DNA of 64,000 bases from Candidatus Dadabacteria bacterium (GTDB lineage: Bacteria; Desulfobacterota_D; UBA1144; Nemesobacterales; Nemesobacteraceae), in assembly GCA_028823955.1 (NCBI GenBank), contig JAPPFE010000016.1:12497-76496 (forward strand), given 5' to 3'. Shown here piece by piece: positions 1 through 64,000 of the stretch; positions within the stretch are counted from its first letter, which is position 1; the number at the start of each line of letters is the position of its first letter. The notes beneath the pieces were generated by a model. The model saw only the letters and a list, made by a program, of their open reading frames with translations, searched no databases and had not been told where the DNA came from. The translations under genes were made by a program, and so were the position numbers.

Positions 1-1265
1 TCGCGCTTGAGGAGGAAGGGGTGAAGATAATAGGAACTTCCCCCGAGAGCATAGATCTTGCCGAGGACAGAGACAGGTTCAGAAAGCTCGTTTCGGATCT
101 GGGACTCCTCCAGCCCAAAAGCGATACCGCGAGAAGCGAGGGGGAAGCCATTGGCATAGCCCGCGAGATAGGGTATCCGGTCATGGTCCGCCCGTCTTAT
201 GTTCTGGGCGGTCGTGCCATGGAGACAGTTTACGACGAGGAATCTCTTCGAACTTACATACGGGAAGCCGCGAGCGTTTCGCCGAACCACCCGATATTGA
301 TAGACAAGTTCCTGAAGGACGCGAAGGAAGTCGACGTGGACGCTGTTTGCGACGGGGAAACCGTTGTTGTGGGCGGGGTGCTCGAGCACATCGAGGAAGC
401 GGGGGTTCATTCCGGAGACAGCGCGGCGATTCTGCCCCCGTTTTCGATGGAACCTGAAGTTGTCGAGGAAATAAAATCCCAGACGAAAAAACTTGCGCTT
501 TCTCTGGATGTAAAAGGGCTTGTTAACATCCAATTTGCCGTAAAGGACGGAGAGGTTTACATAATTGAGGTAAACCCCAGAGCAAGCCGCACCGTTCCCT
601 TCGTGAGCAAGGCCATAGGGGTTCAGTTAGCTAAAATAGGGACCAAAGTGATGACTGGAAAATCTCTTGAGGAACTCGGCTACACGGAGGAAATCGTCCC
701 GAAGCACTACTGCGTAAAGGAATCGGTCTTTCCTTTCGTCAAGTTCCCGGAAGTTGATACGATTCTGGGGCCGGAAATGAAATCCACCGGCGAGGTCATG
801 GGAATTGCTCCCGACCTTGACCAAGCCTTTGCCAAATCCCAGATTGCGGCTGGCAACAGTCTTCCCTCAAGCGGAGTGGCCTTCATAAGCGTAAAAGACG
901 AGGACAAGTCAGACAAGATGCTTGATATAGCCCAGAGGCTGAGCGATACCGGTTTTGATATAATGGCTACCGGGGGCACATCTGAATTTCTCAATAAAAA
1001 TGGTATATTTTCCCGAACGGTGAACAAGGTTAAGCAGGGCCGCCCCCACATAGTCGATCACCTTAAAAACGGTGAGGTGCAGTTGGTTATAAATACCACT
1101 TTCGGGAAAAAGGAGATCGCGCAGTCATATTCGATAAGAAGGACCGCGCTTGTAAACAATGTTCCTTACTTTACCACTCTCGCCGGTGCGGTCGCCGGGG
1201 TCAGTGCTATCGAGGCCTTGGTGAGAATCGGTCTCGACGTAAAGGCTCTGCAGAGCTACTATTAA
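1..1265 (+). CDS. carB: Carbamoyl-phosphate synthase large subunit, C-terminal part. The gene starts upstream of the window.
   Basis: Translation has the ATP-grasp motifs and MGS-like C-terminal domain typical of CarB (IGYPVMVRPSYVLGGRAM, IIEVNPRASRTVPFVSKA). The ORF is open to the window edge. Confidence 0.9.
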   Translation, partial: ALEEEGVKIIGTSPESIDLAEDRDRFRKLVSDLGLLQPKSDTARSEGEAIGIAREIGYPVMVRPSYVLGGRAMETVYDEESLRTYIREAASVSPNHPILIDKFLKDAKEVDVDAVCDGETVVVGGVLEHIEEAGVHSGDSAAILPPFSMEPEVVEEIKSQTKKLALSLDVKGLVNIQFAVKDGEVYIIEVNPRASRTVPFVSKAIGVQLAKIGTKVMTGKSLEELGYTEEIVPKHYCVKESVFPFVKFPEVDTILGPEMKSTGEVMGIAPDLDQAFAKSQIAAGNSLPSSGVAFISVKDEDKSDKMLDIAQRLSDTGFDIMATGGTSEFLNKNGIFSRTVNKVKQGRPHIVDHLKNGEVQLVINTTFGKKEIAQSYSIRRTALVNNVPYFTTLAGAVAGVSAIEALVRIGLDVKALQSYY

Positions 1266-1303
1266 CCCGGTTGGGGTATGATTGAGGCGAGGAGGAGATA
1301 TTA

Positions 1304-1780
1304 ATGAGTGTCCAAAGAGTTCTAATTACCCCTGATGGCTGGAGAAAGCTTCGGGACGAACTGCATAGATTAAAAACCGTCGAAAGACAGGAAGTAATCA
1401 AGCTTATAGAATATGCAAGATCCCTCGGAGACCTCTCCGAAAACGCCGAGTACGAGACTGCCAAGCAGAGACAGTCGTTCATAGAGGGAAGGATACAGGA
1501 AATAGAAGACCGCCTTGGCCGTGCGGAAGTAATTGACCCTGAGAAAATCACCGCCCGGGACAGGGTGGTTTTCGGTCTTACGGTTACGGTGGAGGATATT
1601 GATTCCGGAGACATAAAAAAGTACAAGCTTGTGGGAGAGGATGAATCCGAGCCCGAAAATGGCTTTATATCGGTTACCTCTCCGGTTGGCAGCGCGCTTA
1701 TCGGAAAGAGAGTCGATGACGAGATACAGGTCAGAGCTCCCGGAGGAATTAAGGAATTTCTGGTTATTAATATAGAATAA
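1304..1780 (+). CDS. greA: Transcription elongation factor GreA
   Basis: 158 aa. N-terminal coiled-coil and C-terminal FKBP-like domain match GreA (ITPDGWRKLRDEL, YARSLGDLSENAEYETAK). Good RBS (GGAGGAG). Confidence 0.9.
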   Translation: MSVQRVLITPDGWRKLRDELHRLKTVERQEVIKLIEYARSLGDLSENAEYETAKQRQSFIEGRIQEIEDRLGRAEVIDPEKITARDRVVFGLTVTVEDIDSGDIKKYKLVGEDESEPENGFISVTSPVGSALIGKRVDDEIQVRAPGGIKEFLVINIE

Positions 1781-1789
1781 TCTTTTGGT

Positions 1790-2371
1790 ATGGGCAGGCC
1801 GGTTGACAATCTCAAGAGATTCATACTGTTTTCAATTATCTTCCATGTTCTTATATCTTTTGCTTGGGGGAAGATTGTCGTGCAGAGAAGCGTTCCTGTA
1901 TACGGCGATCACATAGAAGTGTCCCTGAGACATTTTGAATTCAAAAAACCCGAACCCGCAAAAAAAATCGTAAGAAAGAAAAAGGTTGTTAAGAAGAAAA
2001 AAGAGAAAGTCGTAAAGGAAGTGAAAAAACGGGATGACTCCATAGCGCTTAAAAAGGAAGCAAAGCCCGCCCCGGAGGAGCAGCCCGAAGAGAGTTATGC
2101 TACCGCGAGACCATCTTACGGTTTTACCCCCAGACCTGGTTATCCCGCGGTTGCCATAAGACGTGGTTACGAGGGCAGCGTGTTGCTTAATGTGCGTGTG
2201 CTTCCAAATGGGGAACCCGAGGAAGTAACCATCTCCAAATCCTCCGGTCACAAGGTTCTTGATAATGCCGCTTTGAAGGCTGTAAAGAAGTGGAGATTCG
2301 TCCCGGCGCAAAGGGGCTTCAAAGCGGTTTCAAGCTGGGTCAAGGTTCCGATAGAGTTTCGCCTGGAATGA
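1790..2371 (+). CDS. TonB-family protein: N-terminal TM segment, Lys-rich linker, C-terminal TonB domain
   Basis: 193 aa. Hydrophobic N-terminus, a KKKVVKKKKEK linker, and a C-terminal segment resembling TonB_C (GYPAVAIRRGYEGSVLLNVRVLPNGEPEEV). Confidence 0.6.
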   Translation: MGRPVDNLKRFILFSIIFHVLISFAWGKIVVQRSVPVYGDHIEVSLRHFEFKKPEPAKKIVRKKKVVKKKKEKVVKEVKKRDDSIALKKEAKPAPEEQPEESYATARPSYGFTPRPGYPAVAIRRGYEGSVLLNVRVLPNGEPEEVTISKSSGHKVLDNAALKAVKKWRFVPAQRGFKAVSSWVKVPIEFRLE

Positions 2372-2393
2372 TGCTTGACCATCTGCCGGGGAT

Positions 2394-2924
2394 TTGCGGG
2401 ATTTTCTTTCAGGGTCGGGATTTCTTGTTTTTTTCATGAGAAATTATCTAAGTGTGTTCGCTATATCTTTTCTGGTGGTATTGCTTGACCAGCTGACCAA
2501 GTGGCTCGTCAAGGCCCACGTACCATTTCTATCGAGGATAAACGTGTTTTCATGGTTCGATATAACGCATTTGCGAAATCCTGGAATCGCGTTTGGCATG
2601 TTAAGGAACATGTCTGAAGATATAAGGCTTTACTTTTACATAGTTGTTTTCGTTTTGGTGCTGATTGCGATTTTTTTCTTTCTTCGCAGCCTTGAAGAGG
2701 AGAAGAGAGTTTTTCGATATGGGCTCGCTTTTGTGCTGGGGGGGGCTATTGGAAACTCAATAGACAGGTTTGCCTACGGATACGTGACCGATTTTATTGC
2801 AGTTTACTGGCCGGGGAACCCGGACCTGCTCTGGCCTCCTTTTAACGTAGCTGACTCTGCGATCACGGTCGGGGCGATTTCGATCCTGATTTCCGGAGTC
2901 CTGGGGCGGGGCAAGGAGAATTAA
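2394..2924 (+). CDS. lspA: Lipoprotein signal peptidase (signal peptidase II)
   Basis: 176 aa multi-TM protein with LspA motifs (NPGIAFGM, GGAIGNSIDR, FNVADSAI). The true start may be the internal Met at about 2436. Confidence 0.85.
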   Translation: MRDFLSGSGFLVFFMRNYLSVFAISFLVVLLDQLTKWLVKAHVPFLSRINVFSWFDITHLRNPGIAFGMLRNMSEDIRLYFYIVVFVLVLIAIFFFLRSLEEEKRVFRYGLAFVLGGAIGNSIDRFAYGYVTDFIAVYWPGNPDLLWPPFNVADSAITVGAISILISGVLGRGKEN

Positions 2925-3557
2925 ATGTTTAGCGGTATAGTTGAAGACATTGGAGCGCTCCAGGCGCTTGAGAAAAAGGACAAGGGCGTTCTTTTAAGAA
3001 TCGGGGTTCGGAAGATCGATGCCGGGGAACTGGAGTTGGGAGAAAGCGTGGCCGTAAACGGCGTATGTCTTACTGTAGTTTCTGCGGGAGACGGTAGTTT
3101 TTCCGTTGATGCGTCCCACGAAACGCTTTCCAGGACAAACCTCTCCGGCCTCCGGACGGGGAGCGGAGTGAATCTCGAGAGATCTCTTCGGGTCGGAGAC
3201 AGGATGGGTGGACATATCGTCACGGGCCACGTGGACGGAGTCGGTGTCGTTCAGTCCATTACTCCGGTAGGAGAATCCAAGGTTTTTTCTTTTTCAATTC
3301 CCGCATCGCTTGCGAAATATGTGGTCGAAAAAGGATCAATCGCTGTTGACGGTGTAAGTCTCACCGTCAACTCGGTAAAAGACACTGAGTTTTCGGTAAA
3401 CATAATTCCCTACACGCTTCGGGAAACGACTTTTTCCGAATTTCGCCGTGGCAGGGAAGTCAATATAGAGTGCGACATAATAGGCAAGTACGTTGAGAAA
3501 ATGCTCTCCGGCACAAACCCCCCTGCCGAGGGTTCTCCCGTCGGAAGAAAATTGTAG
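2925..3557 (+). CDS. ribE: Riboflavin synthase alpha subunit
   Basis: 210 aa. MFSGIVEDIG N-terminus, two lumazine-binding repeats, GERVNLE-like and GHIVTGHVDG motifs. Starts directly after the lspA stop. Confidence 0.85.
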   Translation: MFSGIVEDIGALQALEKKDKGVLLRIGVRKIDAGELELGESVAVNGVCLTVVSAGDGSFSVDASHETLSRTNLSGLRTGSGVNLERSLRVGDRMGGHIVTGHVDGVGVVQSITPVGESKVFSFSIPASLAKYVVEKGSIAVDGVSLTVNSVKDTEFSVNIIPYTLRETTFSEFRRGREVNIECDIIGKYVEKMLSGTNPPAEGSPVGRKL

Positions 3558-3563
3558 GTTGAT

Positions 3564-4076
3564 TTGAGCGAGAAACGACATATTTTTCTTACGGGGTTTA
3601 TGGGAGCGGGCAAAACAAGCGTCGGCAGGAAGCTTTCCGGAAAACTGCGAATGGATTTCTACGATCTTGACAGTGAAGTGGAACGGGCCGAAGGTCTTTC
3701 AGTATCCGAGATATTTGAAGCGGAGGGAGAGGAGGGCTTCAGGCAGAAGGAAACAGAGATACTCGTCGCCCTTTCGCAGAAAACACCCCCGGCAGTGATC
3801 TCAACGGGGGGAGGTGCGGTCCTGCGACAGCAGAATCGTGAAATAATGGAGGCCTCGGGTGAGGTTTTCTATCTGCGGGCGGATATCGATACCCTTTGGA
3901 ACAGGGTGATGAGCAAGAAGGGAAGGCCCCTTCTTGACGTCAAAGACCCTAGGGCTGAGTTTCATGAGCTTTTCATGAAAAGAAAGGATATTTACGAACT
4001 CTCGCCGCATGTTGTTCTTACGGATGATATGAGTGTCTCAGAAGTTGCTGATAAAGTAATTGGGATGCTCAAATGA
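3564..4076 (+). CDS. aroK: Shikimate kinase
   Basis: 170 aa. P-loop GFMGAGKTSVG and overall AroK/AroL architecture. Apparent TTG start. Confidence 0.8.
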   Translation: MSEKRHIFLTGFMGAGKTSVGRKLSGKLRMDFYDLDSEVERAEGLSVSEIFEAEGEEGFRQKETEILVALSQKTPPAVISTGGGAVLRQQNREIMEASGEVFYLRADIDTLWNRVMSKKGRPLLDVKDPRAEFHELFMKRKDIYELSPHVVLTDDMSVSEVADKVIGMLK

Positions 4077-5542
4077 AGCTGGAGGCTTTAACTATGAAGA
4101 GAACTGTTTTCCTGTTTTTTGCTGCCTGTTTTTTGCTTGTGGGTTCCCTTTCGTGCGCTAAAGTGGAGGAAGACGAAGAAAGCTCTGGGTCCCTGTCGCG
4201 GGAAAATGTCCCGGAACTTCTTTCTTCTTCAGGTTCTTCTGTAAAATTTCCCTCCCTTGCGGGTCTTGTCGAGAAACAGAAGCATTCTGTTGTGAACATA
4301 AGCACCACGAGTGTCGTAAAGCGGGGAAAGGTGCTTCCTGATTTCGGCGAGGGGGATCCTTTCGAGGAGTTTTTCAAGAGATTTTTTCCGAATGACCGGG
4401 AACGGGAGTTCAGGAAAAAGGGCCTGGGCTCCGGGTTCATAGTCAGCAAAGACGGCTACATAGTTACCAACAACCATGTGATCAGCAGGGCAGAAGATAT
4501 ACAGGTCGTTCTCTATGACGGGTCGAGGTATACGGCCGAGATTGTGGGACAGGACACCAAAACGGACCTTGCGGTTCTGAAGATAAAACCTGAAAAAAAA
4601 CTGAAGCCCGTTGTTTTCGGAGATTCGGACAAGCTTAGAATCGGCGACTGGGTTATGGCGATTGGAAATCCCTTCGGACTCGGCTACACCGTGACGGTCG
4701 GAATAGTGAGCGCGAAGGGAAGGTCTCTGGGTCTCGGGGCCTACGATGATTTCATTCAGACCGATGCGTCCCTCAACCCAGGAAACAGCGGAGGTCCGCT
4801 TTTTAACCTGGGAGGGGAGGTGGTTGGTGTTAACACCGCAATAGCAGCCAGAGGCCAGGGAATAGGGTTTTCTATCCCAACCAACATGGCCAAGGGGGTC
4901 ATATCCCAGCTCATGGAAAAAGGCAAGGTGGTCAGGGGGTGGCTGGGAGTCGTTATTCAGCCTATAACGCAGGAGATAGCCGAGAGCATAGGACATGAGA
5001 GTACCGATGGGGCTCTTATATCCGATATAAGCCCGGGAAGCCCTGCGGAGAAAGCGGGTCTGCGGAGGGGAGACGTGGTAGTGAAATTTGACGGAGAACC
5101 CATAAAGGAGTTTACGTCTTTATCCAAACTCGTGGGAATGAAAGCTCCCGGCACTTCCTCTAAAATCACGGTTCTCCGCGACGGGAAGCGCGAGGAGATT
5201 TCCGTTGTTCTCGGCAAGATGCCGGATGAAGAGACTCCTGCAGAGTCCCAGCGGGACGAAGATATTGAATTAAGTGACATTACCCCGGATATCGCCGCAC
5301 GGTTCGGCGTTGAGGATAAAGCCGGGGTGCTGGTTACGAACGTAAGCCGTGGCAGCTCAGCCTGGGAGGCGGGATTTCGTCCCGGAGACGTGATACTGGA
5401 GGTTAACAAGAACCCCGTGGCGAACCTCGGGGACTACAACAAGATCATAAACGGCCTGAAACCCGGAAAGCAGTATCTCTTTCTGGTAAAGAAACGTAAA
5501 AACACGATGTACATCGGCTACGCCCCTAAAAACAAAGAGTAG
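4073..5542 (+). CDS. htrA: Periplasmic serine endoprotease DegP/HtrA with two PDZ domains
   Basis: Signal peptide, then a trypsin-like catalytic triad region (TNNHV, TDLAVLKI, GNSGGPLFN), then two PDZ-like segments. The start is probably the second Met at 4094. Confidence 0.85.
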   Translation: MKLEALTMKRTVFLFFAACFLLVGSLSCAKVEEDEESSGSLSRENVPELLSSSGSSVKFPSLAGLVEKQKHSVVNISTTSVVKRGKVLPDFGEGDPFEEFFKRFFPNDREREFRKKGLGSGFIVSKDGYIVTNNHVISRAEDIQVVLYDGSRYTAEIVGQDTKTDLAVLKIKPEKKLKPVVFGDSDKLRIGDWVMAIGNPFGLGYTVTVGIVSAKGRSLGLGAYDDFIQTDASLNPGNSGGPLFNLGGEVVGVNTAIAARGQGIGFSIPTNMAKGVISQLMEKGKVVRGWLGVVIQPITQEIAESIGHESTDGALISDISPGSPAEKAGLRRGDVVVKFDGEPIKEFTSLSKLVGMKAPGTSSKITVLRDGKREEISVVLGKMPDEETPAESQRDEDIELSDITPDIAARFGVEDKAGVLVTNVSRGSSAWEAGFRPGDVILEVNKNPVANLGDYNKIINGLKPGKQYLFLVKKRKNTMYIGYAPKNKE

Positions 5543-5559
5543 CGGGCAACTATCGGTGA

Positions 5560-5991
5560 TTATTCTCCAGGGATGATTTTCCTTCGGAATTCCTCCGGCA
5601 TCCGCACGGTTTTTCTCTCTTTGTAGTTAAAAAATACGAGAGAGGTCTTGACCTTGGCGATCTCCTTGCCGTTTTTTTCGTTCACCAGTGCGTAAATAAG
5701 TTCAAGAAAATTGTTGCCATACTCGCCGATGCCGATGCTTATTTTCATTACGTCCCCGTAAAACGCTTCCGAACTGTAAGTGATCCCTACGTCTCCCATT
5801 ATAATTCCCACTCCCTCTATATCGGCTTCAGTGTAGCCGTGTGCCGCGAGGAATCTTACGCGGGCCTCGTGCGCGAGGGTTAACACGGAGTCGTGTCCAA
5901 GATGAGAACCGTAATTTATGTCGTCTATTCTTATCGGAATTTGCGTTGAAAAGACGAATCTGCTCGGTAGATCTATTTTTATTCTTGCCAT
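5560..5991 (-). CDS. Acyl-CoA thioesterase, 4HBT/YbgC-like hotdog fold
   Basis: 143 aa. Size and sequence pattern fit the YbgC/FcoT thioesterase family. The call is from pattern only. Confidence 0.6.
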   Translation of the reverse strand: MARIKIDLPSRFVFSTQIPIRIDDINYGSHLGHDSVLTLAHEARVRFLAAHGYTEADIEGVGIIMGDVGITYSSEAFYGDVMKISIGIGEYGNNFLELIYALVNEKNGKEIAKVKTSLVFFNYKERKTVRMPEEFRRKIIPGE

Positions 5992-6123
5992 TTTCGCGGG
6001 TTCTCTTCCTGAATATATCTGTATTTTCGGGGCTATAAAAGAATTGTTTGCTTTTTACTTTTCAGGGGTTATAGTCATGCCTCAATAATTGTTCCAATAA
6101 ATTTTTCTAGGAGGCGGAATTAG

Positions 6124-6345
6124 ATGGAAGAAAGGACAGAAAAGGAGCATGTAAGTAACCACGTTGATATTGAGTCCAAAAGGTTTTTCTTTGACGTCAA
6201 GGAGAACCACAAGGGTCAGTACCTTAGGATTACCGAACTAAGCGGCGGCCGCTCAAGCATAGTCGTTCCCTTTGAAGGAATAGAGCAGTTCAGAGACAAG
6301 CTGGTCGAAACGATAAAACAATCCCTCGAGTTAGTTGGAAGCTAG
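6124..6345 (+). CDS. Small PUR-alpha-like (DUF3276-type) nucleic-acid-binding protein
   Basis: 73 aa with a strong RBS (AGGAGG, 7 nt, ATG). KRFFFDVKENHKGQYLRITE is characteristic of bacterial PUR repeat proteins. Confidence 0.5.
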   Translation: MEERTEKEHVSNHVDIESKRFFFDVKENHKGQYLRITELSGGRSSIVVPFEGIEQFRDKLVETIKQSLELVGS

Positions 6346-6398
6346 AGAAATCCCCAGGATTTAATTCCTCCCCATCTTGGCACAAGCTTTAAGATCAT

Positions 6399-7682
6399 CT
6401 ACATGATCGCTTCTGCTTTTACCACTCTGAGTTTTATAAGATTCGGGTCAGGAAGCTTGCTTATAAATCCGACCTGAACATTCCTGAGCCACATCACCTG
6501 TTTCGGAGCCAAGACTTTTTTTATCTTGAAGCGGTTTGATCCGAAAGGGGTGTTTGAGGATTTGAAAAACTCTATTTCAAGCTCTATTTTCTCGTAAGCA
6601 ATGTCGCTTATGTTCTCAATGACTAGCTTGCTGAGCGTCGCGGTTGCCCCGGGGATTCCGCTTCCCCATTCAAACTCCCTTATTACTATATCGTGTTTAG
6701 GGAAAGCTTCTCTGGGCTGTTCTTGGTAAAATTCCGTGTTCCTGTCTGCGGCCGAACCGGTAGAGCCGACCGAACTGGTCGGAGGAGGAACGCTTTCGGT
6801 TCCGCTTTCGTAAGCGCTTTCGGATTCATCCGAGGATGGTGCTTGTTGGCGCGGTTCGGCTTTTTTCTCCCCGTCTTTTTTTCTTAGTATGCTGACGGAA
6901 CTGATTTTTTTCTTTATCCTCTCTCCCAGGCTTCCCCCGCCGGAAAGGATGTAATTGAGTTCCTTTGTCGTTATCACCTCGGCACCGGAGACGGCAATAG
7001 ATCTTTCAACAGCGTTCGGACTCGAGAAACCGACGTTTATCCCCGTAAAAGTTCTTTCCTCCCCGGCCGGAAGTACGTTGTGTATAGTCACCGAGGACAG
7101 GTGAGTGCTGCCCGGTCCGGTTCTGCCCTCTTTCTCCGTTAAAAGCAGTTTGATATTCTTAAAGTGGGTTTTTCCTGTGTTCTCAAGGGTGATTTCCGTT
7201 ATGAAACCCTCCGTTCCGAAGCTCGCACCCTCAAGCTCCCAGTTCTTTACGAAAACCACGTTCTTGGCACTTGCAGACGAAGAACTTTCCGACACCTCGG
7301 CGCCAGTCACCATCGCCTCGGAGTCTTCAAGATCCGAGTTCATGAAACCCATATCCAAGTTGGAGAAGGTTTTTCGGCTTCCTGCGGGCAGCTCCTCGTG
7401 TATCTTTCCGCGAAGCGAGCCCAGGAGCTTGCCGGTTCTTGTAAACAGATCAATCCTGATTTTGATGTTCTTGTAGTTGGTTCTACTGGAGTTTGCGACG
7501 GTTATTTCTGAAAGCGTTGCCATACGCCCCACTCCGTAGGATTTCCACGAGTAGTCCGTTACGGTTAGATCTTCCCGGGGATTTGGCTGCTGCGCATAAG
7601 CGACCTCTGCTTGCAGACAGAGAATAAGCGGAAAAAGCAGAAGGGCAAGCGTGATTGTCGCGGCGTGAATTATGCTTTTCAT
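6399..7682 (-). CDS. Secreted protein of unknown function with three tandem repeats of about 95 aa and a Ser/Glu-rich linker
   Basis: Signal peptide (MKSIIHAATITLALLLFPLILCLQAEVAYA). Three internally similar domains (EITVANSS..NIKIRIDLF, EITLENTG..NIKLLLTEK, LVIENISD..KIELEIEFF), each ending in GAEV-like or KAEA-like motifs. Confidence 0.6.
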   Translation of the reverse strand: MKSIIHAATITLALLLFPLILCLQAEVAYAQQPNPREDLTVTDYSWKSYGVGRMATLSEITVANSSRTNYKNIKIRIDLFTRTGKLLGSLRGKIHEELPAGSRKTFSNLDMGFMNSDLEDSEAMVTGAEVSESSSSASAKNVVFVKNWELEGASFGTEGFITEITLENTGKTHFKNIKLLLTEKEGRTGPGSTHLSSVTIHNVLPAGEERTFTGINVGFSSPNAVERSIAVSGAEVITTKELNYILSGGGSLGERIKKKISSVSILRKKDGEKKAEPRQQAPSSDESESAYESGTESVPPPTSSVGSTGSAADRNTEFYQEQPREAFPKHDIVIREFEWGSGIPGATATLSKLVIENISDIAYEKIELEIEFFKSSNTPFGSNRFKIKKVLAPKQVMWLRNVQVGFISKLPDPNLIKLRVVKAEAIM

Positions 7683-7864
7683 CAGGTCTTAAAAAATATT
7701 TATAGTAATATACCGAAGAGTTTTTGTTATGGAAGTTCCGGAGGAGGGCTTTTTTTCTTGAGATATCTTTCAAAAAAGTTATAAATCTAGAACGGCCGGT
7801 TGGCAGCTAAGGATTTTCTCGGCGCGCGATCCTTCGCAACTCATAGAAACAGCGGGTTTTTTCA

Positions 7865-8203
7865 ATGGCAATTTACATATTACTCAGCAGACTTACCCCC
7901 GAGGGCAGAAAAACCGTTAAGGAGCGGCCCGGGAGAATAAAGGAAGTCGACAAGGAGCTTGAGGACATAGGAGTCAGGGTTCTTGAGCAGTATGCGACCC
8001 TGGGTAGGTACGATTTTGTGAACATAGTGGAGGCACCCGATAATGAGACCATAGGGAAGGTATCGGTTGACCTCTGCTCAAGGGGAACGGTCGAGCTGGT
8101 AACTCTTCCGGCGGTCTCGGTCGAATCTCTGGTTAAATCGCTTAATAAGGCAAGAGCGGAGAAGACGCCTCCAACGCCATCCGGGGAAGATAAAGATGTT
8201 TAA
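7865..8203 (+). CDS. GYD-domain protein
   Basis: 112 aa. MAIYILLSRLTPEG...GRYDFVNIVEAPDNET matches the GYD family, including the GRYD motif. Confidence 0.6.
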   Translation: MAIYILLSRLTPEGRKTVKERPGRIKEVDKELEDIGVRVLEQYATLGRYDFVNIVEAPDNETIGKVSVDLCSRGTVELVTLPAVSVESLVKSLNKARAEKTPPTPSGEDKDV

Positions 8204-8354
8204 AAAGTATTTCGGCGTAGTGGAAGAACAGTCGCGGGACGTTTTCGGGACGCACCCGAAGAAAACCCTCTCGGCTTTTTCCTTCTTCTCGGTTGCCGCG
8301 GTCATTTTGCCTCTGACCATACTCATCCTGTTTATTCTGCTTAAGCTTTTCTAA
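8196..8354 (+). CDS. Small predicted membrane protein (52 aa) overlapping the end of the GYD gene
   Basis: Read by hand: MFKKYFGVVEEQSRDVFGTHPKKTLSAFSFFSVAAVILPLTILILFILLKLF. ATG at 8196 overlaps the GYD stop at 8201-8203. It has one C-terminal TM helix and is not in the ORF track because it is under 60 aa. Confidence 0.3.
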   Translation: MFKKYFGVVEEQSRDVFGTHPKKTLSAFSFFSVAAVILPLTILILFILLKLF

Positions 8355-8361
8355 GGTATTA

Positions 8362-10164
8362 ATGGCAAGAATCAGAACACTTCCGGATGTACTTGTCTCT
8401 AAGATAGCCGCCGGAGAAATAGTCGAAAGACCAGCTTCCGTAGTAAAAGAGCTTGTTGAAAACTCAATTGACGCCGGGGCAACCAGAATATTCATACACC
8501 TTGAAGCCGGGGGCAAGCGGCTAGTAAGGGTGGTTGATAACGGCCACGGGATGTCCCGTGACGATGCCCTCATGAGCATTGAACGTCACGCCACGAGCAA
8601 GATAAGGGACATTGACGATCTTTTCTCGATAGGAACTCTCGGTTTTCGCGGCGAGGCCCTTCCGAGCATAGCCAGCGTTTCAAGGTTCAGAATGATAACT
8701 GCCGCCGAGGGGTCAGGATCCGGTACCGAAATCTACATTGAAGGCGGAGTCGTAAGGAAGATAAAGGAAACTGCGTCTCCCGTGGGTTCGTCCGTTGAGG
8801 TTAAGAACCTGTTTTTCAACACTCCGCCGCGGCTTAAGTTTCTCAAAAGGCCGGAGACCGAGCTCGGCAGGACTCTTGAAGTTATCCAGCGCGAGGCCCT
8901 TTCACGCCCCGGGGTATCTTTTGAGGTCTCCTCGGATGGAAGAACCATCCATCGCTACGGCGCAAGCGAGTCCTTTGCGCAGCGCGCAGCGCAGATAATT
9001 CCCGGCACGCCGCTTTACCCTGTGGACTTTGAAGACGAGACGCTGGCCCTGCGGGGCTTCCTAGGAAGTCCTCTGGATCCACGCTCCTCTATGCGCAGGC
9101 TCTTTACTTACGTAAATGCAAGACCCGTAAGGGACCGTTTTATAAACAGGATTATAATGGAGTGCTACGGAAGGATGGTTGAAAAGGGGAAATACCCCCA
9201 AGGGGCGGTCTTTATTGAAAGGGATCCCGCCTTGGTGGACGTGAACGTACATCCTACCAAAAGCGAGGTGATGTTCGAGAGCCAGTACGAAGTTGGCCAG
9301 AGCATTCGCCGCGCGATAGGCGGCATGCTTGCCGATGCCCCTTGGATGAAGGCCTACAGGGAAAGAACCCAGAAGGCCCTTGAAGATTTCTACGAGAAGC
9401 AAAAGGATCCCGGATTTTCCGAGAACAAGGGGCACTCCACCACAGGGTCTTCGCTAAAAGCAGCTTCCGCCCAGGTCGCTCACAATCCTGAGTTGGGGTC
9501 TCCACGCCCTCACAACGGCGCTTCCTCTATACCTGAGAAATCTCCGGAGGCGACAGGAGAGGGTATGTTCTCCGGTGGCTTTTATTCAAACCTCAGGTTT
9601 CTCGGACAGGTAGGAAAACTTTATCTCGTATGCGAGGATCCGGAAGGCATCATTCTTATTGACCAGCATGCGGCCCATGAGCGGGTTAACTTCGAGAGAA
9701 TAAAAAAATCCTATCTCGAAGAAGCTTTTTCCTGCTCCCAGAAACTTCTCATCCCCGAAGTCGTCGAACTTACGGTCCGGGAAATCAGTACGGCGCAGCA
9801 GTTTGCAGAAGAAATGGAGAAGCTCGGCTTTGATTTTGAAGTTTTCGGAGAAAACGCGGTGAGAGTGAAATCCGTCCCGGGGTTTTTAAGAGACTCCGAT
9901 TACGTCCGGGTTTTTGGCGACCTGTTTGATGAGCTTGATGGTCTGGGCGGTCCCAAGAGCTTGGAGGAGCATCTTGATGCTGTGTGTGCGACCATGGCGT
10001 GCCACAGTTCGATAACCGCAAACCGAACCCTCTCGGAGCAGGAAGCGCGGACTCTTTTTGCCGATATGGACGCTTCCGAGAATCCGCACGCCTGCCCTCA
10101 CGGCCGGCCGGTAGCGACCCGGATATCGTACAATATGCTTGAAAAGATGTTTAAGAGAACCTGA
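8362..10164 (+). CDS. mutL: DNA mismatch repair protein MutL
   Basis: 600 aa. GHKL N-terminus (KELVENSIDAGAT, DNGHGM, GFRGEAL) and the MutL C-terminal dimerisation domain. Confidence 0.9.
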   Translation: MARIRTLPDVLVSKIAAGEIVERPASVVKELVENSIDAGATRIFIHLEAGGKRLVRVVDNGHGMSRDDALMSIERHATSKIRDIDDLFSIGTLGFRGEALPSIASVSRFRMITAAEGSGSGTEIYIEGGVVRKIKETASPVGSSVEVKNLFFNTPPRLKFLKRPETELGRTLEVIQREALSRPGVSFEVSSDGRTIHRYGASESFAQRAAQIIPGTPLYPVDFEDETLALRGFLGSPLDPRSSMRRLFTYVNARPVRDRFINRIIMECYGRMVEKGKYPQGAVFIERDPALVDVNVHPTKSEVMFESQYEVGQSIRRAIGGMLADAPWMKAYRERTQKALEDFYEKQKDPGFSENKGHSTTGSSLKAASAQVAHNPELGSPRPHNGASSIPEKSPEATGEGMFSGGFYSNLRFLGQVGKLYLVCEDPEGIILIDQHAAHERVNFERIKKSYLEEAFSCSQKLLIPEVVELTVREISTAQQFAEEMEKLGFDFEVFGENAVRVKSVPGFLRDSDYVRVFGDLFDELDGLGGPKSLEEHLDAVCATMACHSSITANRTLSEQEARTLFADMDASENPHACPHGRPVATRISYNMLEKMFKRT

Positions 10165-10252
10165 TTCTTAAGGTTGATGCATTGTGATGGCAAGCGAGAA
10201 TTTCCGAGAAAAATTGCTTTTTGCGAATTCGTAAAGGAGGATCAAATCCGAA

Positions 10253-10822
10253 ATGGCTGTTGTCGACACGAGTGGTTTTCACAAGGGTATGAAGATTGAG
10301 ACCGAAGGGGCGATCTGGGAGATAGTCGAGTACAAGCATTCAAAGATGGCGCAGAGAAGCCCGATAGTTACGGCGAGACTTAAGAATATCGCCACGGGAG
10401 CCGTACGGGAAATGAAATTCCGCGCGGGAGACACGTTTAACGTTCCCGATATCCAGAAAAGAACCATGCAGTATCTCTACAGGGACGATGAGATGTTTTA
10501 CTTTATGGATTCCGAGACTTTCGACCAGTTTCCTTTCAGGGCGGATGCAATAGGGGATACGACGAAGTTTCTCAAGGAACAGCAGGAGGTCACGGTGCAA
10601 ATGCATGAAGGAGAACTCATAGGAGTGGAACTTCCCACGGCCGTTGTCTTCGAGGTTACCCACACGGAACCTGGAGTGAAGGGAGATACGGTTTCAAGTA
10701 CCACGAAACCGGCGACCATAGAAACCGGAGCAGTGGTGGCCGTTCCTCTTTTTATCAATATCGGGGACATGATAAAAGTCGATACGAGAAACGGGAACTA
10801 TCTCGAAAGGGCGAAATCCTGA
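10253..10822 (+). CDS. efp: Elongation factor P
   Basis: 189 aa. KGMKIE...YKHSKMAQRSPIVTARLKN is the EF-P KOW/OB pattern. Confidence 0.9.
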   Translation: MAVVDTSGFHKGMKIETEGAIWEIVEYKHSKMAQRSPIVTARLKNIATGAVREMKFRAGDTFNVPDIQKRTMQYLYRDDEMFYFMDSETFDQFPFRADAIGDTTKFLKEQQEVTVQMHEGELIGVELPTAVVFEVTHTEPGVKGDTVSSTTKPATIETGAVVAVPLFINIGDMIKVDTRNGNYLERAKS

Positions 10823-10849
10823 GCGAAGGCTGCCTATGTTAACTGCGAC

Positions 10850-12151
10850 CTATTTTCCGAAAGGGTCCTCAATTTCCGGATGCCAGAGCTTGAAGTGTTC
10901 TTTGTGCAGGTCGTGGTATGAATCTTTCTCGAAATACTTATCGTAGAATTCAAGATCAAGGTGGTGGGCCTGAAATACCAGCCGTACGAACATCGGGTCC
11001 AGGAAAGCCGGGAATCTCCCGTAGTTCTCATAAACGTAGGTGCAGAAATCCTTCACTATCTGTATTCTGACTTCGGAAGGATGGTATTCGTCACGCAGGA
11101 TCGACGCGGGATCTCTGTAGGGAAACGGATTATCCTCCTTCCAAAACTGACCCCTTACTTCCAGGAACTTGTCGACGGCTTCGCTCATGTCCTCCACGTA
11201 GGGAGGGCAGAGAGATTCGAAAACTCCGTCCCTCCCTACGGGATAAGGCGGGTTTGTGCTCCTGATGCTTTCCTCCGGCTGGACGAACCGGAATCCGAGC
11301 CCTTTGTGGGAAGGGTCTACCCCGAGCGCGTAATGGGGAAGCAGTCCGGTGAAAGTCCAGCCCCCGAGACCCAGGGCCTGCAACGCTAGGTTCATGTTCT
11401 GGCTTATAAAGGCCTGCTCCACATTAAGCGTGGTCAGTACCCTTAATTCTAGGTCGAACAAAGAAAGCCTGACATCGTTTCTTATGTAGCCTTTCTCTAT
11501 CCACTTATCAAGACCGCACGATCTTCCCCCGTTGAGTTCGTCAATAATGTTGAATCCGTACTTGGCCCCGAAGTATATGAACAGAAGTACCATGTACTCG
11601 ACGGTGGTGTTGGTTACCGGGACAAAGAAGGTCGTTCCCGGCTTGTTTGTATTCCATGCGTTAAAGTCGAAAAGGCCAGGTTCTCCCTTAGGAAGATCGG
11701 CTCTTTGGTTCTCAAGGGTAATTCTGCTCGCCCTGAAAAGTTCAACTATTTTTTCAAGCTGTTTTTCCCTGTCAAGCGACATGAAGATGGATGTGTCGGG
11801 GGGTATGAGGTCAAAAAGCCGCACCATGTAAACGCCTTCGTCGTTTGTGTAGAAAAGTTCGGTCGAATGAGAGTTGCAGGAGCACGGCCAGCTTCTGCCG
11901 GTCCACTGGAAAAGCCACGATATGCCGGTTCTCGGAAGATCCCCCAGGGAAAGGCCCGTGGTTCCCGTGCCCGCCCAGATCAAAAAAGCCTCTTCAAGTT
12001 CGGAGAGAGGGACCGGATCGTGAGCGGAACTGTAAGCCAGATTTCCCTCGGGAATTTCCATCCCGAGGCCGAAGCGACGCGATCTTCTTGAGAATATGGA
12101 ATCCAGAAGACTGAAGTTTATGGCTCGTTCAAAGCCTTGCGGGATTTTCAT
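10850..12151 (-). CDS. Nitroreductase-superfamily protein (SagB-type dehydrogenase-like), 433 aa
   Basis: N-terminal LDSIFSRRSRRFG and internal NMNLALQALGLGGWT resemble nitroreductase-fold signatures. The rest is unrecognised. Confidence 0.4.
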   Translation of the reverse strand: MKIPQGFERAINFSLLDSIFSRRSRRFGLGMEIPEGNLAYSSAHDPVPLSELEEAFLIWAGTGTTGLSLGDLPRTGISWLFQWTGRSWPCSCNSHSTELFYTNDEGVYMVRLFDLIPPDTSIFMSLDREKQLEKIVELFRASRITLENQRADLPKGEPGLFDFNAWNTNKPGTTFFVPVTNTTVEYMVLLFIYFGAKYGFNIIDELNGGRSCGLDKWIEKGYIRNDVRLSLFDLELRVLTTLNVEQAFISQNMNLALQALGLGGWTFTGLLPHYALGVDPSHKGLGFRFVQPEESIRSTNPPYPVGRDGVFESLCPPYVEDMSEAVDKFLEVRGQFWKEDNPFPYRDPASILRDEYHPSEVRIQIVKDFCTYVYENYGRFPAFLDPMFVRLVFQAHHLDLEFYDKYFEKDSYHDLHKEHFKLWHPEIEDPFGK

Positions 12152-12197
12152 TTTTCCGCTCTTTTAGGCGGCCTTGCGAAAAACGGCCCGTTTCCGG

Positions 12198-12647
12198 TCA
12201 GTTGTTAAGGGTTTTGCACTCCTCGCAGATTCCGCTGAAAAGCACCGAGTATCCAAGAATCTTGTAATTGTCTATTTGCGGGTCAAGTTCCGAGTAAGCC
12301 ATGGAATCGTCGTAGATGTCCTCTATCTTTTTGCATTTTACACATACGACATGGTGGTGAGGTTCCATGTTGGCGTCGTATCTTGCGGCGTGATAAAGGG
12401 TGTTAACTACTGATATGAGTCCCATTCTCTCGAATGTCTCAAGCGTTCTGTACACGGTGGTAAGGGATATGTTCGGATAGTAGTCCTTTATGTTCTTGTA
12501 GATCATCTCGGTGCTCGGGTGCTGCATGCTTCCCGCGAGCTCCCTGTATATCGCTATTCTCTGAGGAGTTACCTTAAGCCCCAGTTCTTTGCTTCTTTTT
12601 ATGAATTGCGATATCTTGTTTTCGGTTCTGAACTCCGAATTCTTCAT
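12198..12647 (-). CDS. fur: Fur-family metalloregulator (Fur/Zur/PerR)
   Basis: 149 aa. Winged-helix N-terminus, HHHVVCVKC and CEEC metal-binding motifs. Confidence 0.8.
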   Translation of the reverse strand: MKNSEFRTENKISQFIKRSKELGLKVTPQRIAIYRELAGSMQHPSTEMIYKNIKDYYPNISLTTVYRTLETFERMGLISVVNTLYHAARYDANMEPHHHVVCVKCKKIEDIYDDSMAYSELDPQIDNYKILGYSVLFSGICEECKTLNN

Positions 12648-12724
12648 AATCTGCCCCTTTAGGGGGATTAAAACAGACCAGTCTCAGTGTACCTTAAAAG
12701 TTTTTAAGTCTCAAACCGCGCGCC

Positions 12725-13336
12725 ATGGAGAAAACTGTGATTGAGTTTATGAGAAAAAACAGGGTCGTGGCCGTTATCAGGTCCGCCAGTTATGAAAAAT
12801 CTCTTGAATTCGCAAGGGGATGCGTTGACGGCGGGATAAGAATCATAGAAGTCATATCAATCTCTTCAGGTTCTGAAAGACTTCTTCGGGAATTTGCTTC
12901 GCAGGACGGAATATGCGTCGGGGCGGGTACGGTTCTTGACCGTGATTCCGCCGAACGGATGTCTGATTGCGGGGCCCGTTTCATAGTTTCTCCGCACACC
13001 GATCCCGAGATAATCGAGCATTGCCGCAAAAACGGCATTACGGCGATCTCCGGAGCTTTTACATCCTCTGAGATGGTTAACGCCCGCAGCATCGGAGCGG
13101 ATTTCGTAAAGATATTCCCCGCTTCGAGTTTCGGTCCGGATTACGTGAAAGCCATAAAGGAGCCTCTCGGATTTATGGATATCATGGTCACCGGAGGAAT
13201 TACCGTGGATAACATTCAGAGTTATTTCTCGGCGGGAGCCGCGCTTGCCGGGGTGTCTACCGCGCTTTTGGGCGGAGGAGACGACTATCAGTCCATAAAA
13301 CAAAGAGCCGAGGAGTTCTCCCGGTTCTCCACGTGA
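12725..13336 (+). CDS. eda: KDPG / 4-hydroxy-2-oxoglutarate aldolase
   Basis: 203 aa. VVAVIRSASYE...GIRIIEVI...GAGTVLD...FVKIFPA matches the Eda TIM-barrel family. Confidence 0.7.
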   Translation: MEKTVIEFMRKNRVVAVIRSASYEKSLEFARGCVDGGIRIIEVISISSGSERLLREFASQDGICVGAGTVLDRDSAERMSDCGARFIVSPHTDPEIIEHCRKNGITAISGAFTSSEMVNARSIGADFVKIFPASSFGPDYVKAIKEPLGFMDIMVTGGITVDNIQSYFSAGAALAGVSTALLGGGDDYQSIKQRAEEFSRFST

Positions 13337-13710
13337 AAATGGATACAAAGCCGCAGGCAAGGGAGTTTTATCTTGATTCAATAGACGAGGTGTTTGCCGA
13401 GATTTTTTTTCTTTTCGGCGGTGGCTTTGACGTCCGGATGGAAATTGCCTCAGAAACTTCTCTTGTAAGCGCTTCTTTTTCCCCCAAGACTACGGCGGTT
13501 GATCGAGAAGGAGCGGTTGACTTTGAGCTTTGCGCCTTTGAGTGTTCGGGAGTTTCTGCGGAGAATTTAGAGGAGTATCTCGGGGCCCCGGTGCATACAA
13601 GCAGTGCGCTTGAATTTTTTGACTATGTTTTCTCCCAGAGATCGAAAGTTGTCTGCGACGTGGATTTTGCGGGAAACAGCTGGGTGATGGTTCTTGACTG
13701 CTCCCGTTGA
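13333..13710 (+). CDS. Hypothetical acidic protein (125 aa)
   Basis: Open frame overlapping the eda stop. No recognisable motifs. A weak resemblance to the CheX-like fold is unsupported. Confidence 0.3.
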   Translation: MKMDTKPQAREFYLDSIDEVFAEIFFLFGGGFDVRMEIASETSLVSASFSPKTTAVDREGAVDFELCAFECSGVSAENLEEYLGAPVHTSSALEFFDYVFSQRSKVVCDVDFAGNSWVMVLDCSR

Positions 13711-13795
13711 AAATGCCTGTGGCTATGTTCTTTTCAGACGTGCCGATCCAAGGTTGCGGCCGGGCTTAATTCGGCGCGGATAACCGACACGTGGT

Positions 13796-14218
13796 TCAGA
13801 GAACTGCGTTTTCAAGGGATTGGATAAACTGAATCCCGCGGATGTTCTTTTTGGTGAGGCGATTATCGTTTGTAATGAACAGGTCTGCCCGTGCAACAGA
13901 CGCGCACGCGAGCTGTATGGCGTCTGGAGCCTGAATTGAACGGTCCTGGCGGATTTCAGCAAACTTGAGGGTGGCAGGGGAATCAAACGGCAGTACTGTC
14001 GCAGCCGCGGAAATCGCAAGTTCATAAAACTGTGCAAGCTTGTCATTGCCCATTTTCTTGGGTTTGATGAGGATCTCGCCCAGCGTGAGTACCGAGGTAA
14101 GCAGTTTATCTTCGCGTTCAATCATCCGTTGGCGCAATGCCACAACTCGCTCGCTCCGCTCGCTTTTGTCTTCAAAGAGATATATGAAGAGATTTGTATC
14201 CCAGAAAATTCTGCTCAT
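13796..14218 (-). CDS. vapC: PIN-domain toxin, VapC family
   Basis: MSRIFWDTNLFIYLFED... with the conserved acidic residues of PIN nucleases. Its ATG overlaps the upstream gene's stop in an ATGA, which I checked on the sequence at 14215-14218. Confidence 0.75.
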   Translation of the reverse strand: MSRIFWDTNLFIYLFEDKSERSERVVALRQRMIEREDKLLTSVLTLGEILIKPKKMGNDKLAQFYELAISAAATVLPFDSPATLKFAEIRQDRSIQAPDAIQLACASVARADLFITNDNRLTKKNIRGIQFIQSLENAVL

Positions 14219-14724
14219 TGCCATCCCGCACGAAGTTGACTGACGTAGGAGTCCGCGTCTTCTTGGGCCCATATCTCTTTTCCCATGCCACGTAGTGAAA
14301 GTATCGGGTCAACCTCCTCGGTATTGGCGCCTCCTGTATAATCATGATTATACCAGTCGAGCAACTCGTGATACTTCTTTGGAATGTCCTTCTCATTCGG
14401 GGCATTTTTTCCGGTACGAAGATGGTGGTACGGGTCGCCGGGCTTGAACAGGCGACGGCGCCCCTTGGATGTTTCGGTCAGCATTCTGTATCTTCCCGGA
14501 TTGGGGGGCCTGTTGGCTACGCAGTGGAGGTAGGCATGAATCTGCACTCCTGGTCTTATTGGCTCCGGGCCAGCGATTTTCTCGATTTCTGCCTGACAAA
14601 CTATTTCCCTGACAGCAAAGTCTCCTCGGTCGGGGTTTTTTATATGAAGCAGTGCTGTTGCTATCCATACCTCATCAGCGACGAGAACTTTTACCATATT
14701 GCCTCTCCTTATCTTTGTATACAA
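14215..14724 (-). CDS. Putative cognate antitoxin-like protein, atypically large (about 160-169 aa)
   Basis: Directly upstream of vapC and overlapping it by 4 nt. Its C-terminal tail (DPILSLRGMGKEIWAQEDADSYVSQLRAGW) resembles toxin-binding tails of VapB-type antitoxins. The N-terminal roughly 130 aa is unrecognised. Confidence 0.4.
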   Translation of the reverse strand: MYTKIRRGNMVKVLVADEVWIATALLHIKNPDRGDFAVREIVCQAEIEKIAGPEPIRPGVQIHAYLHCVANRPPNPGRYRMLTETSKGRRRLFKPGDPYHHLRTGKNAPNEKDIPKKYHELLDWYNHDYTGGANTEEVDPILSLRGMGKEIWAQEDADSYVSQLRAGWQ

Positions 14725-14789
14725 AGTAAATTTGGCACATTATGATTACAATGTCAATTTGGAGAGGGAAGACGATTTCTATTTATTCC

Positions 14790-15200
14790 CGAGGTAGACA
14801 CCGGCACAGCCGCGGCCCTTTGCCAACGGAACGAGCCCGAAATTCGCGACAGGCCCTCGGGTATGGAATCTGCGGGTTATATCGAACATGGCGGTAAGGG
14901 ACGAGGACCCTGCTGGTGTATCCACCCGGAACTGTACAATCGGCTGAAGGTGGTCAAGGTGAAGTGCGCCGACGCATTGACTGGGAAGCCGCCAAAACCC
15001 GAGTGCTGGGCATTCTGATGGAGCGCGCCCGTCGGAGTGAGCCGGGCTTGAGCAATAAAGAGATTCGGCAGATCACCCGCTTTGACCGCAACCAGGTGCA
15101 CCGGTTAATGACCGAGTTACAGCAGAAGAACCCTGACCTTAACCCTCCCGGACGAGGCAGATGCGCGCGACATGAGTTCAAAAAATGCTCACGTTAATGC
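14790..15200 (+). pseudogene. Degenerate, frameshifted remnants of a winged-helix DNA-binding domain gene (RecG-like/AlbA_2-type C-terminal wHTH)
   Basis: Two frames carry wHTH-like pieces that each end in a GKGRG / GRGRCARHEF-like motif (IEHGGKGRGPCW, and LSNKEIRQITRFDRNQVHRLMTELQQ...NPPGRGRCARHEF). There is no intact upstream domain and local GC is higher. Confidence 0.3.
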
Positions 15201-15244
15201 TGACCGGCGTTGCTGTTTAGGTTCGGAATTCCTGAAGCCTGGAT

Positions 15245-16363
15245 TTAGAATCTCTCCAGAATTTCGTAGTAGGTGTTTCTCTGCGCGGGATTGAACCCGG
15301 CGCTTCTTATCATGTGTACCAGTTCATCCACGGTCGAGCGGATTTTGTTCTCCGCGCATCCCAGAACGTTTTCATCGTAAAGAGTTCCGCCGAGGTCGCT
15401 CGCGCCGTAGTGCATGGACATCGAACCCATTTTCTTTCCCTGGGTGAACCACGAACCCTGAACATGCTTGAAGTTGTCAAGGAATATCCTGCATACCGAG
15501 AGAACCCTGAGGTATCTCTCCCCGCCGACCTCGTCTTTTATTCTTTTTTCAAGCAGGGTGTTTTTCGGCTTGAACGTCCAGGGGATAAACGCCAGAAAAT
15601 TCCCGGTTTCGTCCTGAAGTTCCCTTATTCTCAGCAGGTGCTCGACTATGTCCTCGTCCCGCTCAAGGTGGCCGAACATCATGGTCGCGGTCGTCTTAAA
15701 GCCCACGAGGTGGGCTTCCCTGGTGATTTTCATCCAGGTGTCGGCATCTATCTTGAGAGGGCTTATCGCTCTTCTTGTCCTGTTCGTCAGCACCTCTGCT
15801 CCGCCTCCCGGTATTGTTCTCAGTCCCGCGTCCCAGAGGCTTTGCAGCACGTGTCTTGTGTCGAGGTTCTCATACTTGGCAATTGCGGCTATCTCCGGGG
15901 CGGAGAAGGCATGGAGATGAAGTTCCGGTATCTCTTTTGTGACCCTTTCTACTATATCTATATAGTAATCAAGCTTGAGTTCCGGGTTGTGTCCGCCCTG
16001 CAGAAGAACTGTAGTGGCGCCGTTGTGGTAGGAGGCGCGCATTATTTCGATTACCTTGTCGACGCTCAGGGTGTAGGCGTCGTAGGCGCCCGGCGGTCTC
16101 CAGAAGGCGCAGAAAAGACACTCGGTGTCGCAGACATTCGTATAGTTGGGGTTTGTATCCGCCACGAAGGTCACTATGTTTTCTGGATTAAACCTTTTTC
16201 TTACGATATCGGCTAGGGAACCGAGCTGGAGCAGGTCGGCCTTTTCGAGAAGCAGGGCGGCTTCATCGGTCGATATCCGCTTACCTTCAAAAACCTTCGC
16301 GTAGATGTTTTTGAGCGAACTCATAGAGAAAATTAATAAAGCTAATAGCGTGGACAAAGTCAA
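15245..16363 (-). CDS. Radical-SAM enzyme of the futalosine menaquinone pathway (MqnC/MqnE family)
   Basis: CDTECLFCAF (Cx3Cx2C) with a preceding NPNYTNVC motif. The length and TIM-barrel pattern fit MqnC/MqnE/CofH relatives. The start may be the internal Met at about 16324. Confidence 0.7.
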   Translation of the reverse strand: MTLSTLLALLIFSMSSLKNIYAKVFEGKRISTDEAALLLEKADLLQLGSLADIVRKRFNPENIVTFVADTNPNYTNVCDTECLFCAFWRPPGAYDAYTLSVDKVIEIMRASYHNGATTVLLQGGHNPELKLDYYIDIVERVTKEIPELHLHAFSAPEIAAIAKYENLDTRHVLQSLWDAGLRTIPGGGAEVLTNRTRRAISPLKIDADTWMKITREAHLVGFKTTATMMFGHLERDEDIVEHLLRIRELQDETGNFLAFIPWTFKPKNTLLEKRIKDEVGGERYLRVLSVCRIFLDNFKHVQGSWFTQGKKMGSMSMHYGASDLGGTLYDENVLGCAENKIRSTVDELVHMIRSAGFNPAQRNTYYEILERF

Positions 16364-16536
16364 TTCCGCAAGAGGTCTTTGTCTTCGAAATGGGTAGTGT
16401 TTTCTCCACTGTGTATTTTAAATCCATTTTTGTTATTCTGTTTGAGAGGGTTCTGCCCAGTGGTATCTGGCGCTTTTCCCTTCCGAGACTGGTACACACC
16501 CGGTTTCGGAACCGAGGATTGGTATTTGTTCCAGGT

Positions 16537-18289
16537 GAGTGGTTTGAGAAAATTTCCTAAAAAAAAGCTTTTTCTTCTATCTTTTCTCTTTCTTTGTCTT
16601 TCCTGCAGCGGCGTGGGACTCTTTGTCGGCCCCGACAGGGGTCTTGAGAGTGTAGACCGGGAGAATGCGTATTATCATTTTACGCTTTCGGCGTTTTACT
16701 TGGAACAAGGGGACCTGAAACATGCGCTCCAAAGCCTTGAAGAGGCGGAACGGATCGATCCCAAGTCTTCTGAAATAAAATACCGTCTCGCTCTGATTTA
16801 CACGGTTCTTAATATGCGCGAGAAGGCCGTTGCCAAGTTCACCCAGTCCATCGTTCTTGATCCGTCAAACTCTCCGGCTTACAGGGATATTGCCCGCATC
16901 TATCTCGCGTCCCCTGACGAAGCCATGAAGAAAAGGGGCAAGAAATTCCTGCTCAAGGCAGCTGAGATCGATTCCGGGGACAAGGAAACCTATCTGCTTC
17001 TTTGCGCGACTGAACTGTATTCCGGAGATCTTGAGAAGGCGCAGAAGTACGCCGAAAAGAGCCTTTCAATAAGCCCTAAAGATGTTACGGGTTACTTCTA
17101 CCTTGGAAGCATCGCTTCCAGAAGAAACGATCTGGACACCGCGGTAAAGCACTACAAGAGGGCCCTTGAAATTCAACGGACATACTACCCCGCTTTTGCC
17201 GGGCTCGTTGAAACCCTTGAGAAAGCGAAAAGAATCGAAGAGGCGATAGAGCAATACGAGTCGGCGATCAGGAAATTTGCTCCTTATCGCGATCTCTTTA
17301 TTTCTTACGGGAACATGCTTTACCGCCACCGCAGGTTCGAAGAGGCCATAAAGCAGTACCACAACGCGGAGGCCGCGGACCCGGAGAATCCCGAGATCAG
17401 CTTCAGAATCGGTCTTCTGTATCTTGAAAACGGCAGTTACGAGGAAGCTATCGGAGAACTAAAACAGGTTTTCGAACGTCTGCCTGCACATCTTGGGGCA
17501 AAATACTACTCTGCCGTCGCTCACACCAAGCTCGGGCAGTATTCCCAGTCAAGGATGCTTCTCGATTCCATACCCCAAAGCTCCGATTTCCACATAGACG
17601 CAGTCGTCCATGGAGCATACATACATGAACTTGAGGGCTCAGCACAGAAAGCGATCAATATACTGAGAGAGCTTCATGAGAAGGATCCGTACAATCCCAA
17701 GGCCGTGAATTCTCTGGGTGAAATCTACGGAAGGCAGGGGAGACAGGAGGATTCGATCTCTTTATACGGCAGGTATCTTGAAAAGTACCCCGATGACGAA
17801 TCCGTTCTGTATTCGCTCGGCATTTCGTATTACTACAGCGATCGCATACCGGAAGCGCTTTCGGTAATGGAGGATATAGTCAGCAGGAATCCGCGGAGTT
17901 TCGATGCGATGAATTTCATCGGGTACACATATGCCGAGCGGGGAGAAAAACTTGATTACGCCGAGGAACTCATTGTCAAGGCTCTTGAGCTTGCTCCCGG
18001 GCGGGCTTACATAATCGACAGCCTGGGGTGGGTTTACTATCAGAAGGGCGATTTCACCAGAGCCCTCGAGTATCTGCTTCGCGCCTCGGAAATCCCTCCT
18101 CCCGATGCGGCCATTCTGGATCACGTGGGCGATGTGTATGAGAAACTCGGCAAAAGAGAACTCGCGGTGGAGAATTACACGAAAGCCCTTGAACTCCTGG
18201 ATTCCAAGAAACTGGTTACGGTTGAAGACAGGAAAATCCGCGCGAGGCTTCAAGAAAAGCTAAAGGAATTCAGGCGCGATGAGGCATAG
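16537..18289 (+). CDS. TPR-repeat lipoprotein
   Basis: Lipobox LSCSG after a hydrophobic leader, followed by many TPR-like repeats (AYYHFTLSAFYLEQGDLKHALQ..., ...AYIIDSLGWVYYQKGD...). The start is probably GTG or TTG near 16537-16546, not the track's 16379. Confidence 0.7.
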
Positions 18290-19031
18290 CTGGGTTTTTA
18301 TTCCGTTCGTTTTTCTCCTTTTTTCCTGCGCCGGCAAACTCCTGCTCTTTACTGCCGAACATCCGGATCTTTCCGCCATATTGGCAAAGGCGAAACGCAC
18401 TCAGATGGGCTTTACTTCGATAAAAGCTAGGGCTAGGGTGTCAATAAAGTCCCCACAGGGGAAAATTGTTTTCGATCAGGTAGCCACCGTCGTCCGTCCG
18501 GAGTTTCTGAGAGTTTCGGTTTTCGCTCCTTTCGGCGAGATGCTCGCGAGGGTGGTTTCCGATGGAGAAAGCGTGAGAATGAAGACCAACTGGGAAGAGT
18601 TGATCTTTGAGAATCCGGAGGATTTCAGACTTTCCTACCTTTATCCGGGACTCCCGCCCCAGCTCGGAGTTGAGGACATAGTAAACTTTCTGCTGGGGGG
18701 ATCCCCATTTGCCATTCCCCAGAAAAGTTACTCTGTGCGGACTGGGGAGAAGGAGGGGGAGATAGTTTTCGTGTTTTCGGGAAGCACGCCTCTTCAGGTT
18801 ACGGTCGATTTCCCGAGAAACTTCATAACCAGAGTAGAGGGTACGCTTTCTGACGGAGAGAAGGCTAAGATTGAGTTCTCGCTGCTCAAACGGATTGACT
18901 CGGACACCTATTTCCCGAGAAACCTGCTTTTTGAGACCGCCGATTACAGTCTCAACGTGAATTATGACGAGAATTTACGGGTAAACTCAAAGACGGATAT
19001 TTCTTTTTTCCGGTCCGCACAGGAACCCTGA
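18279..19031 (+). CDS. Lipoprotein of unknown function (LolB/DUF4292-like size and lipobox)
   Basis: 250 aa. Signal peptide with lipobox LLFSCAG. Overlaps the end of the TPR gene by 11 nt. Confidence 0.45.
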   Translation: MRHSWVFIPFVFLLFSCAGKLLLFTAEHPDLSAILAKAKRTQMGFTSIKARARVSIKSPQGKIVFDQVATVVRPEFLRVSVFAPFGEMLARVVSDGESVRMKTNWEELIFENPEDFRLSYLYPGLPPQLGVEDIVNFLLGGSPFAIPQKSYSVRTGEKEGEIVFVFSGSTPLQVTVDFPRNFITRVEGTLSDGEKAKIEFSLLKRIDSDTYFPRNLLFETADYSLNVNYDENLRVNSKTDISFFRSAQEP

Positions 19032-19032
19032 T

Positions 19033-19326
19033 TTGTCGCAGAAACCGCTTGTAAGAAACTTCGTAATAAGGAACCGTTTGGGTCTTCACGCCAGAGCGGC
19101 CGCGGTTCTGGTCGCCCTGACCAGCAGATTCAGTTCCAGTATAATGATAAGGAAAGACAGTTTCGAGATAGACGGAAAAAGCATACTGGGTGTTTTGTCC
19201 CTTGCGGCCATTTATGGCACTGAAGTTGCCGTTACGATAGAGGGGGAAGACTCGGAGCTTGCGATGGAGGAAGTCTCCCGTCTGATTGAAAGCGGCTTCG
19301 GAGAAGGAATCGATCCGGAAAACTGA
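19033..19326 (+). CDS. ptsH: HPr-family phosphocarrier protein
   Basis: 97 aa. GLHARAA with the active-site His and KSILGVLSL, typical of HPr. TTG start. Confidence 0.7.
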   Translation: MSQKPLVRNFVIRNRLGLHARAAAVLVALTSRFSSSIMIRKDSFEIDGKSILGVLSLAAIYGTEVAVTIEGEDSELAMEEVSRLIESGFGEGIDPEN

Positions 19327-19390
19327 GCTTGGGATATTTTGCAAACGGGATAAACTGAATCGGTTTTTAAGGGAAAACACTGTTACGACC

Positions 19391-20683
19391 ATGAAGATTA
19401 TAAGGATAAATTCGAGAAATCTGGAAAGAAGGTCAAGAGAAATAGAGAAATCGGCCTCACATTTCGATCCGGAGCTTGTTTCGCAGACGGAAAAGATTGT
19501 AGAGGACGTCAGAGAGCAGGGAGACTCGGCGCTTTTTCGCTACGCGAAGAAATTTGACGGACCTTACGTAACTGCGAAAAACGTAAAGGTCACCGATCGC
19601 GAATTCAAAGAGGCTAAAGCAGCCGTCGCACCGGGTATTGCAAGGGACCTTAGGAAGGCCGCTTCACGGATTCGCTCCTACCAGAAGAAGAAGCTTCCGA
19701 AGGCCGGAGCCTACAAGGATGCGCTCGGAAACGAACTTGGCTGGCTGATAAGACCAATTGAGAAGGTGGGAGTGTATGTTCCGGGAGGCAAGGCTTCGTA
19801 CCCTTCAACCGTGCTCATGACCGCCATACCGGCGCGGGTTGCCGGGGCAATCGAGATAAGCGTTGTCACACCATGTTCCGGGAAACGGGTGAATCCCGAG
19901 ATTCTTCTGGCGTGCGAAATTGCCGGGGTGAGCAACGTCTACAAAATAGGCGGGGCCCACGCCATAGCGGCAATGGCCTTTGGAACCAGGAGCATACCGA
20001 AAGTGGACAAGGTAGTAGGTCCGGGGAACATCTATGTTACGATAGCCAAGAAGCTGGTTTATGGTTTCTGCGACATTGACATGCTGGCAGGGCCGACCGA
20101 GGTTCTGATTATAGCCGACGGTTCGTGTCCGCCGGGATGGGTAGCTGCAGACCTGCTTGCCCAGGCCGAGCATGACGAAATGTCAATCCCGATTCTCGCG
20201 ACCACCAGCTACGATTACGCCAAAGAGGTGAAAAAGGAAGTGCTCTCGCAGCTAAGGGGGCTTGACAGAGAGGAAATCGCGGGCGCCGCGGTCTCAAGCA
20301 ACGGAAGAATCTACGTAACCGAGAACATGGAGCAGGCAGTGGCGCTTTCAAACGCGGTTGCTCCCGAGCACCTTGAACTTTGCGTGCGTTCCCCCAAGTC
20401 TCTTCTAAAAGGCATAAAACATGCGGGAGCAATATTTCTGGGATCTCTCTCGACCGAGCCTTTCGGCGATTACGTCTCGGGTCCGAGTCACGTTCTTCCG
20501 ACGGGAGGCGCGGCGAGGTTTTCCTCTCCTCTTAGCGTTTATGATTTCCTGAGAATGCCGAGCACCATATCGATGTCGAAAAAAGGCTTTTCGTCTCTCG
20601 GCGCGACCGTTATGAATCTTGCCCACGCCGAGGGGCTTTCAGGTCATGCGTTTTCGGTAAAAAGACGGATTGAGGATTCCTGA
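19391..20683 (+). CDS. hisD: Histidinol dehydrogenase
   Basis: The HisD family pattern runs through the whole ORF (AIDMLAGPTEVLIIADG, AQAEHDE, HLEL, GDYVSGPSHVLPT). I chose the internal ATG at 19391 (MKIIRINS) over the track start at 19286. Confidence 0.9.
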   Translation: MKIIRINSRNLERRSREIEKSASHFDPELVSQTEKIVEDVREQGDSALFRYAKKFDGPYVTAKNVKVTDREFKEAKAAVAPGIARDLRKAASRIRSYQKKKLPKAGAYKDALGNELGWLIRPIEKVGVYVPGGKASYPSTVLMTAIPARVAGAIEISVVTPCSGKRVNPEILLACEIAGVSNVYKIGGAHAIAAMAFGTRSIPKVDKVVGPGNIYVTIAKKLVYGFCDIDMLAGPTEVLIIADGSCPPGWVAADLLAQAEHDEMSIPILATTSYDYAKEVKKEVLSQLRGLDREEIAGAAVSSNGRIYVTENMEQAVALSNAVAPEHLELCVRSPKSLLKGIKHAGAIFLGSLSTEPFGDYVSGPSHVLPTGGAARFSSPLSVYDFLRMPSTISMSKKGFSSLGATVMNLAHAEGLSGHAFSVKRRIEDS

Positions 20684-20720
20684 GTAATGTTCACGCTACT
20701 GTTTAGAACGGGAGACTCCG

Positions 20721-21794
20721 GTGTCTGACATAGATTCAATTAGAAGCAGGATTTCTAAGAACGTAAGGCCAATATCTGCTTACTCGGTGCCGAGGATTGA
20801 TTGCTCGGTGAAGCTTGATGGAAACGAAAGTCCTTACGATCTTGAGGAAGAAGAGAAGCTTGCGCTTTCCGAACGGCTGGCGAAGCTTCCGGTAAATCGT
20901 TATCCGGACCCCGAGGCTCTGGAGGTAAGAACTTCTCTTTCCCGAGCTGTAGGCTTCCCTGTGGATGGGATATTGCTTGGCAACGGCTCAGACGAGATCA
21001 TACAGATGATCGTCGAGGTGCTTGGGGGGAAAAGCGGCCGCGTGCTCGTGCCGTCCCCGACCTTCTCAATGTACAGGATCACGTCGCTTATTCTGGGAAA
21101 ACAAGTGACGGAGGTTCAGCTTGATGAGAATTTTGACATAGATCTCGAACAGACCCTGGAGGCGATTCGCGCGCAGGACCCTGACATCGTTTTTCTCGCG
21201 ACTCCGAACAATCCAACCGGGAATTCTTTTTCGGAAGAAAAAGTGCTCGAGATCCTGGAGGCAAGCGGGGGCGCGGTGGTTGTTGACGAGGCCTACTGCG
21301 ATTTTTCGAAAAAAAGCTATGTTCCCCATATAGATAAATATGAAAACCTGCTGGTACTGAGAACAATGTCCAAGATAGGGTTTGCGGGGGCGAGACTTGG
21401 AATATTCTTTGCACGACCGCAGATCGCAGACGAAGTGAACAAGGCGCGTCTTCCCTATAACATAAATTCTTTTAGTCAGGATGTGATGTCTTTTGCTCTT
21501 GAAAACCCCGAGGTTATTGAACGGAAGATAAGCCTTATATTGAGCGAGAGAGAAAGAGTTCGTGCGTCGCTTGAGCGGATTGAGGGGATTCATGCTTATC
21601 CAACGGACGCGAATTTTTTCCTGGTACGGGTTTCGGACGCGGATTTTCTTTTCGAAGAGCTTGTAAAAAACGATATTCTGGTCCGTCGCTTCAAGGGAGA
21701 GGGACGCCTTGCAGACTGCCTCAGGATCACGGTTGGAACTAGAGAGGAAAACGATCAGCTTATCCAAGCCCTAGTCAGCGTATTTTCTTCCTAA
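20721..21794 (+). CDS. hisC: Histidinol-phosphate aminotransferase
   Basis: 357 aa class-II aminotransferase. PLP lysine context TMSKIGFAGARLG. GTG start. Confidence 0.85.
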   Translation: MSDIDSIRSRISKNVRPISAYSVPRIDCSVKLDGNESPYDLEEEEKLALSERLAKLPVNRYPDPEALEVRTSLSRAVGFPVDGILLGNGSDEIIQMIVEVLGGKSGRVLVPSPTFSMYRITSLILGKQVTEVQLDENFDIDLEQTLEAIRAQDPDIVFLATPNNPTGNSFSEEKVLEILEASGGAVVVDEAYCDFSKKSYVPHIDKYENLLVLRTMSKIGFAGARLGIFFARPQIADEVNKARLPYNINSFSQDVMSFALENPEVIERKISLILSERERVRASLERIEGIHAYPTDANFFLVRVSDADFLFEELVKNDILVRRFKGEGRLADCLRITVGTREENDQLIQALVSVFSS

Positions 21795-23354
21795 GTAGCT
21801 TTTCACTACGAAAAGAATTGTCGCCGCAAGGGCTATCCATGCGAAGATGTCTCCTACCCTCGAGTAGAGAGTTTCAAGCGAATCGATCAGAACCACCTCT
21901 CCCTCCAGATTTTCCGTAGTGAATATCCCCGTGCGGGCCTCTATCTTTCCTGTAGGAGATACGATCGCGCTTACGCCGCTGTTTGTTGATCTTACTAGGT
22001 AACGGCGCGTTTCAACTGCCCTTGGAATTGAGAGGAGCAGGTGCTGGTAGGGAGCGATACTCCTTCCGAACCAAGCGTCGTTTGTGAGGTTAACGAGCAG
22101 GTTGGCTCCCATTTTCACGTAGTCACTCGAAATCTTCGCCACTATGTCCTCATAGCATATAAGGGGTCCTATTCTCATGTTCTTTTCCGGAACCTCAAGC
22201 ACTCTGAGGCCTTCTCCCGGGGTGAGATCTCCCATCATGGGGAAGACTCTTTTGAGGAATTTAAGCTCCTCGTTTATCAAAGGGAAATATTCGCCCAGAA
22301 GAAAAAGCCGGGTCTTGCTGTAGTGGCCGAGGATATCACTCTGAGGATCGACTAAGAAGGTCGTGTTGTATTTTTTGTGGTCCTCTTCATCCCAGCCGTC
22401 CTCAAGCAGGATGGGATCCTGGGTAAAGGAAAGTCCTCCGATGAGGAAGTGCGCTGGGTGCCCTGCAGGCACTATGTCTGTTTGATCTTCAATTCTGTAT
22501 GACGATTTGTCTTTGGGAAACCAGTACTGAACCGATGTCTCCGGCCAGATCACGAGGTCTGCCCCCGAAAGTCTTCGTGACATCTCCCTGTGTTTTTCCG
22601 TTATGACCGGTTCATTGTCGAGGTTTTTCTCCGCGTAATCAAAATTCGCCTGAACCATCCCGATTTTCACCCGGGGCTCTGTCTTAAGGAAAGTCTCGAT
22701 TTCGTTTATCCTGAAGGATCCGTAGCCGAGCACGGTTGCGATTATGGCGATCGAGATCGCGGGTGCGGCAAGCGCAGGTTTTCTTCCACGTCGCAGGTCG
22801 TCAACGAGGTAGAAAACCGATACGTTTGCAAAAAACATCAGGAATCCCAGAAAGTTCACCCCGAGGGTGTCAACCACCTGTATTACCTTCGGGTAGTAGC
22901 CTTGGGAGACTCCTATTCCGTAGGGAAAGAGAACCGGGAAGAAAAACTCTGCGACCACCCAGGCAAAAGAGATCATGAGCGCGTTTGCGACACTTTTTCT
23001 CCGGCAGAGTCCGAATCTCGATATATACCAAGTGAAAATTCCGAACTGAAGCGATGAGTACACACAGAACAGAAACACGGCCGCCATGCTTGGGAGCAAG
23101 GGGATTTCACCGAACCTGTTAAGAGTCCCGACGAGCCAGTAAAGCGAGACGAGGTTCATGGATGTCCCGGATATCATGCCCAGTCGAAGTGACTGCGAAG
23201 CGCTTTTCCCCTGAAGCGCCAGAAGCATTGGGACAAAGCATGCCCAGCCCAGTACGCCGAGAGTGCTTGAAAAAAGGGATGCGGAAAAAAGCACCCCGGA
23301 TCCTGCGGCCAGGATTTCGTTTCCGGTCGGTCTGGTTATCCGGATCGTTTTCAT
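21771..23354 (-). CDS. lnt: Apolipoprotein N-acyltransferase
   Basis: Multi-TM N-terminus plus a C-terminal carbon-nitrogen hydrolase domain, which is the Lnt architecture. I chose the Met at 23354, which avoids overlapping lgt. Confidence 0.85.
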   Translation of the reverse strand: MKTIRITRPTGNEILAAGSGVLFSASLFSSTLGVLGWACFVPMLLALQGKSASQSLRLGMISGTSMNLVSLYWLVGTLNRFGEIPLLPSMAAVFLFCVYSSLQFGIFTWYISRFGLCRRKSVANALMISFAWVVAEFFFPVLFPYGIGVSQGYYPKVIQVVDTLGVNFLGFLMFFANVSVFYLVDDLRRGRKPALAAPAISIAIIATVLGYGSFRINEIETFLKTEPRVKIGMVQANFDYAEKNLDNEPVITEKHREMSRRLSGADLVIWPETSVQYWFPKDKSSYRIEDQTDIVPAGHPAHFLIGGLSFTQDPILLEDGWDEEDHKKYNTTFLVDPQSDILGHYSKTRLFLLGEYFPLINEELKFLKRVFPMMGDLTPGEGLRVLEVPEKNMRIGPLICYEDIVAKISSDYVKMGANLLVNLTNDAWFGRSIAPYQHLLLSIPRAVETRRYLVRSTNSGVSAIVSPTGKIEARTGIFTTENLEGEVVLIDSLETLYSRVGDIFAWIALAATILFVVKSYLGRKYAD

Positions 23355-23376
23355 GCGTAGCGGAGAAACTGCGGGT

Positions 23377-24135
23377 TCAAGACGCTTCCTTGTGTCTGCG
23401 TAAAGATATGTATTTGAGCGCTCCGACAAGGATCAGTGCAAGTGCCATTACCTGCGCTACCGAAAGGCCGGATATCGGGCTTTCAGTGGTGTTTCTTATG
23501 AATTCGATAAAGAACCTTTCAAGACCCGCGAGTCCCAGATATATGCTGGCGAGCCAGCCGACAGGCCTGTCCTTCTTCCTTATCTTCCACAGCACTAAGA
23601 ACACAAGCGACATTATGATCGTTTCATAGATCTGAGTCGGATGAACCGCCTCAAGTGTCGGGGGGGAACCCTTTGGAAACGGCATCGCCCAAGGGAGTGT
23701 GGAGGCGATCCCGTAATCGTCTCCAACTAGAAGACAGCCGACCCTTCCAGTCGCGTAAGCTATTGCGAGAGCCGGGGCGGTGGCGTCAAGAACTCTCCAG
23801 AAACTTTCTTTATGCTTTTTTGTTAGTACGAAAAAGGCGAAGAGAGCCAGAAAAAATCCTCCGTAGAAGGTAAGTCCTCCCCTTAGAAGAAGATAGTGCA
23901 TGGGGTAGGAGATAAGGTCGCTTAGGGGAACGTTCTCGATCAGGAAAAGGAGCTTGGCCCCGAGTATGCCTCCAACAAGGCAGGCAAGAAAACCCTGTTC
24001 ATGGAGTCGCCTGGACATCCCTTTTCTTTCAAATTCCATCCCGGAAACCCAGAAAGCGACAAGAAAAGAGACAGCGACCATCGCCCCGAAGGATGTAATA
24101 TGAAAATCGCCTATTCTGAGAAGTTCAGGGAACAT
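23377..24135 (-). CDS. lgt: Prolipoprotein diacylglyceryl transferase
   Basis: 252 aa polytopic protein with Lgt motifs (HITSFGAMVAVSF, YGGFFLALF, GRVGCLLVGDDYG). Confidence 0.9.
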   Translation of the reverse strand: MFPELLRIGDFHITSFGAMVAVSFLVAFWVSGMEFERKGMSRRLHEQGFLACLVGGILGAKLLFLIENVPLSDLISYPMHYLLLRGGLTFYGGFFLALFAFFVLTKKHKESFWRVLDATAPALAIAYATGRVGCLLVGDDYGIASTLPWAMPFPKGSPPTLEAVHPTQIYETIIMSLVFLVLWKIRKKDRPVGWLASIYLGLAGLERFFIEFIRNTTESPISGLSVAQVMALALILVGALKYISLRRHKEAS

Positions 24136-24264
24136 TTATTTCTTCTCTTCTCCGGATTCAAGTTCTTTTTCCGCTTCGGAGTTTGACCTTACGAGAAGAA
24201 ATATGGACAGAAAAAGTGCTATGCAGAGGGTTATCTGAATCAGCAAGTTGGTTTTCATTTCCAT
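24136..24264 (-). CDS. Small predicted membrane protein (42 aa) translationally coupled to lgt
   Basis: Read by hand on the minus strand: MEMKTNLLIQITLCIALFLSIFLLVRSNSEAEKELESGEEKK. AGGAGG RBS upstream. Its TAA stop is immediately followed by the lgt ATG. Confidence 0.35.
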   Translation of the reverse strand: MEMKTNLLIQITLCIALFLSIFLLVRSNSEAEKELESGEEKK

Positions 24265-24379
24265 GTTAAGGGACTTCCTCCTGGCTGGGCGATGACAATT
24301 TTAACGAACAGTTAAGGAAAATAAAAGTGTCGTTGCGTGCTTGAATAACCCCCGCAAGCCGGTAAATTAGTCGGCTAAT

Positions 24380-24976
24380 ATGCTTCAGTCACCGGTACTG
24401 GTTTTGAACAGGTTTTTCGTCCCTGTCTCGGTAACGAGCTTGAAAAGGGCCTTTATCCTTCTTTACGGTGGTGCTGCAAAGGCTGTAAACAGGGAGTATG
24501 AGACCTTTGACTTCGATTCGTGGAAGGATATCCGTTCGGTCGACGCCGACGACTGCGTAAGGACCGTTACCAGCGTTATAAAAGCTCCCCGGGTGATAAT
24601 TCTCGTTAGGTATGAGGGGTATCACAGAAAGCAGCCTAAGTTCAACAGGATAAACATTTTCAGGAGGGACGCGGACACATGCCAGTACTGCGCAAAGGCT
24701 TTTCGGAAAAGAGATCTTACCCTTGACCATGTGATTCCGCGGTCAATGGGCGGAAGAAGTACTTGGGACAACATAGTGTGCTGTTGTGTTAAGTGCAACA
24801 GGAAAAAGGGAGGAAAGACTCCCGAGCAGGCGAACATGAGACTGCTCACCAAACCTGTGAAGCCCGCTGCCAGTATTTTTTCCAACCTCCATTTTAAAAC
24901 CGTGAGATATGAGGAGTGGGAGCCTTTTCTGAATTTTGTGGATATGTCTTACTGGAACGTCGAACTGACTGACTGA
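24380..24976 (+). CDS. HNH endonuclease family protein
   Basis: CQYC...DHVIPRSMGG...WDNIV..C..CN is a classic HNH module with flanking Cys pairs. Confidence 0.7.
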   Translation: MLQSPVLVLNRFFVPVSVTSLKRAFILLYGGAAKAVNREYETFDFDSWKDIRSVDADDCVRTVTSVIKAPRVIILVRYEGYHRKQPKFNRINIFRRDADTCQYCAKAFRKRDLTLDHVIPRSMGGRSTWDNIVCCCVKCNRKKGGKTPEQANMRLLTKPVKPAASIFSNLHFKTVRYEEWEPFLNFVDMSYWNVELTD

Positions 24977-25050
24977 AGTTTTGTCTCAGGAAATGTCTTT
25001 GCCGCGAGATCATTGTCCATTCGCGGCCTCAGGATCTGGAAAGAAAAAAG

Positions 25051-26316
25051 ATGAGATCAGCGCTTGCGGTTTTCTTTACGCTCTTGTTTATTCCCTGCTT
25101 GGCGACCGCGCAGATACAGCTTCCCCCGGTTGCTTCTCCGATAAAAAAAATACCGATCGCCGTCGCGGTGCTTAAAGCCAAGGGGGATTTAAGCGTATAC
25201 GGGAAGAATTTCACTGATGTCCTGAAGAACGATCTTACCAACGCGGCCCTTTTTGATGTCCGCCAGGTGAACATACTGTTTTCATCCTCTTTTGAGGATA
25301 TAGATTTCGAATATTTAGATGCTCAGAAAACCAGGTATCTGGTGAGCGGAAATTTTGATATTTCGCCTCGGGAGGTCTCTTACGATCTCATAGTTTATGA
25401 TGTGCCCAGCAGGCAGGAGCGCATGAGAAGGAGATACGTGACGTCTCCGCGCCACATAAGGAATGTGGTGCACAAGTTTGCGGGTGAGCTTATGAGAGAG
25501 CTTACCGGCCTCGACGGCTTTTTTGACTCAGAGATAGTGTTTGTCAGGAGGGACGGTCATGGAAGTGATCTCTTTATCATGGATTACGACGGGCACAACG
25601 CAAAAAGGCTTACCAATCACGGATCTTCGGTTCTCTCTCCTGACTGTTCGCCTGACGGAAGCCAAGTGGTCTTCACTTCCGACAGAAGCTGGGACCATGA
25701 CGTCTACTTGCTGAATTTCAAGGCCACCCGCCTCCCCGCTGAGGGCAACAGAATAACCCGGGGCATTCACCTCGACAATTCTCCGAGCTGGTCTCCAGAC
25801 GGCAGCCGTGTGGCGTTTAGCCGTAACGGGGACATATACATAGCCTCGTCCTCAGGGGAAATACTTAAGCGACTTACTAAGTCTCCCGCCATAGATATCT
25901 CCCCGACTTGGTCTCCCGACAGCAGAAAAATTGCCTTTGTGTCGGATCGGGCGGGAGCACCGAACATATACGTGGTAAGCTCCGATGGGGGTCGAGCGGT
26001 AAGAATCACCTCGGAGGGTTACAATACCGACCCGGTCTGGTCTCCAAGCCACTTAGTTAACCGTATAGCGTTTGTGAAAGTGAAAAAATCCGAGGCCGAC
26101 ATCTACTCCGTAGGACCTGACGGCCGGGGCCAGCAGAGGCTTACCTCTTCGGGAAGAAACGAGCATCCCTCGTGGTCTCCCGATGGTCACTACATCTCTT
26201 TCTCTTCAAAGAGGCTGGGGAAAAGGCAGGTATACATCATGTACTTAAACGGTGAGAACAAGCTTCCGCTTTCCCGGGGCAAAAATGATTCGTTCTCCAC
26301 TTGGTGCGTGAAGTAG
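25051..26316 (+). CDS. tolB: Tol-Pal system beta-propeller protein TolB
   Basis: Signal peptide, TolB N-terminal domain, and repeated SPDGS/SWSPDG beta-propeller blades. Confidence 0.8.
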   Translation: MRSALAVFFTLLFIPCLATAQIQLPPVASPIKKIPIAVAVLKAKGDLSVYGKNFTDVLKNDLTNAALFDVRQVNILFSSSFEDIDFEYLDAQKTRYLVSGNFDISPREVSYDLIVYDVPSRQERMRRRYVTSPRHIRNVVHKFAGELMRELTGLDGFFDSEIVFVRRDGHGSDLFIMDYDGHNAKRLTNHGSSVLSPDCSPDGSQVVFTSDRSWDHDVYLLNFKATRLPAEGNRITRGIHLDNSPSWSPDGSRVAFSRNGDIYIASSSGEILKRLTKSPAIDISPTWSPDSRKIAFVSDRAGAPNIYVVSSDGGRAVRITSEGYNTDPVWSPSHLVNRIAFVKVKKSEADIYSVGPDGRGQQRLTSSGRNEHPSWSPDGHYISFSSKRLGKRQVYIMYLNGENKLPLSRGKNDSFSTWCVK

Positions 26317-26882
26317 CGGATGGGGAGGCTTTGCTCTTGAGACTTTTTATCGCGGCCTTTCTTCCCGAGGAAACAAAAGATGTGCTTTTTCGCTACGTCC
26401 AGTCGCTTAGGAGTTTTCTTCGAGGGGTAAGGTGGGAGCCGAGGGAGAAACTTCACGTCACGCTCAGGTTTCTTGGAGATGTTGATGAATCGTGCCTTGA
26501 GGATATATCAGCCGATGTAGGTTCCGCGGTTTGCGGTTCGGGGAGTGTTGAGTCTGGATTTGACGATTTTTACCTGTTTCCGGGCTCGAGAAATCCTAGA
26601 GTGTTGGCCTTGGGTCTTGTGAAAAACGAGCAGTTCCAGTCTCTTTTTGACAAAGTGCAGAGTGCGGTCCTGCAGAACGGGTTTGAGATGGAGAAAAGAA
26701 AATTCATCCCGCACGTGACTCTGGGTAGGATCAGAGGGGGTTTCGAGGGAATCAGGAGGATTCCTCGACCGGACAAAACGGAGTTCTCCATTACAAGAGT
26801 CGGGCTTGTTCAAAGTGAGCTTGGACCCCGGGGATCCCGCTACACCAGCCTCAGGATATGGAATCTTCAGAGTGACATTTGA
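26301..26882 (+). CDS. thpR: RNA 2',3'-cyclic phosphodiesterase (2H family, ThpR/LigT)
   Basis: Two H-x-T-x motifs (HVTLRFLG, HVTLGRI). The true start is probably TTG near 26337 (RLFIAAFLP). Confidence 0.7.
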   Translation: MVREVADGEALLLRLFIAAFLPEETKDVLFRYVQSLRSFLRGVRWEPREKLHVTLRFLGDVDESCLEDISADVGSAVCGSGSVESGFDDFYLFPGSRNPRVLALGLVKNEQFQSLFDKVQSAVLQNGFEMEKRKFIPHVTLGRIRGGFEGIRRIPRPDKTEFSITRVGLVQSELGPRGSRYTSLRIWNLQSDI

Positions 26883-26936
26883 CAAAAGAATTTTCTAACA
26901 GGCAAAATAGTGCTTCCATAAAGTGCGGAGGATGTT

Positions 26937-27251
26937 ATGCACGCTGTTATAAAGACCGGTGGAAAACAATATATAGTCAAACCGGGTGACGTTATTGATA
27001 TAGAAAAAATCTCCGGCGAACCCGGCGAAGAGGTGAACTTTGAGAAAGTTCTGCTTGTGTCCGCTGACGGAGAGGACGTTAAGGTGGGTAGCCCTGTTGT
27101 TGAAAATGCCAGGGTTGAGGGTAGAATAGTAAAGCAGAAAAAGGGCGAGAAGATAGTAGTCTTCAAGTTCAAAAGAAGGAAAGGGTACAGGAAAAAGGCG
27201 GGCCATCGCCAGAACCTGACCAGCGTCGAGATTACGAGCATAAGCGCCTGA
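26937..27251 (+). CDS. rplU: 50S ribosomal protein L21
   Basis: [18 protein letters not shown]...[17 protein letters not shown]. Confidence 0.9.
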
Positions 27252-27270
27252 TTCGCGGAGGCGAGTAAGC

Positions 27271-27525
27271 ATGTCAACCAAAAAAGGTGGCGGAAGTTCC
27301 AAAAACGGAAGGGATTCCATAGGCAGAAGGCTTGGCGTAAAGAAATTCGGAGGCCAGCCGGTTGTCAAGGGGAACATAATAGTAAGGCAGCGTGGTACCA
27401 GCATTAAGCCTGGTCTGAACGTGGGGCTTGGAAAGGATTACACGATATTCGCAATGTCTGACGGGGTTGTGAAATTTCAAAAATCCGGAAAGGGCAGAAC
27501 AAAGGTTTCCGTAGTTCCTGTCTGA
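27271..27525 (+). CDS. rpmA: 50S ribosomal protein L27
   Basis: [30 protein letters not shown]. Confidence 0.9.
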
Positions 27526-27627
27526 GCGGTTTCCCGTAAAACTAGTTTTTTATTTTTCTCCTATTATAATTACTGAATACTTTTACCGGCATGTTGTCCT
27601 TCTGGATAAGTTAGACGGAAATTTACC

Positions 27628-29046
27628 TTGAGTGCTTTGAAAAACCGGAAAAAATCTTTCAATCTAGTTCCATTCTTTCCCGTATTTATTTTCTGTTTTT
27701 TGCTCTCGTTCCTAGCGGTTTTTGCGTTCCAGTATTTTTATTTCCCGGAGAGGTACGCCGACCTCATAGTTGAGGAGATGGAAGAAGTGTTCAGCGAGGA
27801 GGTTTTTTTCGCCGACCGCGCAAGAAGCATTCTTGATACGAGAAACAATGTCGGGTACGTAAGGCTGCTTGATCATAACGGGGTGCTTGAGAAGAGTTTC
27901 GGTTTTCAGGACGACAAGGGTTTTGAGAAGCTCACCCTCAAGGGACCTGAGGGAAAGACTGTCCTTTTGGGTCTGAGAAGTTCTGTTGGGAAAAGCTTCC
28001 ACCTTGACGCTTTGCTCTGGAGCCTCATTTTCGCTTCCCTGATGGCAGTTGTTTTTACTTCCCTGATACGTTTTATAAGTGATCGGGCATTCCGGTTCAT
28101 GGGGGAATTCTCTGAAGCTGTAGGTTCTGTTGCCAGCGGAGATTACTCAGTCCGCTTAGATGGACGGTCTTCGCTCATTGCGGGGGCAGGGGTTCAGTGG
28201 CTTTGCCGTGAATTCAACGAAATGGTCTCTTCGCTTGAAAGCGGGTCGGCCGACCGGGACGACACGGAGGATTTGGAAGATGCGGACTTTGACCGTTCAG
28301 ATGAACTGCCGACGGATTTCCGGCCGAAGATAGTCTTAAGAGAGGAGCAATCTTCTGATGTTTCTGCATTTGAGGCTCCCCAAGATTCGTTTGATGAGGG
28401 GCTGGTGGAAATCGTGCATGTTGAAGAAGAGGATGCCGAACCTAAACAAGAGGCTCCCTCCGCCGTTACCGAGGTTGCGGATTCCGAGGGGAAGAAGGTA
28501 GATATCAGCATACTCGTCGTAAAGATCGCGGATTTTGAAACCCTGATTGAAGATGTTTCGCCATCCAGCGTCAACTCTCTTACGGCCGATTACAGAAAGA
28601 CCGTTTCAACCACTGTAGGCTCCTTCGGAGGAACCGTGGAGGCCATACTTCGCGATGAGGTGGTGGCTTTTTTCACCAGCCCCGATCCCGGACCCGTTGC
28701 AAAGCTCAATTGCGTGTGCTGCGCGGTTGAGATGATGCAGCTTTTCGCCGGGGTGGTCGATGGTCAGAAAATCTCTACCCGGTCGGATATAAAGCTTAAG
28801 ATGGGCATTTCCTCGGCTGATTTGCCGGTGTCAGATGAATCGGACGTTTTCGCGCTTGCGAAACCCTTTGTGGACGAGGCCAAGGCTCTTTGCGATGGAG
28901 CGAGGGCTTGGAGCGTGTTTGTTACGACCGGTTTCCGCGAGGGCGCAAGCGATTATCTCGAAGTGAGACGTGAAAAGGTCGATGGGAACCTCTGTTACGC
29001 CGTTACCGGGGTTGAGGAAGAAGCATTGCAGCGGGCCGGAAGATAG
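27628..29046 (+). CDS. Membrane-anchored HAMP domain protein with a C-terminal class III nucleotidyl cyclase-like domain that may be degenerate
   Basis: Two TM segments. A HAMP-like segment (AFRFMGEFSEAVGSVASGDYSVRLDG...). An acidic linker. A cyclase-homology-like region (ISILVVKIADFETL...RDEVVAFF...KLKMGISSADL), some of whose canonical catalytic residues look substituted. Confidence 0.5.
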   Translation: MSALKNRKKSFNLVPFFPVFIFCFLLSFLAVFAFQYFYFPERYADLIVEEMEEVFSEEVFFADRARSILDTRNNVGYVRLLDHNGVLEKSFGFQDDKGFEKLTLKGPEGKTVLLGLRSSVGKSFHLDALLWSLIFASLMAVVFTSLIRFISDRAFRFMGEFSEAVGSVASGDYSVRLDGRSSLIAGAGVQWLCREFNEMVSSLESGSADRDDTEDLEDADFDRSDELPTDFRPKIVLREEQSSDVSAFEAPQDSFDEGLVEIVHVEEEDAEPKQEAPSAVTEVADSEGKKVDISILVVKIADFETLIEDVSPSSVNSLTADYRKTVSTTVGSFGGTVEAILRDEVVAFFTSPDPGPVAKLNCVCCAVEMMQLFAGVVDGQKISTRSDIKLKMGISSADLPVSDESDVFALAKPFVDEAKALCDGARAWSVFVTTGFREGASDYLEVRREKVDGNLCYAVTGVEEEALQRAGR

Positions 29047-29180
29047 ATCTCTCTCCTTACTTTGCTCTGCTCTTTTAATTCAGTTTTCTACCATTCCTGT
29101 TATATTTTCTCATCCGGGCTGGAAACCGGCTTCTTAGCCAATAACGGTTCACCGTACTGTATGTCTGGGATTTTTGTCAG

Positions 29181-31808
29181 ATGAAAGGATACGAGGTTAG
29201 AAGAGAATTTATCGAGTATTTCTCCGAAAGGGGACACGAACCGGTGCGCAGTTCCATTCTTATACCGGAGAACGATCCTACCCTCCTTTTTACCAACGCC
29301 GGGATGGTTCAGTTCAAAAATGTTTTCACTGGGAATGAGACCAGGGATTTCAAAAGAGCGGTTTCTTCCCAGAAGTGTCTCAGAGCCGGGGGAAAGCACA
29401 ACGATCTTGACAATGTCGGATATACGGCGAGACATCACACTTTTTTTGAAATGCTTGGGAATTTCTCCTTTGGGGACTACTTCAAGGAAGGAGCCATCAG
29501 TTACGGGTGGGATCTTATTACCAATGTTTACGGACTTCCCATGGAAAAGCTCTGGGTCACAGTTTATCAAGACGACGACGAGGCTTTTGAGATCTGGAAC
29601 AAAAATATCGGTGTTGCCAGGAAAAGAATCGTGAGGATGGGGGAGAAAGACAATTTCTGGTCAATGGGGGATACGGGCCCGTGCGGTCCGTGTTCCGAGA
29701 TACTGATAGACCAGGGGGAATCGCTTGGCTGCGGGAAAGCGGGGTGCGCCGTCGGATGCGAGTGCGATCGTTACCTTGAGCTCTGGAATCTTGTGTTCAT
29801 GCAGTTTGAGAGAAATCAAAAGGGAGAGATGACACCTCTTCCTCGTCCCAGCATCGACACGGGGCTTGGGCTTGAAAGACTTACAGCGGTTCTTCAGGGA
29901 GTGCGGAGCAACTATGAGACCGACCTTCTAAGAGGAATAATAAGCAGGATAGAGGAGCTTTCCGGAAGAGATTATTCCACCGACCGCTCGACCGAGGTTG
30001 CGATGAGGGTTATAGCGGACCATTCAAGAGCGCTTGCCTTTCTCATCTCGGACGGAGTATTCCCGTCAAATGAAGGCAGGGGATACGTTCTTAGGAGAAT
30101 ACTCAGGAGAGCTGTTCGCCACTCCAAGTTTCTGGGAATAGACGAACCCTTTATTTACAGGGTCCTGCCCGCGGTTGAGGGAATCATGGCGGATGCCTAC
30201 CCTGAGATCAGGGAAAAGGGGGATTTTGTATCCCAGGTTGTAAAAAGCGAGGAGGAGAGATTCCTCGAGACGGTGGACAGAGGACTTGAACTTCTTAACC
30301 AGGAAATCGCAAAGCTCGGGAAAAAGAAGAAGCTCCCCGGCAAGGTGGTTTTCAGTCTCTACGATACATACGGGTTCCCGGTTGACCTAACCGAAGACAT
30401 AACCAGAACCGAGGGTATAGATATTGACCTCCAAGGCTTTGAGAAGGAAATGGAGCGACAGAGAACCAAGTCAAGAAAAGCCCGCGGCGGCGGAGAGACC
30501 GACCTTACATCTGTTCTGCTTGAGCTCGCCGGAGAGATGACAACAGAATTTGTTGGCTACAAGACCCTCTCTTCCGAAGGCGCGGTTACTGGAATAATAA
30601 GTCAGGGAGAGATTTCCGACACAGCCTGGGAAGGTCAGGAAGCCCAGATAATTACCGATATCACTCCTTTTTACGGGGAATCGGGCGGACAGACCGGGGA
30701 CAGGGGTGAAATTGCCGGGCCGGGATTCCATGCGAAAGTCCTCGATACCAAAAAGCTCACCCCCACGTTTTTCATTCACAATGTTGTTATCGAGAAGGGA
30801 AATGCGCAGGTCGGCGACCAGGTGCACATGGAGGTCGACCCCGTGTTCAGACAGGGGGTTATGGCTCACCATACCTCAACACATGTGCTTCACGCCGTTT
30901 TAAAGGAAGTCCTCGGCAATCACGTCAACCAGGCAGGATCGTTCGTCGGGCCCGACAGGCTCAGGTTTGATTTCAGCCACTATTCCTCGATCGAGAAACA
31001 GCAGCTCGATTCCATAGAACAGATCATCAACGAGAGGATAAGGCGTGACGACAAGGTCGTGACAAAAGAAGACGTTTCATACGACGAGGCCATAAAGGAC
31101 GGTGCCACCGCTATATTCGAAGAGAAATACGGCGACAGGGTGAGGGTGGTGATGATAGGGGACTACAGCAAGGAGCTTTGCGGCGGTACCCATGTTGGGG
31201 CCTCGGGTGAGATAGGAATGGTGAAGATAGTGTCCGAGAGCGCTTCCTCCGCGGGAGTAAGGAGGATCGAGGCCGTAAGCGGGGAGGCCGCATGGAATTA
31301 CATGAAAGGGCAGGAAAATATTCTTAATGAATTCTCTTCCGCCCTTAACGCTCCCCGCTCTGAACTTCTTTCCAGACTTGCCGGAGTGGTTGATGAAAAT
31401 GCCCGGCTCCAGGCTGAGATCGAATCTTTCAGGGCGAAGACTCTTGTAGAAACGGCCGCCGGGCTGATTGACAAGGTTGAGGATGTTGGGGGAGTCAATC
31501 TCCTTGGGGTCAAAGTTTCTGTTTCGGGACCTGCAGAACTGCGTTCTCTTTGGGATTACCTGAAGGGGAAAATGGATAGCGGAATCGCTGTGCTTGTCGC
31601 TGAGAAGGAAGGCCGGGTTTTTATTCTTGCGGGTATCACCAGGGATATTGTCGGTCGTTATCACGCTGGAAATATCATAAAGGAGCTTGCCGGGATTGTC
31701 GGCGGAAAAGGGGGCGGGGGCGCCGAGATGGCACAGGCGGGCGGAAATATGCCTGGAAATATACCAAAGATGCTTGACCACTTGAGAAATCTCATATGCG
31801 AGGGGTGA
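29181..31808 (+). CDS. alaS: Alanine--tRNA ligase
   Basis: 875 aa class II aaRS. HTFFEMLGNFSFGDYFK, the editing-domain HxxxH/CGGTH motifs, and a C-terminal DHHA1 domain. Confidence 0.95.
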   Translation: MKGYEVRREFIEYFSERGHEPVRSSILIPENDPTLLFTNAGMVQFKNVFTGNETRDFKRAVSSQKCLRAGGKHNDLDNVGYTARHHTFFEMLGNFSFGDYFKEGAISYGWDLITNVYGLPMEKLWVTVYQDDDEAFEIWNKNIGVARKRIVRMGEKDNFWSMGDTGPCGPCSEILIDQGESLGCGKAGCAVGCECDRYLELWNLVFMQFERNQKGEMTPLPRPSIDTGLGLERLTAVLQGVRSNYETDLLRGIISRIEELSGRDYSTDRSTEVAMRVIADHSRALAFLISDGVFPSNEGRGYVLRRILRRAVRHSKFLGIDEPFIYRVLPAVEGIMADAYPEIREKGDFVSQVVKSEEERFLETVDRGLELLNQEIAKLGKKKKLPGKVVFSLYDTYGFPVDLTEDITRTEGIDIDLQGFEKEMERQRTKSRKARGGGETDLTSVLLELAGEMTTEFVGYKTLSSEGAVTGIISQGEISDTAWEGQEAQIITDITPFYGESGGQTGDRGEIAGPGFHAKVLDTKKLTPTFFIHNVVIEKGNAQVGDQVHMEVDPVFRQGVMAHHTSTHVLHAVLKEVLGNHVNQAGSFVGPDRLRFDFSHYSSIEKQQLDSIEQIINERIRRDDKVVTKEDVSYDEAIKDGATAIFEEKYGDRVRVVMIGDYSKELCGGTHVGASGEIGMVKIVSESASSAGVRRIEAVSGEAAWNYMKGQENILNEFSSALNAPRSELLSRLAGVVDENARLQAEIESFRAKTLVETAAGLIDKVEDVGGVNLLGVKVSVSGPAELRSLWDYLKGKMDSGIAVLVAEKEGRVFILAGITRDIVGRYHAGNIIKELAGIVGGKGGGGAEMAQAGGNMPGNIPKMLDHLRNLICEG

Positions 31809-31835
31809 CTAATTATTTTTTCTTTAAGTCCTGTT

Positions 31836-32633
31836 TTGATGGAAGCCTGTAGAGCAAAGCTCTTCCCTGCTGGTTTAGCAGTTTTTCTGTTGCTTTCTTT
31901 GATCATTCCAAATGCCGGTTTTGCAGGTGAAGGGCCGGATAATCCCCCGCAGAACGAAACAGAGTTTATACGCTTCGACAAATACGCCGGGGTCTTTATC
32001 GGTCCCGGTTCTATGAAGAACCGGATAACAGATGTTGATGGCTTTGCTGACAAGGGTAATTCCGGTTCGGTTTCAAAATATGACGATACGGGTTTTGTCG
32101 GCGGCGTTATTGTAGGGAGAAAATTCGATGTTGGTGGCTTGACCCTGAGAATGGAGCTTGACGGTACGTTGACCAACGTGTCGGCATCAACCAACAAGCT
32201 CGATCCTGAAAATTTGGATGAAACTGCCGGATCGGAATTTTCGTGGATTGTTTCTGCGCGCGGGGGAGTTGAGCAGGCGGTTGGTTGCGTAACAGTCTTT
32301 GTGACCATCGGGCTGGCTTTTGCCGACATCAGCAACTCGGTAACCGATATTGATCCCAGCGATTCGGGCTCCGTGATGGATCCCGACGATTCTTTCGGCA
32401 AGGATTCAACGGAAGTGGGCTGGGTGGTTGGAGCCGGCGCGGAAGCCGCGTTGTCCGACGCCTGGGCTTTGAGGCTTGAAGGCTTGCATATGGATTTTGG
32501 AGAGAGCACTCATCTAGTTAACCGCTCCGCAGATAACCGCTGCTGTGGACCCAAGACTCCCAGAAGGGCCGTATCCTACGAAGTTGAAAACAGACTTTCC
32601 ACTGCCCGCTTGGCAATAATTCGCCGGTTCTGA
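31836..32633 (+). CDS. Outer-membrane beta-barrel protein (OmpA-like / OMP_b-brl family), probably C-terminally disrupted
   Basis: Signal peptide and alternating beta-strand pattern up to ...ALRLEGLHMDFGE. The last roughly 40 codons are not barrel-like. The expected C-terminus sits on the opposite strand at 32964-33179. Confidence 0.5.
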   Translation: MMEACRAKLFPAGLAVFLLLSLIIPNAGFAGEGPDNPPQNETEFIRFDKYAGVFIGPGSMKNRITDVDGFADKGNSGSVSKYDDTGFVGGVIVGRKFDVGGLTLRMELDGTLTNVSASTNKLDPENLDETAGSEFSWIVSARGGVEQAVGCVTVFVTIGLAFADISNSVTDIDPSDSGSVMDPDDSFGKDSTEVGWVVGAGAEAALSDAWALRLEGLHMDFGESTHLVNRSADNRCCGPKTPRRAVSYEVENRLSTARLAIIRRF

Positions 32634-32817
32634 GTTCAACAAATCCATCAGGCCGCCTTGTGAGTTCCAAGCAGCCTTCGGAGAGTTGCTCTTTGCGATG
32701 TTCAGGCTATCCGGGCAAAGAAAGTTCATTCCTGCCGAGAGAATTCATAGAAGGGGATGATGTGTTGTATTTTAAGACCCTAGAAAAGGTGGTTGCAAGA
32801 ATGACTCGGATTTTTCT

Positions 32818-32945
32818 CTGAAGCGGAATCGAGGGTCCCCTACGAATTCACGGTGACTGGCCCTATGCCTTCACTTTTACATGAAGTCACCGCCATGTCC
32901 CACAAACCATAAGGGACCTCGATCCGCTAGATTCTCTTCCGCTTC
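32818..32945. repeat. Roughly 130-bp palindromic (hairpin-forming) element in a degenerate intergenic region
   Basis: The left arm GAAGCGGAATCGAGGGTCCCCT pairs with the right arm AGGGACCTCGATCCGC...TTCCGCTTC. An inner inverted repeat CACGGTGACT/AGTCACCGCCATG is also present. Confidence 0.4.
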
Positions 32946-32963
32946 ACTTTGAGAAAACGGAAA

Positions 32964-33179
32964 TCAGAATGCATATTTCATTACCAGACTGACTCCGAAT
33001 GCGCTTAAGCCGTCAGTCTCAATTGTATACTCAACTGTGTTCGTTCCTGGGCCATTATTGAGGGCGTGACCGCGCAACTGGCCCCATACATCTCCGCCGC
33101 TGAACTTGGCGTACTGGACCCAGCGTCCCTTGACTCCGATTGAAGTACTATCGGTCAGCATATAATCCACTCCGACCAC
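32964..33179 (-). pseudogene. Detached C-terminal fragment of an OMP beta-barrel gene (last strands ending ...GVSLVMKYAF)
   Basis: 71 codons with a canonical C-terminal aromatic ending (KYAF). A TAA stop sits 3 codons upstream of its first codon, so no 5' part is present on this strand. Confidence 0.45.
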
Positions 33180-33372
33180 CGCCTGTTAACCGAACACCGT
33201 ATCTATGTAGGAATAGAAAGCCACACACCCTATTAAAGACCATATTATAATTCGGGCTCTAATTCAATTAAAATTTGCAATTATGATTGAAAATGAAAGG
33301 TTCATAAATAGCTAGGAATTTCAGTGGGTTATAGGTAAGAACCCTCTCGGACTTATGCTTATCCCGAGAATT

Positions 33373-34260
33373 CTATACGTGAAAATGCTCTTTCTGGAAT
33401 TCCTTCCTGATCTTGTTAAGAGCGTTTTTTTCTATCTGTCTTACACGTTCTCTTGAGATGCCGAATTTGCGGGAAAGTTTTTCAAGAGTTTCGGGAGAAT
33501 CGGTGAGAACTCGTCTTTCAATAATGTATCTTTCCCTGTCTTTCAGGTTCGCCAAGGCTTCTTTTATCTTCTTGGCCACAAGCGGGCGGGTCTGGGAGTC
33601 TTCGAGGAACTGCTCCTGGTCAAAGGTGTCCCCCAGCATGTCAACGTAAGTACGTTCCGTGCTGCCTTCTATGTTTGCGTCAAGAGACAGGTCTTTTCCG
33701 GACATTATCCGGTCCATCTCGATTACCTGGCTGTCCGGCACGTCGAGTTCCCTGGCTATCTCGGAGTAAATATCTTCCCCCATCTCGGCTCCCGTGGCTT
33801 CGATTTTGTTTTTCGTTGACCTGAGTTTGTAGAAGAGTTTTCTTTGCGACTGGTTCGTCCCGACTTTTACCAGGCTCCAGCTTCTCATTATGTGGTTCTG
33901 TATGTAAGCCCTTATCCACCAGACCGCGTATGAGATGAGCCTGTATCCCTTTGTAGGGTCAAAGCCTCTTACGGCCTTCATGAGTCCTATGTTGCCTTCC
34001 TGGATAAGATCCAGGGTGTTTACGTTGTAGTTTTTGTATTCGTTCGCGATACGCACGACGAACTTCAGGTTTGATACAATCAGTTTTCTGGCGGCCTCAA
34101 GATCACCGGTTTCCCTGTGCCTCATCGCGAGTTCGTACTCCTCTTCCCTGCTCAAAACAGGGTAGTCCCTGATCTGCGCCAGATAGCTTTGCAGGGAGTT
34201 TGAAAGCGCGGGAAGAGATGAACTCAGTTCTTCCGGTCTCTTTTCTTTTTTTCCGGCCAT
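33373..34260 (-). CDS. rpoH: RNA polymerase sigma-32 (heat-shock sigma factor)
   Basis: Sigma-70 regions 2 and 4, plus the RpoH box (QRKLFYKLR). 295 aa. Confidence 0.8.
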   Translation of the reverse strand: MAGKKEKRPEELSSSLPALSNSLQSYLAQIRDYPVLSREEEYELAMRHRETGDLEAARKLIVSNLKFVVRIANEYKNYNVNTLDLIQEGNIGLMKAVRGFDPTKGYRLISYAVWWIRAYIQNHIMRSWSLVKVGTNQSQRKLFYKLRSTKNKIEATGAEMGEDIYSEIARELDVPDSQVIEMDRIMSGKDLSLDANIEGSTERTYVDMLGDTFDQEQFLEDSQTRPLVAKKIKEALANLKDRERYIIERRVLTDSPETLEKLSRKFGISRERVRQIEKNALNKIRKEFQKEHFHV

Positions 34261-34345
34261 TTTTGCTTCGGTATTAGATTTGTTGACTGTTTTTCTTATC
34301 TATATAAAATTAACTACTCCTTGGCTTTTTTCTATTTTCTACAGT

Positions 34346-34421
34346 TCCGGCGTAGCTCAGTTGGCAGAGCAGATGACTGTTAATCATCGGGTCGCAGGTT
34401 CGAGCCCTGCCGCCGGAGCCA
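34346..34421 (+). tRNA. tRNA-Asn (anticodon GTT)
   Basis: Hand-folded cloverleaf. Acceptor stem TCCGGCG/CGCCGGA. D-arm GCTC-AGTTGGCA-GAGC. Anticodon stem GATGA/TCATC with loop CTGTTAA. T-arm GCAGG-TTCGAGC-CCTGC. Discriminator G and encoded CCA. Confidence 0.85.
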
Positions 34422-34519
34422 CAATTAAATTGCAACTGCCTTATATCATTAAATCTTCTGAAATACAAAGAATTTCGGTATCACTATTAATACCACATTA
34501 GATAAAACTAAAAAAAAGA

Positions 34520-35212
34520 TTGATGGAAATAAGTGAGGAATTTTTCAGTTTTGTTTCAGCTCTTCTTGTACTGTATGTGGGAAATCACCTGTTGGATGAG
34601 GAGCGTCGAAACCGGAGAATTAGAGCTCTTTACCAAGCACTTTACGAAGAACTCAAAGAGATTCGAAATGCATATAATGAAGAGGTGGGAGTTTTTTGGA
34701 AGGCACTTGAAGAGGAAGGAGAAGTAAAAGTCTTTCCGGTCAACTTATCACTTACTCAAGATTATCTTGCCGTCTATCATTCAAATGCGAATCTTATCGG
34801 TGAGATCCCGAGCTCAAAACTGCGACGTAAAATAGTAAAAACATATACATCGTTAAAAGTTCTTATTGACTATTACAAACAAAATAACGGATTGCTGGAT
34901 CAGCTTGAAAAGGAAAAGAAGGAATTAGTAAACCAACCTGTGTTAGAGGCTCTTATTGATTATTACAAACAGGATAACAAAATACTGTATGAGCATGAAA
35001 AAAGAGAGTCGACAAAAAAAACCGTTGAATATGATCCAACTGTGCTAGACTTCACAAAACGTCTACAAGAACGTCATCACCGTTTTGAGAGATCTTTGAA
35101 AAAACTCATCAAAACGTTAAAAAAAGAATTGTCTAAATTTAACTACGAAAACCCTGTCCGAACAATCTCCATTCTTCGATCATCAAGCCTGACAACGCTG
35201 CAGCTTTTGTGA
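34520..35212 (+). CDS. AT-rich hypothetical protein with an N-terminal TM helix, coiled-coil and an internal direct repeat
   Basis: 230 aa and clearly lower GC than its surroundings. The peptide repeat LIDYYKQNNGLLDQLEKEKKEL / LIDYYKQDNKILYEHEKRE. It is the first gene after the tRNA. Confidence 0.45.
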   Translation: MMEISEEFFSFVSALLVLYVGNHLLDEERRNRRIRALYQALYEELKEIRNAYNEEVGVFWKALEEEGEVKVFPVNLSLTQDYLAVYHSNANLIGEIPSSKLRRKIVKTYTSLKVLIDYYKQNNGLLDQLEKEKKELVNQPVLEALIDYYKQDNKILYEHEKRESTKKTVEYDPTVLDFTKRLQERHHRFERSLKKLIKTLKKELSKFNYENPVRTISILRSSSLTTLQLL

Positions 35213-35713
35213 TGTCCATACCGCCCCCGACCATGCTTTGAAACGCCCACGGCACTTCGGATGTTTTGGCCGATGTGGCCACACAGGCGTGCTTTTCCAC
35301 ACAAATTGGTGTCATATCCCAAACCAACCTTGAAAAGCGTCATAGTGGGCGACTGAGGCCGCATATACGGGGAGTTTTTTGCCTTCAACGATCCTGACCC
35401 GCCTGCCCGCCATTGAGTGTCTGGGGGGGCATCCGAGCGGATCGAGCCTATACAAACGCGTTCTCGTGCCGGTATGTATCTCAAGGCATACTATACCGGC
35501 GTGGTTGTATTTCGGTGCCCCAAAGCACCTGGAGCGGAGATTCCTTCCAAGCGGAATCTGGCCAGAGTAACCCATTGAGGTTATAACTCTCTTCACCAAT
35601 TTGGCAGAAAGAAGTTGCTTCATTTTGCCTTTGACGGCCTGTTAATGTACATTATAATCTGTTTTCATTGGTTTTCATAGACATTCGACCGACAACTGGC
35701 GAAGAGGATTGAA

Positions 35714-35929
35714 ATGACTGCTGAAGAACGATGGGTCGGCGTCGATGATGTGGCTGCGCATCTCGATGTCAACAAGGATTCCATTTATCGTTGGATAAAC
35801 AACAAGGGTCTTCCCGCGCATAAGGTTGGCCGTCTCTTTCGTTTCAAACTGTCTGAAATCGATGACTGGATTCGTGCCGGTGGCGCGGGTGAAACAGCTT
35901 CCAACAGCCCGGGCCGCGATGGTGATTAA
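35714..35929 (+). CDS. Excisionase-family helix-turn-helix DNA-binding protein (HTH_17 / AlpA-like)
   Basis: 71 aa. WVGVDDVAAHLDVNKDSIYRWINNKGLPAHKVGRLFRFKLSEIDDWI is the canonical excisionase-family HTH. Confidence 0.7.
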   Translation: MTAEERWVGVDDVAAHLDVNKDSIYRWINNKGLPAHKVGRLFRFKLSEIDDWIRAGGAGETASNSPGRDGD

Positions 35930-35940
35930 GGAAACAAGAA

Positions 35941-38679
35941 ATGGCACTGAAGAAGTCTCAACTTTACAGCTCGCTCTGGTTCAGCTGTGACGAACTGCGC
36001 GGCGGCATGGACGCCAGCCAGTACAAGGACTATGTCCTGTTCATGCTGTTCATCAAGTACGTCTCCGACAAGTACGCCGACTCGGACGACTTTGCTCCGC
36101 CGGTGACCATCCCAGAGGGCGCGAGCTTCACCGATATGGTCAAGCTCAAGGGCAAGAGTGACATCGGCGACAAGATCAACACGCAGATCATCCGGCCGCT
36201 GATCGATAACAACTCCCGCTTGGCCCACAGCGACTTCCCCGACTTCAACGATCCAGACAAGCTCGGTGAAGGCAAGGCGATGGTGGATCGCCTGACGAAT
36301 CTGATCAGCATCTTCCAGAGGCCGGAATTGGATTTCTCGAAGAACCGGGCCGACCACGACGACATTCTTGGCGACGCCTATGAGTACCTGATGCGGCACT
36401 TCGCTACCGAGAGCGGCAAGAGTAAGGGCCAGTTCTACACGCCGTCGGAGGTCAGCCGCGTCATTGCTCAGGTCATCGGCATCTCACCCGATACCGCTGT
36501 CGCATCGACCACTGCCTACGACCCGACCTGTGGATCGGGATCGCTGCTGCTCAAGGTCGCCGCCCAAGCGGGCAAACACATCACGCTCGAAGGGCAGGAA
36601 AAGGATCAGACAACAGCAGGCCTTGCCCGCATGAACATGATCCTGCACGACTTCCCGACGGCCAACGTCCTGCAGGGCAATACGCTCGCCAGCCCCAAGT
36701 TCAAGGACGGCGAACAGCTCCGCACCTACGACTACGTGGTGGCCAATCCACCATTCTCTGACAAGACCTGGAGCAACGGCATCACGCCCAGCGCCGATCC
36801 CTATCAGCGTTTCGCTTGGGGCTCACCGCCCGGCAAACAGGGCGACTACGCCTACCTGTTGCACATCATCCGCTCGATGAAGAGTAACGGCAAAGCCGCC
36901 TGCATCTTGCCGCACGGCGTTCTGTTCCGAGGCAATGCCGAGGCCGTGATCCGCAAGAAGCTCGTGCGGTCCGGGTATCTCAAGGGCATCATCGGGCTGC
37001 CCGCCAACCTGTTCTACGGCACAGGCATCCCGGCCTGCATCCTCGTGCTCGACAAGGAGAACGCCAACGCCCGCAAGGGCATTTTCATGGTCGATGCCTC
37101 CAAAGGTTTCATCAAGGACGGTTCGAAGAACCGCCTCCGCGAGCAGGACATCCACCGAATCGTCGACACGTTCAATCGTCAGGCGGATACGCCGCGCTAC
37201 GCCCGGATGGTTCCGTTCGAGGAAATCGACGACCCGAGGAATGATTACAACCTCAACCTGCCTCGTTACATTGACAGCACCGAACCGGAGAACATCCAGG
37301 ACATCGACGGCCACCTGCGGGGTGGCATTCCGGAGCGGGACATTGACGATCTGGATATCTACTGGAAGGTGATTCCCGGCGTGCGCGAAGTGCTGTTCGA
37401 GGATGCCGTGCGCCCCGGCTACTGCCAGTTGCGACTGCCTATCACTGAAGTCAAGGCTGCGATTCTCAAACACGACGAGTTCGACGCATTCAAAGCCACT
37501 GTGACCGACATCTTCGACAAGTGGCGATCCGCAAACGTGAAGCGACTCAAGGGGTTTGATCAGGAAGGTAAGCCCAAGGAACTGATCGCAACCATTGCGG
37601 AAGATCTTCTCGCCGCATTCAAGACCGCACCGCTGCTGAATTCCTATGACATGTACCAGCACCTGATGGATTACTGGGCCGCGACGATGCAGGACGATTG
37701 CTACCTCATCGCCGCCGACGGTTGGACGGCGGAAACCCACCGAGTGCTGGAGGAGGTCAAGAGTGGCAAGAAGAAAGGTGAGATGAAGGACAAGGGCTGG
37801 GCATGCGATCTGATTCCCAAGCCCTACATCGTCGCCCGGTATTTCGCTAAAGAGCAGGTCGAGCTGGATGCCCTCCAGGCAGAACTCGACGACGCCAGCG
37901 CCAGTCTCACCGAACTGGCCGAGGAGCACGGCGGCGACGAGGGCGCACTGAAGGATGTGTCAACCAAGGGCGACGCCCAGAAGGCGTACAACCAGGCGCT
38001 TGTCGCCGTGTGGAACGAGGAAGACAAGGTGGCGTGCGACAAGTACAACACCCTAATCAACGGGACCGAAGAGTATGCGGTCGAGCTTCGCAATCTCACC
38101 GACCATCACCACATCTCGATCTTGAAGAACAGCAAGGGCAACCTGACGCTCAAGGCTATCAGGGACCGCCTGGCATCGACGGGCGACAAGATCGAGCAGA
38201 AGACGCTCATCAAGTACCTCGATGTCGACAAACAGCAGAAGGCCAAGACGAAGGAGGCCGCCGAACTGCTGACCGAAGTTGGGATGCGTTATCGCGAGCG
38301 ACTGAACGCCGACCCGCTGCCCGAGGAACTCGCGGACCTGCAAGTCACCGTCTGTTATCTGGATCTACTCGACAAACAGAGCGTCCTCAAAAGCAAGGTC
38401 AAAGATGCCGACACCGTCCTCAATCAGCTCGTCTATGACAAGTACCCCACGCTCAGCGTCAAGGAGATCAAAACGCTGGTAGTCGACGACAAGTGGCTGT
38501 CCGCCTTGGCAGCTGCTGTGCAGGGCGAACTGAACCGGGTGTCGCAGACGCTCACCGGCCGCATCCGCCAGCTAGCAGAGCGCTACGAGACGCCGCTGTC
38601 GCAGCTCACTGATCTCGTGACCGACCTATCCACCCGTGTGGACAAACACTTGGCAAGAATGAGGGCGGTATGGAACTGA
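35941..38679 (+). CDS. hsdM: Type I restriction-modification system methyltransferase subunit, long form with a C-terminal coiled-coil extension of about 430 aa
   Basis: HsdM N-terminal domain, a SAM-binding region (DPTCGSGSLLL), and the catalytic NPPF (VVANPPFSDKTW). 912 aa. Confidence 0.9.
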   Translation: MALKKSQLYSSLWFSCDELRGGMDASQYKDYVLFMLFIKYVSDKYADSDDFAPPVTIPEGASFTDMVKLKGKSDIGDKINTQIIRPLIDNNSRLAHSDFPDFNDPDKLGEGKAMVDRLTNLISIFQRPELDFSKNRADHDDILGDAYEYLMRHFATESGKSKGQFYTPSEVSRVIAQVIGISPDTAVASTTAYDPTCGSGSLLLKVAAQAGKHITLEGQEKDQTTAGLARMNMILHDFPTANVLQGNTLASPKFKDGEQLRTYDYVVANPPFSDKTWSNGITPSADPYQRFAWGSPPGKQGDYAYLLHIIRSMKSNGKAACILPHGVLFRGNAEAVIRKKLVRSGYLKGIIGLPANLFYGTGIPACILVLDKENANARKGIFMVDASKGFIKDGSKNRLREQDIHRIVDTFNRQADTPRYARMVPFEEIDDPRNDYNLNLPRYIDSTEPENIQDIDGHLRGGIPERDIDDLDIYWKVIPGVREVLFEDAVRPGYCQLRLPITEVKAAILKHDEFDAFKATVTDIFDKWRSANVKRLKGFDQEGKPKELIATIAEDLLAAFKTAPLLNSYDMYQHLMDYWAATMQDDCYLIAADGWTAETHRVLEEVKSGKKKGEMKDKGWACDLIPKPYIVARYFAKEQVELDALQAELDDASASLTELAEEHGGDEGALKDVSTKGDAQKAYNQALVAVWNEEDKVACDKYNTLINGTEEYAVELRNLTDHHHISILKNSKGNLTLKAIRDRLASTGDKIEQKTLIKYLDVDKQQKAKTKEAAELLTEVGMRYRERLNADPLPEELADLQVTVCYLDLLDKQSVLKSKVKDADTVLNQLVYDKYPTLSVKEIKTLVVDDKWLSALAAAVQGELNRVSQTLTGRIRQLAERYETPLSQLTDLVTDLSTRVDKHLARMRAVWN

Positions 38680-40520
38680 AGCCGGGATACAAACAGACGG
38701 AAGTCAGTCCTATTCCTGCAGACTTACATGCCGTTATAACTAACCCACAACGATTCAATAAAGATTGGGAGATAAAGCGGTTGGGGGATTTTGCCGACTG
38801 TGTGGCAGGTGGAACACCGAGCACGCTCAATAAAGAATATTGGGGTGGATCTATTAGATGGATGAGTTCCAGTGAATTAAACAACAAGATTATTCAGGAT
38901 GTTGAGAAGCGTATAACAGAGCGAGGTTTACGGGAATCGAATACCAAAATCATTCCGCCTAGATGTGTTTTAATAGGTTTGGCAGGTCAAGGAAAGACAA
39001 GGGGGACTGTGGCTATTAACTTGGTTGAGATTTGTACGAATCAGTCAATTGCAGCAATTTACCCCAATGAATCTTTTGTTCCAGAGTACCTCTATTATAA
39101 CCTTGATGCCCGCTACCACGAGTTACGTGGAATGTCTGCAGGAGATGGGGGTCGTGGAGGATTGAATCTTCAAATTATTCGATCTATCTTTGTGCCTTTT
39201 CCAGATATTACTGAACAATATGCAATTGCCAAAGTATTGTCGGATGTAGACGGATTACTCGCGGCCTTAGAGGTGCTGATAGTCAAAAAACGCGCCATCA
39301 AACGAGCCGCGATGCACCAACTTCTCACTGGTAGGATGCGCTTGCGGGAGTTTAACGGGGAATGGAGGACAAAGAAGCTCAGAGACTTACTTGCTTATCA
39401 GCGACCAGATAACTACATAGTGCAATCAACTGAAGATGCAAAGCATGGAGAAATCCCCGTATTAACAGCCAATAAGTCGTTTGTCTTACATTATACGGAT
39501 GAGGAGTTTGGTGTCTGTTCTGATGTTCCAGTCATTGTTTTCGACGATTTTACTACGGATTGTAAGTACGTAACATTTCCTTTCAAGGTGAAGTCGTCGG
39601 CAATAAAGCTCCTTCATGCTAACCATGACCGAATTAGTCTCAGGTATGTATACGAGCGCATGAAATTGGTTCATTTCCCGTTGGTTACTCACAAACGCTA
39701 CTATATCTCGGAGTATCAAAACATTGAGTTTTTTGTTCCTAGTTATGATGAACAAGTAGCAATTGTTTCTGTATTATCCGATATGGATGCTGAGATTGCA
39801 GCCCTCGAGCAACGTCGCGCCAAAATCGCCGACCTCAAGAAGGCGATGATGCAGGAACTGCTGACTGGCAAGACGCGGCTGGTTGAGCCTCAGGCGTTGG
39901 ATGAGCAGACCGATGCCGCGTTGGGCAACGCCAAAGGACACAACTGGGCGATCAACGAGGCAGTCGTGATCGCCACGCTGGTCAAGCACTTCGGAGGGGA
40001 GGACTACCCCTTAGGCCGCAAGCGGTACACGAAGCTTTCCTACCTGTTGCACCGCCATGTGGAACGGGAAGCCGATGGCTATCTCAAAAAGGCGGCTGGT
40101 CCCTACAACCCGCAAACCAAGTACGGTGGCCCGGAAAAGATCGCCAAGCAGAACGGCTACATCACGCAGCACAAAGGCTTGAAGGGACACAGCGGATTCA
40201 TCGCCGCAGACAACATCGCCCAGGCCGAAGGCTACTTCGAGAAGTGGTACGGCCCAGAAGTCATCCAGTGGCTGGAGCAGTTCCGCTACAAGAAGAACGA
40301 CGACTTGGAGTTGCTGGCCACCGTGGACATGGCAGCGTTGGAACTGCGAGCATCCGGAAAGAGCGTGACTGTCGCTGCCGTGAAGGACGTTATCACCAGC
40401 CATCCGGAGTGGGAGGCGAAGTTGGATCGCACCGCGTTCTCCGACGCGAACATCGCCGAAGCAATCAAACAGAGCGACGCCCTGCTGGGGGCTGAAATTG
40501 CCGGAGGTTCCCATGCCTGA
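38670..40520 (+). CDS. hsdS: Type I R-M specificity subunit with two TRDs, fused to an uncharacterised C-terminal domain of about 210 aa
   Basis: Two target-recognition-domain-like halves separated by conserved helices ([26 protein letters not shown]; [26 protein letters not shown]). The TRDs are low-GC. The ORF then continues about 210 aa in GC-rich sequence with no HsdS similarity. Its start overlaps the hsdM stop. Confidence 0.75.
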
Positions 40521-43500
40521 AAGAGCCCGACCCGAACGGCTAACCCAGAACCGCGTGGTAGCCCTGTTCACCGACAAGACCCGCTCCGACTGGCTGGAGT
40601 ATCGCTATCTCGGTGACTGGCATCAGCGTGAGAATAACCGGCCCATTGAGGCGGAACTGCTGCGAGCAAACCTCCATGAGCGTGGTTATACGGATGCGCA
40701 CATCTCAGCCGCGTTGCAAAAGCTGGAAACCGCTGCCGATACAACCGGCGTGACACTCTACCAGGCCAACTTACGCACCTACAACCTGCTACGCTACCCG
40801 GTGAAGGTGCAGGTCGCCGTCGGACGGTCGCACGAGGATGTGCATCTAATCGACTGGGAGCACCCGGAAAAGAACGACTTTGCTCTGGCCGAAGAAGTGA
40901 CCCTCAAGGGTGGCTACGAGCGCAGGCCGGACTTGGTGCTCTACGTCAACGGCATTGCGGTGGCTGTGATTGAGCTGAAACGCAGTTCGGTAGAAGTGGC
41001 CGACGGGGTGCGCCAAATCATCACGAATCAGGAAGAGATATTCAACAAGAACTTCTTTTCCGCCGTGCAATTGGTCTTCGCGGGCAACGATTCGCAGGGA
41101 CTGCGCTACGGGACCACCGGCACGCCGGAGAAGTTTTTTGTCCAGTGGAAGGATGAGGACGGCGGCACGGCGATGGAGCCGGGAACGCTCCTGGACAGGC
41201 CGCTGGCCCAGATGTGCCGAAAGGATCGCTTGCTCGATTTGATGCGGAACTTCATCATCTTCGACGCGGGCCAGAAGAAAGTGCCTCGGTCGCACCAGTA
41301 CTTCGGCCTCAAGGCCGCGCAGGAACGAATCGGCAAACGCGAGGGTGGCGTGATCTGGCACACTCAGGGCAGTGGCAAGAGCATTCTCATGGTGCTGCTG
41401 GCTAAGTGGCTGATGGAATACGACCCCGACGCTCGCATTCTGGTGGTTACCGACCGTGACGAACTGGATAAGCAGATCGTGGGCGTCATGCGTAACGCCG
41501 GGGTTATCGTCGAAGACGCCCCCTCACCGCGCATTACCTCGCGGGCGCAGTTCGTCGAGAAACTGGGCGCGACCACGCCTCGCTTGCTGTGTGCGCTGAT
41601 CCACAAATTTGACACGGCCGACCTCAGGGGCGATCCGCCGCCGATTCACGGGCGCTTCTACGTGTTCGTGGATGAGTGCCACCGCACCCAAGGCGGCGAC
41701 ATGAACCGGCAGATGAAGCGATGGATGGAGGATGCCATCTTCATCGGCTTCACCGGCACGCCGCTACTCCGCAAGGACAAGAAGACCACACGCGAAGTCT
41801 TCGGCACTTACATTCACACCTATAAGTTCCACGAGGCCGTGGCGGACAAGGTGGTGCTAGACCTCAAGTACGAAGCGCGTGATGTCCCCCAGCGGCTGAC
41901 CTCGCCGCAGGCCATCGATGCCTGGTTCAACCGGAGGACGCAGAACCTGAACAACTTCCAGAAGGCGGTGCTACGCAAGCGATGGGCAACGATGGAAGAG
42001 TTGATGAGCGCGGGTGAACGCAAACAACGCATCATCGCCAATATCATTGAAGACTTCACCCTCAAGCCGCGTCTCAATAATGATCGTGGTACAGCCATCC
42101 TAGTCGCGGCGTCGATCTACGACGCGTGCCACTACTTCCGGCTATTCCAGAATACGTCGTTTGGTCAGTATTGCGGGATCATCACCTCGTATGAACCGAA
42201 GCATAATGCCATCTCGCGTGAGCCCGCCAACAGTGACGAGCGGTATAAGTTCGATACATACACGCAGCATGTGCTATCCGACGGCCAGACGACCAAGCAC
42301 TACGAGGACGAGATGAAACGCCGGTTCATAGAGGAACCGGCCAACTGCAAGCTGCTGATCGTGGTCAGCAAGCTCCTGACCGGCTTCGATGCCCCGTCCT
42401 GCACGTACATCTACCTCGACAACGAACTGCACGACCACAACCTGTTTCAGGCGATCTGTCGGACAAACCGGCTAGATGGGGACGACAAGAACTACGGATA
42501 CATCGTGGACTTCAAGGAATTGTTCTGCGACGTGCAGGAAGCCATCGCCGTCTACAGTTCGGACGAGCTGGACATCGATGCCAACGGTAGCGATGGCAAT
42601 GTGATTGTGAAGAACTGGCTCGAAGAGGGCAAGAAGAAGCTTGATGCCGCCCGCGAGGCATTGAAGTATCTGTGTGAGCCTGTGGCTCAGCCCAGGGAGA
42701 TGGAGCAGTATCTCCACTACTTTTGTGGCGACGCCAGCGATCCGAACGCCCTCAGCGAGACCGAGGTCCCTCGTATCTCGTTCTACAAGGCTGTCGTGAC
42801 CTTCGTAAGGGCCTTTGCTGCTATTTCGCAGGACCTTTCGGACGCTGGTTACACCAATGCCGAGATTGCGGTGCTCAACAACGAATTCGAATTTTTCAGC
42901 GATACCCGAGCCGCCATCAAGAAGCACTCCGGTGAGGAACTGGACATCAAACCGTACGAAGCGGACATGCGCCACCTCATCAATACCTACATCCAGGCTG
43001 ACCCGGCCGATCAGTTGGGATCGGTGGACAACTATTCCCTGGTTGAGTTGATTATCGAGACGGGTATCCATGACGCCATTGCCAAGAAGCTCAACGAGAA
43101 GGGCAAACTCTCGAAGAACGCTGTGGCAGAGGGCATCATCAACAACGTCCGCAAGACGATCATCCGCGATCAGCTCACCGACCCGAAATTCTACGAGGAA
43201 ATGTCGAAGTTGTTGGACGACCTCATCGAAATGAAGCGGAACATTACCGAGTCGTATGAAGACTTCCTGCAGAAGGCCGAGGCACTTGTGCTCCGCATGA
43301 CTGGCAAGTCAACGAAGGGAACGCACCCCACGGTGTTGAACGGCCATCCGGAAGCAGTCCGGCTGTTTAACAATCTCGCGAGCATTCCGGCAGACACGTT
43401 TCAATGTCCCACTGACGAAGACGAGAAGGCAGAGCTCGCGTTGGACATCAACCGTGCAATGCGCGAGGAGGCACCGGCGGGATGGAAGGGAGACGACACG

Positions 43501-43605
43501 CGAGAAAAGCAGGTGCTTAACGCCCTGTTCCCCTTGATGGATCGCGACCGCAAGGCGACAGAGGCGCTGTTTGAGATTATCAAGAATCAATCGGGGTACG
43601 CATGA
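40513..43605 (+). CDS. hsdR: Type I restriction enzyme endonuclease/helicase subunit
   Basis: N-terminal nuclease domain, SF2 helicase motifs (HTQGSGKS Walker A, DECHR), and the HsdR C-terminal domain. Its start overlaps the hsdS stop. Confidence 0.9.
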
Positions 43606-44318
43606 GCGAAGTAATCGAACTTGGCGACATATCGATCACGGTGACGCGGAAAGAGATCAAGAACGTGCATCTTTCCGTCCACCCGCCCAGTGGCCGGGTC
43701 ACCATGTCCGCCCCGAAAGAGACGCGTCTGGAGGTTGCTCGCGCCTATGCCATCTCAAAGATAAGTTGGATTCGCGAGCAGCAAGAGAAGCTTCGGAAGC
43801 AGGCACGGGAAACGCCGCGTGAGTTCGTGGAGAGAGAAAGCCACTACCTGTGGGGCCGTCGATACTTGATGACGGTAATTGAGCAGGATTCGAAGCCCTG
43901 GGTCGCTCTTGATCCCAAGCGCATCACCATGAGCGTTCGCCCGGGCAGCGACCAAGCCAAAAGAGCGAGCATCATCCATGAATGGCATAAATCGCTGCTG
44001 CATGAATTCATTCCTCCGCTAATCGCCAGGTGGGAGCCGAAGTTAGGCGTTCACGTCGTAGCCTACTTCCTCCAGCGCATGAAGACCAAGTGGGGAAGCT
44101 GCAACCACAATGCGGGGCACATCAGATTGAATACGGAGCTGGTCAAAAAGCCCAAGGACTTGGTCGAATATGTCGTGGTGCATGAGATGGTCCATCTTAT
44201 AGAACCAACACACAGCGATAGGTTCATTTCGATCCTTACCGATCACTACCCATCATGGCGCGAATCCAGAGCAGAACTGAACGAATTGCCGCTGGCTGCT
44301 GAGGAGTGGAGAGAATGA
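43602..44318 (+). CDS. DUF45/YgjP-like zinc metallopeptidase (M48-type HExxH), a frequent accessory of type I R-M loci
   Basis: [18 protein letters not shown]...[20 protein letters not shown] is the WGSC...HExxH signature of DUF45. ATGA overlap with the hsdR stop. Confidence 0.75.
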
Positions 44319-45409
44319 GCGTTCTGGATGCTGTGATTGCGGTCCTTCAAGAAGCAGGTAAACCGCTTCACGCCAAGGAGATTACTAAGCGCATTCTCTC
44401 GAAAAACCTCTGGAAGACCTCCGGCAAGACCCCTGCTGCGACAGTCAGTGCCAGGCTTTACGCCGATCTCAAGAAAAACGGCGACACGTCCCCTTTCATC
44501 CTTCATGCACCTCAAAAGTTTGGTCTTAGGACGTCTAAGGCAGTTGATAAGTCGGATGTGGAAGCACAAACGAAAACAACAACTGCAACAACCGTCAAGG
44601 GCCACAGGAAGACCTATTCCTTTACCGATTCGGCTGAAAAAGTCCTCGAGAAGTTCGGCGATAAGCGGCCCATGCATTACCGCGCCATCACCAACAAAGC
44701 TCTGGAAATTGGATGGTTGTTGACCGAGGGAAAGACACCGGAAGCGTCGATGTACGCGCAAATCTTGACGGAAATTAAACGCTTTAACCGCCGTGGGAAG
44801 CAGCCTCGATTCGTTCAACATGGTAAGGGGTATGTTGGCCTTTCAAAATGGATGGGTCGGGGGCTCGCATTTGAGATCGAACAGCACAACAAAAAGGTGC
44901 GCCAGGCGCTGCATAAACGTTTGCTTGAAACGGAGTGGGATGCCTTTGAGGAATTGATTGCGCGTCTCTTGGCAGAAATGGGTTTTGAGGAAATCGAGGT
45001 TACCAGTCGCAGTAAGGATGGCGGCATCGATGTTCGGGGAACCTTGGTTGTCGGTGATGTCATTCGGACGAGAATGGCTATTCAAGTAAAGAAATGGAAG
45101 CGCAACGTACAGGCTCCGGTTGTCCAACAGGTCCGAGGGAGTCTCGGCACCCACGAGCAGGGGCTCATCATCACAACCAGTGATTTCAGTGCAGGCGCAC
45201 GCAGGGAATCCGCCAGACCGGATGCCACGCCCGTCGGGCTAATGAGTGGTGAGCAACTGGTTTTACTGCTCATCGAAAACGGCATTGGGGTTTCACGACG
45301 AAGTCATGACTTATTTGAACTCGAGGATATATCCAGTGCAGAGGTCGGCACCAGTGCTGGTGCACCCAGTAATCAATTGAATGATAAAGGACAAGAACAG
45401 CAGGAATAG
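44315..45409 (+). CDS. mrr: Mrr-like restriction endonuclease with an N-terminal HARE-HTH/winged-helix domain
   Basis: N-terminal wHTH (LDAVIAVLQEAGKPLHAKEI). A C-terminal Mrr_cat-like PD-(D/E)xK domain (GGIDVRG...IQVKKW). ATGA overlap with the DUF45 stop. Confidence 0.7.
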   Translation: MSVLDAVIAVLQEAGKPLHAKEITKRILSKNLWKTSGKTPAATVSARLYADLKKNGDTSPFILHAPQKFGLRTSKAVDKSDVEAQTKTTTATTVKGHRKTYSFTDSAEKVLEKFGDKRPMHYRAITNKALEIGWLLTEGKTPEASMYAQILTEIKRFNRRGKQPRFVQHGKGYVGLSKWMGRGLAFEIEQHNKKVRQALHKRLLETEWDAFEELIARLLAEMGFEEIEVTSRSKDGGIDVRGTLVVGDVIRTRMAIQVKKWKRNVQAPVVQQVRGSLGTHEQGLIITTSDFSAGARRESARPDATPVGLMSGEQLVLLLIENGIGVSRRSHDLFELEDISSAEVGTSAGAPSNQLNDKGQEQQE

Positions 45410-45412
45410 GAG

Positions 45413-48400
45413 ATGGCGGACCGGTCGGACACAAACAGAACGCGGGCATCCATGGCTCACCTTTTAGGTGAGGCATCGAGGAACCTTGCGCGTTTTCTGG
45501 AAAAGGTACTGCCAGGCCTTTTTGACAATTGGTGGGACGAGGCTGTCGTCAACATTCTTTCATTTCAGCAGCGGCGTCGGGTCAAAGAATGCGATATCAA
45601 TTCCTTGGCATCTTTGGATCTCGCTGCGCTGCTTCGTGTGCTTGATCAGAACTGGTATCAGATATCAACGAAACTGGAGTTGACGTCAGAGGCACGCCAC
45701 TTTGTTAAAGAGATGCAGACAGTTCGAAACAGATGGGCGCATGCGGGCAGTGAGGGATTCCCCGTAGACGACGTATACCGGGACCTGGATACGTTACAGC
45801 GCTTCGCTGTTGTCGTTGAGGCTAATGAAAGCCTGCTCGACGAAGTGCGCGAGACAAAGGCGTCCTTGCTTTCCAAGGACCGTCTTGGCCCTGATCAAGA
45901 TGATGCTGTTGTGGAAAGTCCATCTCTGGAGGCACCGGGGTCTGATACGGAATTTACGCCCGGTCAGATCGTTCATCTCAAATCAAATCCAGCCATGCGT
46001 GGTGCCGTCGTTTCCTCAATGCTAGGCAAACCGGAGAACCGATTCCTAGTGTTCATGGACGGCGAAACGCATACCTACTATGCATCACAGCTAAAAGCGG
46101 AAGACCAACCGGAGGACGAATCGCGGTTCTTGCCCTGCGATGAATTCCATTCATACCTCACCGCTTTGCAGATTCGATATCCAGGACTTTCAACGCTTTA
46201 TTCTTTGAATGCCGCCCGTGTGGATTTCATCCCATATCAATTCCGCCCCGTCTTGAGATTCATCCGATCAGATCGTCCCCGATTACTGGTTGCTGACGGT
46301 GTTGGCGTCGGCAAGACCATTGAGGCTGGTTTGATTCTCCGAGAGCTGCAGGCCAGGCGCGACATACGATCCATCTTAATCATTTGTCCCCGACCGCTTG
46401 TTACCGAACGCAAATGGCAAATTGAGATGAAGCGGTTTGAGGAGCGTTTTGTTCATCTGGATGGCCCAACACTGAGGTACTGCATCAACGAAATGGATCT
46501 GGAAGGGTTTTGGCCAGAGCAGCACCAACGAATTATCATCCCATATTCCCTGTTCGATGAAGCGCTTTTATATGGTTCGGACGGCAGGCGAAAACGCAAA
46601 AAAGGCCTGCTGGACTTGGATCCGCCCCCTCGGTTTGATTTGGTCATCGTAGACGAAGCTCATCATATACGGAACCAGGATACGTTCAGTCACAAGGCGG
46701 TGCGATTTTTCTGTGACCATGCGGAAGCCGTGATCTTTCTGACCGCGACTCCCATTCAACTCGACAATCATGACCTGTTCGTCTTGCTGAACACCCTTCG
46801 CCCCGACCTGATTCTCGATCAAGAGAGCTTCGAGCACATGTCAGAGCCGAATCCGTTCATTAATCAAGCGGTAGCCTTGGCCCGTGCCCAAGAGCCGGAA
46901 TGGGCCATCAAAGCCAAGGAGGCTCTGGACAACGCGGCGGGAACGTCTTGGGGGCAGTCAATTCTCAGGCACAATCCAGAGTTCAATCGTATAAATGCAT
47001 GGCTCGCCGACGGCAAAATCGGTTCGGAAGAGCGCGTGCAGCTGATAACCGCTCTCGAGGCTCTGCATACGTTTTCAGGGATAATCAACCGAACGCGCCG
47101 CCGCGATATTGGAGAGTTTACGGTACGCAAGCCCGAAACCGTCGTTGTTGAATTTACTTCGAATCAGAAAGATCTGCATGACGAGTTGCTTCAGGTGCAG
47201 GCAGAGATATTCAGCAGGCTTCACGGGGATGTCAATGTCAAGTTCATGATGACAACCATTCGCAGGCAGGCGGCCAGTTGTCCTTTTGGACTTGTACCCT
47301 TCCTCGAGGAAATACTGAGCCGCCACCTTGATGAATTGTCATGGGAAGAAGCGGACAACACCGAGTTTGTCCCCAAAAGCGACGCTGTTGACAGCATTGA
47401 ATCACGTATCCAGGCAATCCTTGGAAAGGCTCGTGACCTCGATCCATACGATCCGAAACTGGACGCTCTCCGCAATATCATCCGGGACAAGCAAAAGCTA
47501 CCCAATAACAAGGTGATGCTTTTCAGCAGCTTCCGTCACACGCTTCACTATCTCTATGAACATCTCAAGGCGGATGGATTTAGGGTTGGACTTGTTCACG
47601 GCGGAACACCTGATGAGGACCGGGTCGGGCTTCGGAATCGCTTTGAATTGCCGCCAAATCAGGATGACGGCCTCGACATTTTATTGTTTTCAGAGATTGG
47701 CTGCGAAGGTCTGGACTACCAGTTCTGTGATTGCATCGTCAATTACGACCTGCCATGGAACCCCATGCGGGTGGAACAGAGGATTGGCCGCATAGATCGG
47801 AATGGACAGAAGAGCGAGAGTGTCGCCATTTTCAATTTGATCACGCCGGGCACCGTCGATGCGGATATCTACGAGCGGTGCTTGGTGCGGATTGGTGTGT
47901 TCAACAGCGCCCTCGGTGGCAGCGAGGAGATACTCGGGGAGATCACCAAGGAGATTCGCAGCATCGCGGAAAATTTCTCCTTGAACGAAACAGAACGCGG
48001 AGAGCAGCTTCAACAACTGGCGGACAACAAAATCAGGCTGATACAGGAACAGGACGAACTTGAACAGAAACAACTCGAACTGTTCGGCATCCGTCTGCCC
48101 CAAGATCAGATGAAGCGGGAAATCGAGCAAGCATCGAGCTACTGGCTGTCTCCTGTATCGATACGAAGGCTTATTACGATTTACCTTCAGCGCACTTGTG
48201 GCAGGGATCAGGAATTCATACTTGGCGAAAAAGCGCTTAAAACGTTGCGTCTGTCCCAAGAAGCCAGAAACAATCTGTTGCGAGATTTCCGGAGTATCCC
48301 ACGTCAGAACACGACCGTTTATCGCGAATGGGAAAACTGGCTCAAAGGGGGGGACCCGCATCTCCTTATTACATTCGACTCCGAGTGCGCTTCGCAACAC

Positions 48401-49012
48401 CCCGAAGCGGTCTTCATAATGCCCTTTCATCCTTTTGTAAAACAGGCGGCCGCGACCTTCGATACAAAAAGGCGGGTCATGACGGTTTTGCAGTACAAAA
48501 GCAATAAAGTCCCCAAAGGCAGCTATGAATTCGCGGTCTATCAGTGGCAGTTCCACGGCGTTAGGGAGGACTTGGTTCTACAGCCGGTTGCTTCGAATGA
48601 TGTTGTAACCAAGCACATCTCCAGTCTTCTTGAGGGGGCAGAAAGCATAACAACGGAAAGAGTCGATACCCCAGATCCGGATACATGGAACGGTCTGGAT
48701 GCTCAGCATCATAAGATGTGGTCTGAGGCGCGCATCCGGCATCAGCGTAGAACCCAGGAGCTGGCGGAGTACCGGAGGGAAAGTCTTACAACAAGCCACA
48801 GAGCACGAATTGCTCTCTTGGAGGAACAACTCGAGCAGGCAACAAATGAAAGAATCCAGAAGATGCGACGTTCTCAGATAGCCGCGGCGGAGGCCGACTA
48901 TGCGCGACGCATTCAGGAGTTGGATATAGCGATGGAGAGAGCTGAGGTAACCGCCGGGCCCGTAGCTTATGGTGTCATTCAAGTCGATGAGGGCTCGACC
49001 AATGCCGAGTGA
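45413..49012 (+). CDS. 1199-aa fusion: N-terminal Swt1-like HEPN domain plus SNF2-family (SF2) helicase/ATPase plus a C-terminal domain of unknown function with coiled-coil
   Basis: HEPN R-x4-H motif in VRNRWAHAG. SNF2_N Walker A (ADGVGVGKT) and DEAH box (DEAHHIRN...LTATPIQ). Helicase_C motifs (LLFSEIGCEGLDYQ, QRIGRIDRNGQ). Starts 3 nt after the mrr stop. Confidence 0.75.
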   Translation: MADRSDTNRTRASMAHLLGEASRNLARFLEKVLPGLFDNWWDEAVVNILSFQQRRRVKECDINSLASLDLAALLRVLDQNWYQISTKLELTSEARHFVKEMQTVRNRWAHAGSEGFPVDDVYRDLDTLQRFAVVVEANESLLDEVRETKASLLSKDRLGPDQDDAVVESPSLEAPGSDTEFTPGQIVHLKSNPAMRGAVVSSMLGKPENRFLVFMDGETHTYYASQLKAEDQPEDESRFLPCDEFHSYLTALQIRYPGLSTLYSLNAARVDFIPYQFRPVLRFIRSDRPRLLVADGVGVGKTIEAGLILRELQARRDIRSILIICPRPLVTERKWQIEMKRFEERFVHLDGPTLRYCINEMDLEGFWPEQHQRIIIPYSLFDEALLYGSDGRRKRKKGLLDLDPPPRFDLVIVDEAHHIRNQDTFSHKAVRFFCDHAEAVIFLTATPIQLDNHDLFVLLNTLRPDLILDQESFEHMSEPNPFINQAVALARAQEPEWAIKAKEALDNAAGTSWGQSILRHNPEFNRINAWLADGKIGSEERVQLITALEALHTFSGIINRTRRRDIGEFTVRKPETVVVEFTSNQKDLHDELLQVQAEIFSRLHGDVNVKFMMTTIRRQAASCPFGLVPFLEEILSRHLDELSWEEADNTEFVPKSDAVDSIESRIQAILGKARDLDPYDPKLDALRNIIRDKQKLPNNKVMLFSSFRHTLHYLYEHLKADGFRVGLVHGGTPDEDRVGLRNRFELPPNQDDGLDILLFSEIGCEGLDYQFCDCIVNYDLPWNPMRVEQRIGRIDRNGQKSESVAIFNLITPGTVDADIYERCLVRIGVFNSALGGSEEILGEITKEIRSIAENFSLNETERGEQLQQLADNKIRLIQEQDELEQKQLELFGIRLPQDQMKREIEQASSYWLSPVSIRRLITIYLQRTCGRDQEFILGEKALKTLRLSQEARNNLLRDFRSIPRQNTTVYREWENWLKGGDPHLLITFDSECASQHPEAVFIMPFHPFVKQAAATFDTKRRVMTVLQYKSNKVPKGSYEFAVYQWQFHGVREDLVLQPVASNDVVTKHISSLLEGAESITTERVDTPDPDTWNGLDAQHHKMWSEARIRHQRRTQELAEYRRESLTTSHRARIALLEEQLEQATNERIQKMRRSQIAAAEADYARRIQELDIAMERAEVTAGPVAYGVIQVDEGSTNAE

Positions 49013-52004
49013 TTATGATCAAATCAGAGCGGACAATATCCGGGAATACGGTGAGGGAACCCGCCATCTATCTCTTCTTGAGCGTTTATATACGGACCGG
49101 ACGCATTTTATTTTCGAGCTGTTGCAGAACGCTGAAGACGCTGGGGCGACAAGAATTCTGTTTGAGCTTTCCGAAGAAATGCTTGAAGTCAAGCATGATG
49201 GCCGCCCCTTTAACGAGCTCGATGTGAGGGGTGTTTGTGGGGTCGGAGAAGGCGAAAAAGCTGAAGACCTGACACAAATCGGAAAATTTGGGATTGGATT
49301 TAAGTCGGTTTATGCCTACACATCCTCTCCCGAGGTTCATTCTGGGGACGAGCATTTTCGCATTGAGCATTATGTGCGTCCCTGTCCCGCTGATCCCAAA
49401 GAAGCCGGTGACTCTTGGACCACTCTTTTCTGCTTCTCGTTTGATGTACCGACGATGGAGGCTGAAACGGCTTTCAGTGAAATCGCTGCCCGGCTGCGCA
49501 ACCTGAGTGCTAGGACCCTTCTGTTTCTTCGAAGAATCAAGGAAATCGAATACAAGCTTCCCGACGAATCAAGTGGTGTATATCTGCGTGAAGAAATGCC
49601 CCGCGGTCCTGCCAGACAAGTGACCGTGATCGGGCAAAATAACGGTGAAGATGAGGATGAGAACTGGCTTGTCTTTGAGAAGCCGGTTTCCATCCCAAAT
49701 AGCGACTACCCGGTGAAGGTTGAAGTGGCCTTTAAGCTCGAGACGGACACGAAAGAAAAGACCGAGTGGATAACTCGTATCAAGGATGCACCCTTAGTGG
49801 TGTATTTCCCAACAGAAAAGCCAACTCGCTTTGGATTTCTCATTCAGGGCCCGTACAGAACTACACCGTCCCGAGACAATATTCCCAAGGATGACGATTG
49901 GAATACAAACCTTGTTGAGGAGACGGCCAGCCTGCTCGTGGATGCGTTGATAAATCTAAGAACAATGGGGTTGCTGACAGTATCTTTACTCGAATCAATG
50001 CCTATCCGAATGGATGATTTTCCTAAAGGAAGCATGTTTTTTCCCATAACCGAATCTGTCCGCGCTGCCTTTCTTGAACATGAATTGCTGCCTGCGGACG
50101 ACGGAACTTTCGCGAACGCAAAAGACGCCAAGCTCGCCCGTGGTGGGGATTTGAGGAAGCTCCTTGGCCAGGAGCAACTCCGCTCCCTATTTCAATCCGG
50201 CGGTCAGGTTAAATGGTTGGTTGGGACAATCACTCGGGACCGAAAGCCGGACTTGCGAACGTATCTGATGAGTGAGCTTGGTGTGGAGGAGATCACGCCC
50301 GATGGATTTGCCCGAAAGCTCTCAGGGACATTTTTGAAAGTTCAACCAGATGACTGGATGACTTTAATGTACGGGTATGTTGGTGATGAAAAAGCTCTCT
50401 GGCAGACGGGAAGCGGATACTGGAATCCTCCAGGCCCGTTACGTTCTAGACCGATTATTCGTCTTCAAGATGGTTCACAAGTTATACCGTTCCGGGAGGA
50501 TGGATCTCCAAATGCATACTTGTCGGATGGCAATCACACTGAGACTTCCCTGCCAGTCGTAAAGGCAGATCTCTGCCGGCACAAGGAGACCCAACAGTTT
50601 TTAAGGGCCCTGGGTATCCCCGAGTTGGATCTCGTGGAAGAAGTCATTGAAAAGGTCCTGCCAAAATATGCAAGCGACGATTCAGTAGTTGCTATTGAAG
50701 AGCACCAACGCGATATCATTGTAATTGAAAAGGCTTACGGCACGGATTCCCAAGAAAAGAAGAGTCGCCTCCGTGATCGGCTATGTGAAACGCCTTTCGT
50801 GCGTGCAGAGAGTCAAGATGTCGAAGAGCCTATGTACCGGAAGCCGTGCGAGCTTTATTTCGGAAGCAATGAACTGCGATTGTATTTTTCTGGAAACAAC
50901 GCGATTGGATTCGTCAACACTGAATACCCTGAATCCGTTAGATCGCTGTTTGAGGATTTTGGGGTAGTGGATTCTGTACGGGTTTCCCGGAAGGGACAAA
51001 ACGGGCAAGGGCATGTTGTTCTTAAAGATCATCATGGTTGGCATGAAAGGGGTCTTGATGGTTTTGATCCAGACATTTTTGTTGAGGGGTTAGAAATCGC
51101 GTTGGCTTCACCAACGCTGGAGAAAAGTCAATTCATCTGGAATAACATTGCTGTTCGACATTTTTCATGCATTCGTGGTGTGGTCGAGTCGTGTCCGCGA
51201 CAAACTTATGAGGGCAGCACCGAGGAAGATCGAATATCAGAATTTGGACGTTTGCTTATAGAAAATACTTGGCTGCCGTTTTCAGATGGAAGCCTGAAGA
51301 AACCGGGGGAACTCACACTCGATGATCTTCCCGACTCCTTCATAAGAGACGAAAAGCTGGCCCAGCAACTCGGGATGAAGCTGGATCTTATTGCTAAACT
51401 CGCGGAAGAAACAGGCGTAACTGCTGAGGATATCGAACTGCTTAAACTTCATCCGACAGAGTTCCAGCAATGGAAAGCGGCAATATCAGCCGCTAAGGAA
51501 AAACCGGCATTCCCCGAGAGGGCTTCTTCGGACCCGGAGCGCAGACGAGAGAAACTTACTGAGCAACTTGGCGACTCTCCCACCAAGAAATACGAGCAAC
51601 GGGACAGAAGTGTTCGGACAACAAGAAGTGCAATTGATCCGGTTCTGTGGCTCAGGAATCAATACAAGAATGATGCTGGACAGATGATATGCCAGATATG
51701 CAAAGAGGAGATGCCTTTTAGGAAGCGTGATGGGGAATACTATTTCGAAGCTGTTGAGGCTCTTACCAAAGATCATTTCACAATAGAACATGAAGCACAA
51801 TTCTTGGCTTTGTGTCCTTTGTGCTCAGCAATGTACAAAGAATTCATTAAGCCTGATGAAGAGGCTATGGTGGAATTGAAACACGTAATAAGGAACACGG
51901 ATGAGTGCGAAGTTCCTCTGCGTCTCGGGGGACTGAATACAAGCATTCGATTTGTCGAAGCCCACTTTCAGGATATCAGGACCATACTTGAGGAGCAGGA
52001 ATGA
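49002..52004 (+). CDS. 1011-aa protein: N-terminal sacsin/Hsp90-like GHKL ATPase, large middle region, and a C-terminal Cys4 HNH/zinc-ribbon-like module
   Basis: Bergerat-fold motifs ELLQNAEDAGAT (N box), HDGRPF (G1) and GKFGIGFKSVY (G2). C-terminal CQIC...H..IEHE...CPLC. Its start overlaps the upstream gene's stop (ATGCCGAGTGA). Confidence 0.7.
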   Translation: MPSDYDQIRADNIREYGEGTRHLSLLERLYTDRTHFIFELLQNAEDAGATRILFELSEEMLEVKHDGRPFNELDVRGVCGVGEGEKAEDLTQIGKFGIGFKSVYAYTSSPEVHSGDEHFRIEHYVRPCPADPKEAGDSWTTLFCFSFDVPTMEAETAFSEIAARLRNLSARTLLFLRRIKEIEYKLPDESSGVYLREEMPRGPARQVTVIGQNNGEDEDENWLVFEKPVSIPNSDYPVKVEVAFKLETDTKEKTEWITRIKDAPLVVYFPTEKPTRFGFLIQGPYRTTPSRDNIPKDDDWNTNLVEETASLLVDALINLRTMGLLTVSLLESMPIRMDDFPKGSMFFPITESVRAAFLEHELLPADDGTFANAKDAKLARGGDLRKLLGQEQLRSLFQSGGQVKWLVGTITRDRKPDLRTYLMSELGVEEITPDGFARKLSGTFLKVQPDDWMTLMYGYVGDEKALWQTGSGYWNPPGPLRSRPIIRLQDGSQVIPFREDGSPNAYLSDGNHTETSLPVVKADLCRHKETQQFLRALGIPELDLVEEVIEKVLPKYASDDSVVAIEEHQRDIIVIEKAYGTDSQEKKSRLRDRLCETPFVRAESQDVEEPMYRKPCELYFGSNELRLYFSGNNAIGFVNTEYPESVRSLFEDFGVVDSVRVSRKGQNGQGHVVLKDHHGWHERGLDGFDPDIFVEGLEIALASPTLEKSQFIWNNIAVRHFSCIRGVVESCPRQTYEGSTEEDRISEFGRLLIENTWLPFSDGSLKKPGELTLDDLPDSFIRDEKLAQQLGMKLDLIAKLAEETGVTAEDIELLKLHPTEFQQWKAAISAAKEKPAFPERASSDPERRREKLTEQLGDSPTKKYEQRDRSVRTTRSAIDPVLWLRNQYKNDAGQMICQICKEEMPFRKRDGEYYFEAVEALTKDHFTIEHEAQFLALCPLCSAMYKEFIKPDEEAMVELKHVIRNTDECEVPLRLGGLNTSIRFVEAHFQDIRTILEEQE

Positions 52005-52293
52005 GATCGAAAGTAAGTCACAGAAAGCATTTATTGGGCGTGTGCGGTAACAATTCCACAACGTGGGCTTCATTAAGGGCAAGGCAGTGGTTCTGACAGG
52101 GACGTCTTCACAGCAGGGCGAGTCATGATGTTTGCAAAGAGACACATCTCGATTCGCGTTCCATGGCATGACACAGGATGGGACGGTTGCGTTTGTGCTA
52201 ATCCCCTCCTCAACGGGTCATGTCTCAAACTCAAGCGGATTGGGCAAGAGAGGGATGACGCGGTTGAAGAAGCGGTCGTTGGCCGTTCCTTCC

Positions 52294-53487
52294 CTAAAAA
52301 TCTATTTCATGCAGTTTATGCCAAGGCACGATATCCCCGTCCGTCCGTTGCTGAAGTTGTTTTCCTCCATAGGCTATGACTATATTGCACGGACGGGATA
52401 ATTCGGTTAGGTGCTGGCGGACGCGTCGTACACCGCTGAACAGCCTCGAAGATACTGTTGCCGTGGACTTGGCGTCGACAAGCGTAATGCGGGACGGATC
52501 CTCGATGATAATATCTACCTCGGCTCCATTACGGTCGCGGTAAAATGAGAGACCCCCGGTCTTGCCACTGTTGCTTCGGTGTTTTGTTATCTCCGAGACT
52601 ACCCAGGTTTCGAAAATCGGGCCGCGAAGCGGATGAGAGTTTAACTGTTCGGGTGTCCGGATACCCAGGAGCCAACAGACTAGCCCTGTGTCGTAGAAAT
52701 GCAGCTTCGGCATCTTTACGAGTCTCTTGCGCAGGTTCGAGTGAAAAGTCGGAAGGCGGAAAACGATAAAGCTCGTCTCAAGTATGTTAATCCAGGATTT
52801 CGCACTCGGCTGCGATATGCCGCAGTCATCAGCCAGTGAGGAATAGTTGAGCAACTGCGCCGTACGCCCGGCACACAGTTGGACAAACCGTTGGAATGTA
52901 GCTATATCAGCTACGTTGCTTACTGTTCGCACATCGCGTTCCACGTAAGTGGTGACATAAGAGCGAAACCAGTCGGACGGATCAAGATCAAGATCGAATA
53001 TACGTGGGTATCCGCCGGCAAAAAGGGTCTCCTCAAGACTCGGGGGATGTCTGTCGAATCGCGTAATCTCGTTGCGCGCGAGAGGAAACAGGTTATATAC
53101 TGCTGTCCTCCCGGCTAAAGACTGGCTGACCGATTTGAGTAGAGAAAAGTTCTGTGACCCCGTAAGTATCCAGCGCCCCGGCGCAGGATCTTCGTCGATT
53201 ATGCCCTGCAGGTAGGAGAGAAGATCAGGCGCACGCTGCACCTCGTCGATTACGCAGCCTTTTGGAAATTGAGCCAGAAACCCTCTGGGATCCTCAGTTG
53301 CGAAAGCCCGTATGTCCGGAGCCTCAAGGCTTGCGTACGGATGGTGAGCGAACAAGGCCCTGCATAATGTTGTCTTACCGCTTTGCCGGGGTCCCGTAAG
53401 CGTGATGGAGGGAAACTTCCGCGCTGCTTCGATAAGCCTTGGTGCTAGGTTGCGATTGATCATAACCAGTCGCAGTCTAACTGACAA
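52294..53487 (-). CDS. AAA-superfamily ATPase with a C-terminal DUF4143 domain
   Basis: Walker A GPRQSGKTT and Walker B VIDEVQ, with the AAA_14 + DUF4143 architecture. GC-rich like the island. Confidence 0.7.
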   Translation of the reverse strand: MSVRLRLVMINRNLAPRLIEAARKFPSITLTGPRQSGKTTLCRALFAHHPYASLEAPDIRAFATEDPRGFLAQFPKGCVIDEVQRAPDLLSYLQGIIDEDPAPGRWILTGSQNFSLLKSVSQSLAGRTAVYNLFPLARNEITRFDRHPPSLEETLFAGGYPRIFDLDLDPSDWFRSYVTTYVERDVRTVSNVADIATFQRFVQLCAGRTAQLLNYSSLADDCGISQPSAKSWINILETSFIVFRLPTFHSNLRKRLVKMPKLHFYDTGLVCWLLGIRTPEQLNSHPLRGPIFETWVVSEITKHRSNSGKTGGLSFYRDRNGAEVDIIIEDPSRITLVDAKSTATVSSRLFSGVRRVRQHLTELSRPCNIVIAYGGKQLQQRTDGDIVPWHKLHEIDF

Positions 53488-53488
53488 T

Positions 53489-53525
53489 CTAGGCTATTTC
53501 AAATTCTTTTTTTGAAATAGCCTAG
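53489..53525. promoter_or_regulatory. Perfect 15-bp inverted repeat with a 7-nt T-rich loop (CTAGGCTATTTCAAA-ttctttt-TTTGAAATAGCCTAG). It is either an operator or a bidirectional terminator hairpin.
   Basis: I verified base by base that the two arms are exact reverse complements. It lies between the start of the DUF4143 ATPase gene and the end of the small gene at 53545-53892. Confidence 0.35.
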
Positions 53526-53544
53526 ATCCTGCTTCGGGAGTTCT

Positions 53545-53892
53545 CTAGATCAGATAGTAAATCAACATGAAGAGGTACCGCATGTTCGGGCTTGACTTGT
53601 GAGTCTCGAGCCTTGCCGAGAGATCCCCTATGCCGCCGAAGAATGAGTCATTATAGACTTCTGCTACTCTTTTAAACTCATCGAACTTGATAAGCGGCGG
53701 TTCGCGAACGGCAAGCGGCCGCACGTTTTTCTCGGCGGAAGTTATCCTGATTCCGTCACCTTCTGTAGTGGCCAAGAACCATCGCTGGGAGTCTTCGAGC
53801 ATAAGCTCTATTCCGCCTTCGGTTTTCTGTCTAAGAATTTCCCACTCTTCTTCCTTGGATTCGCTGAAAGGTATTTTTCTGTCTGCAAGCAT
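53545..53892 (-). CDS. Hypothetical protein (115 aa)
   Basis: Open frame only, with no motifs recognised. It contains the candidate degenerate att repeat. Confidence 0.25.
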   Translation of the reverse strand: MLADRKIPFSESKEEEWEILRQKTEGGIELMLEDSQRWFLATTEGDGIRITSAEKNVRPLAVREPPLIKFDEFKRVAEVYNDSFFGGIGDLSARLETHKSSPNMRYLFMLIYYLI

Positions 53893-53960
53893 TTTTTCTC
53901 TCCGACAAGATTATTTTTAAGGTTCTATTCTACCCCATGTCGAAAAAATATATAATCCGG

Positions 53961-56707
53961 CTAACCGAGAAGCGGTCTCAGGTGCTCTCCGGTATAAGAG
54001 TTTTCTACCGAAGCGACCTGTTCCGGAGTACCGGAGGCCACTATGCGTCCCCCGTTATCTCCTCCCTCAGGTCCGAGGTCAACTACATAATCCGCGCATT
54101 TTATCATCTCAAGGTTGTGCTCTATGACTATTACGCTGTTGCCGGCGTCGACAAGCCTGTTAAGAACGTCGAGGAGTTTTCCTATGTCGTCGATGTGAAG
54201 TCCGACCGTGGGTTCGTCAAGGATGTAGAGGATGTTGTTTTTTTCTTTTTTTGAGAGTTCCCGGGCTATCTTTATCCTCTGGGCCTCTCCTCCCGACAGT
54301 GTTGTTGCGGGCTGTCCGAGCCTCAGATAACCGCATCCGACATCCTTTAGAACCTTGAGCTTTCTGGTAACGGCCAGGTTTCCCGAGAAAAACCCCATGG
54401 CCTGATCGACGGTGAGGTTAAGTATGTCGTCTATGTTTTTCCCCTTGTACCTGTAGGCCAGTACATCTTTTCCAAACCTTTTTCCTCCGCATTCCTCGCA
54501 CGTCACCATGACGTCGGCGAGAAAGTGCATCTCGACCCTGTGACTTCCCTCACCCATACATTTCTCGCAGCGGCCTCCCCTCACGTTGAAGGAAAAATGC
54601 GACGGGGTAAGTTTGCGAAGTTTCGCTTGGTAGTGCCCGGCGAGGATTTTGCGTATGTCGTCGTAAACCTTTATGTAAGTGACGGGATTTGATCTCGAGG
54701 TTCTTCCTATGCTCGCCTGATCAAGAATTATCACGTCGTCTATATGCTCTGTGCCTTCTATACGTTCGTGTTTTCCGACCCTTTCGGCTTTCCTCCTGAA
54801 TTTTCTTAGGAGAGCGTTATGCAGGATGTCGTTTACAAGCGAGCTTTTCCCCGAACCCGAGACCCCGGTTACGCACGAGAGGGTTCCAAGGGGAAAACGG
54901 ACGTTTATGTTCTTGAGGTTATTTTCGCTCGCGCCGATTACGTTTATTGAATTGCCGGTGGTTTTTCTGCGGGAACCGGGAACTTCTATTTTCTTTTCGT
55001 TTGCGAGGTATTTTTTCGTGGTCGAGTTCTTCGCCGAACGCAGGAAACTCTTCAGGGTCCCCTGATACACGACCTCTCCCCCCCCGTCTCCCGCCCGGGG
55101 ACCGAGTTCCACTATGTAGTCTGCGGACTTTACAGTGTCAAGATCGTGTTCTATAAGTATGATGGTGTTGTTTCTTCCCCGGAGTTCTCTTATCAGCGAA
55201 TTGAGCCGGTTCATGTCTCTTGCGTGCAGACCGATCGAGGGCTCGTCCAGAATATACAGGGTCTCGGTAAGCCGCGAACTCATCTGGCAGGCAAGGTTTA
55301 TCCTCTGCGCTTCTCCGCCCGAGAGGGTACGGGTGAGCCTTGAGAGGGTCAGGTAATCAAGCCCCACGTGGATAAGAAAATCCAGCCGTGAATTTATTTC
55401 CTTTATTATGTCGGAGGCGATCTCCAGTTCATAAGCGGACAGGGTCAAGCGGTCAAACCAGGACCTCAGATCCTTTACGGACATCTCGGAGAGATGGAAT
55501 ATGCTTTCCTCTTCTATTCGCACGTTGAGGGCTTTTTCCTTGAGCCTGCTTCCCCCGCAGTCCTCGCAGGTAAACGCGGAGCGGTATCTCGAGAGAAAAA
55601 CCCTTATGTGGGTTTTGTAATTTTTCCGCTCAAGCCTTTTGAAATACCCTTTCACGCCGTAGTAGTACTCGTCTCCGTTTAACACGAGATCTTTTTCCCT
55701 TGCCGAAAGTTCCGAGAAGGGCTTTTCCGTATCTATTCCCGCGTCCTCGGCGAAGGCGAGCAGCTTTCTCATCTGTTTTCTGTAGGAAGTTTTCGTGAAG
55801 GGATCTATTGCCCCTTCGGCGAGACTGAGAGCGGGGTCCGGAACAAGGAGTTCGGGATCGATTTCAAGGTTTCTTCCGAATCCGCTGCATCGTTCGCAAG
55901 CCCCGTAGGGACTGTTGAAGGAAAACGTGTTCGGGGTAGGTTTTTCAAACCCAATATCGCAGAGATCACAGCGAAGTTCTCTTGAGAAACGCAGGCTCTG
56001 CCCTGAAACGATGTGTACAAGCGCCCGGCTGCTCTCGGAAAAAGCGGCCTCGAGCGCTTCTGTAATCCTCGATTTCGACCGTTCTCCTATAACGGTTCTC
56101 GCGGTGACTACCTGGGTCTTTGCGTCCGGATCCTCCAAGCTTTTTTCCATATCCCGGGTCTTTCCGTTCCGGTAGGTGCGTGAGTAGCCTTTTTTCATAT
56201 ATTGTGAAAGATCCGCTCCCTCTTCGGTCTCAAAGCAGATGACGGCTCTTTCCCCTGGGAATTTTTCGAGTAGCAGCCGAGTTAGGGACTGTGGAGAGTG
56301 TTCCATCACTTCCTCTCCGCATTCTGGGCAGCGGGTTTTTCCGATTTTCGCGAACAGAAGTCTCGTGTAGTCATATATTTCGGTTGTGGTGCCTACTGTG
56401 GAACGGGAATTTATGACGTTGTTTCGGCTTTCGATGGCTATCGGGGTTGGAAGACCTTCTATGTCGTCCATCGCGGGGCGCTCGACTTTCTCTATAAACT
56501 GTCTTGCGTAGGTTGAAAGGCAGTCGATATACCTCCTGAGCCCTTCCTTGTAAACGGTGTCAAGCACGAGGGATGACTTGCCCGAACCGCTAAGACCGGT
56601 CACCACCGTGAACCTGTTTTGAGGGATCAGGACATCTATGTTTTTCAGGTTGTTTTCCCTAGCGCCTTTTATCTCTATGTATCCGTTTCGTTTAGCGGTC
56701 TTCGACA
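53961..56707 (-). CDS. uvrA: Excinuclease ABC subunit A
   Basis: Two ABC ATPase modules (GLSGSGKSSL, GVSGSGKSSL), the LSGGEAQR signatures, and zinc-finger Cys clusters. The start is probably the internal Met near 56707 (MSKTAKRNGYIEIKGAREN), not the track start. Confidence 0.9.
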
Positions 56708-56972
56708 TGCGGTTTCCCCGCCCCGGCTTATCCGCCCCCAAGGGATTTCCCCTTCCCCCGAGCGGCATTTGTAACGAAATTGAGGTTTGCCGGGGCATTC
56801 GGTATTCTTTTCCTTGGGAAAGATGAATATCCCGTGGTTTCTCACTTTAACTTTACACAATTATCATGCAGTTTTTTTCCGAGATGCGGCATTATTGCGT
56901 GGGCGTTGCGCAGGACAGCGCTTGGTGCTGGAGAGCCGTTTTCACAATACTTTTTCGTTTCGAGGCGAGTAG

Positions 56973-58223
56973 ATGAGTCATCTAAAGACGGTTGATGAGC
57001 GGATAGCGGAAGTTATCCGCATGGAAACACAGCGCCAGGAATGGAAACTCGAGATGATAGCGTCTGAGAACTACGTTAGCGACGCCGTCATGGAGGCCAT
57101 GGGGTCTGTGCTTACTAACAAATATGCCGAAGGTCTCCCAGGAAGGCGTTATTACGGAGGTTGTGAATTCGTTGACGTGGCCGAGGACCTGGCGCGAGAG
57201 AGGGCCCTTGAGCTTTTCGGTGCTGACGCCGTTAATGTGCAACCGCACTCGGGAGCCCAGGCGAACATGGCCGTGTTCTTCGCCGCGCTTAAGCCTGGAG
57301 AGACTGTCTTGGGCATGAGGCTTGACCACGGAGGACATCTTACCCACGGACACCCCGTTAATTTTTCGGGACGGCTCTACAACGTTGTTGCCTACGGGGT
57401 TTCAAAAGAAACGGGAACAATCGATTACGATGAGGTGAGGGAGCTTGCCCTGGAACACTCCCCGGGACTCATAATCGCCGGCTGGAGCGCTTACCCGAGG
57501 GACGTGGACTACGCGAAATTCAGAAGTATAGCGGATGAGTGCGGGGCGCTTTTGCTGGCGGACATAGCGCATCCGGCGGGACTTGTGGTCGCCGGACTTC
57601 ACTCGGATCCCGTGCCCCACTGCGATTTCGTGACGACTACCACCCATAAAACCCTTCGGGGACCGCGAGGTGGCATGGTAATGATGAAGGAAGAGCACGC
57701 AAAGACCGTGAACAGCAGGGTTTTTCCCGGAACCCAGGGCGGTCCGCTTATGCACGTCATAGCGGCCAAGGCCGTTGCGTTCAAGGAGGCTCTTACGCCC
57801 GAGTTCTTAGAGTACCAGCGCCAGATAGTGAAAAACGCACAACGTCTCGGGGAAAATCTCCTAAACGCGGGTCTTAAGCTCGTCTCGGGCGGAACCGATA
57901 ACCATCTGGTGCTTGTCGATCTCACGGAGACGGAGTTTACCGGGCAGGTTGTTGAACAGACGCTTGAGAAGGCGGGCATAACGGTTAATAAAAACACTAT
58001 TCCCTTCGATCCCCGTCCTCCCATGGTCACAAGCGGCGTAAGGATCGGAACTCCCGCGATTACCACAAGAGGGATGAAGGAACCGGAAATCGACGCGATA
58101 TCGGGCTTCATAATGGAAGCTTTTAACAATCATGAGGATGAAAAGGTTCTCGGCAGAATAAAGGAAGACGTGAAGGAACTGTGCCTGCGTTTTCCCGTTT
58201 ACGGTCACAGACTCGGCGGATAA
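56973..58223 (+). CDS. glyA: Serine hydroxymethyltransferase
   Basis: SHMT motifs and a PLP-lysine region ([15 protein letters not shown]). 416 aa. Confidence 0.9.
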
Positions 58224-58227
58224 AAGA

Positions 58228-58686
58228 ATGAAGTGCCCTTTCTGCAAATCTGATGACACCAGAGTAGTTGATTCAAGAGAAGGAAAAGACGGTTTCTCCG
58301 TCAGAAGACGCAGGGAGTGCAATGACTGCCAAGAGAGATTTACCACCTACGAGAGAATACACCACGCCGAGGTGATGGTGGTGAAAAAGGACGGTCGCAG
58401 GGAAGAGTTTGACCGCAACAAGATAATAGCCGGAATGCGCAAGGCGTGCGAGAAAAGGCCGGTAAGCACTGAGGTTATAGAGGATTTTGTTTCCGGTCTC
58501 GAAAAGGAGCTTCTCGAGAGGGGAGAGCGGGAGATATCAAGCGAAGAGATAGGGAAAAAGCTGATAGACAAGCTTTATGATATCGATCAGGTCGCGTACG
58601 TAAGGTTCGCTTCGGTCTACAGGTCGTTTAAGGACGTAAACGAGTTTCTCGACGAGGTAACGGGTCTCCTTAAGGAGAAGAAATAG
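58228..58686 (+). CDS. nrdR: Transcriptional repressor NrdR
   Basis: MKCPFCKSDDTRVVDSR...C..C zinc ribbon plus an ATP-cone. 152 aa. Confidence 0.9.
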   Translation: MKCPFCKSDDTRVVDSREGKDGFSVRRRRECNDCQERFTTYERIHHAEVMVVKKDGRREEFDRNKIIAGMRKACEKRPVSTEVIEDFVSGLEKELLERGEREISSEEIGKKLIDKLYDIDQVAYVRFASVYRSFKDVNEFLDEVTGLLKEKK

Positions 58687-58691
58687 ACCGC

Positions 58692-59474
58692 ATGCTGGTT
58701 GATTCCCACGCCCATCTGCTCAGCATTGAAGACCCTGTGGGCGCCGTGTCAAAAGCCGCGGCCGAGGGAGTTGGGAAGATCATATCCATCGGGACGGGGA
58801 TTGAGTCCTCGCTTGCCACCATAGAGCTTTCGAGGAAATACAGGGGAGTTTACGTGTCGGTTGGAATCCACCCGCACTCCGCTTCCAGTTTCAATGAAGA
58901 GGTGATGCGGGAGTTTGAGGGGATGGCCGAAGACCCCAAGGTAGTGGCGATTGGAGAAACCGGGCTTGATTATCACTACATGAATTCCCCCAGGGAAGAT
59001 CAGATAAGGTCGTTTGAGGCGCATATGGAGCTCGCAAAGAGACGCAATCTACCATTCGTGGTTCACGTAAGAGATGCTGAGGAAGAACTGCTTTCAATGC
59101 TCCGGGAGGCTGATCTCGGTCCGATGCCCGGAGTTATCCACTGTTTTTCAGGGGATTACGAAACGGCGAAAAAGTATCTTGATCTCGGTTTTTTCATCTC
59201 CTTCTCAGGCATAGTGACTTTCAAGAGGGCCGAGGAGGTAAGGGACGCGGCGGCCAGAATTCCCATCGAGAGGCTTCTTTACGAGACGGATTCTCCTTAC
59301 TTGGCGCCGGTGCCCCAGAGGGGAAAACCGAATGAGCCGTGCAATGTAGTTCACGTGGCTAGGCTTATTTCGAAGCTCAGGGGGCTGTCTCTTGAGGAAT
59401 TTACTCAGATTGTTTTTGAGAACGTGACGGAGCTTTTCCCAAAAGTATCGAAGGACAAAGACGGTCTTATCTAG
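58692..59474 (+). CDS. tatD: TatD-family metal-dependent DNase/hydrolase
   Basis: DSHAHL N-terminus, GETGLDY, and histidine motifs of the TatD TIM-barrel family. Confidence 0.8.
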   Translation: MLVDSHAHLLSIEDPVGAVSKAAAEGVGKIISIGTGIESSLATIELSRKYRGVYVSVGIHPHSASSFNEEVMREFEGMAEDPKVVAIGETGLDYHYMNSPREDQIRSFEAHMELAKRRNLPFVVHVRDAEEELLSMLREADLGPMPGVIHCFSGDYETAKKYLDLGFFISFSGIVTFKRAEEVRDAAARIPIERLLYETDSPYLAPVPQRGKPNEPCNVVHVARLISKLRGLSLEEFTQIVFENVTELFPKVSKDKDGLI

Positions 59475-59500
59475 CTGAAGAAAAATCAAGAGGTGTTTTC

Positions 59501-60451
59501 GTGAGCGGGAAATCAAAAATAGCTGTAACGATGGGAGATCCGAACGGGATAGGCCCAGAGGTCTGCATAAGGGCTTTTTACGACGGTTTCTTCGAGGATA
59601 TATACGATATCGTGTTTGTCGGAAGCGAGCCGGTGCTCCAGAAGGCTAACTATAAGTTCGGAAAGAGCGGTCCCCTGTCGATTATAGACCCCACCGATTT
59701 TTCCTTGGGGGATGTTGAGGCGGGCGTGAGGTCTGAAAAAGCGGGGAGGGCATCTGTTGTGTGCATAGAAAAGGCCGTGGCCATGGCCCTTGCAGGAGAA
59801 GTTGACGCCATAGTTACGGCTCCCATAAGCAAGAGATCCATACACATGGCCGGGTCTACTTACCCGGGACACACGGAAATGCTTATGGATCTTACAGGTT
59901 CTGAAAACGTGGTAATGCTTTTTGAAGGAACGAGGTTCCGCGTCGCACCCGTGACGATACATGTTCCCCTTCGCGAAGTTCCGGACATGATTACGGAAGA
60001 AAGCGTTTATGTGACCGTCTCCATATCCGCCCGAGAGCTGAAAAGAAGATTCGGAGTCGAAGATCCCAAGATAGTTGTCTGCGGGTTAAACCCGCACGCC
60101 GGAGAGTCGGGATCTTTCGGAAACGAGGAGCAGGAGCATATCATTCCGGCTCTTGAGAGAGCGAGAGCCGAAGGAATATCTGTCGAGGGGCCGCTGCCCG
60201 CGGACACTCTTTTCTACGACGCTCTTCGCGGCAAGTGGGACCTTGTGGTCGCCATGTACCACGACCAAGGCTTCGTGCCCTTCAAGATGCTTTCTTTCGA
60301 TACCGGGGTGAACGTAACTCTGGGATTACCTATACTGCGAACCTCTCCTGACCACGGAACCGCTTTTGACATAGCGTGGAAGGGCGCTGCGCGCCCCGAA
60401 AGCATGATTCAGGCGATAAAAGTAGCCATGGAGATATGCGACGTAAGGTAA
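59501..60451 (+). CDS. pdxA: 4-hydroxythreonine-4-phosphate dehydrogenase
   Basis: KIAVTMGDPNGIGPEV, NPHAGE and MYHDQG motifs of the PdxA family. Confidence 0.85.
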   Translation: MSGKSKIAVTMGDPNGIGPEVCIRAFYDGFFEDIYDIVFVGSEPVLQKANYKFGKSGPLSIIDPTDFSLGDVEAGVRSEKAGRASVVCIEKAVAMALAGEVDAIVTAPISKRSIHMAGSTYPGHTEMLMDLTGSENVVMLFEGTRFRVAPVTIHVPLREVPDMITEESVYVTVSISARELKRRFGVEDPKIVVCGLNPHAGESGSFGNEEQEHIIPALERARAEGISVEGPLPADTLFYDALRGKWDLVVAMYHDQGFVPFKMLSFDTGVNVTLGLPILRTSPDHGTAFDIAWKGAARPESMIQAIKVAMEICDVR

Positions 60452-60477
60452 TAAAGCGCATTAGCGGGTTTCAGAGG

Positions 60478-60502
60478 ACAGAAAATATAGGCTTCTGTTT
60501 TC
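60478..60502 (+). terminator. Weak candidate intrinsic terminator between convergent pdxA and S41 peptidase genes
   Basis: ACAGAA-aatataggc-TTCTGT followed by TTTC. The stem is short, so confidence is low. Confidence 0.25.
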
Positions 60503-60510
60503 ATCGGGGA

Positions 60511-62127
60511 TCAGTTCGATGACGGTATCCCGGGTCCGACTATCTTGCCTGAAAATCCATGAGGTCTGGAAATGGCTTCACCAGACGATGGCTCCGCTGA
60601 TGAAACTCTTGTTCTGCTGCCTTCTTCCTCGGCAGGAGGACAAGCACCGCTGCCCCGATAGGCAAGAGCTGTTTTGAGAAGAATCTCTTCAGGGTCACCG
60701 AGCTGGTGGTTGAAGTCTTCTGCAACTTGGCAGTGGGGAGTAAAACCATCTTCGAAATCTGCCTCGCCCTTGGCATTTACCCCCCTGAAGTTAATGGAAT
60801 GGTAAACATTGCCGCAGTTCTCAGCTGGAGAGAAACCGTAGGGTTTGCCGCAGGTAGCCGACCCGATTCGGATTACTTCTATGTCAATACCGAGCAAACT
60901 GTTTATGACTGACTCGCTTGCTGAGCAGGTTTGGGGGCTTGTAAGAACAAACAGGCGCGGCAAGCCGAGACTGGGAACCCTTAAGCCTGTGTCGCCAATT
61001 ATGTCCTCCTCCGCAAATTCAAAGGTGAATTCCCAGCTTTGCGATGGGATTTTGCCGTTTGTCTCAAACTCTTCGAAAACAAGCCCCTCTTTATCAGCTC
61101 CGGCGACCATAGACGATAATATTTGTGCTACATAGACAAGTCCGCCGCGGTTATAGCGAAGATCAACGATCAAGTCGTTAATGCCTGCGTTTTTCAGATG
61201 GTTGCCCGCTTCTACGATAGCTGCCGCGGCAGGCGCGTTGTGAGCGTTAAACAGCATGTAACCTATGCGGTCTCCACTGGGAGTGGCAAGGATTTTCACG
61301 TTCTGAACTGGATGAGAAGTTATTGCCATGGAAGTCATGGTTACCGTGCGAGGAGTCTGTGACCCGAGGTCCAAGACAGTGAACGTGTGGCTCTCCCCCA
61401 CTGTGTTTGGAAACAGGCCGTCGTTTAATACGTCCAAATTATCAGAATCCAGCATCGCTTCGCCGTCAACCTCGAGAATCCGCGCGCCGCGGGAAAGATT
61501 AACTCCGGGAGCAGTAGCCGGCGAACCGGGTTCTGTGTAGGCGATCCTTACGTCTCGCGGCGGGGAGGCTCGCAGAAGCACAAATTCGGCGCCGTATCCT
61601 ATATCAATGCTTTGTCTGTTCGCCAGGAATTGCACGGTGGGTACGGTGAAATGGAATTTATCCTTGGGAGATCCGGAAGCAGTTGTTTCAAAAGTCTTCA
61701 TCAAGTCAAAATAGACGGGAGTGCTGCAGCAGGAAGGATCCTGATCTTTGATTTCATCGTACCAGAGATAGGTTTCGTGACTCCAGGACCGAAGCCAGTT
61801 GTTTTCATCTGCGTAGATACCTTGAGAAGAGATACTTCTATAATAAGCTTTGCTGAGGTCGGCGCAGGTATCTACGAAGATATCACTGGGAAAAAACACC
61901 GGTTCTTCTGCCGGGGCTGTTTCATAAGTATCGCCGCAACCGAGAAAAACCGACACTCCGAGCAGCGCCAGGCATATCGCGAGCAAATGTCTCGAAGTGG
62001 ATCTGTATGGGGAAAGGCGTTTTTTTCCTTTGTGCACTGCAGTTCTCCTCTGATTAAATGCCAAGGTGGATTTAGCTAGACGTACATTATCGCAGGATGA
62101 CCTTAATTTATCAAGGCACGTGCGCAA
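60511..62127 (-). CDS. S41-family peptidase (C-terminal processing/tricorn-core like) lipoprotein, paralogue 1
   Basis: Lipobox FLGCG. DLRYNRGG and TCSASE (Ser nucleophile context) are typical of S41. The start is uncertain and may be a non-ATG inside the track ORF. Confidence 0.7.
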   Translation of the reverse strand: MRTCLDKLRSSCDNVRLAKSTLAFNQRRTAVHKGKKRLSPYRSTSRHLLAICLALLGVSVFLGCGDTYETAPAEEPVFFPSDIFVDTCADLSKAYYRSISSQGIYADENNWLRSWSHETYLWYDEIKDQDPSCCSTPVYFDLMKTFETTASGSPKDKFHFTVPTVQFLANRQSIDIGYGAEFVLLRASPPRDVRIAYTEPGSPATAPGVNLSRGARILEVDGEAMLDSDNLDVLNDGLFPNTVGESHTFTVLDLGSQTPRTVTMTSMAITSHPVQNVKILATPSGDRIGYMLFNAHNAPAAAAIVEAGNHLKNAGINDLIVDLRYNRGGLVYVAQILSSMVAGADKEGLVFEEFETNGKIPSQSWEFTFEFAEEDIIGDTGLRVPSLGLPRLFVLTSPQTCSASESVINSLLGIDIEVIRIGSATCGKPYGFSPAENCGNVYHSINFRGVNAKGEADFEDGFTPHCQVAEDFNHQLGDPEEILLKTALAYRGSGACPPAEEEGSRTRVSSAEPSSGEAISRPHGFSGKIVGPGIPSSN

Positions 62128-62201
62128 CGTTAAAAAGTTATGGCGTGCACTACCGCAGGTTGCGGTACGGAAAAAATATAAGATCGGGTTTGCTCAAAAG
62201 C

Positions 62202-63854
62202 TTACCAATCGAGAATCAAACCGGGCAAACTGGAATATGGCGAGGGAACAGGATCGATTGACAATGATTCTTCCTGGGAGCTTTTCGGCGCGGCATCTCG
62301 GACTTGAGCTGCACTTGATGAAGGACACGCGTCGTCAGCCTGATAAGCAAGGGCTGTTTTAAGAAGGCCTTCCTCCGGGTCGCCGAGCTGGTGGTCATAA
62401 TCATTATCCGCAACGGAACAGGTAGGCGAGAAACCGTCATCATAATCGGCAACTCCTTTGTCATTAACTATCCTTAGCTGAATAGTGGAATAAGTCGTGC
62501 CGCAATTGTCTGTTGAAACAAAACCGTGGTACTTGCCGCATGTGGTCGAACCAACCAGTATTACCTCTATGTCGATGCCGCGCAGACTGTTGATGATCAG
62601 TTCGCTTGCCGAACAGGTGCTGGAACTGGTCAGAACGAACAGGCGCGGAAGATCAAGATACGGCAGTCGATACACAGTACCGTTCTCATCTTTGAACGCG
62701 CCGGCAAAGGGAGCGGATCTTTTGTCTGTTTTGTTGTTATATTCAATTGTTGCGAAGTTTTTCCCATTGCCCGCGGACCCGGCTATTATTGATGTTATAA
62801 TCTGCGCAATGTAGATGAATCCGCCATTATTATAGCGAAGATCAAGCACTAGATCGTCGATGCCTCTTCCTCTCCTAAACGTGTTGCCGGCGCTTATTAG
62901 CGGTTGCGCCGCCGGGTCATTGTGAGCGTTAAACAGCATGTAACCTACGCGGTTTCCTTCGGAGGTGGTTATGACTTTTACGTTCTGCACCGGATGCACT
63001 GTTATCTCTCCTGCGGTCATTGTCACGGAGCGCTCCTGGGAAAATGAACCGGGATCTTTAACAGTGAATGTGTGCGTGTCACCAACAGATGGATTCAAGG
63101 CGGCGTTTATCTTGTCTACCTCGTCTTCGTCGGTGGAATTTACGATATCAATGCCGTCAACGCCGAGGATCTGTGTGCCGCGCACAAGATTGACGCTGGC
63201 CGCGGTCGCGGGCGAGCCGGGTTCGGTGTAAGCTACCACCACATTTCGCGGAGGCGAGCGTTGCAGAATTTTGAGTCTGACGCCATATCCAGCCATAATG
63301 CCCTCATTGGAAAGTTGCCGGTATTCTCTGGTGGGCTGTGAGAAATGGAACCTGTCCTTTGGCTTTCCGGAAGATGTCGTCTCTTTTGTCTTCATTAGCT
63401 CAAAGTACTCCTCCGTAGTGCAGCAGGCCGGGTCCATATCCTCGATTTCATCGTACCACAGATAAGTTTCGTGACTCCAGGACCGAAGCCAGTTGTTTTC
63501 ATCCACGTATGTGCCTTGTTTGGCATCTGCGCTGAAGGCTTTGCTCAGATCCGCGCAGTATTGATGAAAATTGTCGCTGGGACAGAACATACCTTCTTGC
63601 CATGGTTCATCGCTTGTGCCGCAGGTCAGCGGTGGTGGTGATGATGGTGGAGGTGACGGAGGTGGAGACGGTTCAGTTGGTTCCGGCGGTGCTGTTTCGG
63701 CCGATTCTGGCAACGAGGTTTCTCCTGAACCTGCTGAAGATGAACTCTCGCCACCGCAGCCCGTAGAACCGAGTACCGCAATTAGTGTTAGGAATACCCA
63801 AAGGCATCGCGATGTTAATTCACCTGTAAAGCAGCCGCTTTTTCCTTTGCTCAA
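62202..63854 (-). CDS. S41-family peptidase lipoprotein, paralogue 2, with a Pro-rich N-terminal linker
   Basis: Lipobox LGSTGCGG, a PPEPTEPSPPPSPPPSSPPP linker, then DLRYNNGG and TCSASE. It is co-linear with the downstream paralogue over its full length. Confidence 0.7.
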   Translation of the reverse strand: MSKGKSGCFTGELTSRCLWVFLTLIAVLGSTGCGGESSSSAGSGETSLPESAETAPPEPTEPSPPPSPPPSSPPPLTCGTSDEPWQEGMFCPSDNFHQYCADLSKAFSADAKQGTYVDENNWLRSWSHETYLWYDEIEDMDPACCTTEEYFELMKTKETTSSGKPKDRFHFSQPTREYRQLSNEGIMAGYGVRLKILQRSPPRNVVVAYTEPGSPATAASVNLVRGTQILGVDGIDIVNSTDEDEVDKINAALNPSVGDTHTFTVKDPGSFSQERSVTMTAGEITVHPVQNVKVITTSEGNRVGYMLFNAHNDPAAQPLISAGNTFRRGRGIDDLVLDLRYNNGGFIYIAQIITSIIAGSAGNGKNFATIEYNNKTDKRSAPFAGAFKDENGTVYRLPYLDLPRLFVLTSSSTCSASELIINSLRGIDIEVILVGSTTCGKYHGFVSTDNCGTTYSTIQLRIVNDKGVADYDDGFSPTCSVADNDYDHQLGDPEEGLLKTALAYQADDACPSSSAAQVRDAAPKSSQEESLSIDPVPSPYSSLPGLILDW

Positions 63855-64000
63855 GATACCCCTTCTCCGTGCTAGCCTAAATCATAAAAACTACTCAATG
63901 CGAGTGGTCTATCAAGCTTAACAACTACCTCGTAATGGCAGTTGCGACTGGATGGTGCAGCGTACAGAGGTGCTTGATTTTTCTAAGTTCTCGCGAATTT

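Follow-up and report, generated by a model that had tools for sequence, protein, structure and literature searches.

A 64-kb stretch of DNA from Candidatus Dadabacteria (the window, hereafter) carries a run of restriction and defence genes directly after a tRNA-Asn gene, which a first-pass annotation had read as a single tRNA-anchored island extending to about position 53620, with a DUF4143 ATPase among its cargo. What exactly was inserted at this site, and how could it have arrived there without a recombinase?

We compared the locus with about 30 related Ca. Dadabacteria genomes, drawn from Ca. Dadabacteria and Thermodesulfobacteriota MAGs that share the synteny tolB-alaS-rpoH-tRNA-Asn ... 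uvrA-glyA-nrdR-tatD-pdxA; all genomes compared are metagenome assemblies. The tRNA-Asn, which rpoH adjoins in every relative checked, is the sole tRNA of the window (ARAGORN), and the first inserted base (34422) follows directly on its CCA end. In L020, the closest relative (94–97% nucleotide identity), the tRNA-Asn end is fused to window position 52286 (exact junction, window 34421/34426 to 52286); L020 and the other island-free genomes have a flush junction, with GCCA running straight into AATTCC. The inserted DNA is therefore 34422–52285 (17.9 kb), which we interpret as a horizontally acquired block of predicted anti-phage genes at the tRNA-Asn 3' end. Insertion at the tRNA end and the empty tRNA-Asn/uvrA junctions found in 14 relatives thus bear out an anchored island, but not one element that reaches uvrA: the insertion ends at 52285, and because the DUF4143 gene stands directly beside tRNA-Asn, without all other island genes, in 11 relatives, we regard it as a resident of the site that lies outside this insertion. 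A deletion remnant of DUF4143 is kept in L004, and a conserved 115-aa open reading frame (53545–53892) precedes uvrA. The features of the locus are as follows.

34346–34421, plus strand: tRNA-Asn (GTT), the island anchor (ARAGORN)
34422–34519, plus strand: leader, the left terminal sequence of the inserted DNA (alignment, blastn)
34520–35212, plus strand: AT-rich orphan gene, 230 aa, GC3 0.338, no family match
35213–35251, plus strand: conserved tail after the AT-rich gene (blastn, alignment)
35252–35364, no strand assigned: short junction segment with no relative in any locus
35365–35713, plus strand: non-coding 5' part of the restriction-modification (R-M) cassette, conserved in L070 and L071
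35714–35929, plus strand: HTH_17/excisionase-family DNA-binding protein, 71 aa (Pfam HTH_17, 1.1e-14)
35941–38679, plus strand: hsdM, Type I methyltransferase, 912 aa (N6_Mtase 4.9e-97, HsdM_N)
38670–40520, plus strand: hsdS, specificity subunit, 616 aa (Methylase_S; PADLOC Specificity_I, aa 3–405)
40498–43605, plus strand: hsdR, Type I restriction subunit (HSDR_N, SWI2_SNF2, T1R_D3; PADLOC REase_I, full length)
43602–44318, plus strand: YgjP-like (SprT-like) metallopeptidase, closing the R-M cassette (PF01863, 1.4e-56)
44306–45409, plus strand: two HARE-HTH domains and an Mrr-type nuclease (HARE-HTH 3.4e-38, Mrr_cat 2.3e-25)
45413–49012, plus strand: HEPN(Swt1-like)-SNF2 helicase, 1199 aa (Pfam; PADLOC DrmD-like, 3.4e-113)
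48969–52004, plus strand: sacsin-like GHKL ATPase, about 1000 aa (PF25794 SACS, 1.2e-18; NCBIfam P_loop_sacsin)
52005–52117, plus strand: conserved sequence 3' of the helicase/ATPase pair (blastn)
52118–52285, plus strand: window-only segment, 168 bp (sequence comparison)
52294–53487, minus strand: DUF4143 AAA ATPase, PADLOC candidate PDC-S01 (Pfam, PADLOC)
53961–56798, minus strand: uvrA, the conserved right-hand core flank (Pfam; synteny in relatives)

Pfam and PADLOC agree with the original description of the cargo as restriction and defence genes, giving for the window a profile of Type I R-M, Mrr/PDC-S02, DrmD-like, TmtA-like and PDC-S01 matches; for the uncharacterised island genes, a defence role is predicted from sequence. 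The compositional boundary noted at first reading also held when GC and tetranucleotide composition were plotted along the window, revealing a significant shift that is patchy within the island. Against a backbone GC of 0.503 ± 0.015, 2-kb intervals of the GC-rich block reach 0.59–0.60 (z up to +6.2), and its tetranucleotide distance reaches z = 11. Relative to the 21 core genes (GC3 0.578 ± 0.030), the gene right after tRNA-Asn is indeed strongly AT-rich (GC 0.369; GC3 z = −8.1), and hsdM and hsdR have z-scores of +6 to +7. The GC-rich block, described at first as continuing up to uvrA, exists but stops at about 44.3 kb: it comprises hsdM, the C-terminal part of hsdS, hsdR and the YgjP gene, is broken up by the AT-rich HsdS target-recognition region (38.7–39.8 kb; GC3 0.425), and gives way to host-like GC from mrr onward (GC3 0.549 for mrr, 0.576 for the helicase, 0.558 for DUF4143). 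The island is pieced together from at least four cassettes, which differ in composition and in their relatives outside this locus.

The GC-rich genes belong to the R-M cassette, in which hsdM, hsdS and hsdR lie intact in one cluster, full length against Pfam and PADLOC profiles, and so make up a Type I R-M system. HsdM (GC3 0.797) has a long C-terminal extension and is matched over its full length by PADLOC MTase_I; HsdS combines variable AT-rich recognition domains (38702–39770), without match in L070, L071 or L072, with a conserved GC-rich C-terminal extension of 210 aa that has no assigned function, the sequence from 39771 onward being 90–95% identical in those three loci. HsdR, alignable over its entire length (100%) with homologues of 1030 aa, is 80–96% identical in amino acids to proteins of many phyla (named MAGs include Kiritimatiellae, Planctomycetes, Trueperaceae, Woeseia, Marispirochaeta and Desulfobacterota), and the YgjP gene accompanies hsdR in L070, L071 and L072. 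The cassette (35477–44355) recurs at 87–91% nucleotide identity in L071, an unrelated high-GC genome, on a 3.3-Mb contig, where its flanks have a GC of 0.62–0.69 and IS3- and ISL3-type genes bracket it; we infer that it came from a high-GC source. Its first gene encodes the small HTH protein (NCBIfam excise domain, 2.9e-13; MAD1-like, 1.9e-19, below the MAD1-like cutoff), which is probably the regulator of the cassette.

Between the tRNA and this cassette lies a module of a different kind. By alignment, its leader is homologous to the DNA that immediately follows tRNA-Leu and tmRNA genes in other islets; one and the same leader borders three different t(m)RNA genes at their CCA end. Across all loci compared, blastn matches to it occur only beside t(m)RNA genes, and none was found in the island-free relatives. 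The AT-rich orphan protein that follows, with an N-terminal membrane segment, belongs to a family of only 16 protein clusters and has no match in Pfam, PADLOC or NCBIfam; its AF2 model (pLDDT 73) is all-helical, with no fold match in the PDB. The tail is truncated in the window relative to other copies, and the junction after it is without blastn or tblastx match in any locus. Conservation of the R-M upstream part, which holds a minus-strand reading frame of 103 aa without family match, begins at 35365 in L070 and at 35477 in the unrelated L071.

Downstream of the R-M cassette, the HARE-HTH/Mrr protein (PADLOC PDC-S02, 2.6e-39) is a candidate Type IV-like restriction enzyme. It is followed by a helicase whose motifs are intact in translation (Rx4H, R105..H110; Walker A GVGKT; DEAH box) and by the sacsin-like ATPase (N-box ELLQNAEDAG; more than 100 full-length homologues), whose gene start overlaps the helicase gene end. 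The two form a conserved pair: an SNF2 helicase gene lies upstream of the ATPase in nine of nine contexts, directly adjacent in six, and the pair is 83–85% identical in nucleotides in other contigs, one of them 3.97 Mb long with flanks of about 0.6 GC. The N-terminal effector of the helicase is swappable, being HEPN, DUF4926 or, in L073 and L075, absent. Small PIN-like reading frames lie close to the effector-less helicase in these last two loci.

If the block is foreign, was it brought in by a single integrase? A classical tRNA island, inserted in one tyrosine-integrase event and left with a decayed integrase in 35213–35700, would account for insertion exactly at the tRNA-Asn 3' end and for flush empty sites in relatives; moreover, in L070, L023 and L005 the sequence GGGGAGCCA, which matches the tRNA 3' end CCGGAGCCA at 8 of 9 nt, stands directly before the ancestral flank, at the far edge, and an excisionase-family HTH gene sits at 35714–35929. 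That HTH gene, however, is a component of the R-M cassette, and the lack of a tyrosine or serine recombinase, already suspected at first reading, is confirmed by Pfam and by a motif scan of all six frames of the whole 64-kb window, a scan that was negative in all Dadabacteria loci and positive in the control locus L065. The two open reading frames of 35213–35700 have no Pfam match even at E ≤ 10, and six-frame translations of this stretch contain nothing recognisable. We reject the decayed integrase: no frame of 35213–35713 gives a recombinase signal, on the left the stretch consists of the AT-rich module's conserved tail, and from 35365 on it forms the upstream part of the R-M cassette, which recurs from 35477 in the unrelated L071. 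Identified genes (Pfam) take up the remaining island space, and no integrase-bearing version of the islet appeared in about 31 relatives, a metagenome scan or a viral-contig scan. With at least four compositional classes in the island, and with other genomes holding either the R-M cassette alone or the helicase/ATPase pair alone, a single integrase event is unlikely to explain the whole.

The right end of the island has itself been altered. DNA common to the window, L070 and L023 ends at 52117 (blastn), and where those two relatives have a 177-bp right end with the tRNA-end repeat, the window has the 5' fragment of a reading frame (MMFAKRHISIRVPWHDTGWDGCVC...) with no match elsewhere. No tRNA-end repeat is recognisable in the window, where the only candidate is a chance 12-mer inside DUF4143. 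The repeat in the three relatives, 7–9 nt in length, points to an old site-specific integration, although a transposase target duplication could also be its source. IS-mediated, composite-transposon-like transposition of the cassettes would turn this repeat into such a duplication, its length falling within the usual range, and could draw on the IS256-, IS30-, IS110-, IS5- and IS630-type genes at the site in L070, L023, L001 and L011 and on the IS genes that bracket the R-M cassette in L071. We nonetheless consider it very improbable, since the window island has neither a transposase gene or fragment (Pfam) nor terminal inverted repeats at its ends, and one leader at the CCA ends of three t(m)RNA genes fits recognition of t(m)RNA sites better.

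The site is a multi-cargo insertion hotspot, with conserved flanks and variable cargo made up mostly of known or candidate defence genes. Among about 31 relatives it is empty in 14, holds DUF4143 only in 11, an IS within DUF4143 in one and other cargo in five; between the conserved rpoH-tRNA-Asn and uvrA-glyA flanks we find nothing, DUF4143 alone, IS, CBASS with R-M (and YgjP, in L072), the full island (L070, as in the window), AbiE (AbiEii in L027), or RTX, LRR and beta-helix proteins. Several relatives (L023, L072, L005 and L004) have arisen by deletion: L023 matches L070 at 98% identity but lacks 17.1 kb of it, with endpoints inside two genes and an overlap of about 9 nt, and in L072 the sequence passes, 150 nt into mrr, straight to window position 53478. 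Identity to L070 is itself mosaic, at 93–98% for the island, 84% for DUF4143, 92.7% for the rpoH flank and 81–89% for the 3' half of hsdM, and the replaced segment takes in the 3' half of that gene together with the recognition domains of hsdS. This pattern suggests spread by homologous recombination, while differential purifying selection could have caused part of the identity differences. The least credible account, that the region is ancestral and vertically inherited, with empty sites as secondary losses and composition set by gene-specific constraints, fits the same genes at the same place in L070, the demonstrable deletion derivatives and the host-like GC3 of mrr and the helicase, but founders on GC3 z-scores of +6 to +7 and of −8 inside one operon-sized block, on the R-M cassette recurring at 87–91% nucleotide identity between high-GC flanks in L071, on HsdR at least 80% identical across several phyla, and on the closest backbones, L020 and L029 (96–97% toward uvrA, 94% toward rpoH), being island-free with flush or unrelated junctions, yet the more distant L070 carrying the island at 95%.

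The explanation we favour, and hold to be probable, is a composite, recombinase-free defence island in a recurrent hotspot between tRNA-Asn and the DUF4143-uvrA flank of Candidatus Dadabacteria. Its history may have begun with a small islet (leader, AT-rich orphan gene and tail) that entered the extreme 3' end of tRNA-Asn by site-specific recombination, leaving a short tRNA-end repeat at its far edge. Independently moving defence cassettes (HTH-hsdM-hsdS-hsdR-YgjP, the HARE-HTH/Mrr nuclease, and the HEPN-SNF2 helicase with its sacsin-like ATPase) would then have piled up between tail and far edge, and the block would have spread, shrunk and been reshuffled among Dadabacteria, likely through IS insertion, deletion at microhomologies, and homologous recombination across the conserved flanks and cassettes. 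In the window genome the distal repeat would finally have been overwritten, so that the island could no longer excise.

How does such an island compare with known systems? Classical tRNA islands with P4-type integrases, such as the Yersinia high-pathogenicity island at asn tRNA genes, share its exact insertion at the tRNA-Asn 3' end, atypical composition, presence or absence with flush empty sites and, in relatives, a short tRNA-end repeat at the distal edge; unlike them, it comes without an integrase, whole or decayed, both in the window and in the relatives examined, its repeat is 7–9 nt only and missing in the window, and its content consists of independently moving cassettes. The addition of new DNA inside or beside an existing islet recalls what is described for Streptococcus ICEs, namely cis-mobilisable elements (CIMEs) and tandem accretion at tRNA sites. 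A CIME, bounded by attachment-site copies but without recombination genes of its own, could move only if helped in trans. Judged by sequence, L070 and L023 would be CIMEs, whereas the window lacks the distal copy, making mobilisation unlikely even in trans, and we know of no helper element or integrase for Dadabacteria. Like the E. coli immigration control region (hsdRMS-mrr-mcrBC, strain-polymorphic, with hsd allelic exchange), the island is a chromosomal cluster that unites Type I R-M with an Mrr-type nuclease and further restriction functions and has no mobility genes, but it has other flanks, a tRNA anchor, and an additional YgjP gene and HEPN-SNF2/sacsin-like pair.

That pair joins an SNF2-family helicase, a GHKL-type ATPase and a nuclease domain (HEPN), as do operons of GHKL (MORC/paraMORC) ATPase, SF2/SNF2 helicase and nuclease predicted to be R-M-like systems (PMC2292703), though it includes no methyltransferase. 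Tiamat (TmtA) is one protein with a sacsin-like ATPase and a C-terminal PD-(D/E)xK nuclease (bioRxiv 10.1101/2024.10.26.620412); the island ATPase matches only the N-terminal part of that profile (PADLOC, positions 33–808 of 1302), its C-terminal third yielded no nuclease domain, and it has a helicase partner in every context seen, so we reject this assignment. The helicase core resembles DrmD, but alone and at 307 bits against the NCBIfam cutoff of 610, and Pfam finds none of the other DISARM genes in the island (drmA, drmB (DUF1998), drmC or drmMI/MII), so that DISARM is likewise rejected.

The closest parallels are the core defence hotspots of Pseudomonas aeruginosa, cDHS1 beside tRNA-Pro and cDHS2 beside tmRNA (PMC10250203), and the comparable E. 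coli hotspot #37 (PMC10121019). There, as here, conserved core flanks that include a tRNA gene enclose variable, mostly defence cargo, many occupied sites have no identifiable mobile-element machinery, and IS and other mobile elements sometimes land in the site; a proposed route of transfer for those hotspots runs through their conserved flanks (PMC10250203, PMC10121019). The Dadabacteria site differs in belonging to an uncultivated lineage with a small genome (about 1.5–2.4 Mb), in being wholly empty in about 45% of relatives, in contrast to the nearly constant occupancy of the P. aeruginosa hotspots, and in a tRNA-proximal edge marked by the module of leader, AT-rich gene and tail. The tRNA-flanked core defence hotspot is thus an already known kind, of which this locus is an ordinary example.

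The tRNA-Asn(GTT) gene at 34346-34421 (+ strand), the sole tRNA that ARAGORN detects in the window, is preceded by tolB, alaS and rpoH (33373-34260, − strand); on the far side of the variable region lie uvrA (53961-56798, − strand), glyA, nrdR, tatD and pdxA. In the source MAG the locus tags are OXI02_01835..01875. The genes between tRNA-Asn and uvrA, assigned with Pfam, PADLOC and NCBIfam, are these:

34520-35212, +, AT-rich ORF without a family match
35714-35929, +, 71-aa HTH_17/excisionase-family protein
35941-38679, +, hsdM
38670-40520, +, hsdS
40498-43605, +, hsdR
43602-44318, +, YgjP-like metallopeptidase
44306-45409, +, HARE-HTH and Mrr nuclease (mrr)
45413-49012, +, HEPN(Swt1)-SNF2 helicase
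48969-52004, +, sacsin-like ATPase
52294-53487, −, DUF4143 AAA ATPase

We identified relatives by scanning species-representative genomes for RpoH, with a few more loci from a metagenome scan, and obtained Candidatus Dadabacteria / Thermodesulfobacteriota MAGs in which gene order is kept and RpoH is 76-98% identical. The first-pass annotation had suggested looking for an empty tRNA-Asn/uvrA junction, and we find one in 14 of the ~31 loci, where uvrA lies immediately next to tRNA-Asn; DUF4143 is the only gene between the two in 11, an IS630-type element sits within DUF4143 in one, and other cargo occupies the site in five. None of the 31 loci from the RpoH scans carries the window's gene set from hsdM to the sacsin-like gene. 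In the closest relative (L020, 94-97% nucleotide identity), the tRNA end is fused directly to the equivalent of window position 52286, so the inserted DNA spans 34422-52285, ~17.9 kb, to within ~3 nt at each end. The DUF4143 gene is itself resident at this site; L004, another Dadabacteria locus, retains the two termini of a copy since deleted. The earlier proposal of an integrase-less island anchored at the tRNA is kept in outline, but neither its limits nor the idea of one element survives.

The cargo of relatives at this site includes IS256-, IS30-, IS110-, IS5- and IS630-type genes, AbiE, and RTX, LRR/Ig-repeat and beta-helix proteins. One such occupant, on the minus strand at 1-4000 of L001, is a very large repeat-protein gene with tandem 72-nt leucine-rich-type repeats and ~280-nt repeats, adjoined by IS110- and IS5-type genes. 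DUF4143 itself falls into two allele groups, the L020 and L005 copies being 96-97% identical to the window's at the amino-acid level, most others 83-88% (amino acid) and that of L070 84% (nucleotide); the groups do not follow island presence, a pointer, again, to recombination at the tRNA-Asn site. A perfect 17-nt inverted repeat (ATCTAGGCTATTTCAAA / TTTGAAATAGCCTAGAT) is located at the start of DUF4143 (53487-53527), and deletion or replacement endpoints are clustered next to it in L072 (53478), L002 (53532), L006 (53544) and L029 (53545). L020 also has DNA absent from the window at the uvrA-glyA junction and in the rpoH-alaS interval (L020 positions 1-5400 and 10900-16250), which may mark further variable spots flanking the locus on either side.

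The compositional shift at the island is real yet patchy. Against a backbone GC of 0.503 ± 0.015 (2-kb windows), the tRNA-proximal stretch drops to z = -4.7 and GC rises at 36-38 kb and 40-42 kb to as much as z = +6, with tetranucleotide distances of up to z = 11. Third-position GC averages 0.578 ± 0.030 in core genes (n = 21); in the region it is 0.338 for the AT-rich gene, 0.797 for hsdM, 0.425 for the hsdS recognition domains, 0.779 for the C-terminal part of hsdS, 0.759 for hsdR, 0.669 for the YgjP gene, 0.549 for mrr, 0.576 for the helicase, 0.479 for the sacsin-like gene and 0.558 for DUF4143. These gene-by-gene values place the end of the GC-rich block near 44.3 kb and distinguish at least four compositional classes within the island; the shift noted in the first-pass annotation is borne out by GC, tetranucleotides and GC3 alike, but not the extension of the GC-rich block to uvrA.

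The island's cassettes evidently travel separately from one another. The restriction-modification (R-M) portion, 35477-44355, recurs at 87-91% nucleotide identity in L071, a 3.3-Mb contig that we judge foreign, as we do other non-Dadabacteria contigs, by GC content (flanks 0.62-0.69) and missing Dadabacteria synteny; this copy is flanked by a group II intron and by genes of the IS3 and ISL3 types. HsdR is 80-96% identical in amino acids to proteins named from Kiritimatiellae, Planctomycetes, Trueperaceae, Woeseia, Marispirochaeta and Desulfobacterota. At its C-terminus the window's HsdS has an additional GC-rich extension, ~210 aa long (39870-40520), with no Pfam match and a weak DarG-C-terminus-like match (E = 0.003); the extension is 90-95% conserved, along with hsdR, in L070, L071 and L072, while the recognition domains preceding it are unrelated.

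An HsdR search returned two further Dadabacteria loci, L070 and L072. On its 1.8-Mb contig, L070 has the same island order at the same site, plus two IS genes and a second AT-rich paralogue. It is 93-98% identical to the window across 39771-52117 and 81-89% across the 3' half of hsdM, with no match between the hsdS recognition domains; DUF4143 is 84% and the rpoH flank 92.7% identical. The 36800-39770 interval, comprising the hsdM 3' half and the hsdS recognition domains, is a replaced allele in a cassette otherwise 93-98% identical, and the replacement looks like a specificity-module swap. In L072, CBASS genes are followed by the HTH gene, hsdMSR and the YgjP gene; the first 150 nt of mrr are retained before the sequence jumps to window position 53478, a deletion spanning mrr through DUF4143. 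The CBASS pair (CD-NTase and Cap15-like effector; L072 3606-5053) lies between leader and R-M cassette at the tRNA-Asn site. A shorter version, L023, shares 98% identity with L070 and is missing 17.1 kb; one deletion endpoint lies in the second AT-rich gene, the other in the 3' end of the sacsin-like gene, and the two overlap by ~9 nt. Since over 100 homologues of the sacsin-like protein are full length, L023 represents the derived state. L005 retains a remnant in which ~39 nt of the left end are fused to ~15 nt of the right end.

The far edge of the insertion in L070, L023 and L005 reads GCAT(A/G)CGGGGAGCCA and directly adjoins the ancestral flank, (G/A)TT(T)CC(C)ATTCCTAAAAATC; in island-free genomes, GCCA is joined directly to AATTCC.... 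In the same three loci GGGGAGCCA matches the tRNA end, CCGGAGCCA, at 8/9 positions, and we estimate the chance of such a match at an independently fixed junction at roughly 1e-4 per position. The repeat is consistent with an old, site-specific insertion at the very 3' terminus of the tRNA, although it might, less probably, be a transposase target duplication. Within the window, searches with exact and mismatched 12-24-mers for a second, directly repeated copy of the tRNA 3' end give a single match, a 12-mer within DUF4143 at about chance level. Nor does the window have the far end of L070 and L023: its insertion finishes with 168 bp (52118-52285) that bear no relation to the 177-bp end of those two loci. 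These 168 bp, exclusive to the window, can be read as the 5' fragment of an ORF (first 54 codons, MMFAKRHISIRVPWHDTGWDGCVCANPLLNGSC...) and are probably what is left of a neighbouring gene since lost; the 54-aa fragment (52125-52285) matches nothing in NCBIfam or among the loci compared.

The first-pass annotation had found no integrase, suggested that one might have decayed, and named 35.2-35.7 kb as the place to search. The two ORFs of 35213-35700 have no Pfam match at E ≤ 10, and six-frame translation of 35200-35720, with blastn and tblastx against all loci, yields no integrase or transposase remnant. The decayed integrase is rejected: the sequence up to ~35251 is the tail of the AT-rich module, and that from 35365 onward is the upstream part of the R-M cassette, kept in L070 and, from 35477, also in the unrelated L071. 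The observation that the window has no integrase stands by motif scan, Pfam and six-frame search. Tyrosine and serine recombinase motifs are absent from the window and from every Dadabacteria locus in a scan that, as a control, detected a XerC/D-like gene in an unrelated proteobacterial locus. An integrase never occurs among the tRNA-adjacent cargo of relatives; a metagenome scan with RpoH for integrase-bearing variants added nothing beyond sites occupied by DUF4143 alone and a single short contig bearing the AT-rich gene, and the leader pattern has 0 matches in viral contigs.

The AT-rich module consists of a leader (34422-34519), the AT-rich gene and a tail (35213-35251). Its 230-aa protein belongs to a family of just 16 clusters among 5.8 billion proteins, and in all contexts examined the gene lies immediately 3' of a t(m)RNA gene and in the same orientation: at tRNA-Asn in the window, L001, L023, L070 and L079; at tRNA-Leu(GAG) in L119, where a GmrSD gene accompanies it, and in L120, which has two paralogues but is free of cargo; and at tmRNA in L121, with an MmeI-like enzyme. 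The ~95 nt past the CCA end are homologous among the tRNA-Asn, tRNA-Leu(GAG) and tmRNA sites and occur nowhere else in all the DNA compared here. Conservation extends to the tail, and any cargo is invariably found past it. No recombinase is present in the following copies of the module:

window, 34422-35251
L119, 9883-11011
L120, 9884-11408
L121, 1012-2210

The far edges of the L119-L121 islets, undefined without an empty site, show no repeat of the tRNA-Leu or tmRNA end. We rejected the idea that the AT-rich protein is a cryptic recombinase, since its AF2 model is an all-helical bundle following an N-terminal membrane segment and has no significant counterpart in the PDB. The genes of the family are of an AT-rich membrane/coiled-coil type.

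The helicase/ATPase pair (45404-52089) recurs in other contigs at 83-85% nucleotide identity, one copy standing alone among housekeeping genes on a 3.97-Mb contig with a flank GC of ~0.6. The SNF2 helicase gene is upstream of the sacsin-like gene in 9/9 contexts and directly adjacent to it in six (the window and L066-L070); the two overlap by 11 nt in L066-L070, and the window's ORFs overlap too. In the three distant versions (L073-L075), one to three small ORFs separate them. The window copy has an intact HEPN motif (R105-x4-H110), the helicase motifs GVGKT and DEAH, and, in the ATPase, a GHKL N-box (ELLQNAEDAG) and glycine box (GKFGIGFKS); numbered along these ORFs, the Walker A lysine is K301 and the N-box residues include N54 and D57. 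The L073 helicase core is 72% identical to the window copy; the N-terminal domain is DUF4926 in L074 and missing in L073 and L075, where small PIN-like ORFs lie nearby. A 200-aa protein encoded between the two genes in distant versions resembles neither a HEPN domain nor a helicase C-terminus, and both assignments were rejected. The closest solved structures to the pair are only RapA and a eukaryotic sacsin repeat. The pair is a conserved module across many lineages and matches no named defence system; DISARM and Tiamat were considered and rejected, as it does not qualify as either. The broader theme, in which a GHKL ATPase is combined with an SF2 helicase and a nuclease, was already predicted in 2008 to be R-M-like (PMC2292703). 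The two genes could together form an anti-phage system that has no name yet and whose N-terminal effector (HEPN, DUF4926 or absent) is exchangeable. The helicase would track DNA and be joined by the clamp-like ATPase to sense foreign DNA; sensing, we infer, would then free the HEPN RNase, with an abortive-infection-like outcome.

We advance, as a tentative reading that we ourselves think rather improbable, that the AT-rich module marks an undescribed family of islets that lack a recombinase and home to the extreme 3' ends of different t(m)RNA genes and, separately, that the pair is an unnamed anti-phage system. Such islets would act as landing pads behind which defence cassettes accumulate, their targeting or insertion agent being either supplied in trans or of a new type.

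In itself the island is ordinary, and current views stand; the AT-rich module and the helicase/ATPase pair are side observations that deserve more work, raising two testable points, a tiny orphan family at t(m)RNA 3' ends and a widespread helicase/GHKL-ATPase pair. The locus provides base-level cases of defence-cassette gain, allelic replacement and microhomology deletion. Its Type I R-M and helicase/ATPase cassettes, near-identical in genomes that differ widely in GC, are direct evidence that immunity genes have recently moved between distantly related bacteria. Core defence hotspots flanked by tRNA genes, known in Pseudomonas and E. coli, are present also in uncultivated, small-genome Dadabacteria. 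The Dadabacteria locus is comparable in behaviour to the P. aeruginosa core defence hotspots, whose flanks are tRNA-Pro or tmRNA (PMC10250203), and resembles hotspot #37 of E. coli, at which 68% of occupied sites have no detectable mobile element (PMC10121019).

Follow-up and report, generated by a model that had tools for sequence, protein, structure and literature searches.

Type I restriction-modification (R-M) operons that carry accessory defence genes are known; hsd-prrC is one example, and HEPN and other toxins occur embedded in such operons (PMC3710099). Operons that join a MORC or paraMORC GHKL gene to an SNF2 gene have been described as R-M-like and often lie near methylases (Iyer, Abhiman and Aravind, 2008, PMC2292703). 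Here we describe a locus that bears on both, in a 64,000-nucleotide stretch of DNA from a Candidatus Dadabacteria bacterium (hereafter the window), where eight plus-strand anti-phage genes lie end to end between 35714 and 52004, overlapping by 4-11 nt or separated by gaps of 3-11 nt (Table 1). We read this array, with a probability of about 0.7, as a compacted defence island that adjoins tRNA-Asn and has a type I R-M operon as its base, joined by an Mrr rider and an autonomous SNF2-GHKL module. The compaction would reflect selection for co-transfer and co-expression rather than mechanistic interdependence, and the defence layers would work independently of one another.

Table 1. Features of the array and its borders (window coordinates).
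Feature	Position	Strand	Evidence
tRNA-Asn (GTT), left landmark of the island	34346..34421	+	ARAGORN; Rfam tRNA 68 bits
Candidate sigma70-like promoter, TTGACG-16-TATAAT	35631..35658	+	11/12 consensus match only; best in 34000-53500
Tandem direct repeat GTTTTCAT-TG-GTTTTCAT, putative operator	35661..35678	+	2 nt past the -10 box
Leader gene, HTH_17/excisionase-family DNA-binding protein, 71 aa	35714..35929	+	PF12728 1.1e-14
hsdM, long-form type I methyltransferase, 912 aa	35941..38679	+	N6_Mtase PF02384 4.9e-97; HsdM_N PF12161
hsdS, 616 aa, two target-recognition domains (TRDs) and a 211-aa C-terminal extension	38670..40520	+	Methylase_S, 2 stretches
hsdR, 1030 aa, N-terminal nuclease and SF2 motor	40513..43605	+	HSDR_N, SWI2_SNF2, T1R_D3-like
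DUF45, YgjP/DUF45 zincin (SprT-like) metallopeptidase, 238 aa	43602..44318	+	PF01863 1.4e-56; SprT-like 2.5e-8
mrr, HARE-HTH x2 and Mrr_cat, type IV-like restriction endonuclease, 364 aa	44315..45409	+	PF05066 3.3e-38 (2 stretches); PF04471 2.3e-25
SNF2, Swt1-like HEPN fused to RapA/DrmD-like SNF2 ATPase, 1199 aa	45413..49012	+	HEPN_Swt1 3.9e-18; SNF2-rel_dom; Helicase_C
GHKL, sacsin-like GHKL ATPase, 1000 aa	49002..52004	+	PF25794 SACS 1.2e-18; NF047352 93 bits
Pseudogene, 84-codon 5´ remnant of a PDC-S68-type SF1 helicase gene	52125..52379	+	PADLOC PDC-S68 8.4e-20, profile positions 1-57 of 1221
Convergent AAA_14 + DUF4143 ATPase, PADLOC candidate PDC-S01	52294..53487	-	Pfam; PADLOC 2.3e-110

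An earlier, sequence-only reading of this DNA had proposed eight consecutive, tightly packed genes, and the junctions bear this out, as Pfam, NCBIfam and PADLOC do for all of its domain labels. Its statement that each inspected junction is an overlap or a gap of at most 3 nt holds for the six that it listed; the unlisted junction between the HTH gene (stop at 35929) and hsdM (ATG at 35941, with AAGGAA upstream) is an 11-nt gap. The hsdS ATG at 38670 precedes the end of the hsdM stop codon at 38679 (10-nt overlap), and the hsdR ATG at 40513 precedes the hsdS stop at 40518-40520 (8 nt). An ATGA is common to hsdR and DUF45 (43602-43605) and another to DUF45 and mrr (44315-44318), and 3 nt separate the mrr TAG, which ends at 45409, from the SNF2 ATG at 45413. 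Use of an alternative in-frame hsdR start, TTG at 40498, would merely lengthen the overlap with hsdS. GHKL has three in-frame ATG candidates (48969, 48987 and 49002). The start is at 49002, since 31 homologues all share the Met-1 encoded there (MPSDYD); with the SNF2 TGA ending at 49012, the overlap is thus 11 nt. We reject the possibility, raised by the same reading, that the overlaps are start-codon artefacts: independent gene calls for the source contig agree on both ends of each of the eight genes and yield a GHKL product of 1000 aa, and the overlaps return in relatives, -11 for SNF2/GHKL in 20 other loci, and -10 for hsdM/hsdS and -4 or -1 for hsdR/DUF45 on Methylomagnum and Aeromonas plasmids. 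Elsewhere in the window, by crude gene calls, only 7/23 same-strand neighbour pairs lie within 11 nt of each other, so that a run of seven such junctions would be expected by chance with a frequency of about 0.3^7 = 2e-4, assuming independence.

This packing leaves no intergenic space for regulatory DNA among the eight genes, and the best sigma70-like site of the region falls just 5´ of the HTH gene. A consensus scan showed no enrichment over shuffled sequence of promoter-like (15 versus 13.5 ± 3.6) or terminator-like sites (20 versus 20.1 ± 4.9), found weak internal promoter-like matches that may be active (9/12, plus strand, at 39749, 46510 and 48391), and detected no terminator-like fold 3´ of GHKL. 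Packing into a single transcript would be the simplest reading of the array: one mRNA for all eight genes would start from this promoter, with translational coupling over the overlaps. The earlier interpretation of the array is in part supported, by the packing, the one strong promoter and the recurrence of DUF45 and Mrr as type I partners.

The leader protein scores 49.9 bits against the excisionase model TIGR01764 (cutoff 28.8) and matches PADLOC mad1 (2e-9); no HTH_3/XRE match was found in Pfam or NCBIfam. The direct repeat occurs once in the window, with matches in 7/100 shuffles when up to 2 mismatches are permitted, and 35560-35730 contains no inverted repeat or palindromic operator. The leader gene is also missing from the most closely related block, L003, whose homology to the window begins at 35928, the end of the HTH gene. 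On these three counts (an HTH_17 protein, no palindromic operator, absence from L003) the earlier analogy to a C protein does not stand as family membership. An HTH_17 leader is found again in locus L011, and plasmid homologues have a WYL or hypothetical protein in its place. We infer that the leader is a replaceable accessory and not a core part; it probably autoregulates the promoter, possibly through the direct repeats.

The chassis is a type I R-M operon in gene content. HsdM lies above the TIGR00497 cutoff (254.9 versus 242.75 bits) and matches PADLOC MTase_I PDLC03027 over its full length; the two-TRD HsdS is covered end to end over residues 3-405 by PADLOC Specificity_I profiles, its C-terminal extension having no Pfam match; and HsdR, with nuclease and SF2 translocase, scores 474 bits against TIGR00348 (cutoff 284.55) and has the PD-(D/E)xK motif PDLV...IELK. 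Methylation and ATP-dependent restriction are predicted from these features. As a first layer, HsdM2S would methylate a bipartite site, and HsdR would translocate and cut unmethylated DNA. The DUF45 protein has an HEMVH motif at residue 194, and its homologues 3´ of hsdR on plasmids are annotated as 'SprT family zinc-dependent metalloprotease'. In our weakest inference, this zincin may form a second layer that clears or limits DNA-bound or stalled HsdR complexes. Plasmids carrying the same hsdM family keep the overlaps and differ in riders and leader genes. The order is M-S-...-R-SprT in Methylomagnum, WYL-M-S-hyp-SLATT-R-SprT in Aeromonas (WYL ends 8 nt 5´ of hsdM, and from hsdM on each gene overlaps the preceding one) and TmtA-M-S-DUF262 in Deinococcus, and the riders are a SLATT pair, DUF262, toxin-antitoxin modules or TmtA. 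These comparisons show that the four genes from hsdM to DUF45 belong together as a conserved unit, and that the overlaps within it date back to the ancestor of the family.

The Mrr-like protein matches PADLOC PDC-S02 (2.6e-39) and mREase_IV (2.3e-13) and retains the D...QVK catalytic core (DGGIDV...IQVKKW); with both catalytic and DNA-reader domains present, it is predicted to be a type IV modification-dependent nuclease. Type I components lie 5´ of the gene in 18/36 loci, with DUF45 immediately 5´ in 7/36, and in ten further loci it follows hsdR or DUF45 by 12-51 nt. The type I genes of those ten loci belong to unrelated families, 22-46% identical to those of the window, and SNF2 follows the Mrr-like gene in none of the 40 loci with enough downstream DNA. 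Type I operons repeatedly carry the HARE-HTH/Mrr gene as a rider at their 3´ end. In the proposed scheme, DNA with foreign modifications, which would escape the type I enzyme, would be cut by Mrr as a third layer.

The remaining two genes form a pair of their own. About 60 of 75 loci, from many phyla, have SNF2 and GHKL side by side on one strand, with a junction of at most 20 nt in 40/65 (exactly -11 in 20), and no other families are common to these loci (SNF2 in 71, GHKL in 56, the next family in at most 10). Dozens of the loci have no adjoining type I R-M, DUF45 or Mrr gene. The ORFs upstream of the pair represent 183 Pfam families and those downstream 81, with many housekeeping families among them, and the nearest SNF2 relatives (89-94% identical) lie beside HerA/HhH-GPD, DUF499 or homoserine dehydrogenase genes. 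HEPN-SNF2 plus GHKL is thus a self-contained, horizontally mobile two-gene module whose 11-nt overlap is conserved across phyla. The GHKL family itself is large (about 2000 clusters at 50% identity, E <= 1e-30).

In the SNF2 protein, the HEPN domain spans about residues 23-135, and its RNRWAH motif (105-110) is at least 95% conserved in 41 sequences, with R105 and H110 invariant in 32; SNF2 motifs I, II and VI are likewise conserved (41 sequences). HEPN is fused to SNF2 in 38/71 loci, and the pair forms without it carry no recognisable nuclease. In the GHKL protein, the N-box, DxG and G-rich motifs are invariant, a long alpha/beta middle region follows, and a C-terminal CxxC...CxxC zinc ribbon (residues 897-941) has a weak likeness to the McrA HNH domain (E 0.1) and no conserved catalytic His. 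Pfam finds no nuclease domain in this protein; an Ensifer homologue matches mREase_IV (2.7e-6). The top PDB folds for its predicted model (pLDDT 79) are Hsp90, MutL and sacsin SR1. In each of the 40 complete pairs, GHKL has diverged further than SNF2 (median 36% versus 70% identity to the window). As a fourth layer, the fast-evolving GHKL clamp would sense or load on invader DNA and work with the conserved SNF2 translocase, the HEPN RNase being the terminal, abortive effector in the half of the family that bears it. We tentatively suggest, as a possibility that we would not yet favour, that the pair works autonomously as a two-gene anti-mobile-element system, so far without a name, in which a rapidly diversifying clamp recognises invader DNA and controls the unusually conserved RapA/DrmD-like SNF2 motor. 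On that reading, the HEPN half would kill abortively, and the other half may remodel or silence DNA instead of cutting it. If so, the MORC-SNF2 partnership of eukaryotes and the GHKL+HEPN combination of sacsin would have a prokaryotic counterpart in this pair.

The pair could instead be a DISARM- or Hma-like restriction module that tells self from non-self by the methylation of the neighbouring HsdM. The SNF2 protein is closest to DrmD profiles (PADLOC 3.4e-113), MORC/paraMORC GHKL-SNF2 operons have been seen as R-M-like (PMC2292703), and Eco57I or N6_Mtase genes lie 5´ of a few pair loci. We nevertheless think this unlikely. The DrmD model NF038317 gives 307.6 bits against a cutoff of 610, and DrmA, DrmB (DUF1998) and DrmC are absent from the window genes and the conserved neighbours, on which grounds we also reject membership in DISARM class 1. 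Among 134 distinct upstream ORFs, moreover, each methylase family has only 2-3 matches, and many pairs have housekeeping genes on either side and lack a methylase within 5-6 kb.

The histories of the three parts come together in a comparison with related loci. The hsdM-to-GHKL block recurs once, in L003, another MAG, at 84-90% nucleotide identity: 35928-38724 (83.5%) and 39275-49526 (90%, where the L003 contig ends) align, and hsdS TRD1 (38725-39274) is the sole segment that does not. At NCBI, a Candidatus Dadabacteria MAG is credited with an identical protein; MAG taxonomy may be an assembly artefact. Related adjacencies are seen elsewhere: type I plus DUF45 adjoins SNF2-GHKL without mrr in L011; the same adjacency is seen in L086, where hsdR is unrelated and mrr and SNF2 lie 1 nt apart; and L014 has mrr-SNF2-GHKL. 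The sequence-only reading had suggested looking for the order hsdR-DUF45-mrr-SNF2-GHKL, and the whole block with this order recurs once, in L003, the modules being mostly apart. Its view that the parts are not independently acquired islands is not supported, given the pair living alone in dozens of loci, Mrr without SNF2 in 40/40, other riders on the same type I family and third-position GC (GC3), which is 0.80 in hsdM, 0.76 in hsdR and 0.67 in DUF45, 0.48-0.58 in the remaining array genes and 0.56-0.61 in host genes. The GC3 differences argue for a mosaic. These data document that three parts were joined without intergenic DNA in this lineage, and that a single block, reaching from hsdM at least into the 5´ part of GHKL (to 49526), was subsequently transferred.

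Could the array be one integrated system, with Mrr, peptidase, SNF2 and GHKL as type I subunits or obligate partners under a C-protein-like controller? The zero-spacer packing and the block common to the window and L003 are consistent with this, and the adjacency of type I plus DUF45 to SNF2-GHKL has at least two further origins (L011, L086), which, with the L014 order, makes some functional affinity between modules possible. We regard it as improbable, since the modules occur alone far more often than together and the HTH protein is outside the C-protein family with no C-box palindromes. In L003, moreover, the HTH gene is missing and a premature stop in hsdM and a frameshift in hsdR, which may be assembly artefacts, apparently disrupt the type I enzyme, yet mrr and SNF2 are intact. 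The earlier description of a layered defence is fair for gene content but does not extend to functional dependence between the layers.

The borders bear on a further alternative, less probable still, that the coupling is mere compaction of a decaying island, parts of it unexpressed or non-functional. The next gene after GHKL is the PDC-S68 remnant, overlapped by the 3´ end of the AAA_14 + DUF4143 gene (389 aa by an independent gene call); L014 has a full-length helicase gene 3´ of GHKL (1247 aa), and so do L006 and L052 to the extent that their DNA covers it. The L003 lesions would fit decay as well; no mobility genes, integrase or att repeats are present, and the tRNA-Asn 3´ end is not repeated elsewhere in the window. 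However, none of the eight window ORFs is shortened relative to its homologues, the catalytic motifs are intact, and SNF2 is strongly conserved, which argues against decay.

This island resembles known type I operons with accessory genes in its co-oriented, overlapping hsdM/S/R core joined to unrelated defence genes and in a DUF45/SprT-like gene immediately 3´ of hsdR. It differs in that its riders, among them a type IV Mrr and a 6.6-kb two-gene SNF2/GHKL module, are at the 3´ end, and in an HTH_17 leader rather than WYL or none. As in MADS, a small HTH_17 gene directly precedes an adenine methyltransferase and specificity subunit, and window genes match mad1, mad2 and mad5 profiles. We rejected MADS membership: MAD1 (69.6 versus 80) and MAD2 (36 versus 720) fall under their curated cutoffs, type I profiles score far better, and equivalents of mad3, mad4, mad6, mad7 and mad8 are absent among the PADLOC matches listed (for SNF2, the best 25 of 40). 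Like C-protein R-M systems, the array has a small DNA-binding protein first in the operon, 3´ of the sole strong promoter; those systems use XRE/HTH_3 proteins with palindromic C-boxes, in contrast to HTH_17 without palindromes here, and the window leader is dispensed with in the sister block and the plasmid homologues.

For the pair, DISARM class 1 offers DrmD as the best profile and RapA as the best solved relative (PDB, 2.7e-36), but the window SNF2 has an N-terminal HEPN and lacks DrmA, DrmB, DrmC and DrmMI as partners. The GHKL protein matches Tiamat (TmtA) profiles (PADLOC 4.7e-70) partially, over residues 36-786 and positions 33-808 of 1302, and a genuine full-length TmtA adjoins the same hsdM family in Deinococcus radiophilus. 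TmtA, however, is a single-gene anti-phage system, a protein of 1300-1700 aa that acts alone and has a C-terminal DUF3883/PD-(D/E)XK nuclease, and by BLASTP only the ATP-binding core of the window protein aligns with the Deinococcus protein. With a partial match, 1000 aa, no nuclease domain and an obligate SNF2 partner, TmtA membership was rejected. The MORC/paraMORC operons (PMC2292703) share a GHKL gene adjoining an SNF2-family helicase gene, lateral mobility, a defence-island context and occasional nuclease or methylase links. The window GHKL differs in being sacsin-like (PF25794/NF047352) and not a recognised MORC or paraMORC, its zinc ribbon is HNH-like only weakly and without the conserved His, and the nuclease of the pair is a Swt1-type HEPN RNase carried on SNF2 in about half of the loci.

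The eight genes of the array carry the identities that the sequence-only reading had given them, all of them borne out by Pfam, NCBIfam and PADLOC (see the table). Their tight packing also held when the sequence was read again, the junctions being, in order, a gap of 11 nt, overlaps of 10, 8, 4 (ATGA) and 4 (ATGA) nt, a gap of 3 nt and an overlap of 11 nt. An independent gene caller placed the same eight boundaries on the source contig. The array has one ambiguous start, that of the GHKL gene, which resolves to 49002, since 31 homologues all keep the first Met of 'MPSDYD'. Elsewhere in the window just 7 of 23 pairs of same-strand neighbours are separated by 11 nt or less, so that seven close junctions in succession are unlikely by chance (roughly 2e-4, junctions taken as independent). 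Within the 19.5-kb region, the sigma70-like site with the best consensus match (11/12) lies 55 nt 5´ of the HTH start, and promoter-like and terminator-like sites within the array were not above their frequency in shuffles in a consensus scan. An Rfam scan of 33-55 kb found tRNA-Asn alone, and the 120 nt after the GHKL gene show no terminator-like fold, being less well folded than shuffles (z = +2.7). These sequence features are most simply read as one transcript with translational coupling, and the array is probably co-transcribed. The packing noticed in the sequence-only reading is borne out, and its interpretation as one co-regulated unit finds support in part. The array is best understood as separable defence modules that have been stacked and compacted, rather than as a single machine; taken as a whole it is an ordinary defence island, if an unusually compact one.

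Features of the array, its flanks and related plasmid loci (window positions, or positions in the named locus)
Feature	Position	Strand	Length	Description
tRNA-Asn	34346-34421			Left flank of array
ORF	34520-35212	+	230 aa	Directly 3´ of tRNA-Asn; low GC (0.37)
Candidate promoter	35631-35658			sigma70-like
Whole array	35714-52004	+		Eight genes
Gene 1, HTH		+	71 aa	HTH_17/excisionase-type protein (Pfam, NCBIfam, PADLOC)
Gene 2, hsdM		+	912 aa	HsdM; TIGR00497 above cutoff
Gene 3, hsdS		+	616 aa	HsdS; two target-recognition domains (TRDs)
HsdS TRD1	38725-39274
HsdS residues 406-616	39885-40520		211 aa	C-terminal extension after the two TRDs
Gene 4, hsdR		+	1030 aa	HsdR; TIGR00348 above cutoff
Gene 5, DUF45		+		YgjP/DUF45 zincin; HEMVH present
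Gene 6, mrr		+		HARE-HTH x2 + Mrr_cat nuclease (Pfam, NCBIfam, PADLOC)
Gene 7, HEPN-SNF2	45413-49012	+		Swt1-type HEPN fused to DrmD/RapA-like SNF2 ATPase (Pfam, NCBIfam, PADLOC)
SNF2 residues ~181-230	45953-46102			Predicted small beta-barrel between HEPN and motor
Gene 8, GHKL	49002-52004	+		Sacsin-like GHKL ATPase (Pfam, NCBIfam, PADLOC)
PDC-S68 SF1 helicase remnant	52125-52379	+	84 codons	ORF 'RVPWHDTGWDGCVC...'; 5´ end of ~1200-aa PADLOC candidate family
Inverted repeat	53487-53527			ATCTAGGCTATTTCAAA / TTTGAAATAGCCTAGAT; perfect, 17 nt, 7-nt spacer
ORF	53545-53892		115 aa
AAA_14/DUF4143 (PDC-S01) gene		-		Right flank of array, convergent; then uvrA and glyA
Ensifer adhaerens plasmid pCTYH.Ch1_3 (conjugative; L149)	8286-18542			Hypothetical (184 aa), HEPN-less SNF2, GHKL, RecB-like PD-(D/E)XK + SF1 helicase (1129 aa)
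Methylomagnum plasmid				M-(-10)-S ... R-(-4)-SprT/DUF45
Aeromonas veronii plasmid (L152)	8081-18419			WYL-M-(-10)-S-hyp-SLATT-R-SprT
Deinococcus radiophilus pRadio3 (L153)	4345-14455			TmtA, then M-S-DUF262

The part of the array that deserves follow-up is the pair formed by the HEPN-SNF2 and GHKL genes, which is an autonomous module. Searching genomes with the SNF2 protein as query yielded 75 loci from many phyla, and tBLASTn placed a GHKL homologue directly 3´ of SNF2, in the same orientation, at virtually all loci that offered enough DNA. When all neighbouring ORFs were clustered, two families only were shared, SNF2 (71 loci) and GHKL (56 loci); the next commonest occurs in at most 10 loci and reflects host synteny in Poribacteria. 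ORFs 5´ of the pair represent 183 Pfam families and those 3´ of it 81, with rpoB, groEL, pyrF and homoserine dehydrogenase among the flanking genes. The closest SNF2 relatives are likewise found in unrelated contexts, at loci L001 (94%), L002 (93-94%; the cultured Desulfobulbus alkaliphilus DSM 24258) and L005 (89%). The view that the genes accompanying the type I enzyme are not independently acquired islands is therefore not borne out, since the pair occurs in unrelated contexts and SNF2 and GHKL alone are shared among its loci. Twenty loci share a SNF2/GHKL junction of exactly -11 nt, and in 40 of 65 it is at most 20 nt. The GHKL family comprises 2028 clusters at 50% identity (below 1e-30), and the pair is spread over Thermodesulfobacteriota, Bacteroidota, Poribacteria, Chloroflexota, Alphaproteobacteria plasmids and others; no SNF2 relatives were found in viral contigs. 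Cultured carriers such as D. alkaliphilus DSM 24258 and the Ensifer adhaerens plasmid make direct testing feasible.

Homologues conserve the RNRWAH motif of HEPN and motifs I, II and VI of SNF2, and in those of GHKL the N-box, DxG box and G-rich boxes do not vary. In a structure model of the GHKL protein (pLDDT 79), the first ~250-300 residues match Hsp90, MutL and sacsin SR1. Pfam matches nothing in the other ~700 residues, which end in a CxxC...CxxC zinc ribbon, weakly like the McrA HNH domain and with no conserved His. This C-terminus may be an active HNH nuclease, a reading for which the matches are weak. GHKL is far more diverged than SNF2 in 40/40 complete pairs (median identity 36% vs 70%), and for this reason we read GHKL as a putative variable sensor and SNF2 as a putative conserved motor; a motor/effector plus sensor system would be expected to show just such a division into one conserved and one fast-evolving partner. 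Among solved structures, RapA comes nearest to the SNF2 motor. While the structure model of HEPN-SNF2 was too poor for use (pLDDT 52.8), the small beta-barrel in it was predicted at pLDDT 71-79 and would recall the Tudor/KOW-like N-terminal domains of RapA. These domains of RapA contact RNA polymerase.

HEPN appears to be an add-on effector, not part of the core, because it is present in 38 of 71 loci and always fused, never as a separate gene. We considered that a split HEPN gene might lie 5´ of the HEPN-less SNF2 genes, and rejected this, as the HEPN profile matches 38 loci, all of them fusions; the small ORFs 5´ of SNF2 or inserted are BrnT, DUF6883 or PIN toxin-antitoxin genes, or encode a 210-aa protein without family. 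BrnT and DUF6883 genes overlap the start of some HEPN-less SNF2 genes. Between SNF2 and GHKL, a PIN-domain gene is found in two of the homology-retrieved loci (L033, L057), and a conserved gene of ~210 aa, with no Pfam or PADLOC match, in seven others (L016, L030, L031, L042, L046, L048, L064). We also documented a four-gene variant of the pair on the E. adhaerens plasmid, with junctions of -20, 0 and 11 nt; its nuclease-helicase may substitute for the absent HEPN.

The Mrr-like gene is, by comparison of loci, a recurrent rider of type I operons, that is, an extra defence gene attached to them. A metagenome scan with its protein gave 71 loci; type I components lie upstream in 18 of the 36 with at least 1.5 kb there (DUF45 directly upstream in 7/36), and a SNF2 gene lies downstream in 0 of the 40 with at least 1.5 kb on that side. 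In ten loci mrr follows DUF45 or hsdR at 12-51 nt, the type I genes being 22-46% identical to those of the window. Outside the window, mrr adjoins SNF2 only in L003 (a contig with a sister hsdM-to-GHKL block), in L014, where mrr is truncated by IS21, and in L086, where the gap is 1 nt at a contig end; a further locus, L011, has HTH-M-S-R-DUF45 and then the pair, without mrr. The gene order thus recurs with the full upstream set only in L003, and with partial sets in L011, L014 and L086.

L003, from a MAG labelled Bacteroidota, aligns with the window in BLASTn over 35928-38724 at 83.5% and over 39275-49526 at 90%, where its contig ends. The homology begins one base before the end of the HTH stop codon, so L003 is without the HTH gene. 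Between hsdM and GHKL the alignment is missing from hsdS TRD1 alone, and a break so confined indicates a putative TRD swap that would have changed type I specificity. Within L003 525-8190, codon 263 of hsdM is an in-frame TAA and the hsdR frame shifts near 7350-7410, with DUF45, mrr and SNF2 intact; either the type I part has decayed or the MAG was misassembled there. The window's array is mosaic in composition, with GC3 at 0.80 in hsdM, 0.76 in hsdR and 0.67 in DUF45, against 0.49 (HTH), 0.55 (hsdS), 0.55 (mrr), 0.58 (SNF2) and 0.48 (GHKL); host genes have 0.56-0.61.

These observations fit type I R-M operons as a chassis, here hsdM-hsdS-hsdR-DUF45, on which riders accumulate and travel as one block among distant bacteria. 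Plasmid relatives of the window's hsdM family (72-76% identity) show the hsdM/S and hsdR/DUF45 overlaps, which are thus ancestral to the family. The first gene of the chassis family varies (HTH_17, WYL, hypothetical or none), as do the embedded riders. In the Aeromonas locus, where a WYL regulator stands in front and ends 8 nt before hsdM, each gene from hsdM on overlaps the previous one, and a SLATT gene pair is embedded between hsdS and hsdR. TmtA (Tiamat) of the Deinococcus locus is full length (PADLOC 4e-193). The C-terminal extension of the window's HsdS matches nothing in Pfam and, in PADLOC, only weakly the C-terminal part of DarG (2e-5); since HsdS of plasmid homologues is ~415 aa, followed by separate small or rider genes, the extension may be a fused rider domain. 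We found no literature on a link between DUF45 and type I systems, and the link rests on this analysis and general knowledge.

The leading HTH protein scores as an excisionase-domain protein in the profile search; its likeness to MAD1 of MADS stays below the cutoff. A likeness to C-protein controllers had been suggested and did not survive: the protein is not of XRE type, there is no palindromic operator and no C-box-type inverted repeat at the promoter, and L003 lacks the gene. A unique tandem, GTTTTCAT-N2-GTTTTCAT, lies 2 nt 3´ of the -10 box and could be a candidate HTH operator; excisionase-type proteins often bind direct repeats. A regulatory role of the HTH protein is plausible, and its gene is dispensable to the block.

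No integrase was found in the flanks of the array, and searches for att-type repeats of the tRNA-Asn 3´ end and for long direct repeats at the island's borders were negative. E. coli genomes gave no Megablast match to 34300-52600. Metagenome contig ENA ERZ23495471 carries identical SNF2 and GHKL proteins, and NCBI attributes the GHKL protein to a Candidatus Dadabacteria MAG. The ORF next to tRNA-Asn matches no family of Pfam, NCBIfam or PADLOC; LIDYYKQNN and LIDYYKQDN form a near-repeat inside it. At the other border, the PDC-S68 remnant, together with the copies in relatives, indicates that the array formerly had a ninth gene, truncated at the point where the convergent PDC-S01 gene begins. 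This helicase is full length (1247 aa) after GHKL in L014, runs off the contig end in L006, is apparently split over several ORFs in L052, and lies 3´ of a type ISP enzyme in a Paracoccus plasmid. The inverted repeat just 5´ of the PDC-S01 gene could be an operator, or the terminator of the 115-aa ORF.

Membership in MADS, DISARM or Tiamat was rejected, as each misses a defining feature, and PADLOC 2.0 matches the pair's proteins only as DrmD-like and TmtA-like. HmaC was also rejected as a GHKL partner, being DUF499 (PMC12839542). The pair has no name in the searched literature, where the relevant works are two comparative-genomics papers only: a 2013 HEPN survey lists the HEPN(Swt1)-SWI2/SNF2 fusion (PMC3710099), and operons of GHKL (MORC/paraMORC) and SNF2 helicase genes were described as R-M-like in 2008 (PMC2292703).

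Follow-up and report, generated by a model that had tools for sequence, protein, structure and literature searches.

A translationally coupled SNF2–GHKL gene pair in Candidatus Dadabacteria is a probable mobile defence module related to Tiamat and to DISARM/BREX helicases

Two overlapping genes follow a type I restriction-modification (R-M) and Mrr gene cluster in a Candidatus Dadabacteria contig, raising the question of whether they form a defence system of their own and, if so, which of their domains would act as the effector. In the window, the whole 64,000-nt stretch of DNA analysed here, both ORFs are present where an earlier note, made from the sequence, had placed them (Table 1). The ATG of gene 2 overlaps the TGA of gene 1 by 11 nt within ATGCCGAGTGA, as the note had claimed, and a Shine-Dalgarno-like GAGGG lies 8 nt upstream of this ATG. 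The start was preferred over an in-frame ATG at 48969, since the homologues all open with MPS(D/N)YD; it is also backed by a 1000-aa NCBI protein (OXI02_01875) from a Candidatus Dadabacteria MAG that is 100% identical to gene 2. About 20 of 45 loci show the identical 11-nt overlap, which bears out the proposal of obligate co-expression, and the junctions of the remaining loci range from -8 to +10 nt. The two genes are not the two longest ORFs of the island, as had been stated, because HsdR has 1035 aa and gene 2 ranks only third.

Table 1. Positions of the gene pair, its domains and the upstream genes in the window
Feature	Position	Strand	Details
Upstream co-directional genes	35941..45409	+	Pfam; this arrangement in the 64,000-nt window only
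hsdM	35941-38679	+	Pfam
hsdS	38670-40520	+	Pfam
hsdR	40498-43605	+	Pfam
ygjP-like	43602-44318	+	Pfam
HARE-HTH+Mrr	44306-45409	+	Pfam
Gene 1 (ORF1), HEPN-(beta-rich linker)-SNF2 ATPase-C-terminal region	45413..49012	+	1199 aa; ORF list, translation, Pfam
Swt1-like HEPN domain, aa 23-135	45479..45817	+	PF18731 3.9e-18; R-x4-H = R105..H110 at 45725-45742
Beta-rich conserved segment between HEPN and motor, aa 181-227	45953..46093	+	F181, G184, V187 conserved; inside DrmD model match
SNF2 ATPase core, aa 262-830	46196..47902	+	Pfam SNF2-rel_dom, ResIII, Helicase_C
Gene 1 C-terminal region, aa 900-1199, charged helical tail at end	48110..49009	+	DrmD model coverage to aa 1059
Coupling junction	48989..49012	+	GAGGG 48989-48993, ATG 49002-49004, TGA 49010-49012
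Gene 2 (ORF2), sacsin-type GHKL ATPase + Tiamat-like body + HNH-fold Cys4 domain	49002..52004	+	1000 aa
Tiamat TmtA-homologous region, aa 25-775	49074..51326	+	Transducer-like beta domain; invariant loop G283-P-Y-R-T-T-P-S-R291
Bergerat ATP-binding domain, aa 28-175	49083..49526	+	N-box E39..N43..D46 49116-49142; G2 box G94-Y104 49281-49313
C-terminal HNH-fold zinc domain, aa 866-1000	51597..52001	+	C897xxC900 51690-51701; C938xxC941 51813-51824; E919, Q933, A942 active site non-canonical

At the N terminus of gene 1, the Pfam search gave 66.2 bits for PF18731 (HEPN_Swt1) against a cut-off of 27.5, which places the domain in the HEPN RNase family and agrees with its first description as Swt1-type. 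Its R-x4-H motif reads R105-NRWA-H110 in the translation. R105, W108 and H110 do not vary among 11 HEPN-bearing homologues, and RN[RK]WAH or a close variant (RNHWAH, RDRWAH) was found at 22 of 23 HEPN-bearing loci. HEPN is fused to gene 1 in 56 of the 73 evaluable loci and absent from the other 17, and whole subclades of the pair lack it, indicating that HEPN cannot be the universal effector. The fusion is accessory, missing from about a quarter to half of pairs, and the core pair without it carries no recognisable active nuclease. HEPN and SNF2 are indeed joined in gene 1, as the earlier note had it, but HEPN is no core part of the module. Two ORFs outside gene 1 were considered as HEPN candidates and rejected: a third gene of about 205 aa that some loci have instead of the HEPN fusion gave no Pfam or PHROG match and no HEPN match in a tblastn screen of the loci, and a 176-aa ORF upstream of the pair in Rhizobium gave a BLASTP E value of only 0.045 and appeared sigma factor- or HTH-like by eye.

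The remainder of gene 1 contains the complete SNF2 DEAH ATPase that had been read from the sequence, with Pfam matches to SNF2-rel_dom (2.2e-16) and Helicase_C (5e-19). Motifs I (GVGKT), II (DEAHH), III (TATP), V (GCEGLDY) and VI (QRIGRIDRNGQ) mark it as an SNF2 family member, each of them being conserved in 90% or more of 40 homologues. The best solved relative of the motor is RapA (2e-33). The beta-rich segment that precedes the motor is possibly Tudor/SH3-like, Tudor being suggested by the architecture of BrxHII/BR helicases (PMC12839542). The NCBIfam DrmD model covers aa 675-1157, and the C-terminal region is present in all paired homologues; solved structures searched by sequence with the N- and C-terminal regions of gene 1 gave no match.

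Gene 2 opens with the motifs ELLQNAEDA (39-47), HDGRPF (65-70) and GKFGIGFKSVY (94-104) in its translation. The sacsin/Hsp90-type Bergerat ATPase proposed earlier was recovered by Pfam SACS (1.1e-18) and by NCBIfam (P_loop_sacsin, 1.1e-26; NF047352), and the domain matched sacsin SR1 crystal structures at 1e-12 and Hsp90 at about 2e-3. Across 63 sequences in which the Bergerat domain was checked, E39, N43, D46, G94-S102 and T141 are invariant, and D66 of GHKL motif II is mostly Asp but not invariant; both the N-box of gene 2 and the R-x4-H of gene 1 hold on alignment, as the earlier note had supposed. An AlphaFold model of gene 2 (pLDDT 85) has a low-pLDDT lid at aa 83-98, a feature typical of GHKL ATP lids. 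Foldseek matched it to full-length Hsp90, the N-terminal domain of MutL/PMS2, GyrB and MORC2, and also to the sacsin SR1 fold. From these profiles and folds, gene 2 is predicted to be an ATP-hydrolysing GHKL ATPase of the sacsin/Hsp90 branch, with a transducer-like domain after the Bergerat fold, and we infer that the G283-R291 loop is its phosphate sensor. A weak profile match of aa 45-107 to the T4 anti-sigma factor AsiA in the PDB (E 1.2e-3) was taken as spurious.

The C terminus of gene 2 carries a Cys4 zinc site and has the beta-beta-alpha-metal fold of HNH, for which McrA and TagI, both restriction enzymes, are the closest matches. This fold would suit a DNA-cleaving system in which the Cys4 domain is the effector, the SNF2 motor feeds it DNA in the way of helicase-nuclease restriction enzymes and HEPN serves just as a backup. 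HEPN-less pairs need some effector, the invariant E919, E929, E947 and H988 could make an alternative metal site, and two divergent members (loci L045 and L079) retain N..CPNCH. However, on alignment with McrA, EVHH becomes EAVE, DN becomes AQ and CPNCH becomes CPLCA in gene 2; the general-base His is replaced by Glu, the Asn by Gln and the metal-binding His by Ala, and a nuclease role of the domain is therefore unlikely. The general-base His is missing in all of the 40-odd paired homologues inspected, every subfamily examined has VE, VY or LR in place of HH/DH, and the main clade has also lost the Asn and the metal-binding His. No HNH Pfam model reached threshold on gene 2, there was no Pfam match to NOV_C/DUF3883, and a BFVD search returned weak HNH matches only (best 8.8e-3). 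We consider DNA cleavage by this domain an unlikely basis for the system; of the HNH or zinc-ribbon nuclease that had been proposed here, the HNH fold stands and the catalytic residues do not.

The neighbourhood proposed from this one locus holds across genomes. Starting from gene 2, 45 genome loci with an SNF2 gene just upstream were found, and starting from gene 1, gene 2 lies downstream in 63 of 64 evaluable metagenome loci, so that the pairing is close to obligatory. The type of C terminus correlates perfectly with the partner: an SNF2 gene adjoins gene 2 in all evaluable Cys4-type loci, whereas NOV_C-type Tiamat-like proteins, which form one separate clade, have no upstream SNF2 partner. 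In two loci of the NOV_C clade (L051 and L060), a distant (~33%) SNF2-like gene lies downstream.

The pair has a patchy distribution, with one archaeon and over 15 phyla represented, and its signature domain falls into 962 clusters at 50% identity. It is carried on Rhizobium plasmids and IMG/VR viral contigs, and its placement beside ABC transporters or glycosidases is cargo-like. Cultured carriers include Rhizobium, Ensifer, Desulfobacter latus, Thioalkalivibrio, Micromonospora phytophila and Nodularia harveyana. In a raw listing, frequent neighbours were GmrSD, Mrr, AbiEii-type AAA_21, Schlafen and MazF, together with TOTE, PDC-S68, DpdF, PsyrT and transposases. We read the pair as an autonomous, horizontally mobile two-gene module, likely directed against phages or other mobile genetic elements and assembled from parts of known defence systems, and give this reading a probability of about 0.6. 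A role in defence as such is quite probable.

In the window, the pair closes a run of seven co-directional genes from hsdM to gene 2, each of which overlaps the next or is separated from it by no more than 3 nt; a DUF4143 ATPase is also among the neighbours. The only strong promoter-like site (35631-35658) lies upstream of hsdM, but promoter and terminator scans gave counts at chance level and are no proof of an operon. With such an arrangement the pair might be a non-autonomous accessory that modulates or extends HsdMSR and Mrr restriction, and the pair of another locus (L009) is immediately preceded by a 61%-identical HARE-HTH-Mrr gene, with Mrr and/or HsdR homologues near the pair in three more (L097, L101 and L106). 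Of about 125 loci, however, only a small share have R-M/Mrr genes beside the pair, and many pairs stand alone between unrelated genes. Moreover, the R-M genes have a GC content of 0.55-0.60 and the pair one of 0.47-0.53, which suggests that they were acquired separately, and we hold an accessory role to be very unlikely. The location inside a type I R-M/Mrr operon, as first described, is true of the window and a few relatives but is no family trait. A tRNA-Asn gene does adjoin, but the window contains no repeat of its 3' end, and the search for an integrase domain gave nothing, with no Pfam match for the neighbouring 230-aa ORF, so that the "tRNA-linked island" of the earlier note comes down to adjacency.

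Which named systems, then, does the pair resemble? Gene 2 matched nine PADLOC models of TmtA, the protein of Tiamat, which was reportedly identified as a single-gene anti-phage system by Millman et al. in 2022. The best match (PDLC03972, 4.6e-70) spans model positions 33-808 of 1302, and automated tools would probably call gene 2 Tiamat on its strength. The two proteins share the sacsin-type GHKL ATPase and a central body of about 700 residues, and aa 1-815 of gene 2 are 36-39% identical to standalone Tiamat-like proteins. Tiamat, however, defends with one gene, whose product contains a PD-(D/E)XK domain (10.1101/2024.10.26.620412): canonical TmtA acts alone and ends in a NOV_C/DUF3883 nuclease of this type, and a genuine Tiamat-like ORF (L065) does have the SACS + NOV_C architecture, whereas gene 2 has a degenerate HNH zinc domain instead of NOV_C and a constant SNF2 partner. 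The earlier note had matched the pair to no named system; PADLOC v2 indeed contains no two-gene model for it, but the likeness of aa 1-775 of gene 2 to TmtA had been overlooked.

Gene 1 aligned end to end with the helicase model DrmD of class 1 DISARM (PADLOC PDLC02623, 3.4e-113, aa 181-1059) as its best match, and also matched the BREX models BrxHI/BrxHII (2.6e-53) and the HmaA model of the Hma/Type-1 BREX-related (BR) systems (3e-40, best stretch aa 680-930). Yet its DrmD equivalog scores fell short, at 307.6 bits for NF038317 (cut-off 610) and 146.7 for NF038318 (cut-off 950). Neither drmA (helicase+DUF1998) nor drmB nor drmC/drmMI was present in the window or recurred among 129 neighbour ORFs. 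MZB/DUF1998 was seen in 2 of these 129 ORFs. BrxC, PglZ and PglX were not found near the pair, and HmaB/HmaC-like genes (DUF1156 methylase, DUF499 ATPase) were found neither in the window nor among the neighbour ORFs. With the partner genes absent and the equivalog cut-offs not reached, membership in DISARM, Hma or BREX was rejected, which upholds the earlier exclusion of DISARM and BREX. Different from HmaA, an SNF2-NOV_C protein that defends against T4 (PMC11232893), gene 1 has no Pfam match to NOV_C. The defence-associated SNF2 clade that gene 1 shares with these helicases is marked by a beta domain at the N terminus and an extension at the C terminus, and HEPN fused to an ATPase in related systems has been read as a suicide effector (PMC12839542). 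Hma/BR systems contain the same Swt1-type HEPN fused to the partner ATPase (PMC12839542), whereas in the present pair it is the helicase that carries HEPN, and a GHKL protein takes the place of DUF499/BrxC as partner ATPase. The pair looks like an unnamed relative of Tiamat and the DISARM/BREX helicases, not a wholly new kind of system.

The general theme is not new either, because Iyer, Abhiman and Aravind had in 2008 already predicted operons that unite a GHKL ATPase with an SWI2/SNF2 helicase and a nuclease (PMC2292703). In their MORC/paraMORC systems, a GHKL+S5-like ATPase is encoded next to an SWI2/SNF2 helicase, often with an HNH or REase domain, in mobile R-M-like loci (PMC2292703). Our pair likewise has a GHKL gene adjoining an SF2 helicase gene across phyla, with the same predicted clamp-motor-nuclease logic. 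MORC/paraMORC1-5 have traits such as the GhXhhpXXRhl S5 motif, whereas the Pfam, NCBIfam and PDB profiles place gene 2 with sacsin, in the sacsin/Hsp90 branch; sacsin has 0 occurrences in PMC2292703. A further difference is that HNH is degenerate in gene 2, with the HEPN RNase as the likely output. No description of the pair was found in the Tiamat, sacsin-phage, DrmD-HEPN and Hsp90-like-SNF2 literature, in which subscription papers were sparsely covered.

Animal sacsin, whose SR1 structures are closest to the Bergerat domain of gene 2, combines the same ATPase type with a HEPN domain in one polypeptide and is described as a chaperone. Its HEPN, different from that of gene 1, belongs to another family (HEPN-T, PF05168) and shares a polypeptide with the ATPase. 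Plant NO VEIN joins the ATPase to NOV_C, like Tiamat, and to our knowledge neither sacsin nor NO VEIN has an SNF2 partner. A non-nucleolytic silencer or remodeller analogous to MORC, SMCHD1 or DDM1, or a housekeeping pair of RapA-like polymerase recycler and Hsp90-like chaperone, would accord with RapA as nearest solved relative of the motor, with Hsp90, MutL and MORC2 as closest folds of gene 2 and with the want of an obvious active nuclease in the core pair, but is highly improbable given the intact toxin-type HEPN fused in most members, an NCBIfam RapA score of 173, far under the cut-off of 576, and, for housekeeping, the patchy phyla, plasmid and viral carriage and defence-gene neighbours.

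Returning to the autonomous defence module, in which the two ATPases would sense DNA and HEPN would be the output, gene 1 would be a DrmD/BrxH/HmaA-type SNF2 dsDNA translocase that in this clade bears an N-terminal Swt1-type HEPN RNase, and gene 2 a Tiamat-type GHKL ATPase whose PD-(D/E)XK nuclease was swapped for a catalytically degenerate HNH-fold zinc domain. Translational coupling would fix the stoichiometry of a putative gene 1/gene 2 complex, in which the zinc domain, found only alongside the SNF2 partner, may be a docking or DNA-contact module. The SNF2 motor would track on DNA, and the GHKL domains could act on invader DNA as a clamp or switch whose dimerisation is driven by ATP. Their dimerisation would bring two HEPN domains together into an active RNase, whose cleavage of RNA would arrest the infection in an abortive-infection-like manner. 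In the window, the cassette would have been appended to the type I R-M and Mrr operon as an extra layer. Granted a defence role, this specific mechanism is still doubtful.

A bolder proposal, that the sacsin-type GHKL domain is an ATP-gated dimerisation switch licensing the HEPN RNase on the SNF2 translocase and that the pair is a GHKL-controlled abortive-infection system of an undescribed kind, is rather unlikely to be correct. If true, the ATPase/HEPN combination of animal sacsin would echo an older prokaryotic immune partnership and could point to a nucleic-acid-linked role of sacsin. In a related speculation, HEPN-less core pairs might restrict invaders without a nuclease, by MORC-like compaction or remodelling. 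Current HMM-based tools would probably mislabel gene 2 as Tiamat and gene 1 as an orphan DrmD, so that Tiamat would be overcounted and a separate system overlooked. The family also offers a natural domain swap, in which the same GHKL body occurs either partnerless with PD-(D/E)XK or beside an SNF2(-HEPN) partner with a degenerate HNH, and comparison of the two could reveal the signal sensed by the Tiamat ATPase and its coupling to an effector. The bacterial pair would thereby provide a tractable model for the sacsin-family ATPases, which are poorly understood and disease-linked.

In the window, the HEPN-SNF2 gene (ORF1, protein 1) and the sacsin-type GHKL ATPase gene (ORF2, protein 2) overlap as an earlier note had claimed: ATGCCGAGTGA at 49002-49012 holds both the ORF2 start codon and the ORF1 stop codon, and the ORF2 ATG is preceded by GAGGG at a distance of 8 nt. 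An alternative in-frame ATG at 48969 gives a longer ORF call. All 63 protein-2 homologues begin with MPS(D/N)YD, and a Candidatus Dadabacteria MAG already has a database entry for the same 1000-aa sequence; 49002 was therefore taken as the real start. The motifs quoted in that note were all found in the two translations; its description of the pair as the island's two longest ORFs fails, HsdR (1035 aa) exceeding protein 2 (1000 aa).

Features of the window and of homologous loci elsewhere (L-numbers)
Feature	Position	Strand	Length or remark
tRNA-Asn	34346-34421, adjacent to island		
hsdM	starts 35941 (hsdM+hsdS 35941-40520)	+	912 aa
hsdS	within 35941-40520	+	616 aa
hsdR	upstream of pair	+	1035 aa
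YgjP-like metallopeptidase gene	upstream of pair, after hsdR	+	
HARE-HTH+Mrr_cat restriction enzyme gene	upstream of pair, last before ORF1	+	
ORF1 (protein 1)	45413-49012	+	1199 aa
ORF2 (protein 2)	49002-52004	+ (co-directional with ORF1)	1000 aa
DUF4143 ATPase gene	downstream of pair	opposite	
UvrA-like ABC ATPase gene	downstream of pair	opposite	UvrA DNA-binding domain match
glyA	downstream of pair	+	
~205-aa intergenic ORF	L002:9339-9989, L005:9340-9954, L008, L010, L015; also L013:9255-9971		
RecD-like SF1 helicase	L004:7420-10968, L017:13086-16628, L042:2139-5702; fragments L006:13059-14576, L009:13032-13586		~1180 aa

Protein 1 matched HEPN_Swt1 (aa 23-135, 3.9e-18), SNF2-rel_dom, ResIII and Helicase_C, in line with the predicted Swt1-like HEPN, SNF2_N and Helicase_C. 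Across 40 homologues, each of the SNF2 motifs GVGKT, DEAHH, TATP, GCEGLDY and QRIGRIDRNGQ is kept in 90% or more. The HEPN fusion was found in 56 of the 73 evaluable homologues, with some subclades lacking it; R105, W108 and H110 are invariant wherever it is present, and in 22/23 loci the motif reads RN[RK]WAH or nearly so (RNHWAH, RDRWAH). The best PADLOC model was DrmD (3.4e-113, aa 181-1059), followed by BrxHI/II, DrmA, HmaA and DpdE; NCBIfam DrmD and RapA scores were far under the equivalog cut-offs, and RapA is the nearest solved relative. In a 2026 survey, BrxHII and BR helicases combine Tudor, SNF2, inactive REase and alpha/beta domains, and the HEPN fused to their partner DUF499 ATPase was interpreted as a suicide effector kept in reserve (PMC12839542). 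Protein 1 is consistent with membership of that helicase clade, except that its HEPN is on the helicase.

Protein 2 matched Pfam SACS (1.1e-18) and the NCBIfam sacsin N-terminal ATP-binding domain (1.1e-26), supporting the earlier sacsin-like GHKL call. No variation was seen among homologues at E39, N43, D46, T141 or the G2 box; neither the N-box (E39/N43/D46) nor the R-x4-H motif of protein 1 (R105, H110), on which the earlier reading leaned, is lost. Residues 25-775 match nine PADLOC models of TmtA, the Tiamat protein, the best (4.6e-70) covering model positions 33-808 of 1302. In a sequence search of the PDB, sacsin SR1 structures scored best (1e-12 versus ~2e-3 for Hsp90), and the AlphaFold model (pLDDT 85) resembles full-length Hsp90, the MutL/PMS2 N-terminal domain, GyrB, MORC2 and sacsin SR1. 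Standalone relatives are SACS plus NOV_C (L065); in a neighbour-joining tree built on residues 1-800, all NOV_C-type sequences, without an upstream SNF2 partner, fell in one clade, and SNF2-linked, CxxC-bearing sequences formed the remainder.

The C-terminal Cys4 domain (aa 866-1000) had been proposed to be an HNH or zinc-ribbon nuclease, possibly with DUF3883 or HNH. Its sole profile match was EcoKMcrA (HNH domain, E 0.049), where the two CxxC pairs line up, and a BFVD search gave weak HNH matches only. The HNH relationship stands, with no NOV_C, but the catalytic residues are replaced: V-E919 takes the place of McrA's HH, Q933 that of the Asn and A942 that of the helix His; the general-base His is kept in none of the paired homologues inspected. 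The domain is family-specific (962 clusters at 50% identity), and in the best 150 matches listed it is C-terminal, mostly in ~1000-aa proteins, the shorter ones looking like fragments. Judged from these alignments, it is an HNH-derived zinc module and probably not a nuclease; since it is confined to proteins paired with SNF2, docking or DNA contact would be its likeliest role. At least two flavours of the C-terminal Cys domain were seen: L015 and L037 carry that of a distant clade (L040, L044, L053; CQIC..TF..RNGEPYFEG..LCLC) but group with the window's clade over residues 1-800, suggesting a domain swap, and L045 and L079 retain an N..CPNCH motif. A weak match to phrog_15103 (E 1.2e-5, profile positions 134-251 of 280), a phage protein family without assigned function, spans the linker and first half of the HNH-like domain (aa 815-942, window 51444-51827).

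Starting from protein 2, 80 loci were recovered in a scan that took one genome per GTDB species, and tblastn with ORF extraction placed an SNF2 ORF directly upstream in 45; Cys4-type loci without one are mostly on contigs ending too early, and L035 has no SNF2 gene, its protein-2 C-terminus being off the contig. Starting from protein 1, 80 metagenome loci were recovered; 64 of them extend 1.2 kb or more downstream, and in 63 of these the next gene is a protein-2 homologue. As both scans agree, the linkage is reciprocal, upholding the neighbourhood conservation that the earlier note had asked about, and it persists at identities as low as about 27-30%. In ~20 loci the 11-nt ATG..TGA overlap is exactly as in the window, most others lying at -8 to +10 nt. 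In L022 (Thioalkalivibrio sp. HK1), ~3.9 kb separates the HEPN-SNF2 gene (2408-6061) from the sacsin-like gene (from 10001); a second Cys4-domain match in this gap (8737-9138) points to an insertion, or to a copy that was rearranged or duplicated. In L026, the gene for a second sacsin-domain protein (1131 aa; 2871-6266, minus strand) lies directly beside the pair, in divergent orientation.

The distribution is mobile and patchy. Carriers in the GTDB scan include Dadabacteria, Arenicellales, Tectimicrobiota, Desulfobacterota, Latescibacterota, Kiritimatiellia, Chloroflexota, Planctomycetota, Acidobacteriota, Actinomycetota (Micromonospora), Cyanobacteria (Nodularia), Alphaproteobacteria and a Bathyarchaeia MAG. 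The pair is also on Rhizobium and Ensifer plasmids, named 'helicase-related protein' and 'hypothetical protein' in RefSeq, among them Rhizobium bangladeshense p2 (L081, NZ_CP071614.1 163548-170415), and on six IMG/VR predicted viral contigs of 40-60 kb (L088-L092, L094). In L081, a 176-aa sigma/HTH-like ORF precedes the pair, overlapping the helicase start by 4 nt, and an annotated 'ABC-three component system' lies beside it; other IMG/VR predicted viral contigs (L082-L087) carry the standalone Tiamat-like form. In other loci, away from R-M or Mrr genes, the pair is flanked by genes for ABC transporters or glycosidases, which would suit a mobile cassette that works autonomously.

In the window, the upstream co-directional genes have overlapping or 3-nt junctions, and one strong promoter-like site lies ahead of hsdM, promoter scan counts overall being at chance level. 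The type I R-M/Mrr gene setting described in the earlier note is present here; in other loci, such genes are found with the pair only now and then (L009, L017, L034, L097, L101, L106 and a few others). Of the proposed tRNA-linked island, the adjacent tRNA-Asn was confirmed, but no repeat of its 3' end was found in the window and no integrase by domain search of the neighbours. The GC content of the R-M genes (0.55-0.60, window 36000-44000) differs from that of the pair (0.47-0.53), suggesting a mosaic origin. GC is 0.40 directly after the tRNA (window 34000-36000), where a 230-aa ORF (34520-35212) has no family match. HsdM is unusually long, N6_Mtase covering only aa 140-448 and ~460 C-terminal residues lacking a domain match; HsdS is also long.

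One group has a ~205-aa ORF between the SNF2 and sacsin-like genes, mostly in pairs without the HEPN fusion. The N-terminus of its product is helical, the C-terminal part contains a conserved block (KKLRV.F.DGTVI...DGYF.ETH.ST..KARYIQ), and neither Pfam nor PHROG gave a match. Among 129 immediate neighbour ORFs, GmrSD_N, Mrr_cat, AAA_21 (AbiEii-type), Schlafen/AlbA_2, MazF, TOTE primase and transposases recur, as do the PADLOC models PDC-S68, DpdF, PsyrT, AbiLi, HEC and PDC, a raw tally with a defence-island flavour. A RecD-like SF1 helicase (AAA_19/AAA_30/UvrD_C_2), matching the PADLOC candidate PDC-S68 (E=0), directly adjoins the pair in several loci, perhaps as a common companion or, in one subclade, as a third component.

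The cassette recombines parts known from other systems. It shares parts of gene 1 with DISARM and BREX helicases, SNF2 and HEPN_Swt1 with Hma/Type-1 BR, which has SNF2 plus NOV_C and HEPN_Swt1 on a DUF499 ATPase (PMC11232893, PMC12839542), and the sacsin-GHKL part with Tiamat (sacsin-GHKL plus NOV_C). DISARM and Hma were ruled out, the cassette failing the defining tests of both; so was Tiamat, canonically a single gene with a PD-(D/E)XK domain (10.1101/2024.10.26.620412), as the pair lacks NOV_C and is not single-gene. R-M-like operons of MORC/paraMORC, SF2 helicase and nuclease were predicted in 2008 (PMC2292703). No PADLOC v2 model set describes the pair as a pair, and no paper describing it was found in the literature reached, whose coverage was incomplete, agreeing with the earlier view that it matches no named system.

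The pair unites two intact ATPases of known DNA-acting classes and, in most members, an intact toxin-type RNase domain, in fixed order with translational coupling. We consider it likely (probability about 0.7) to be a defence or anti-MGE module. A specific mechanism can be sketched only tentatively, by analogy. Proteins 1 and 2 may form a complex whose SNF2 motor would track DNA; the GHKL ATPase may dimerise on ATP, as established for Hsp90, MutL, MORC and GyrB, and this switch could bring together the HEPN domains, HEPN RNases generally needing dimerisation for their active site. The HEPN-less variants, which would need another effector, are its main weakness. Together, our data indicate that the two genes form a genuine module, strongly conserved and as yet without a name, that is a candidate defence system and could help in understanding Tiamat and sacsin-type ATPases.
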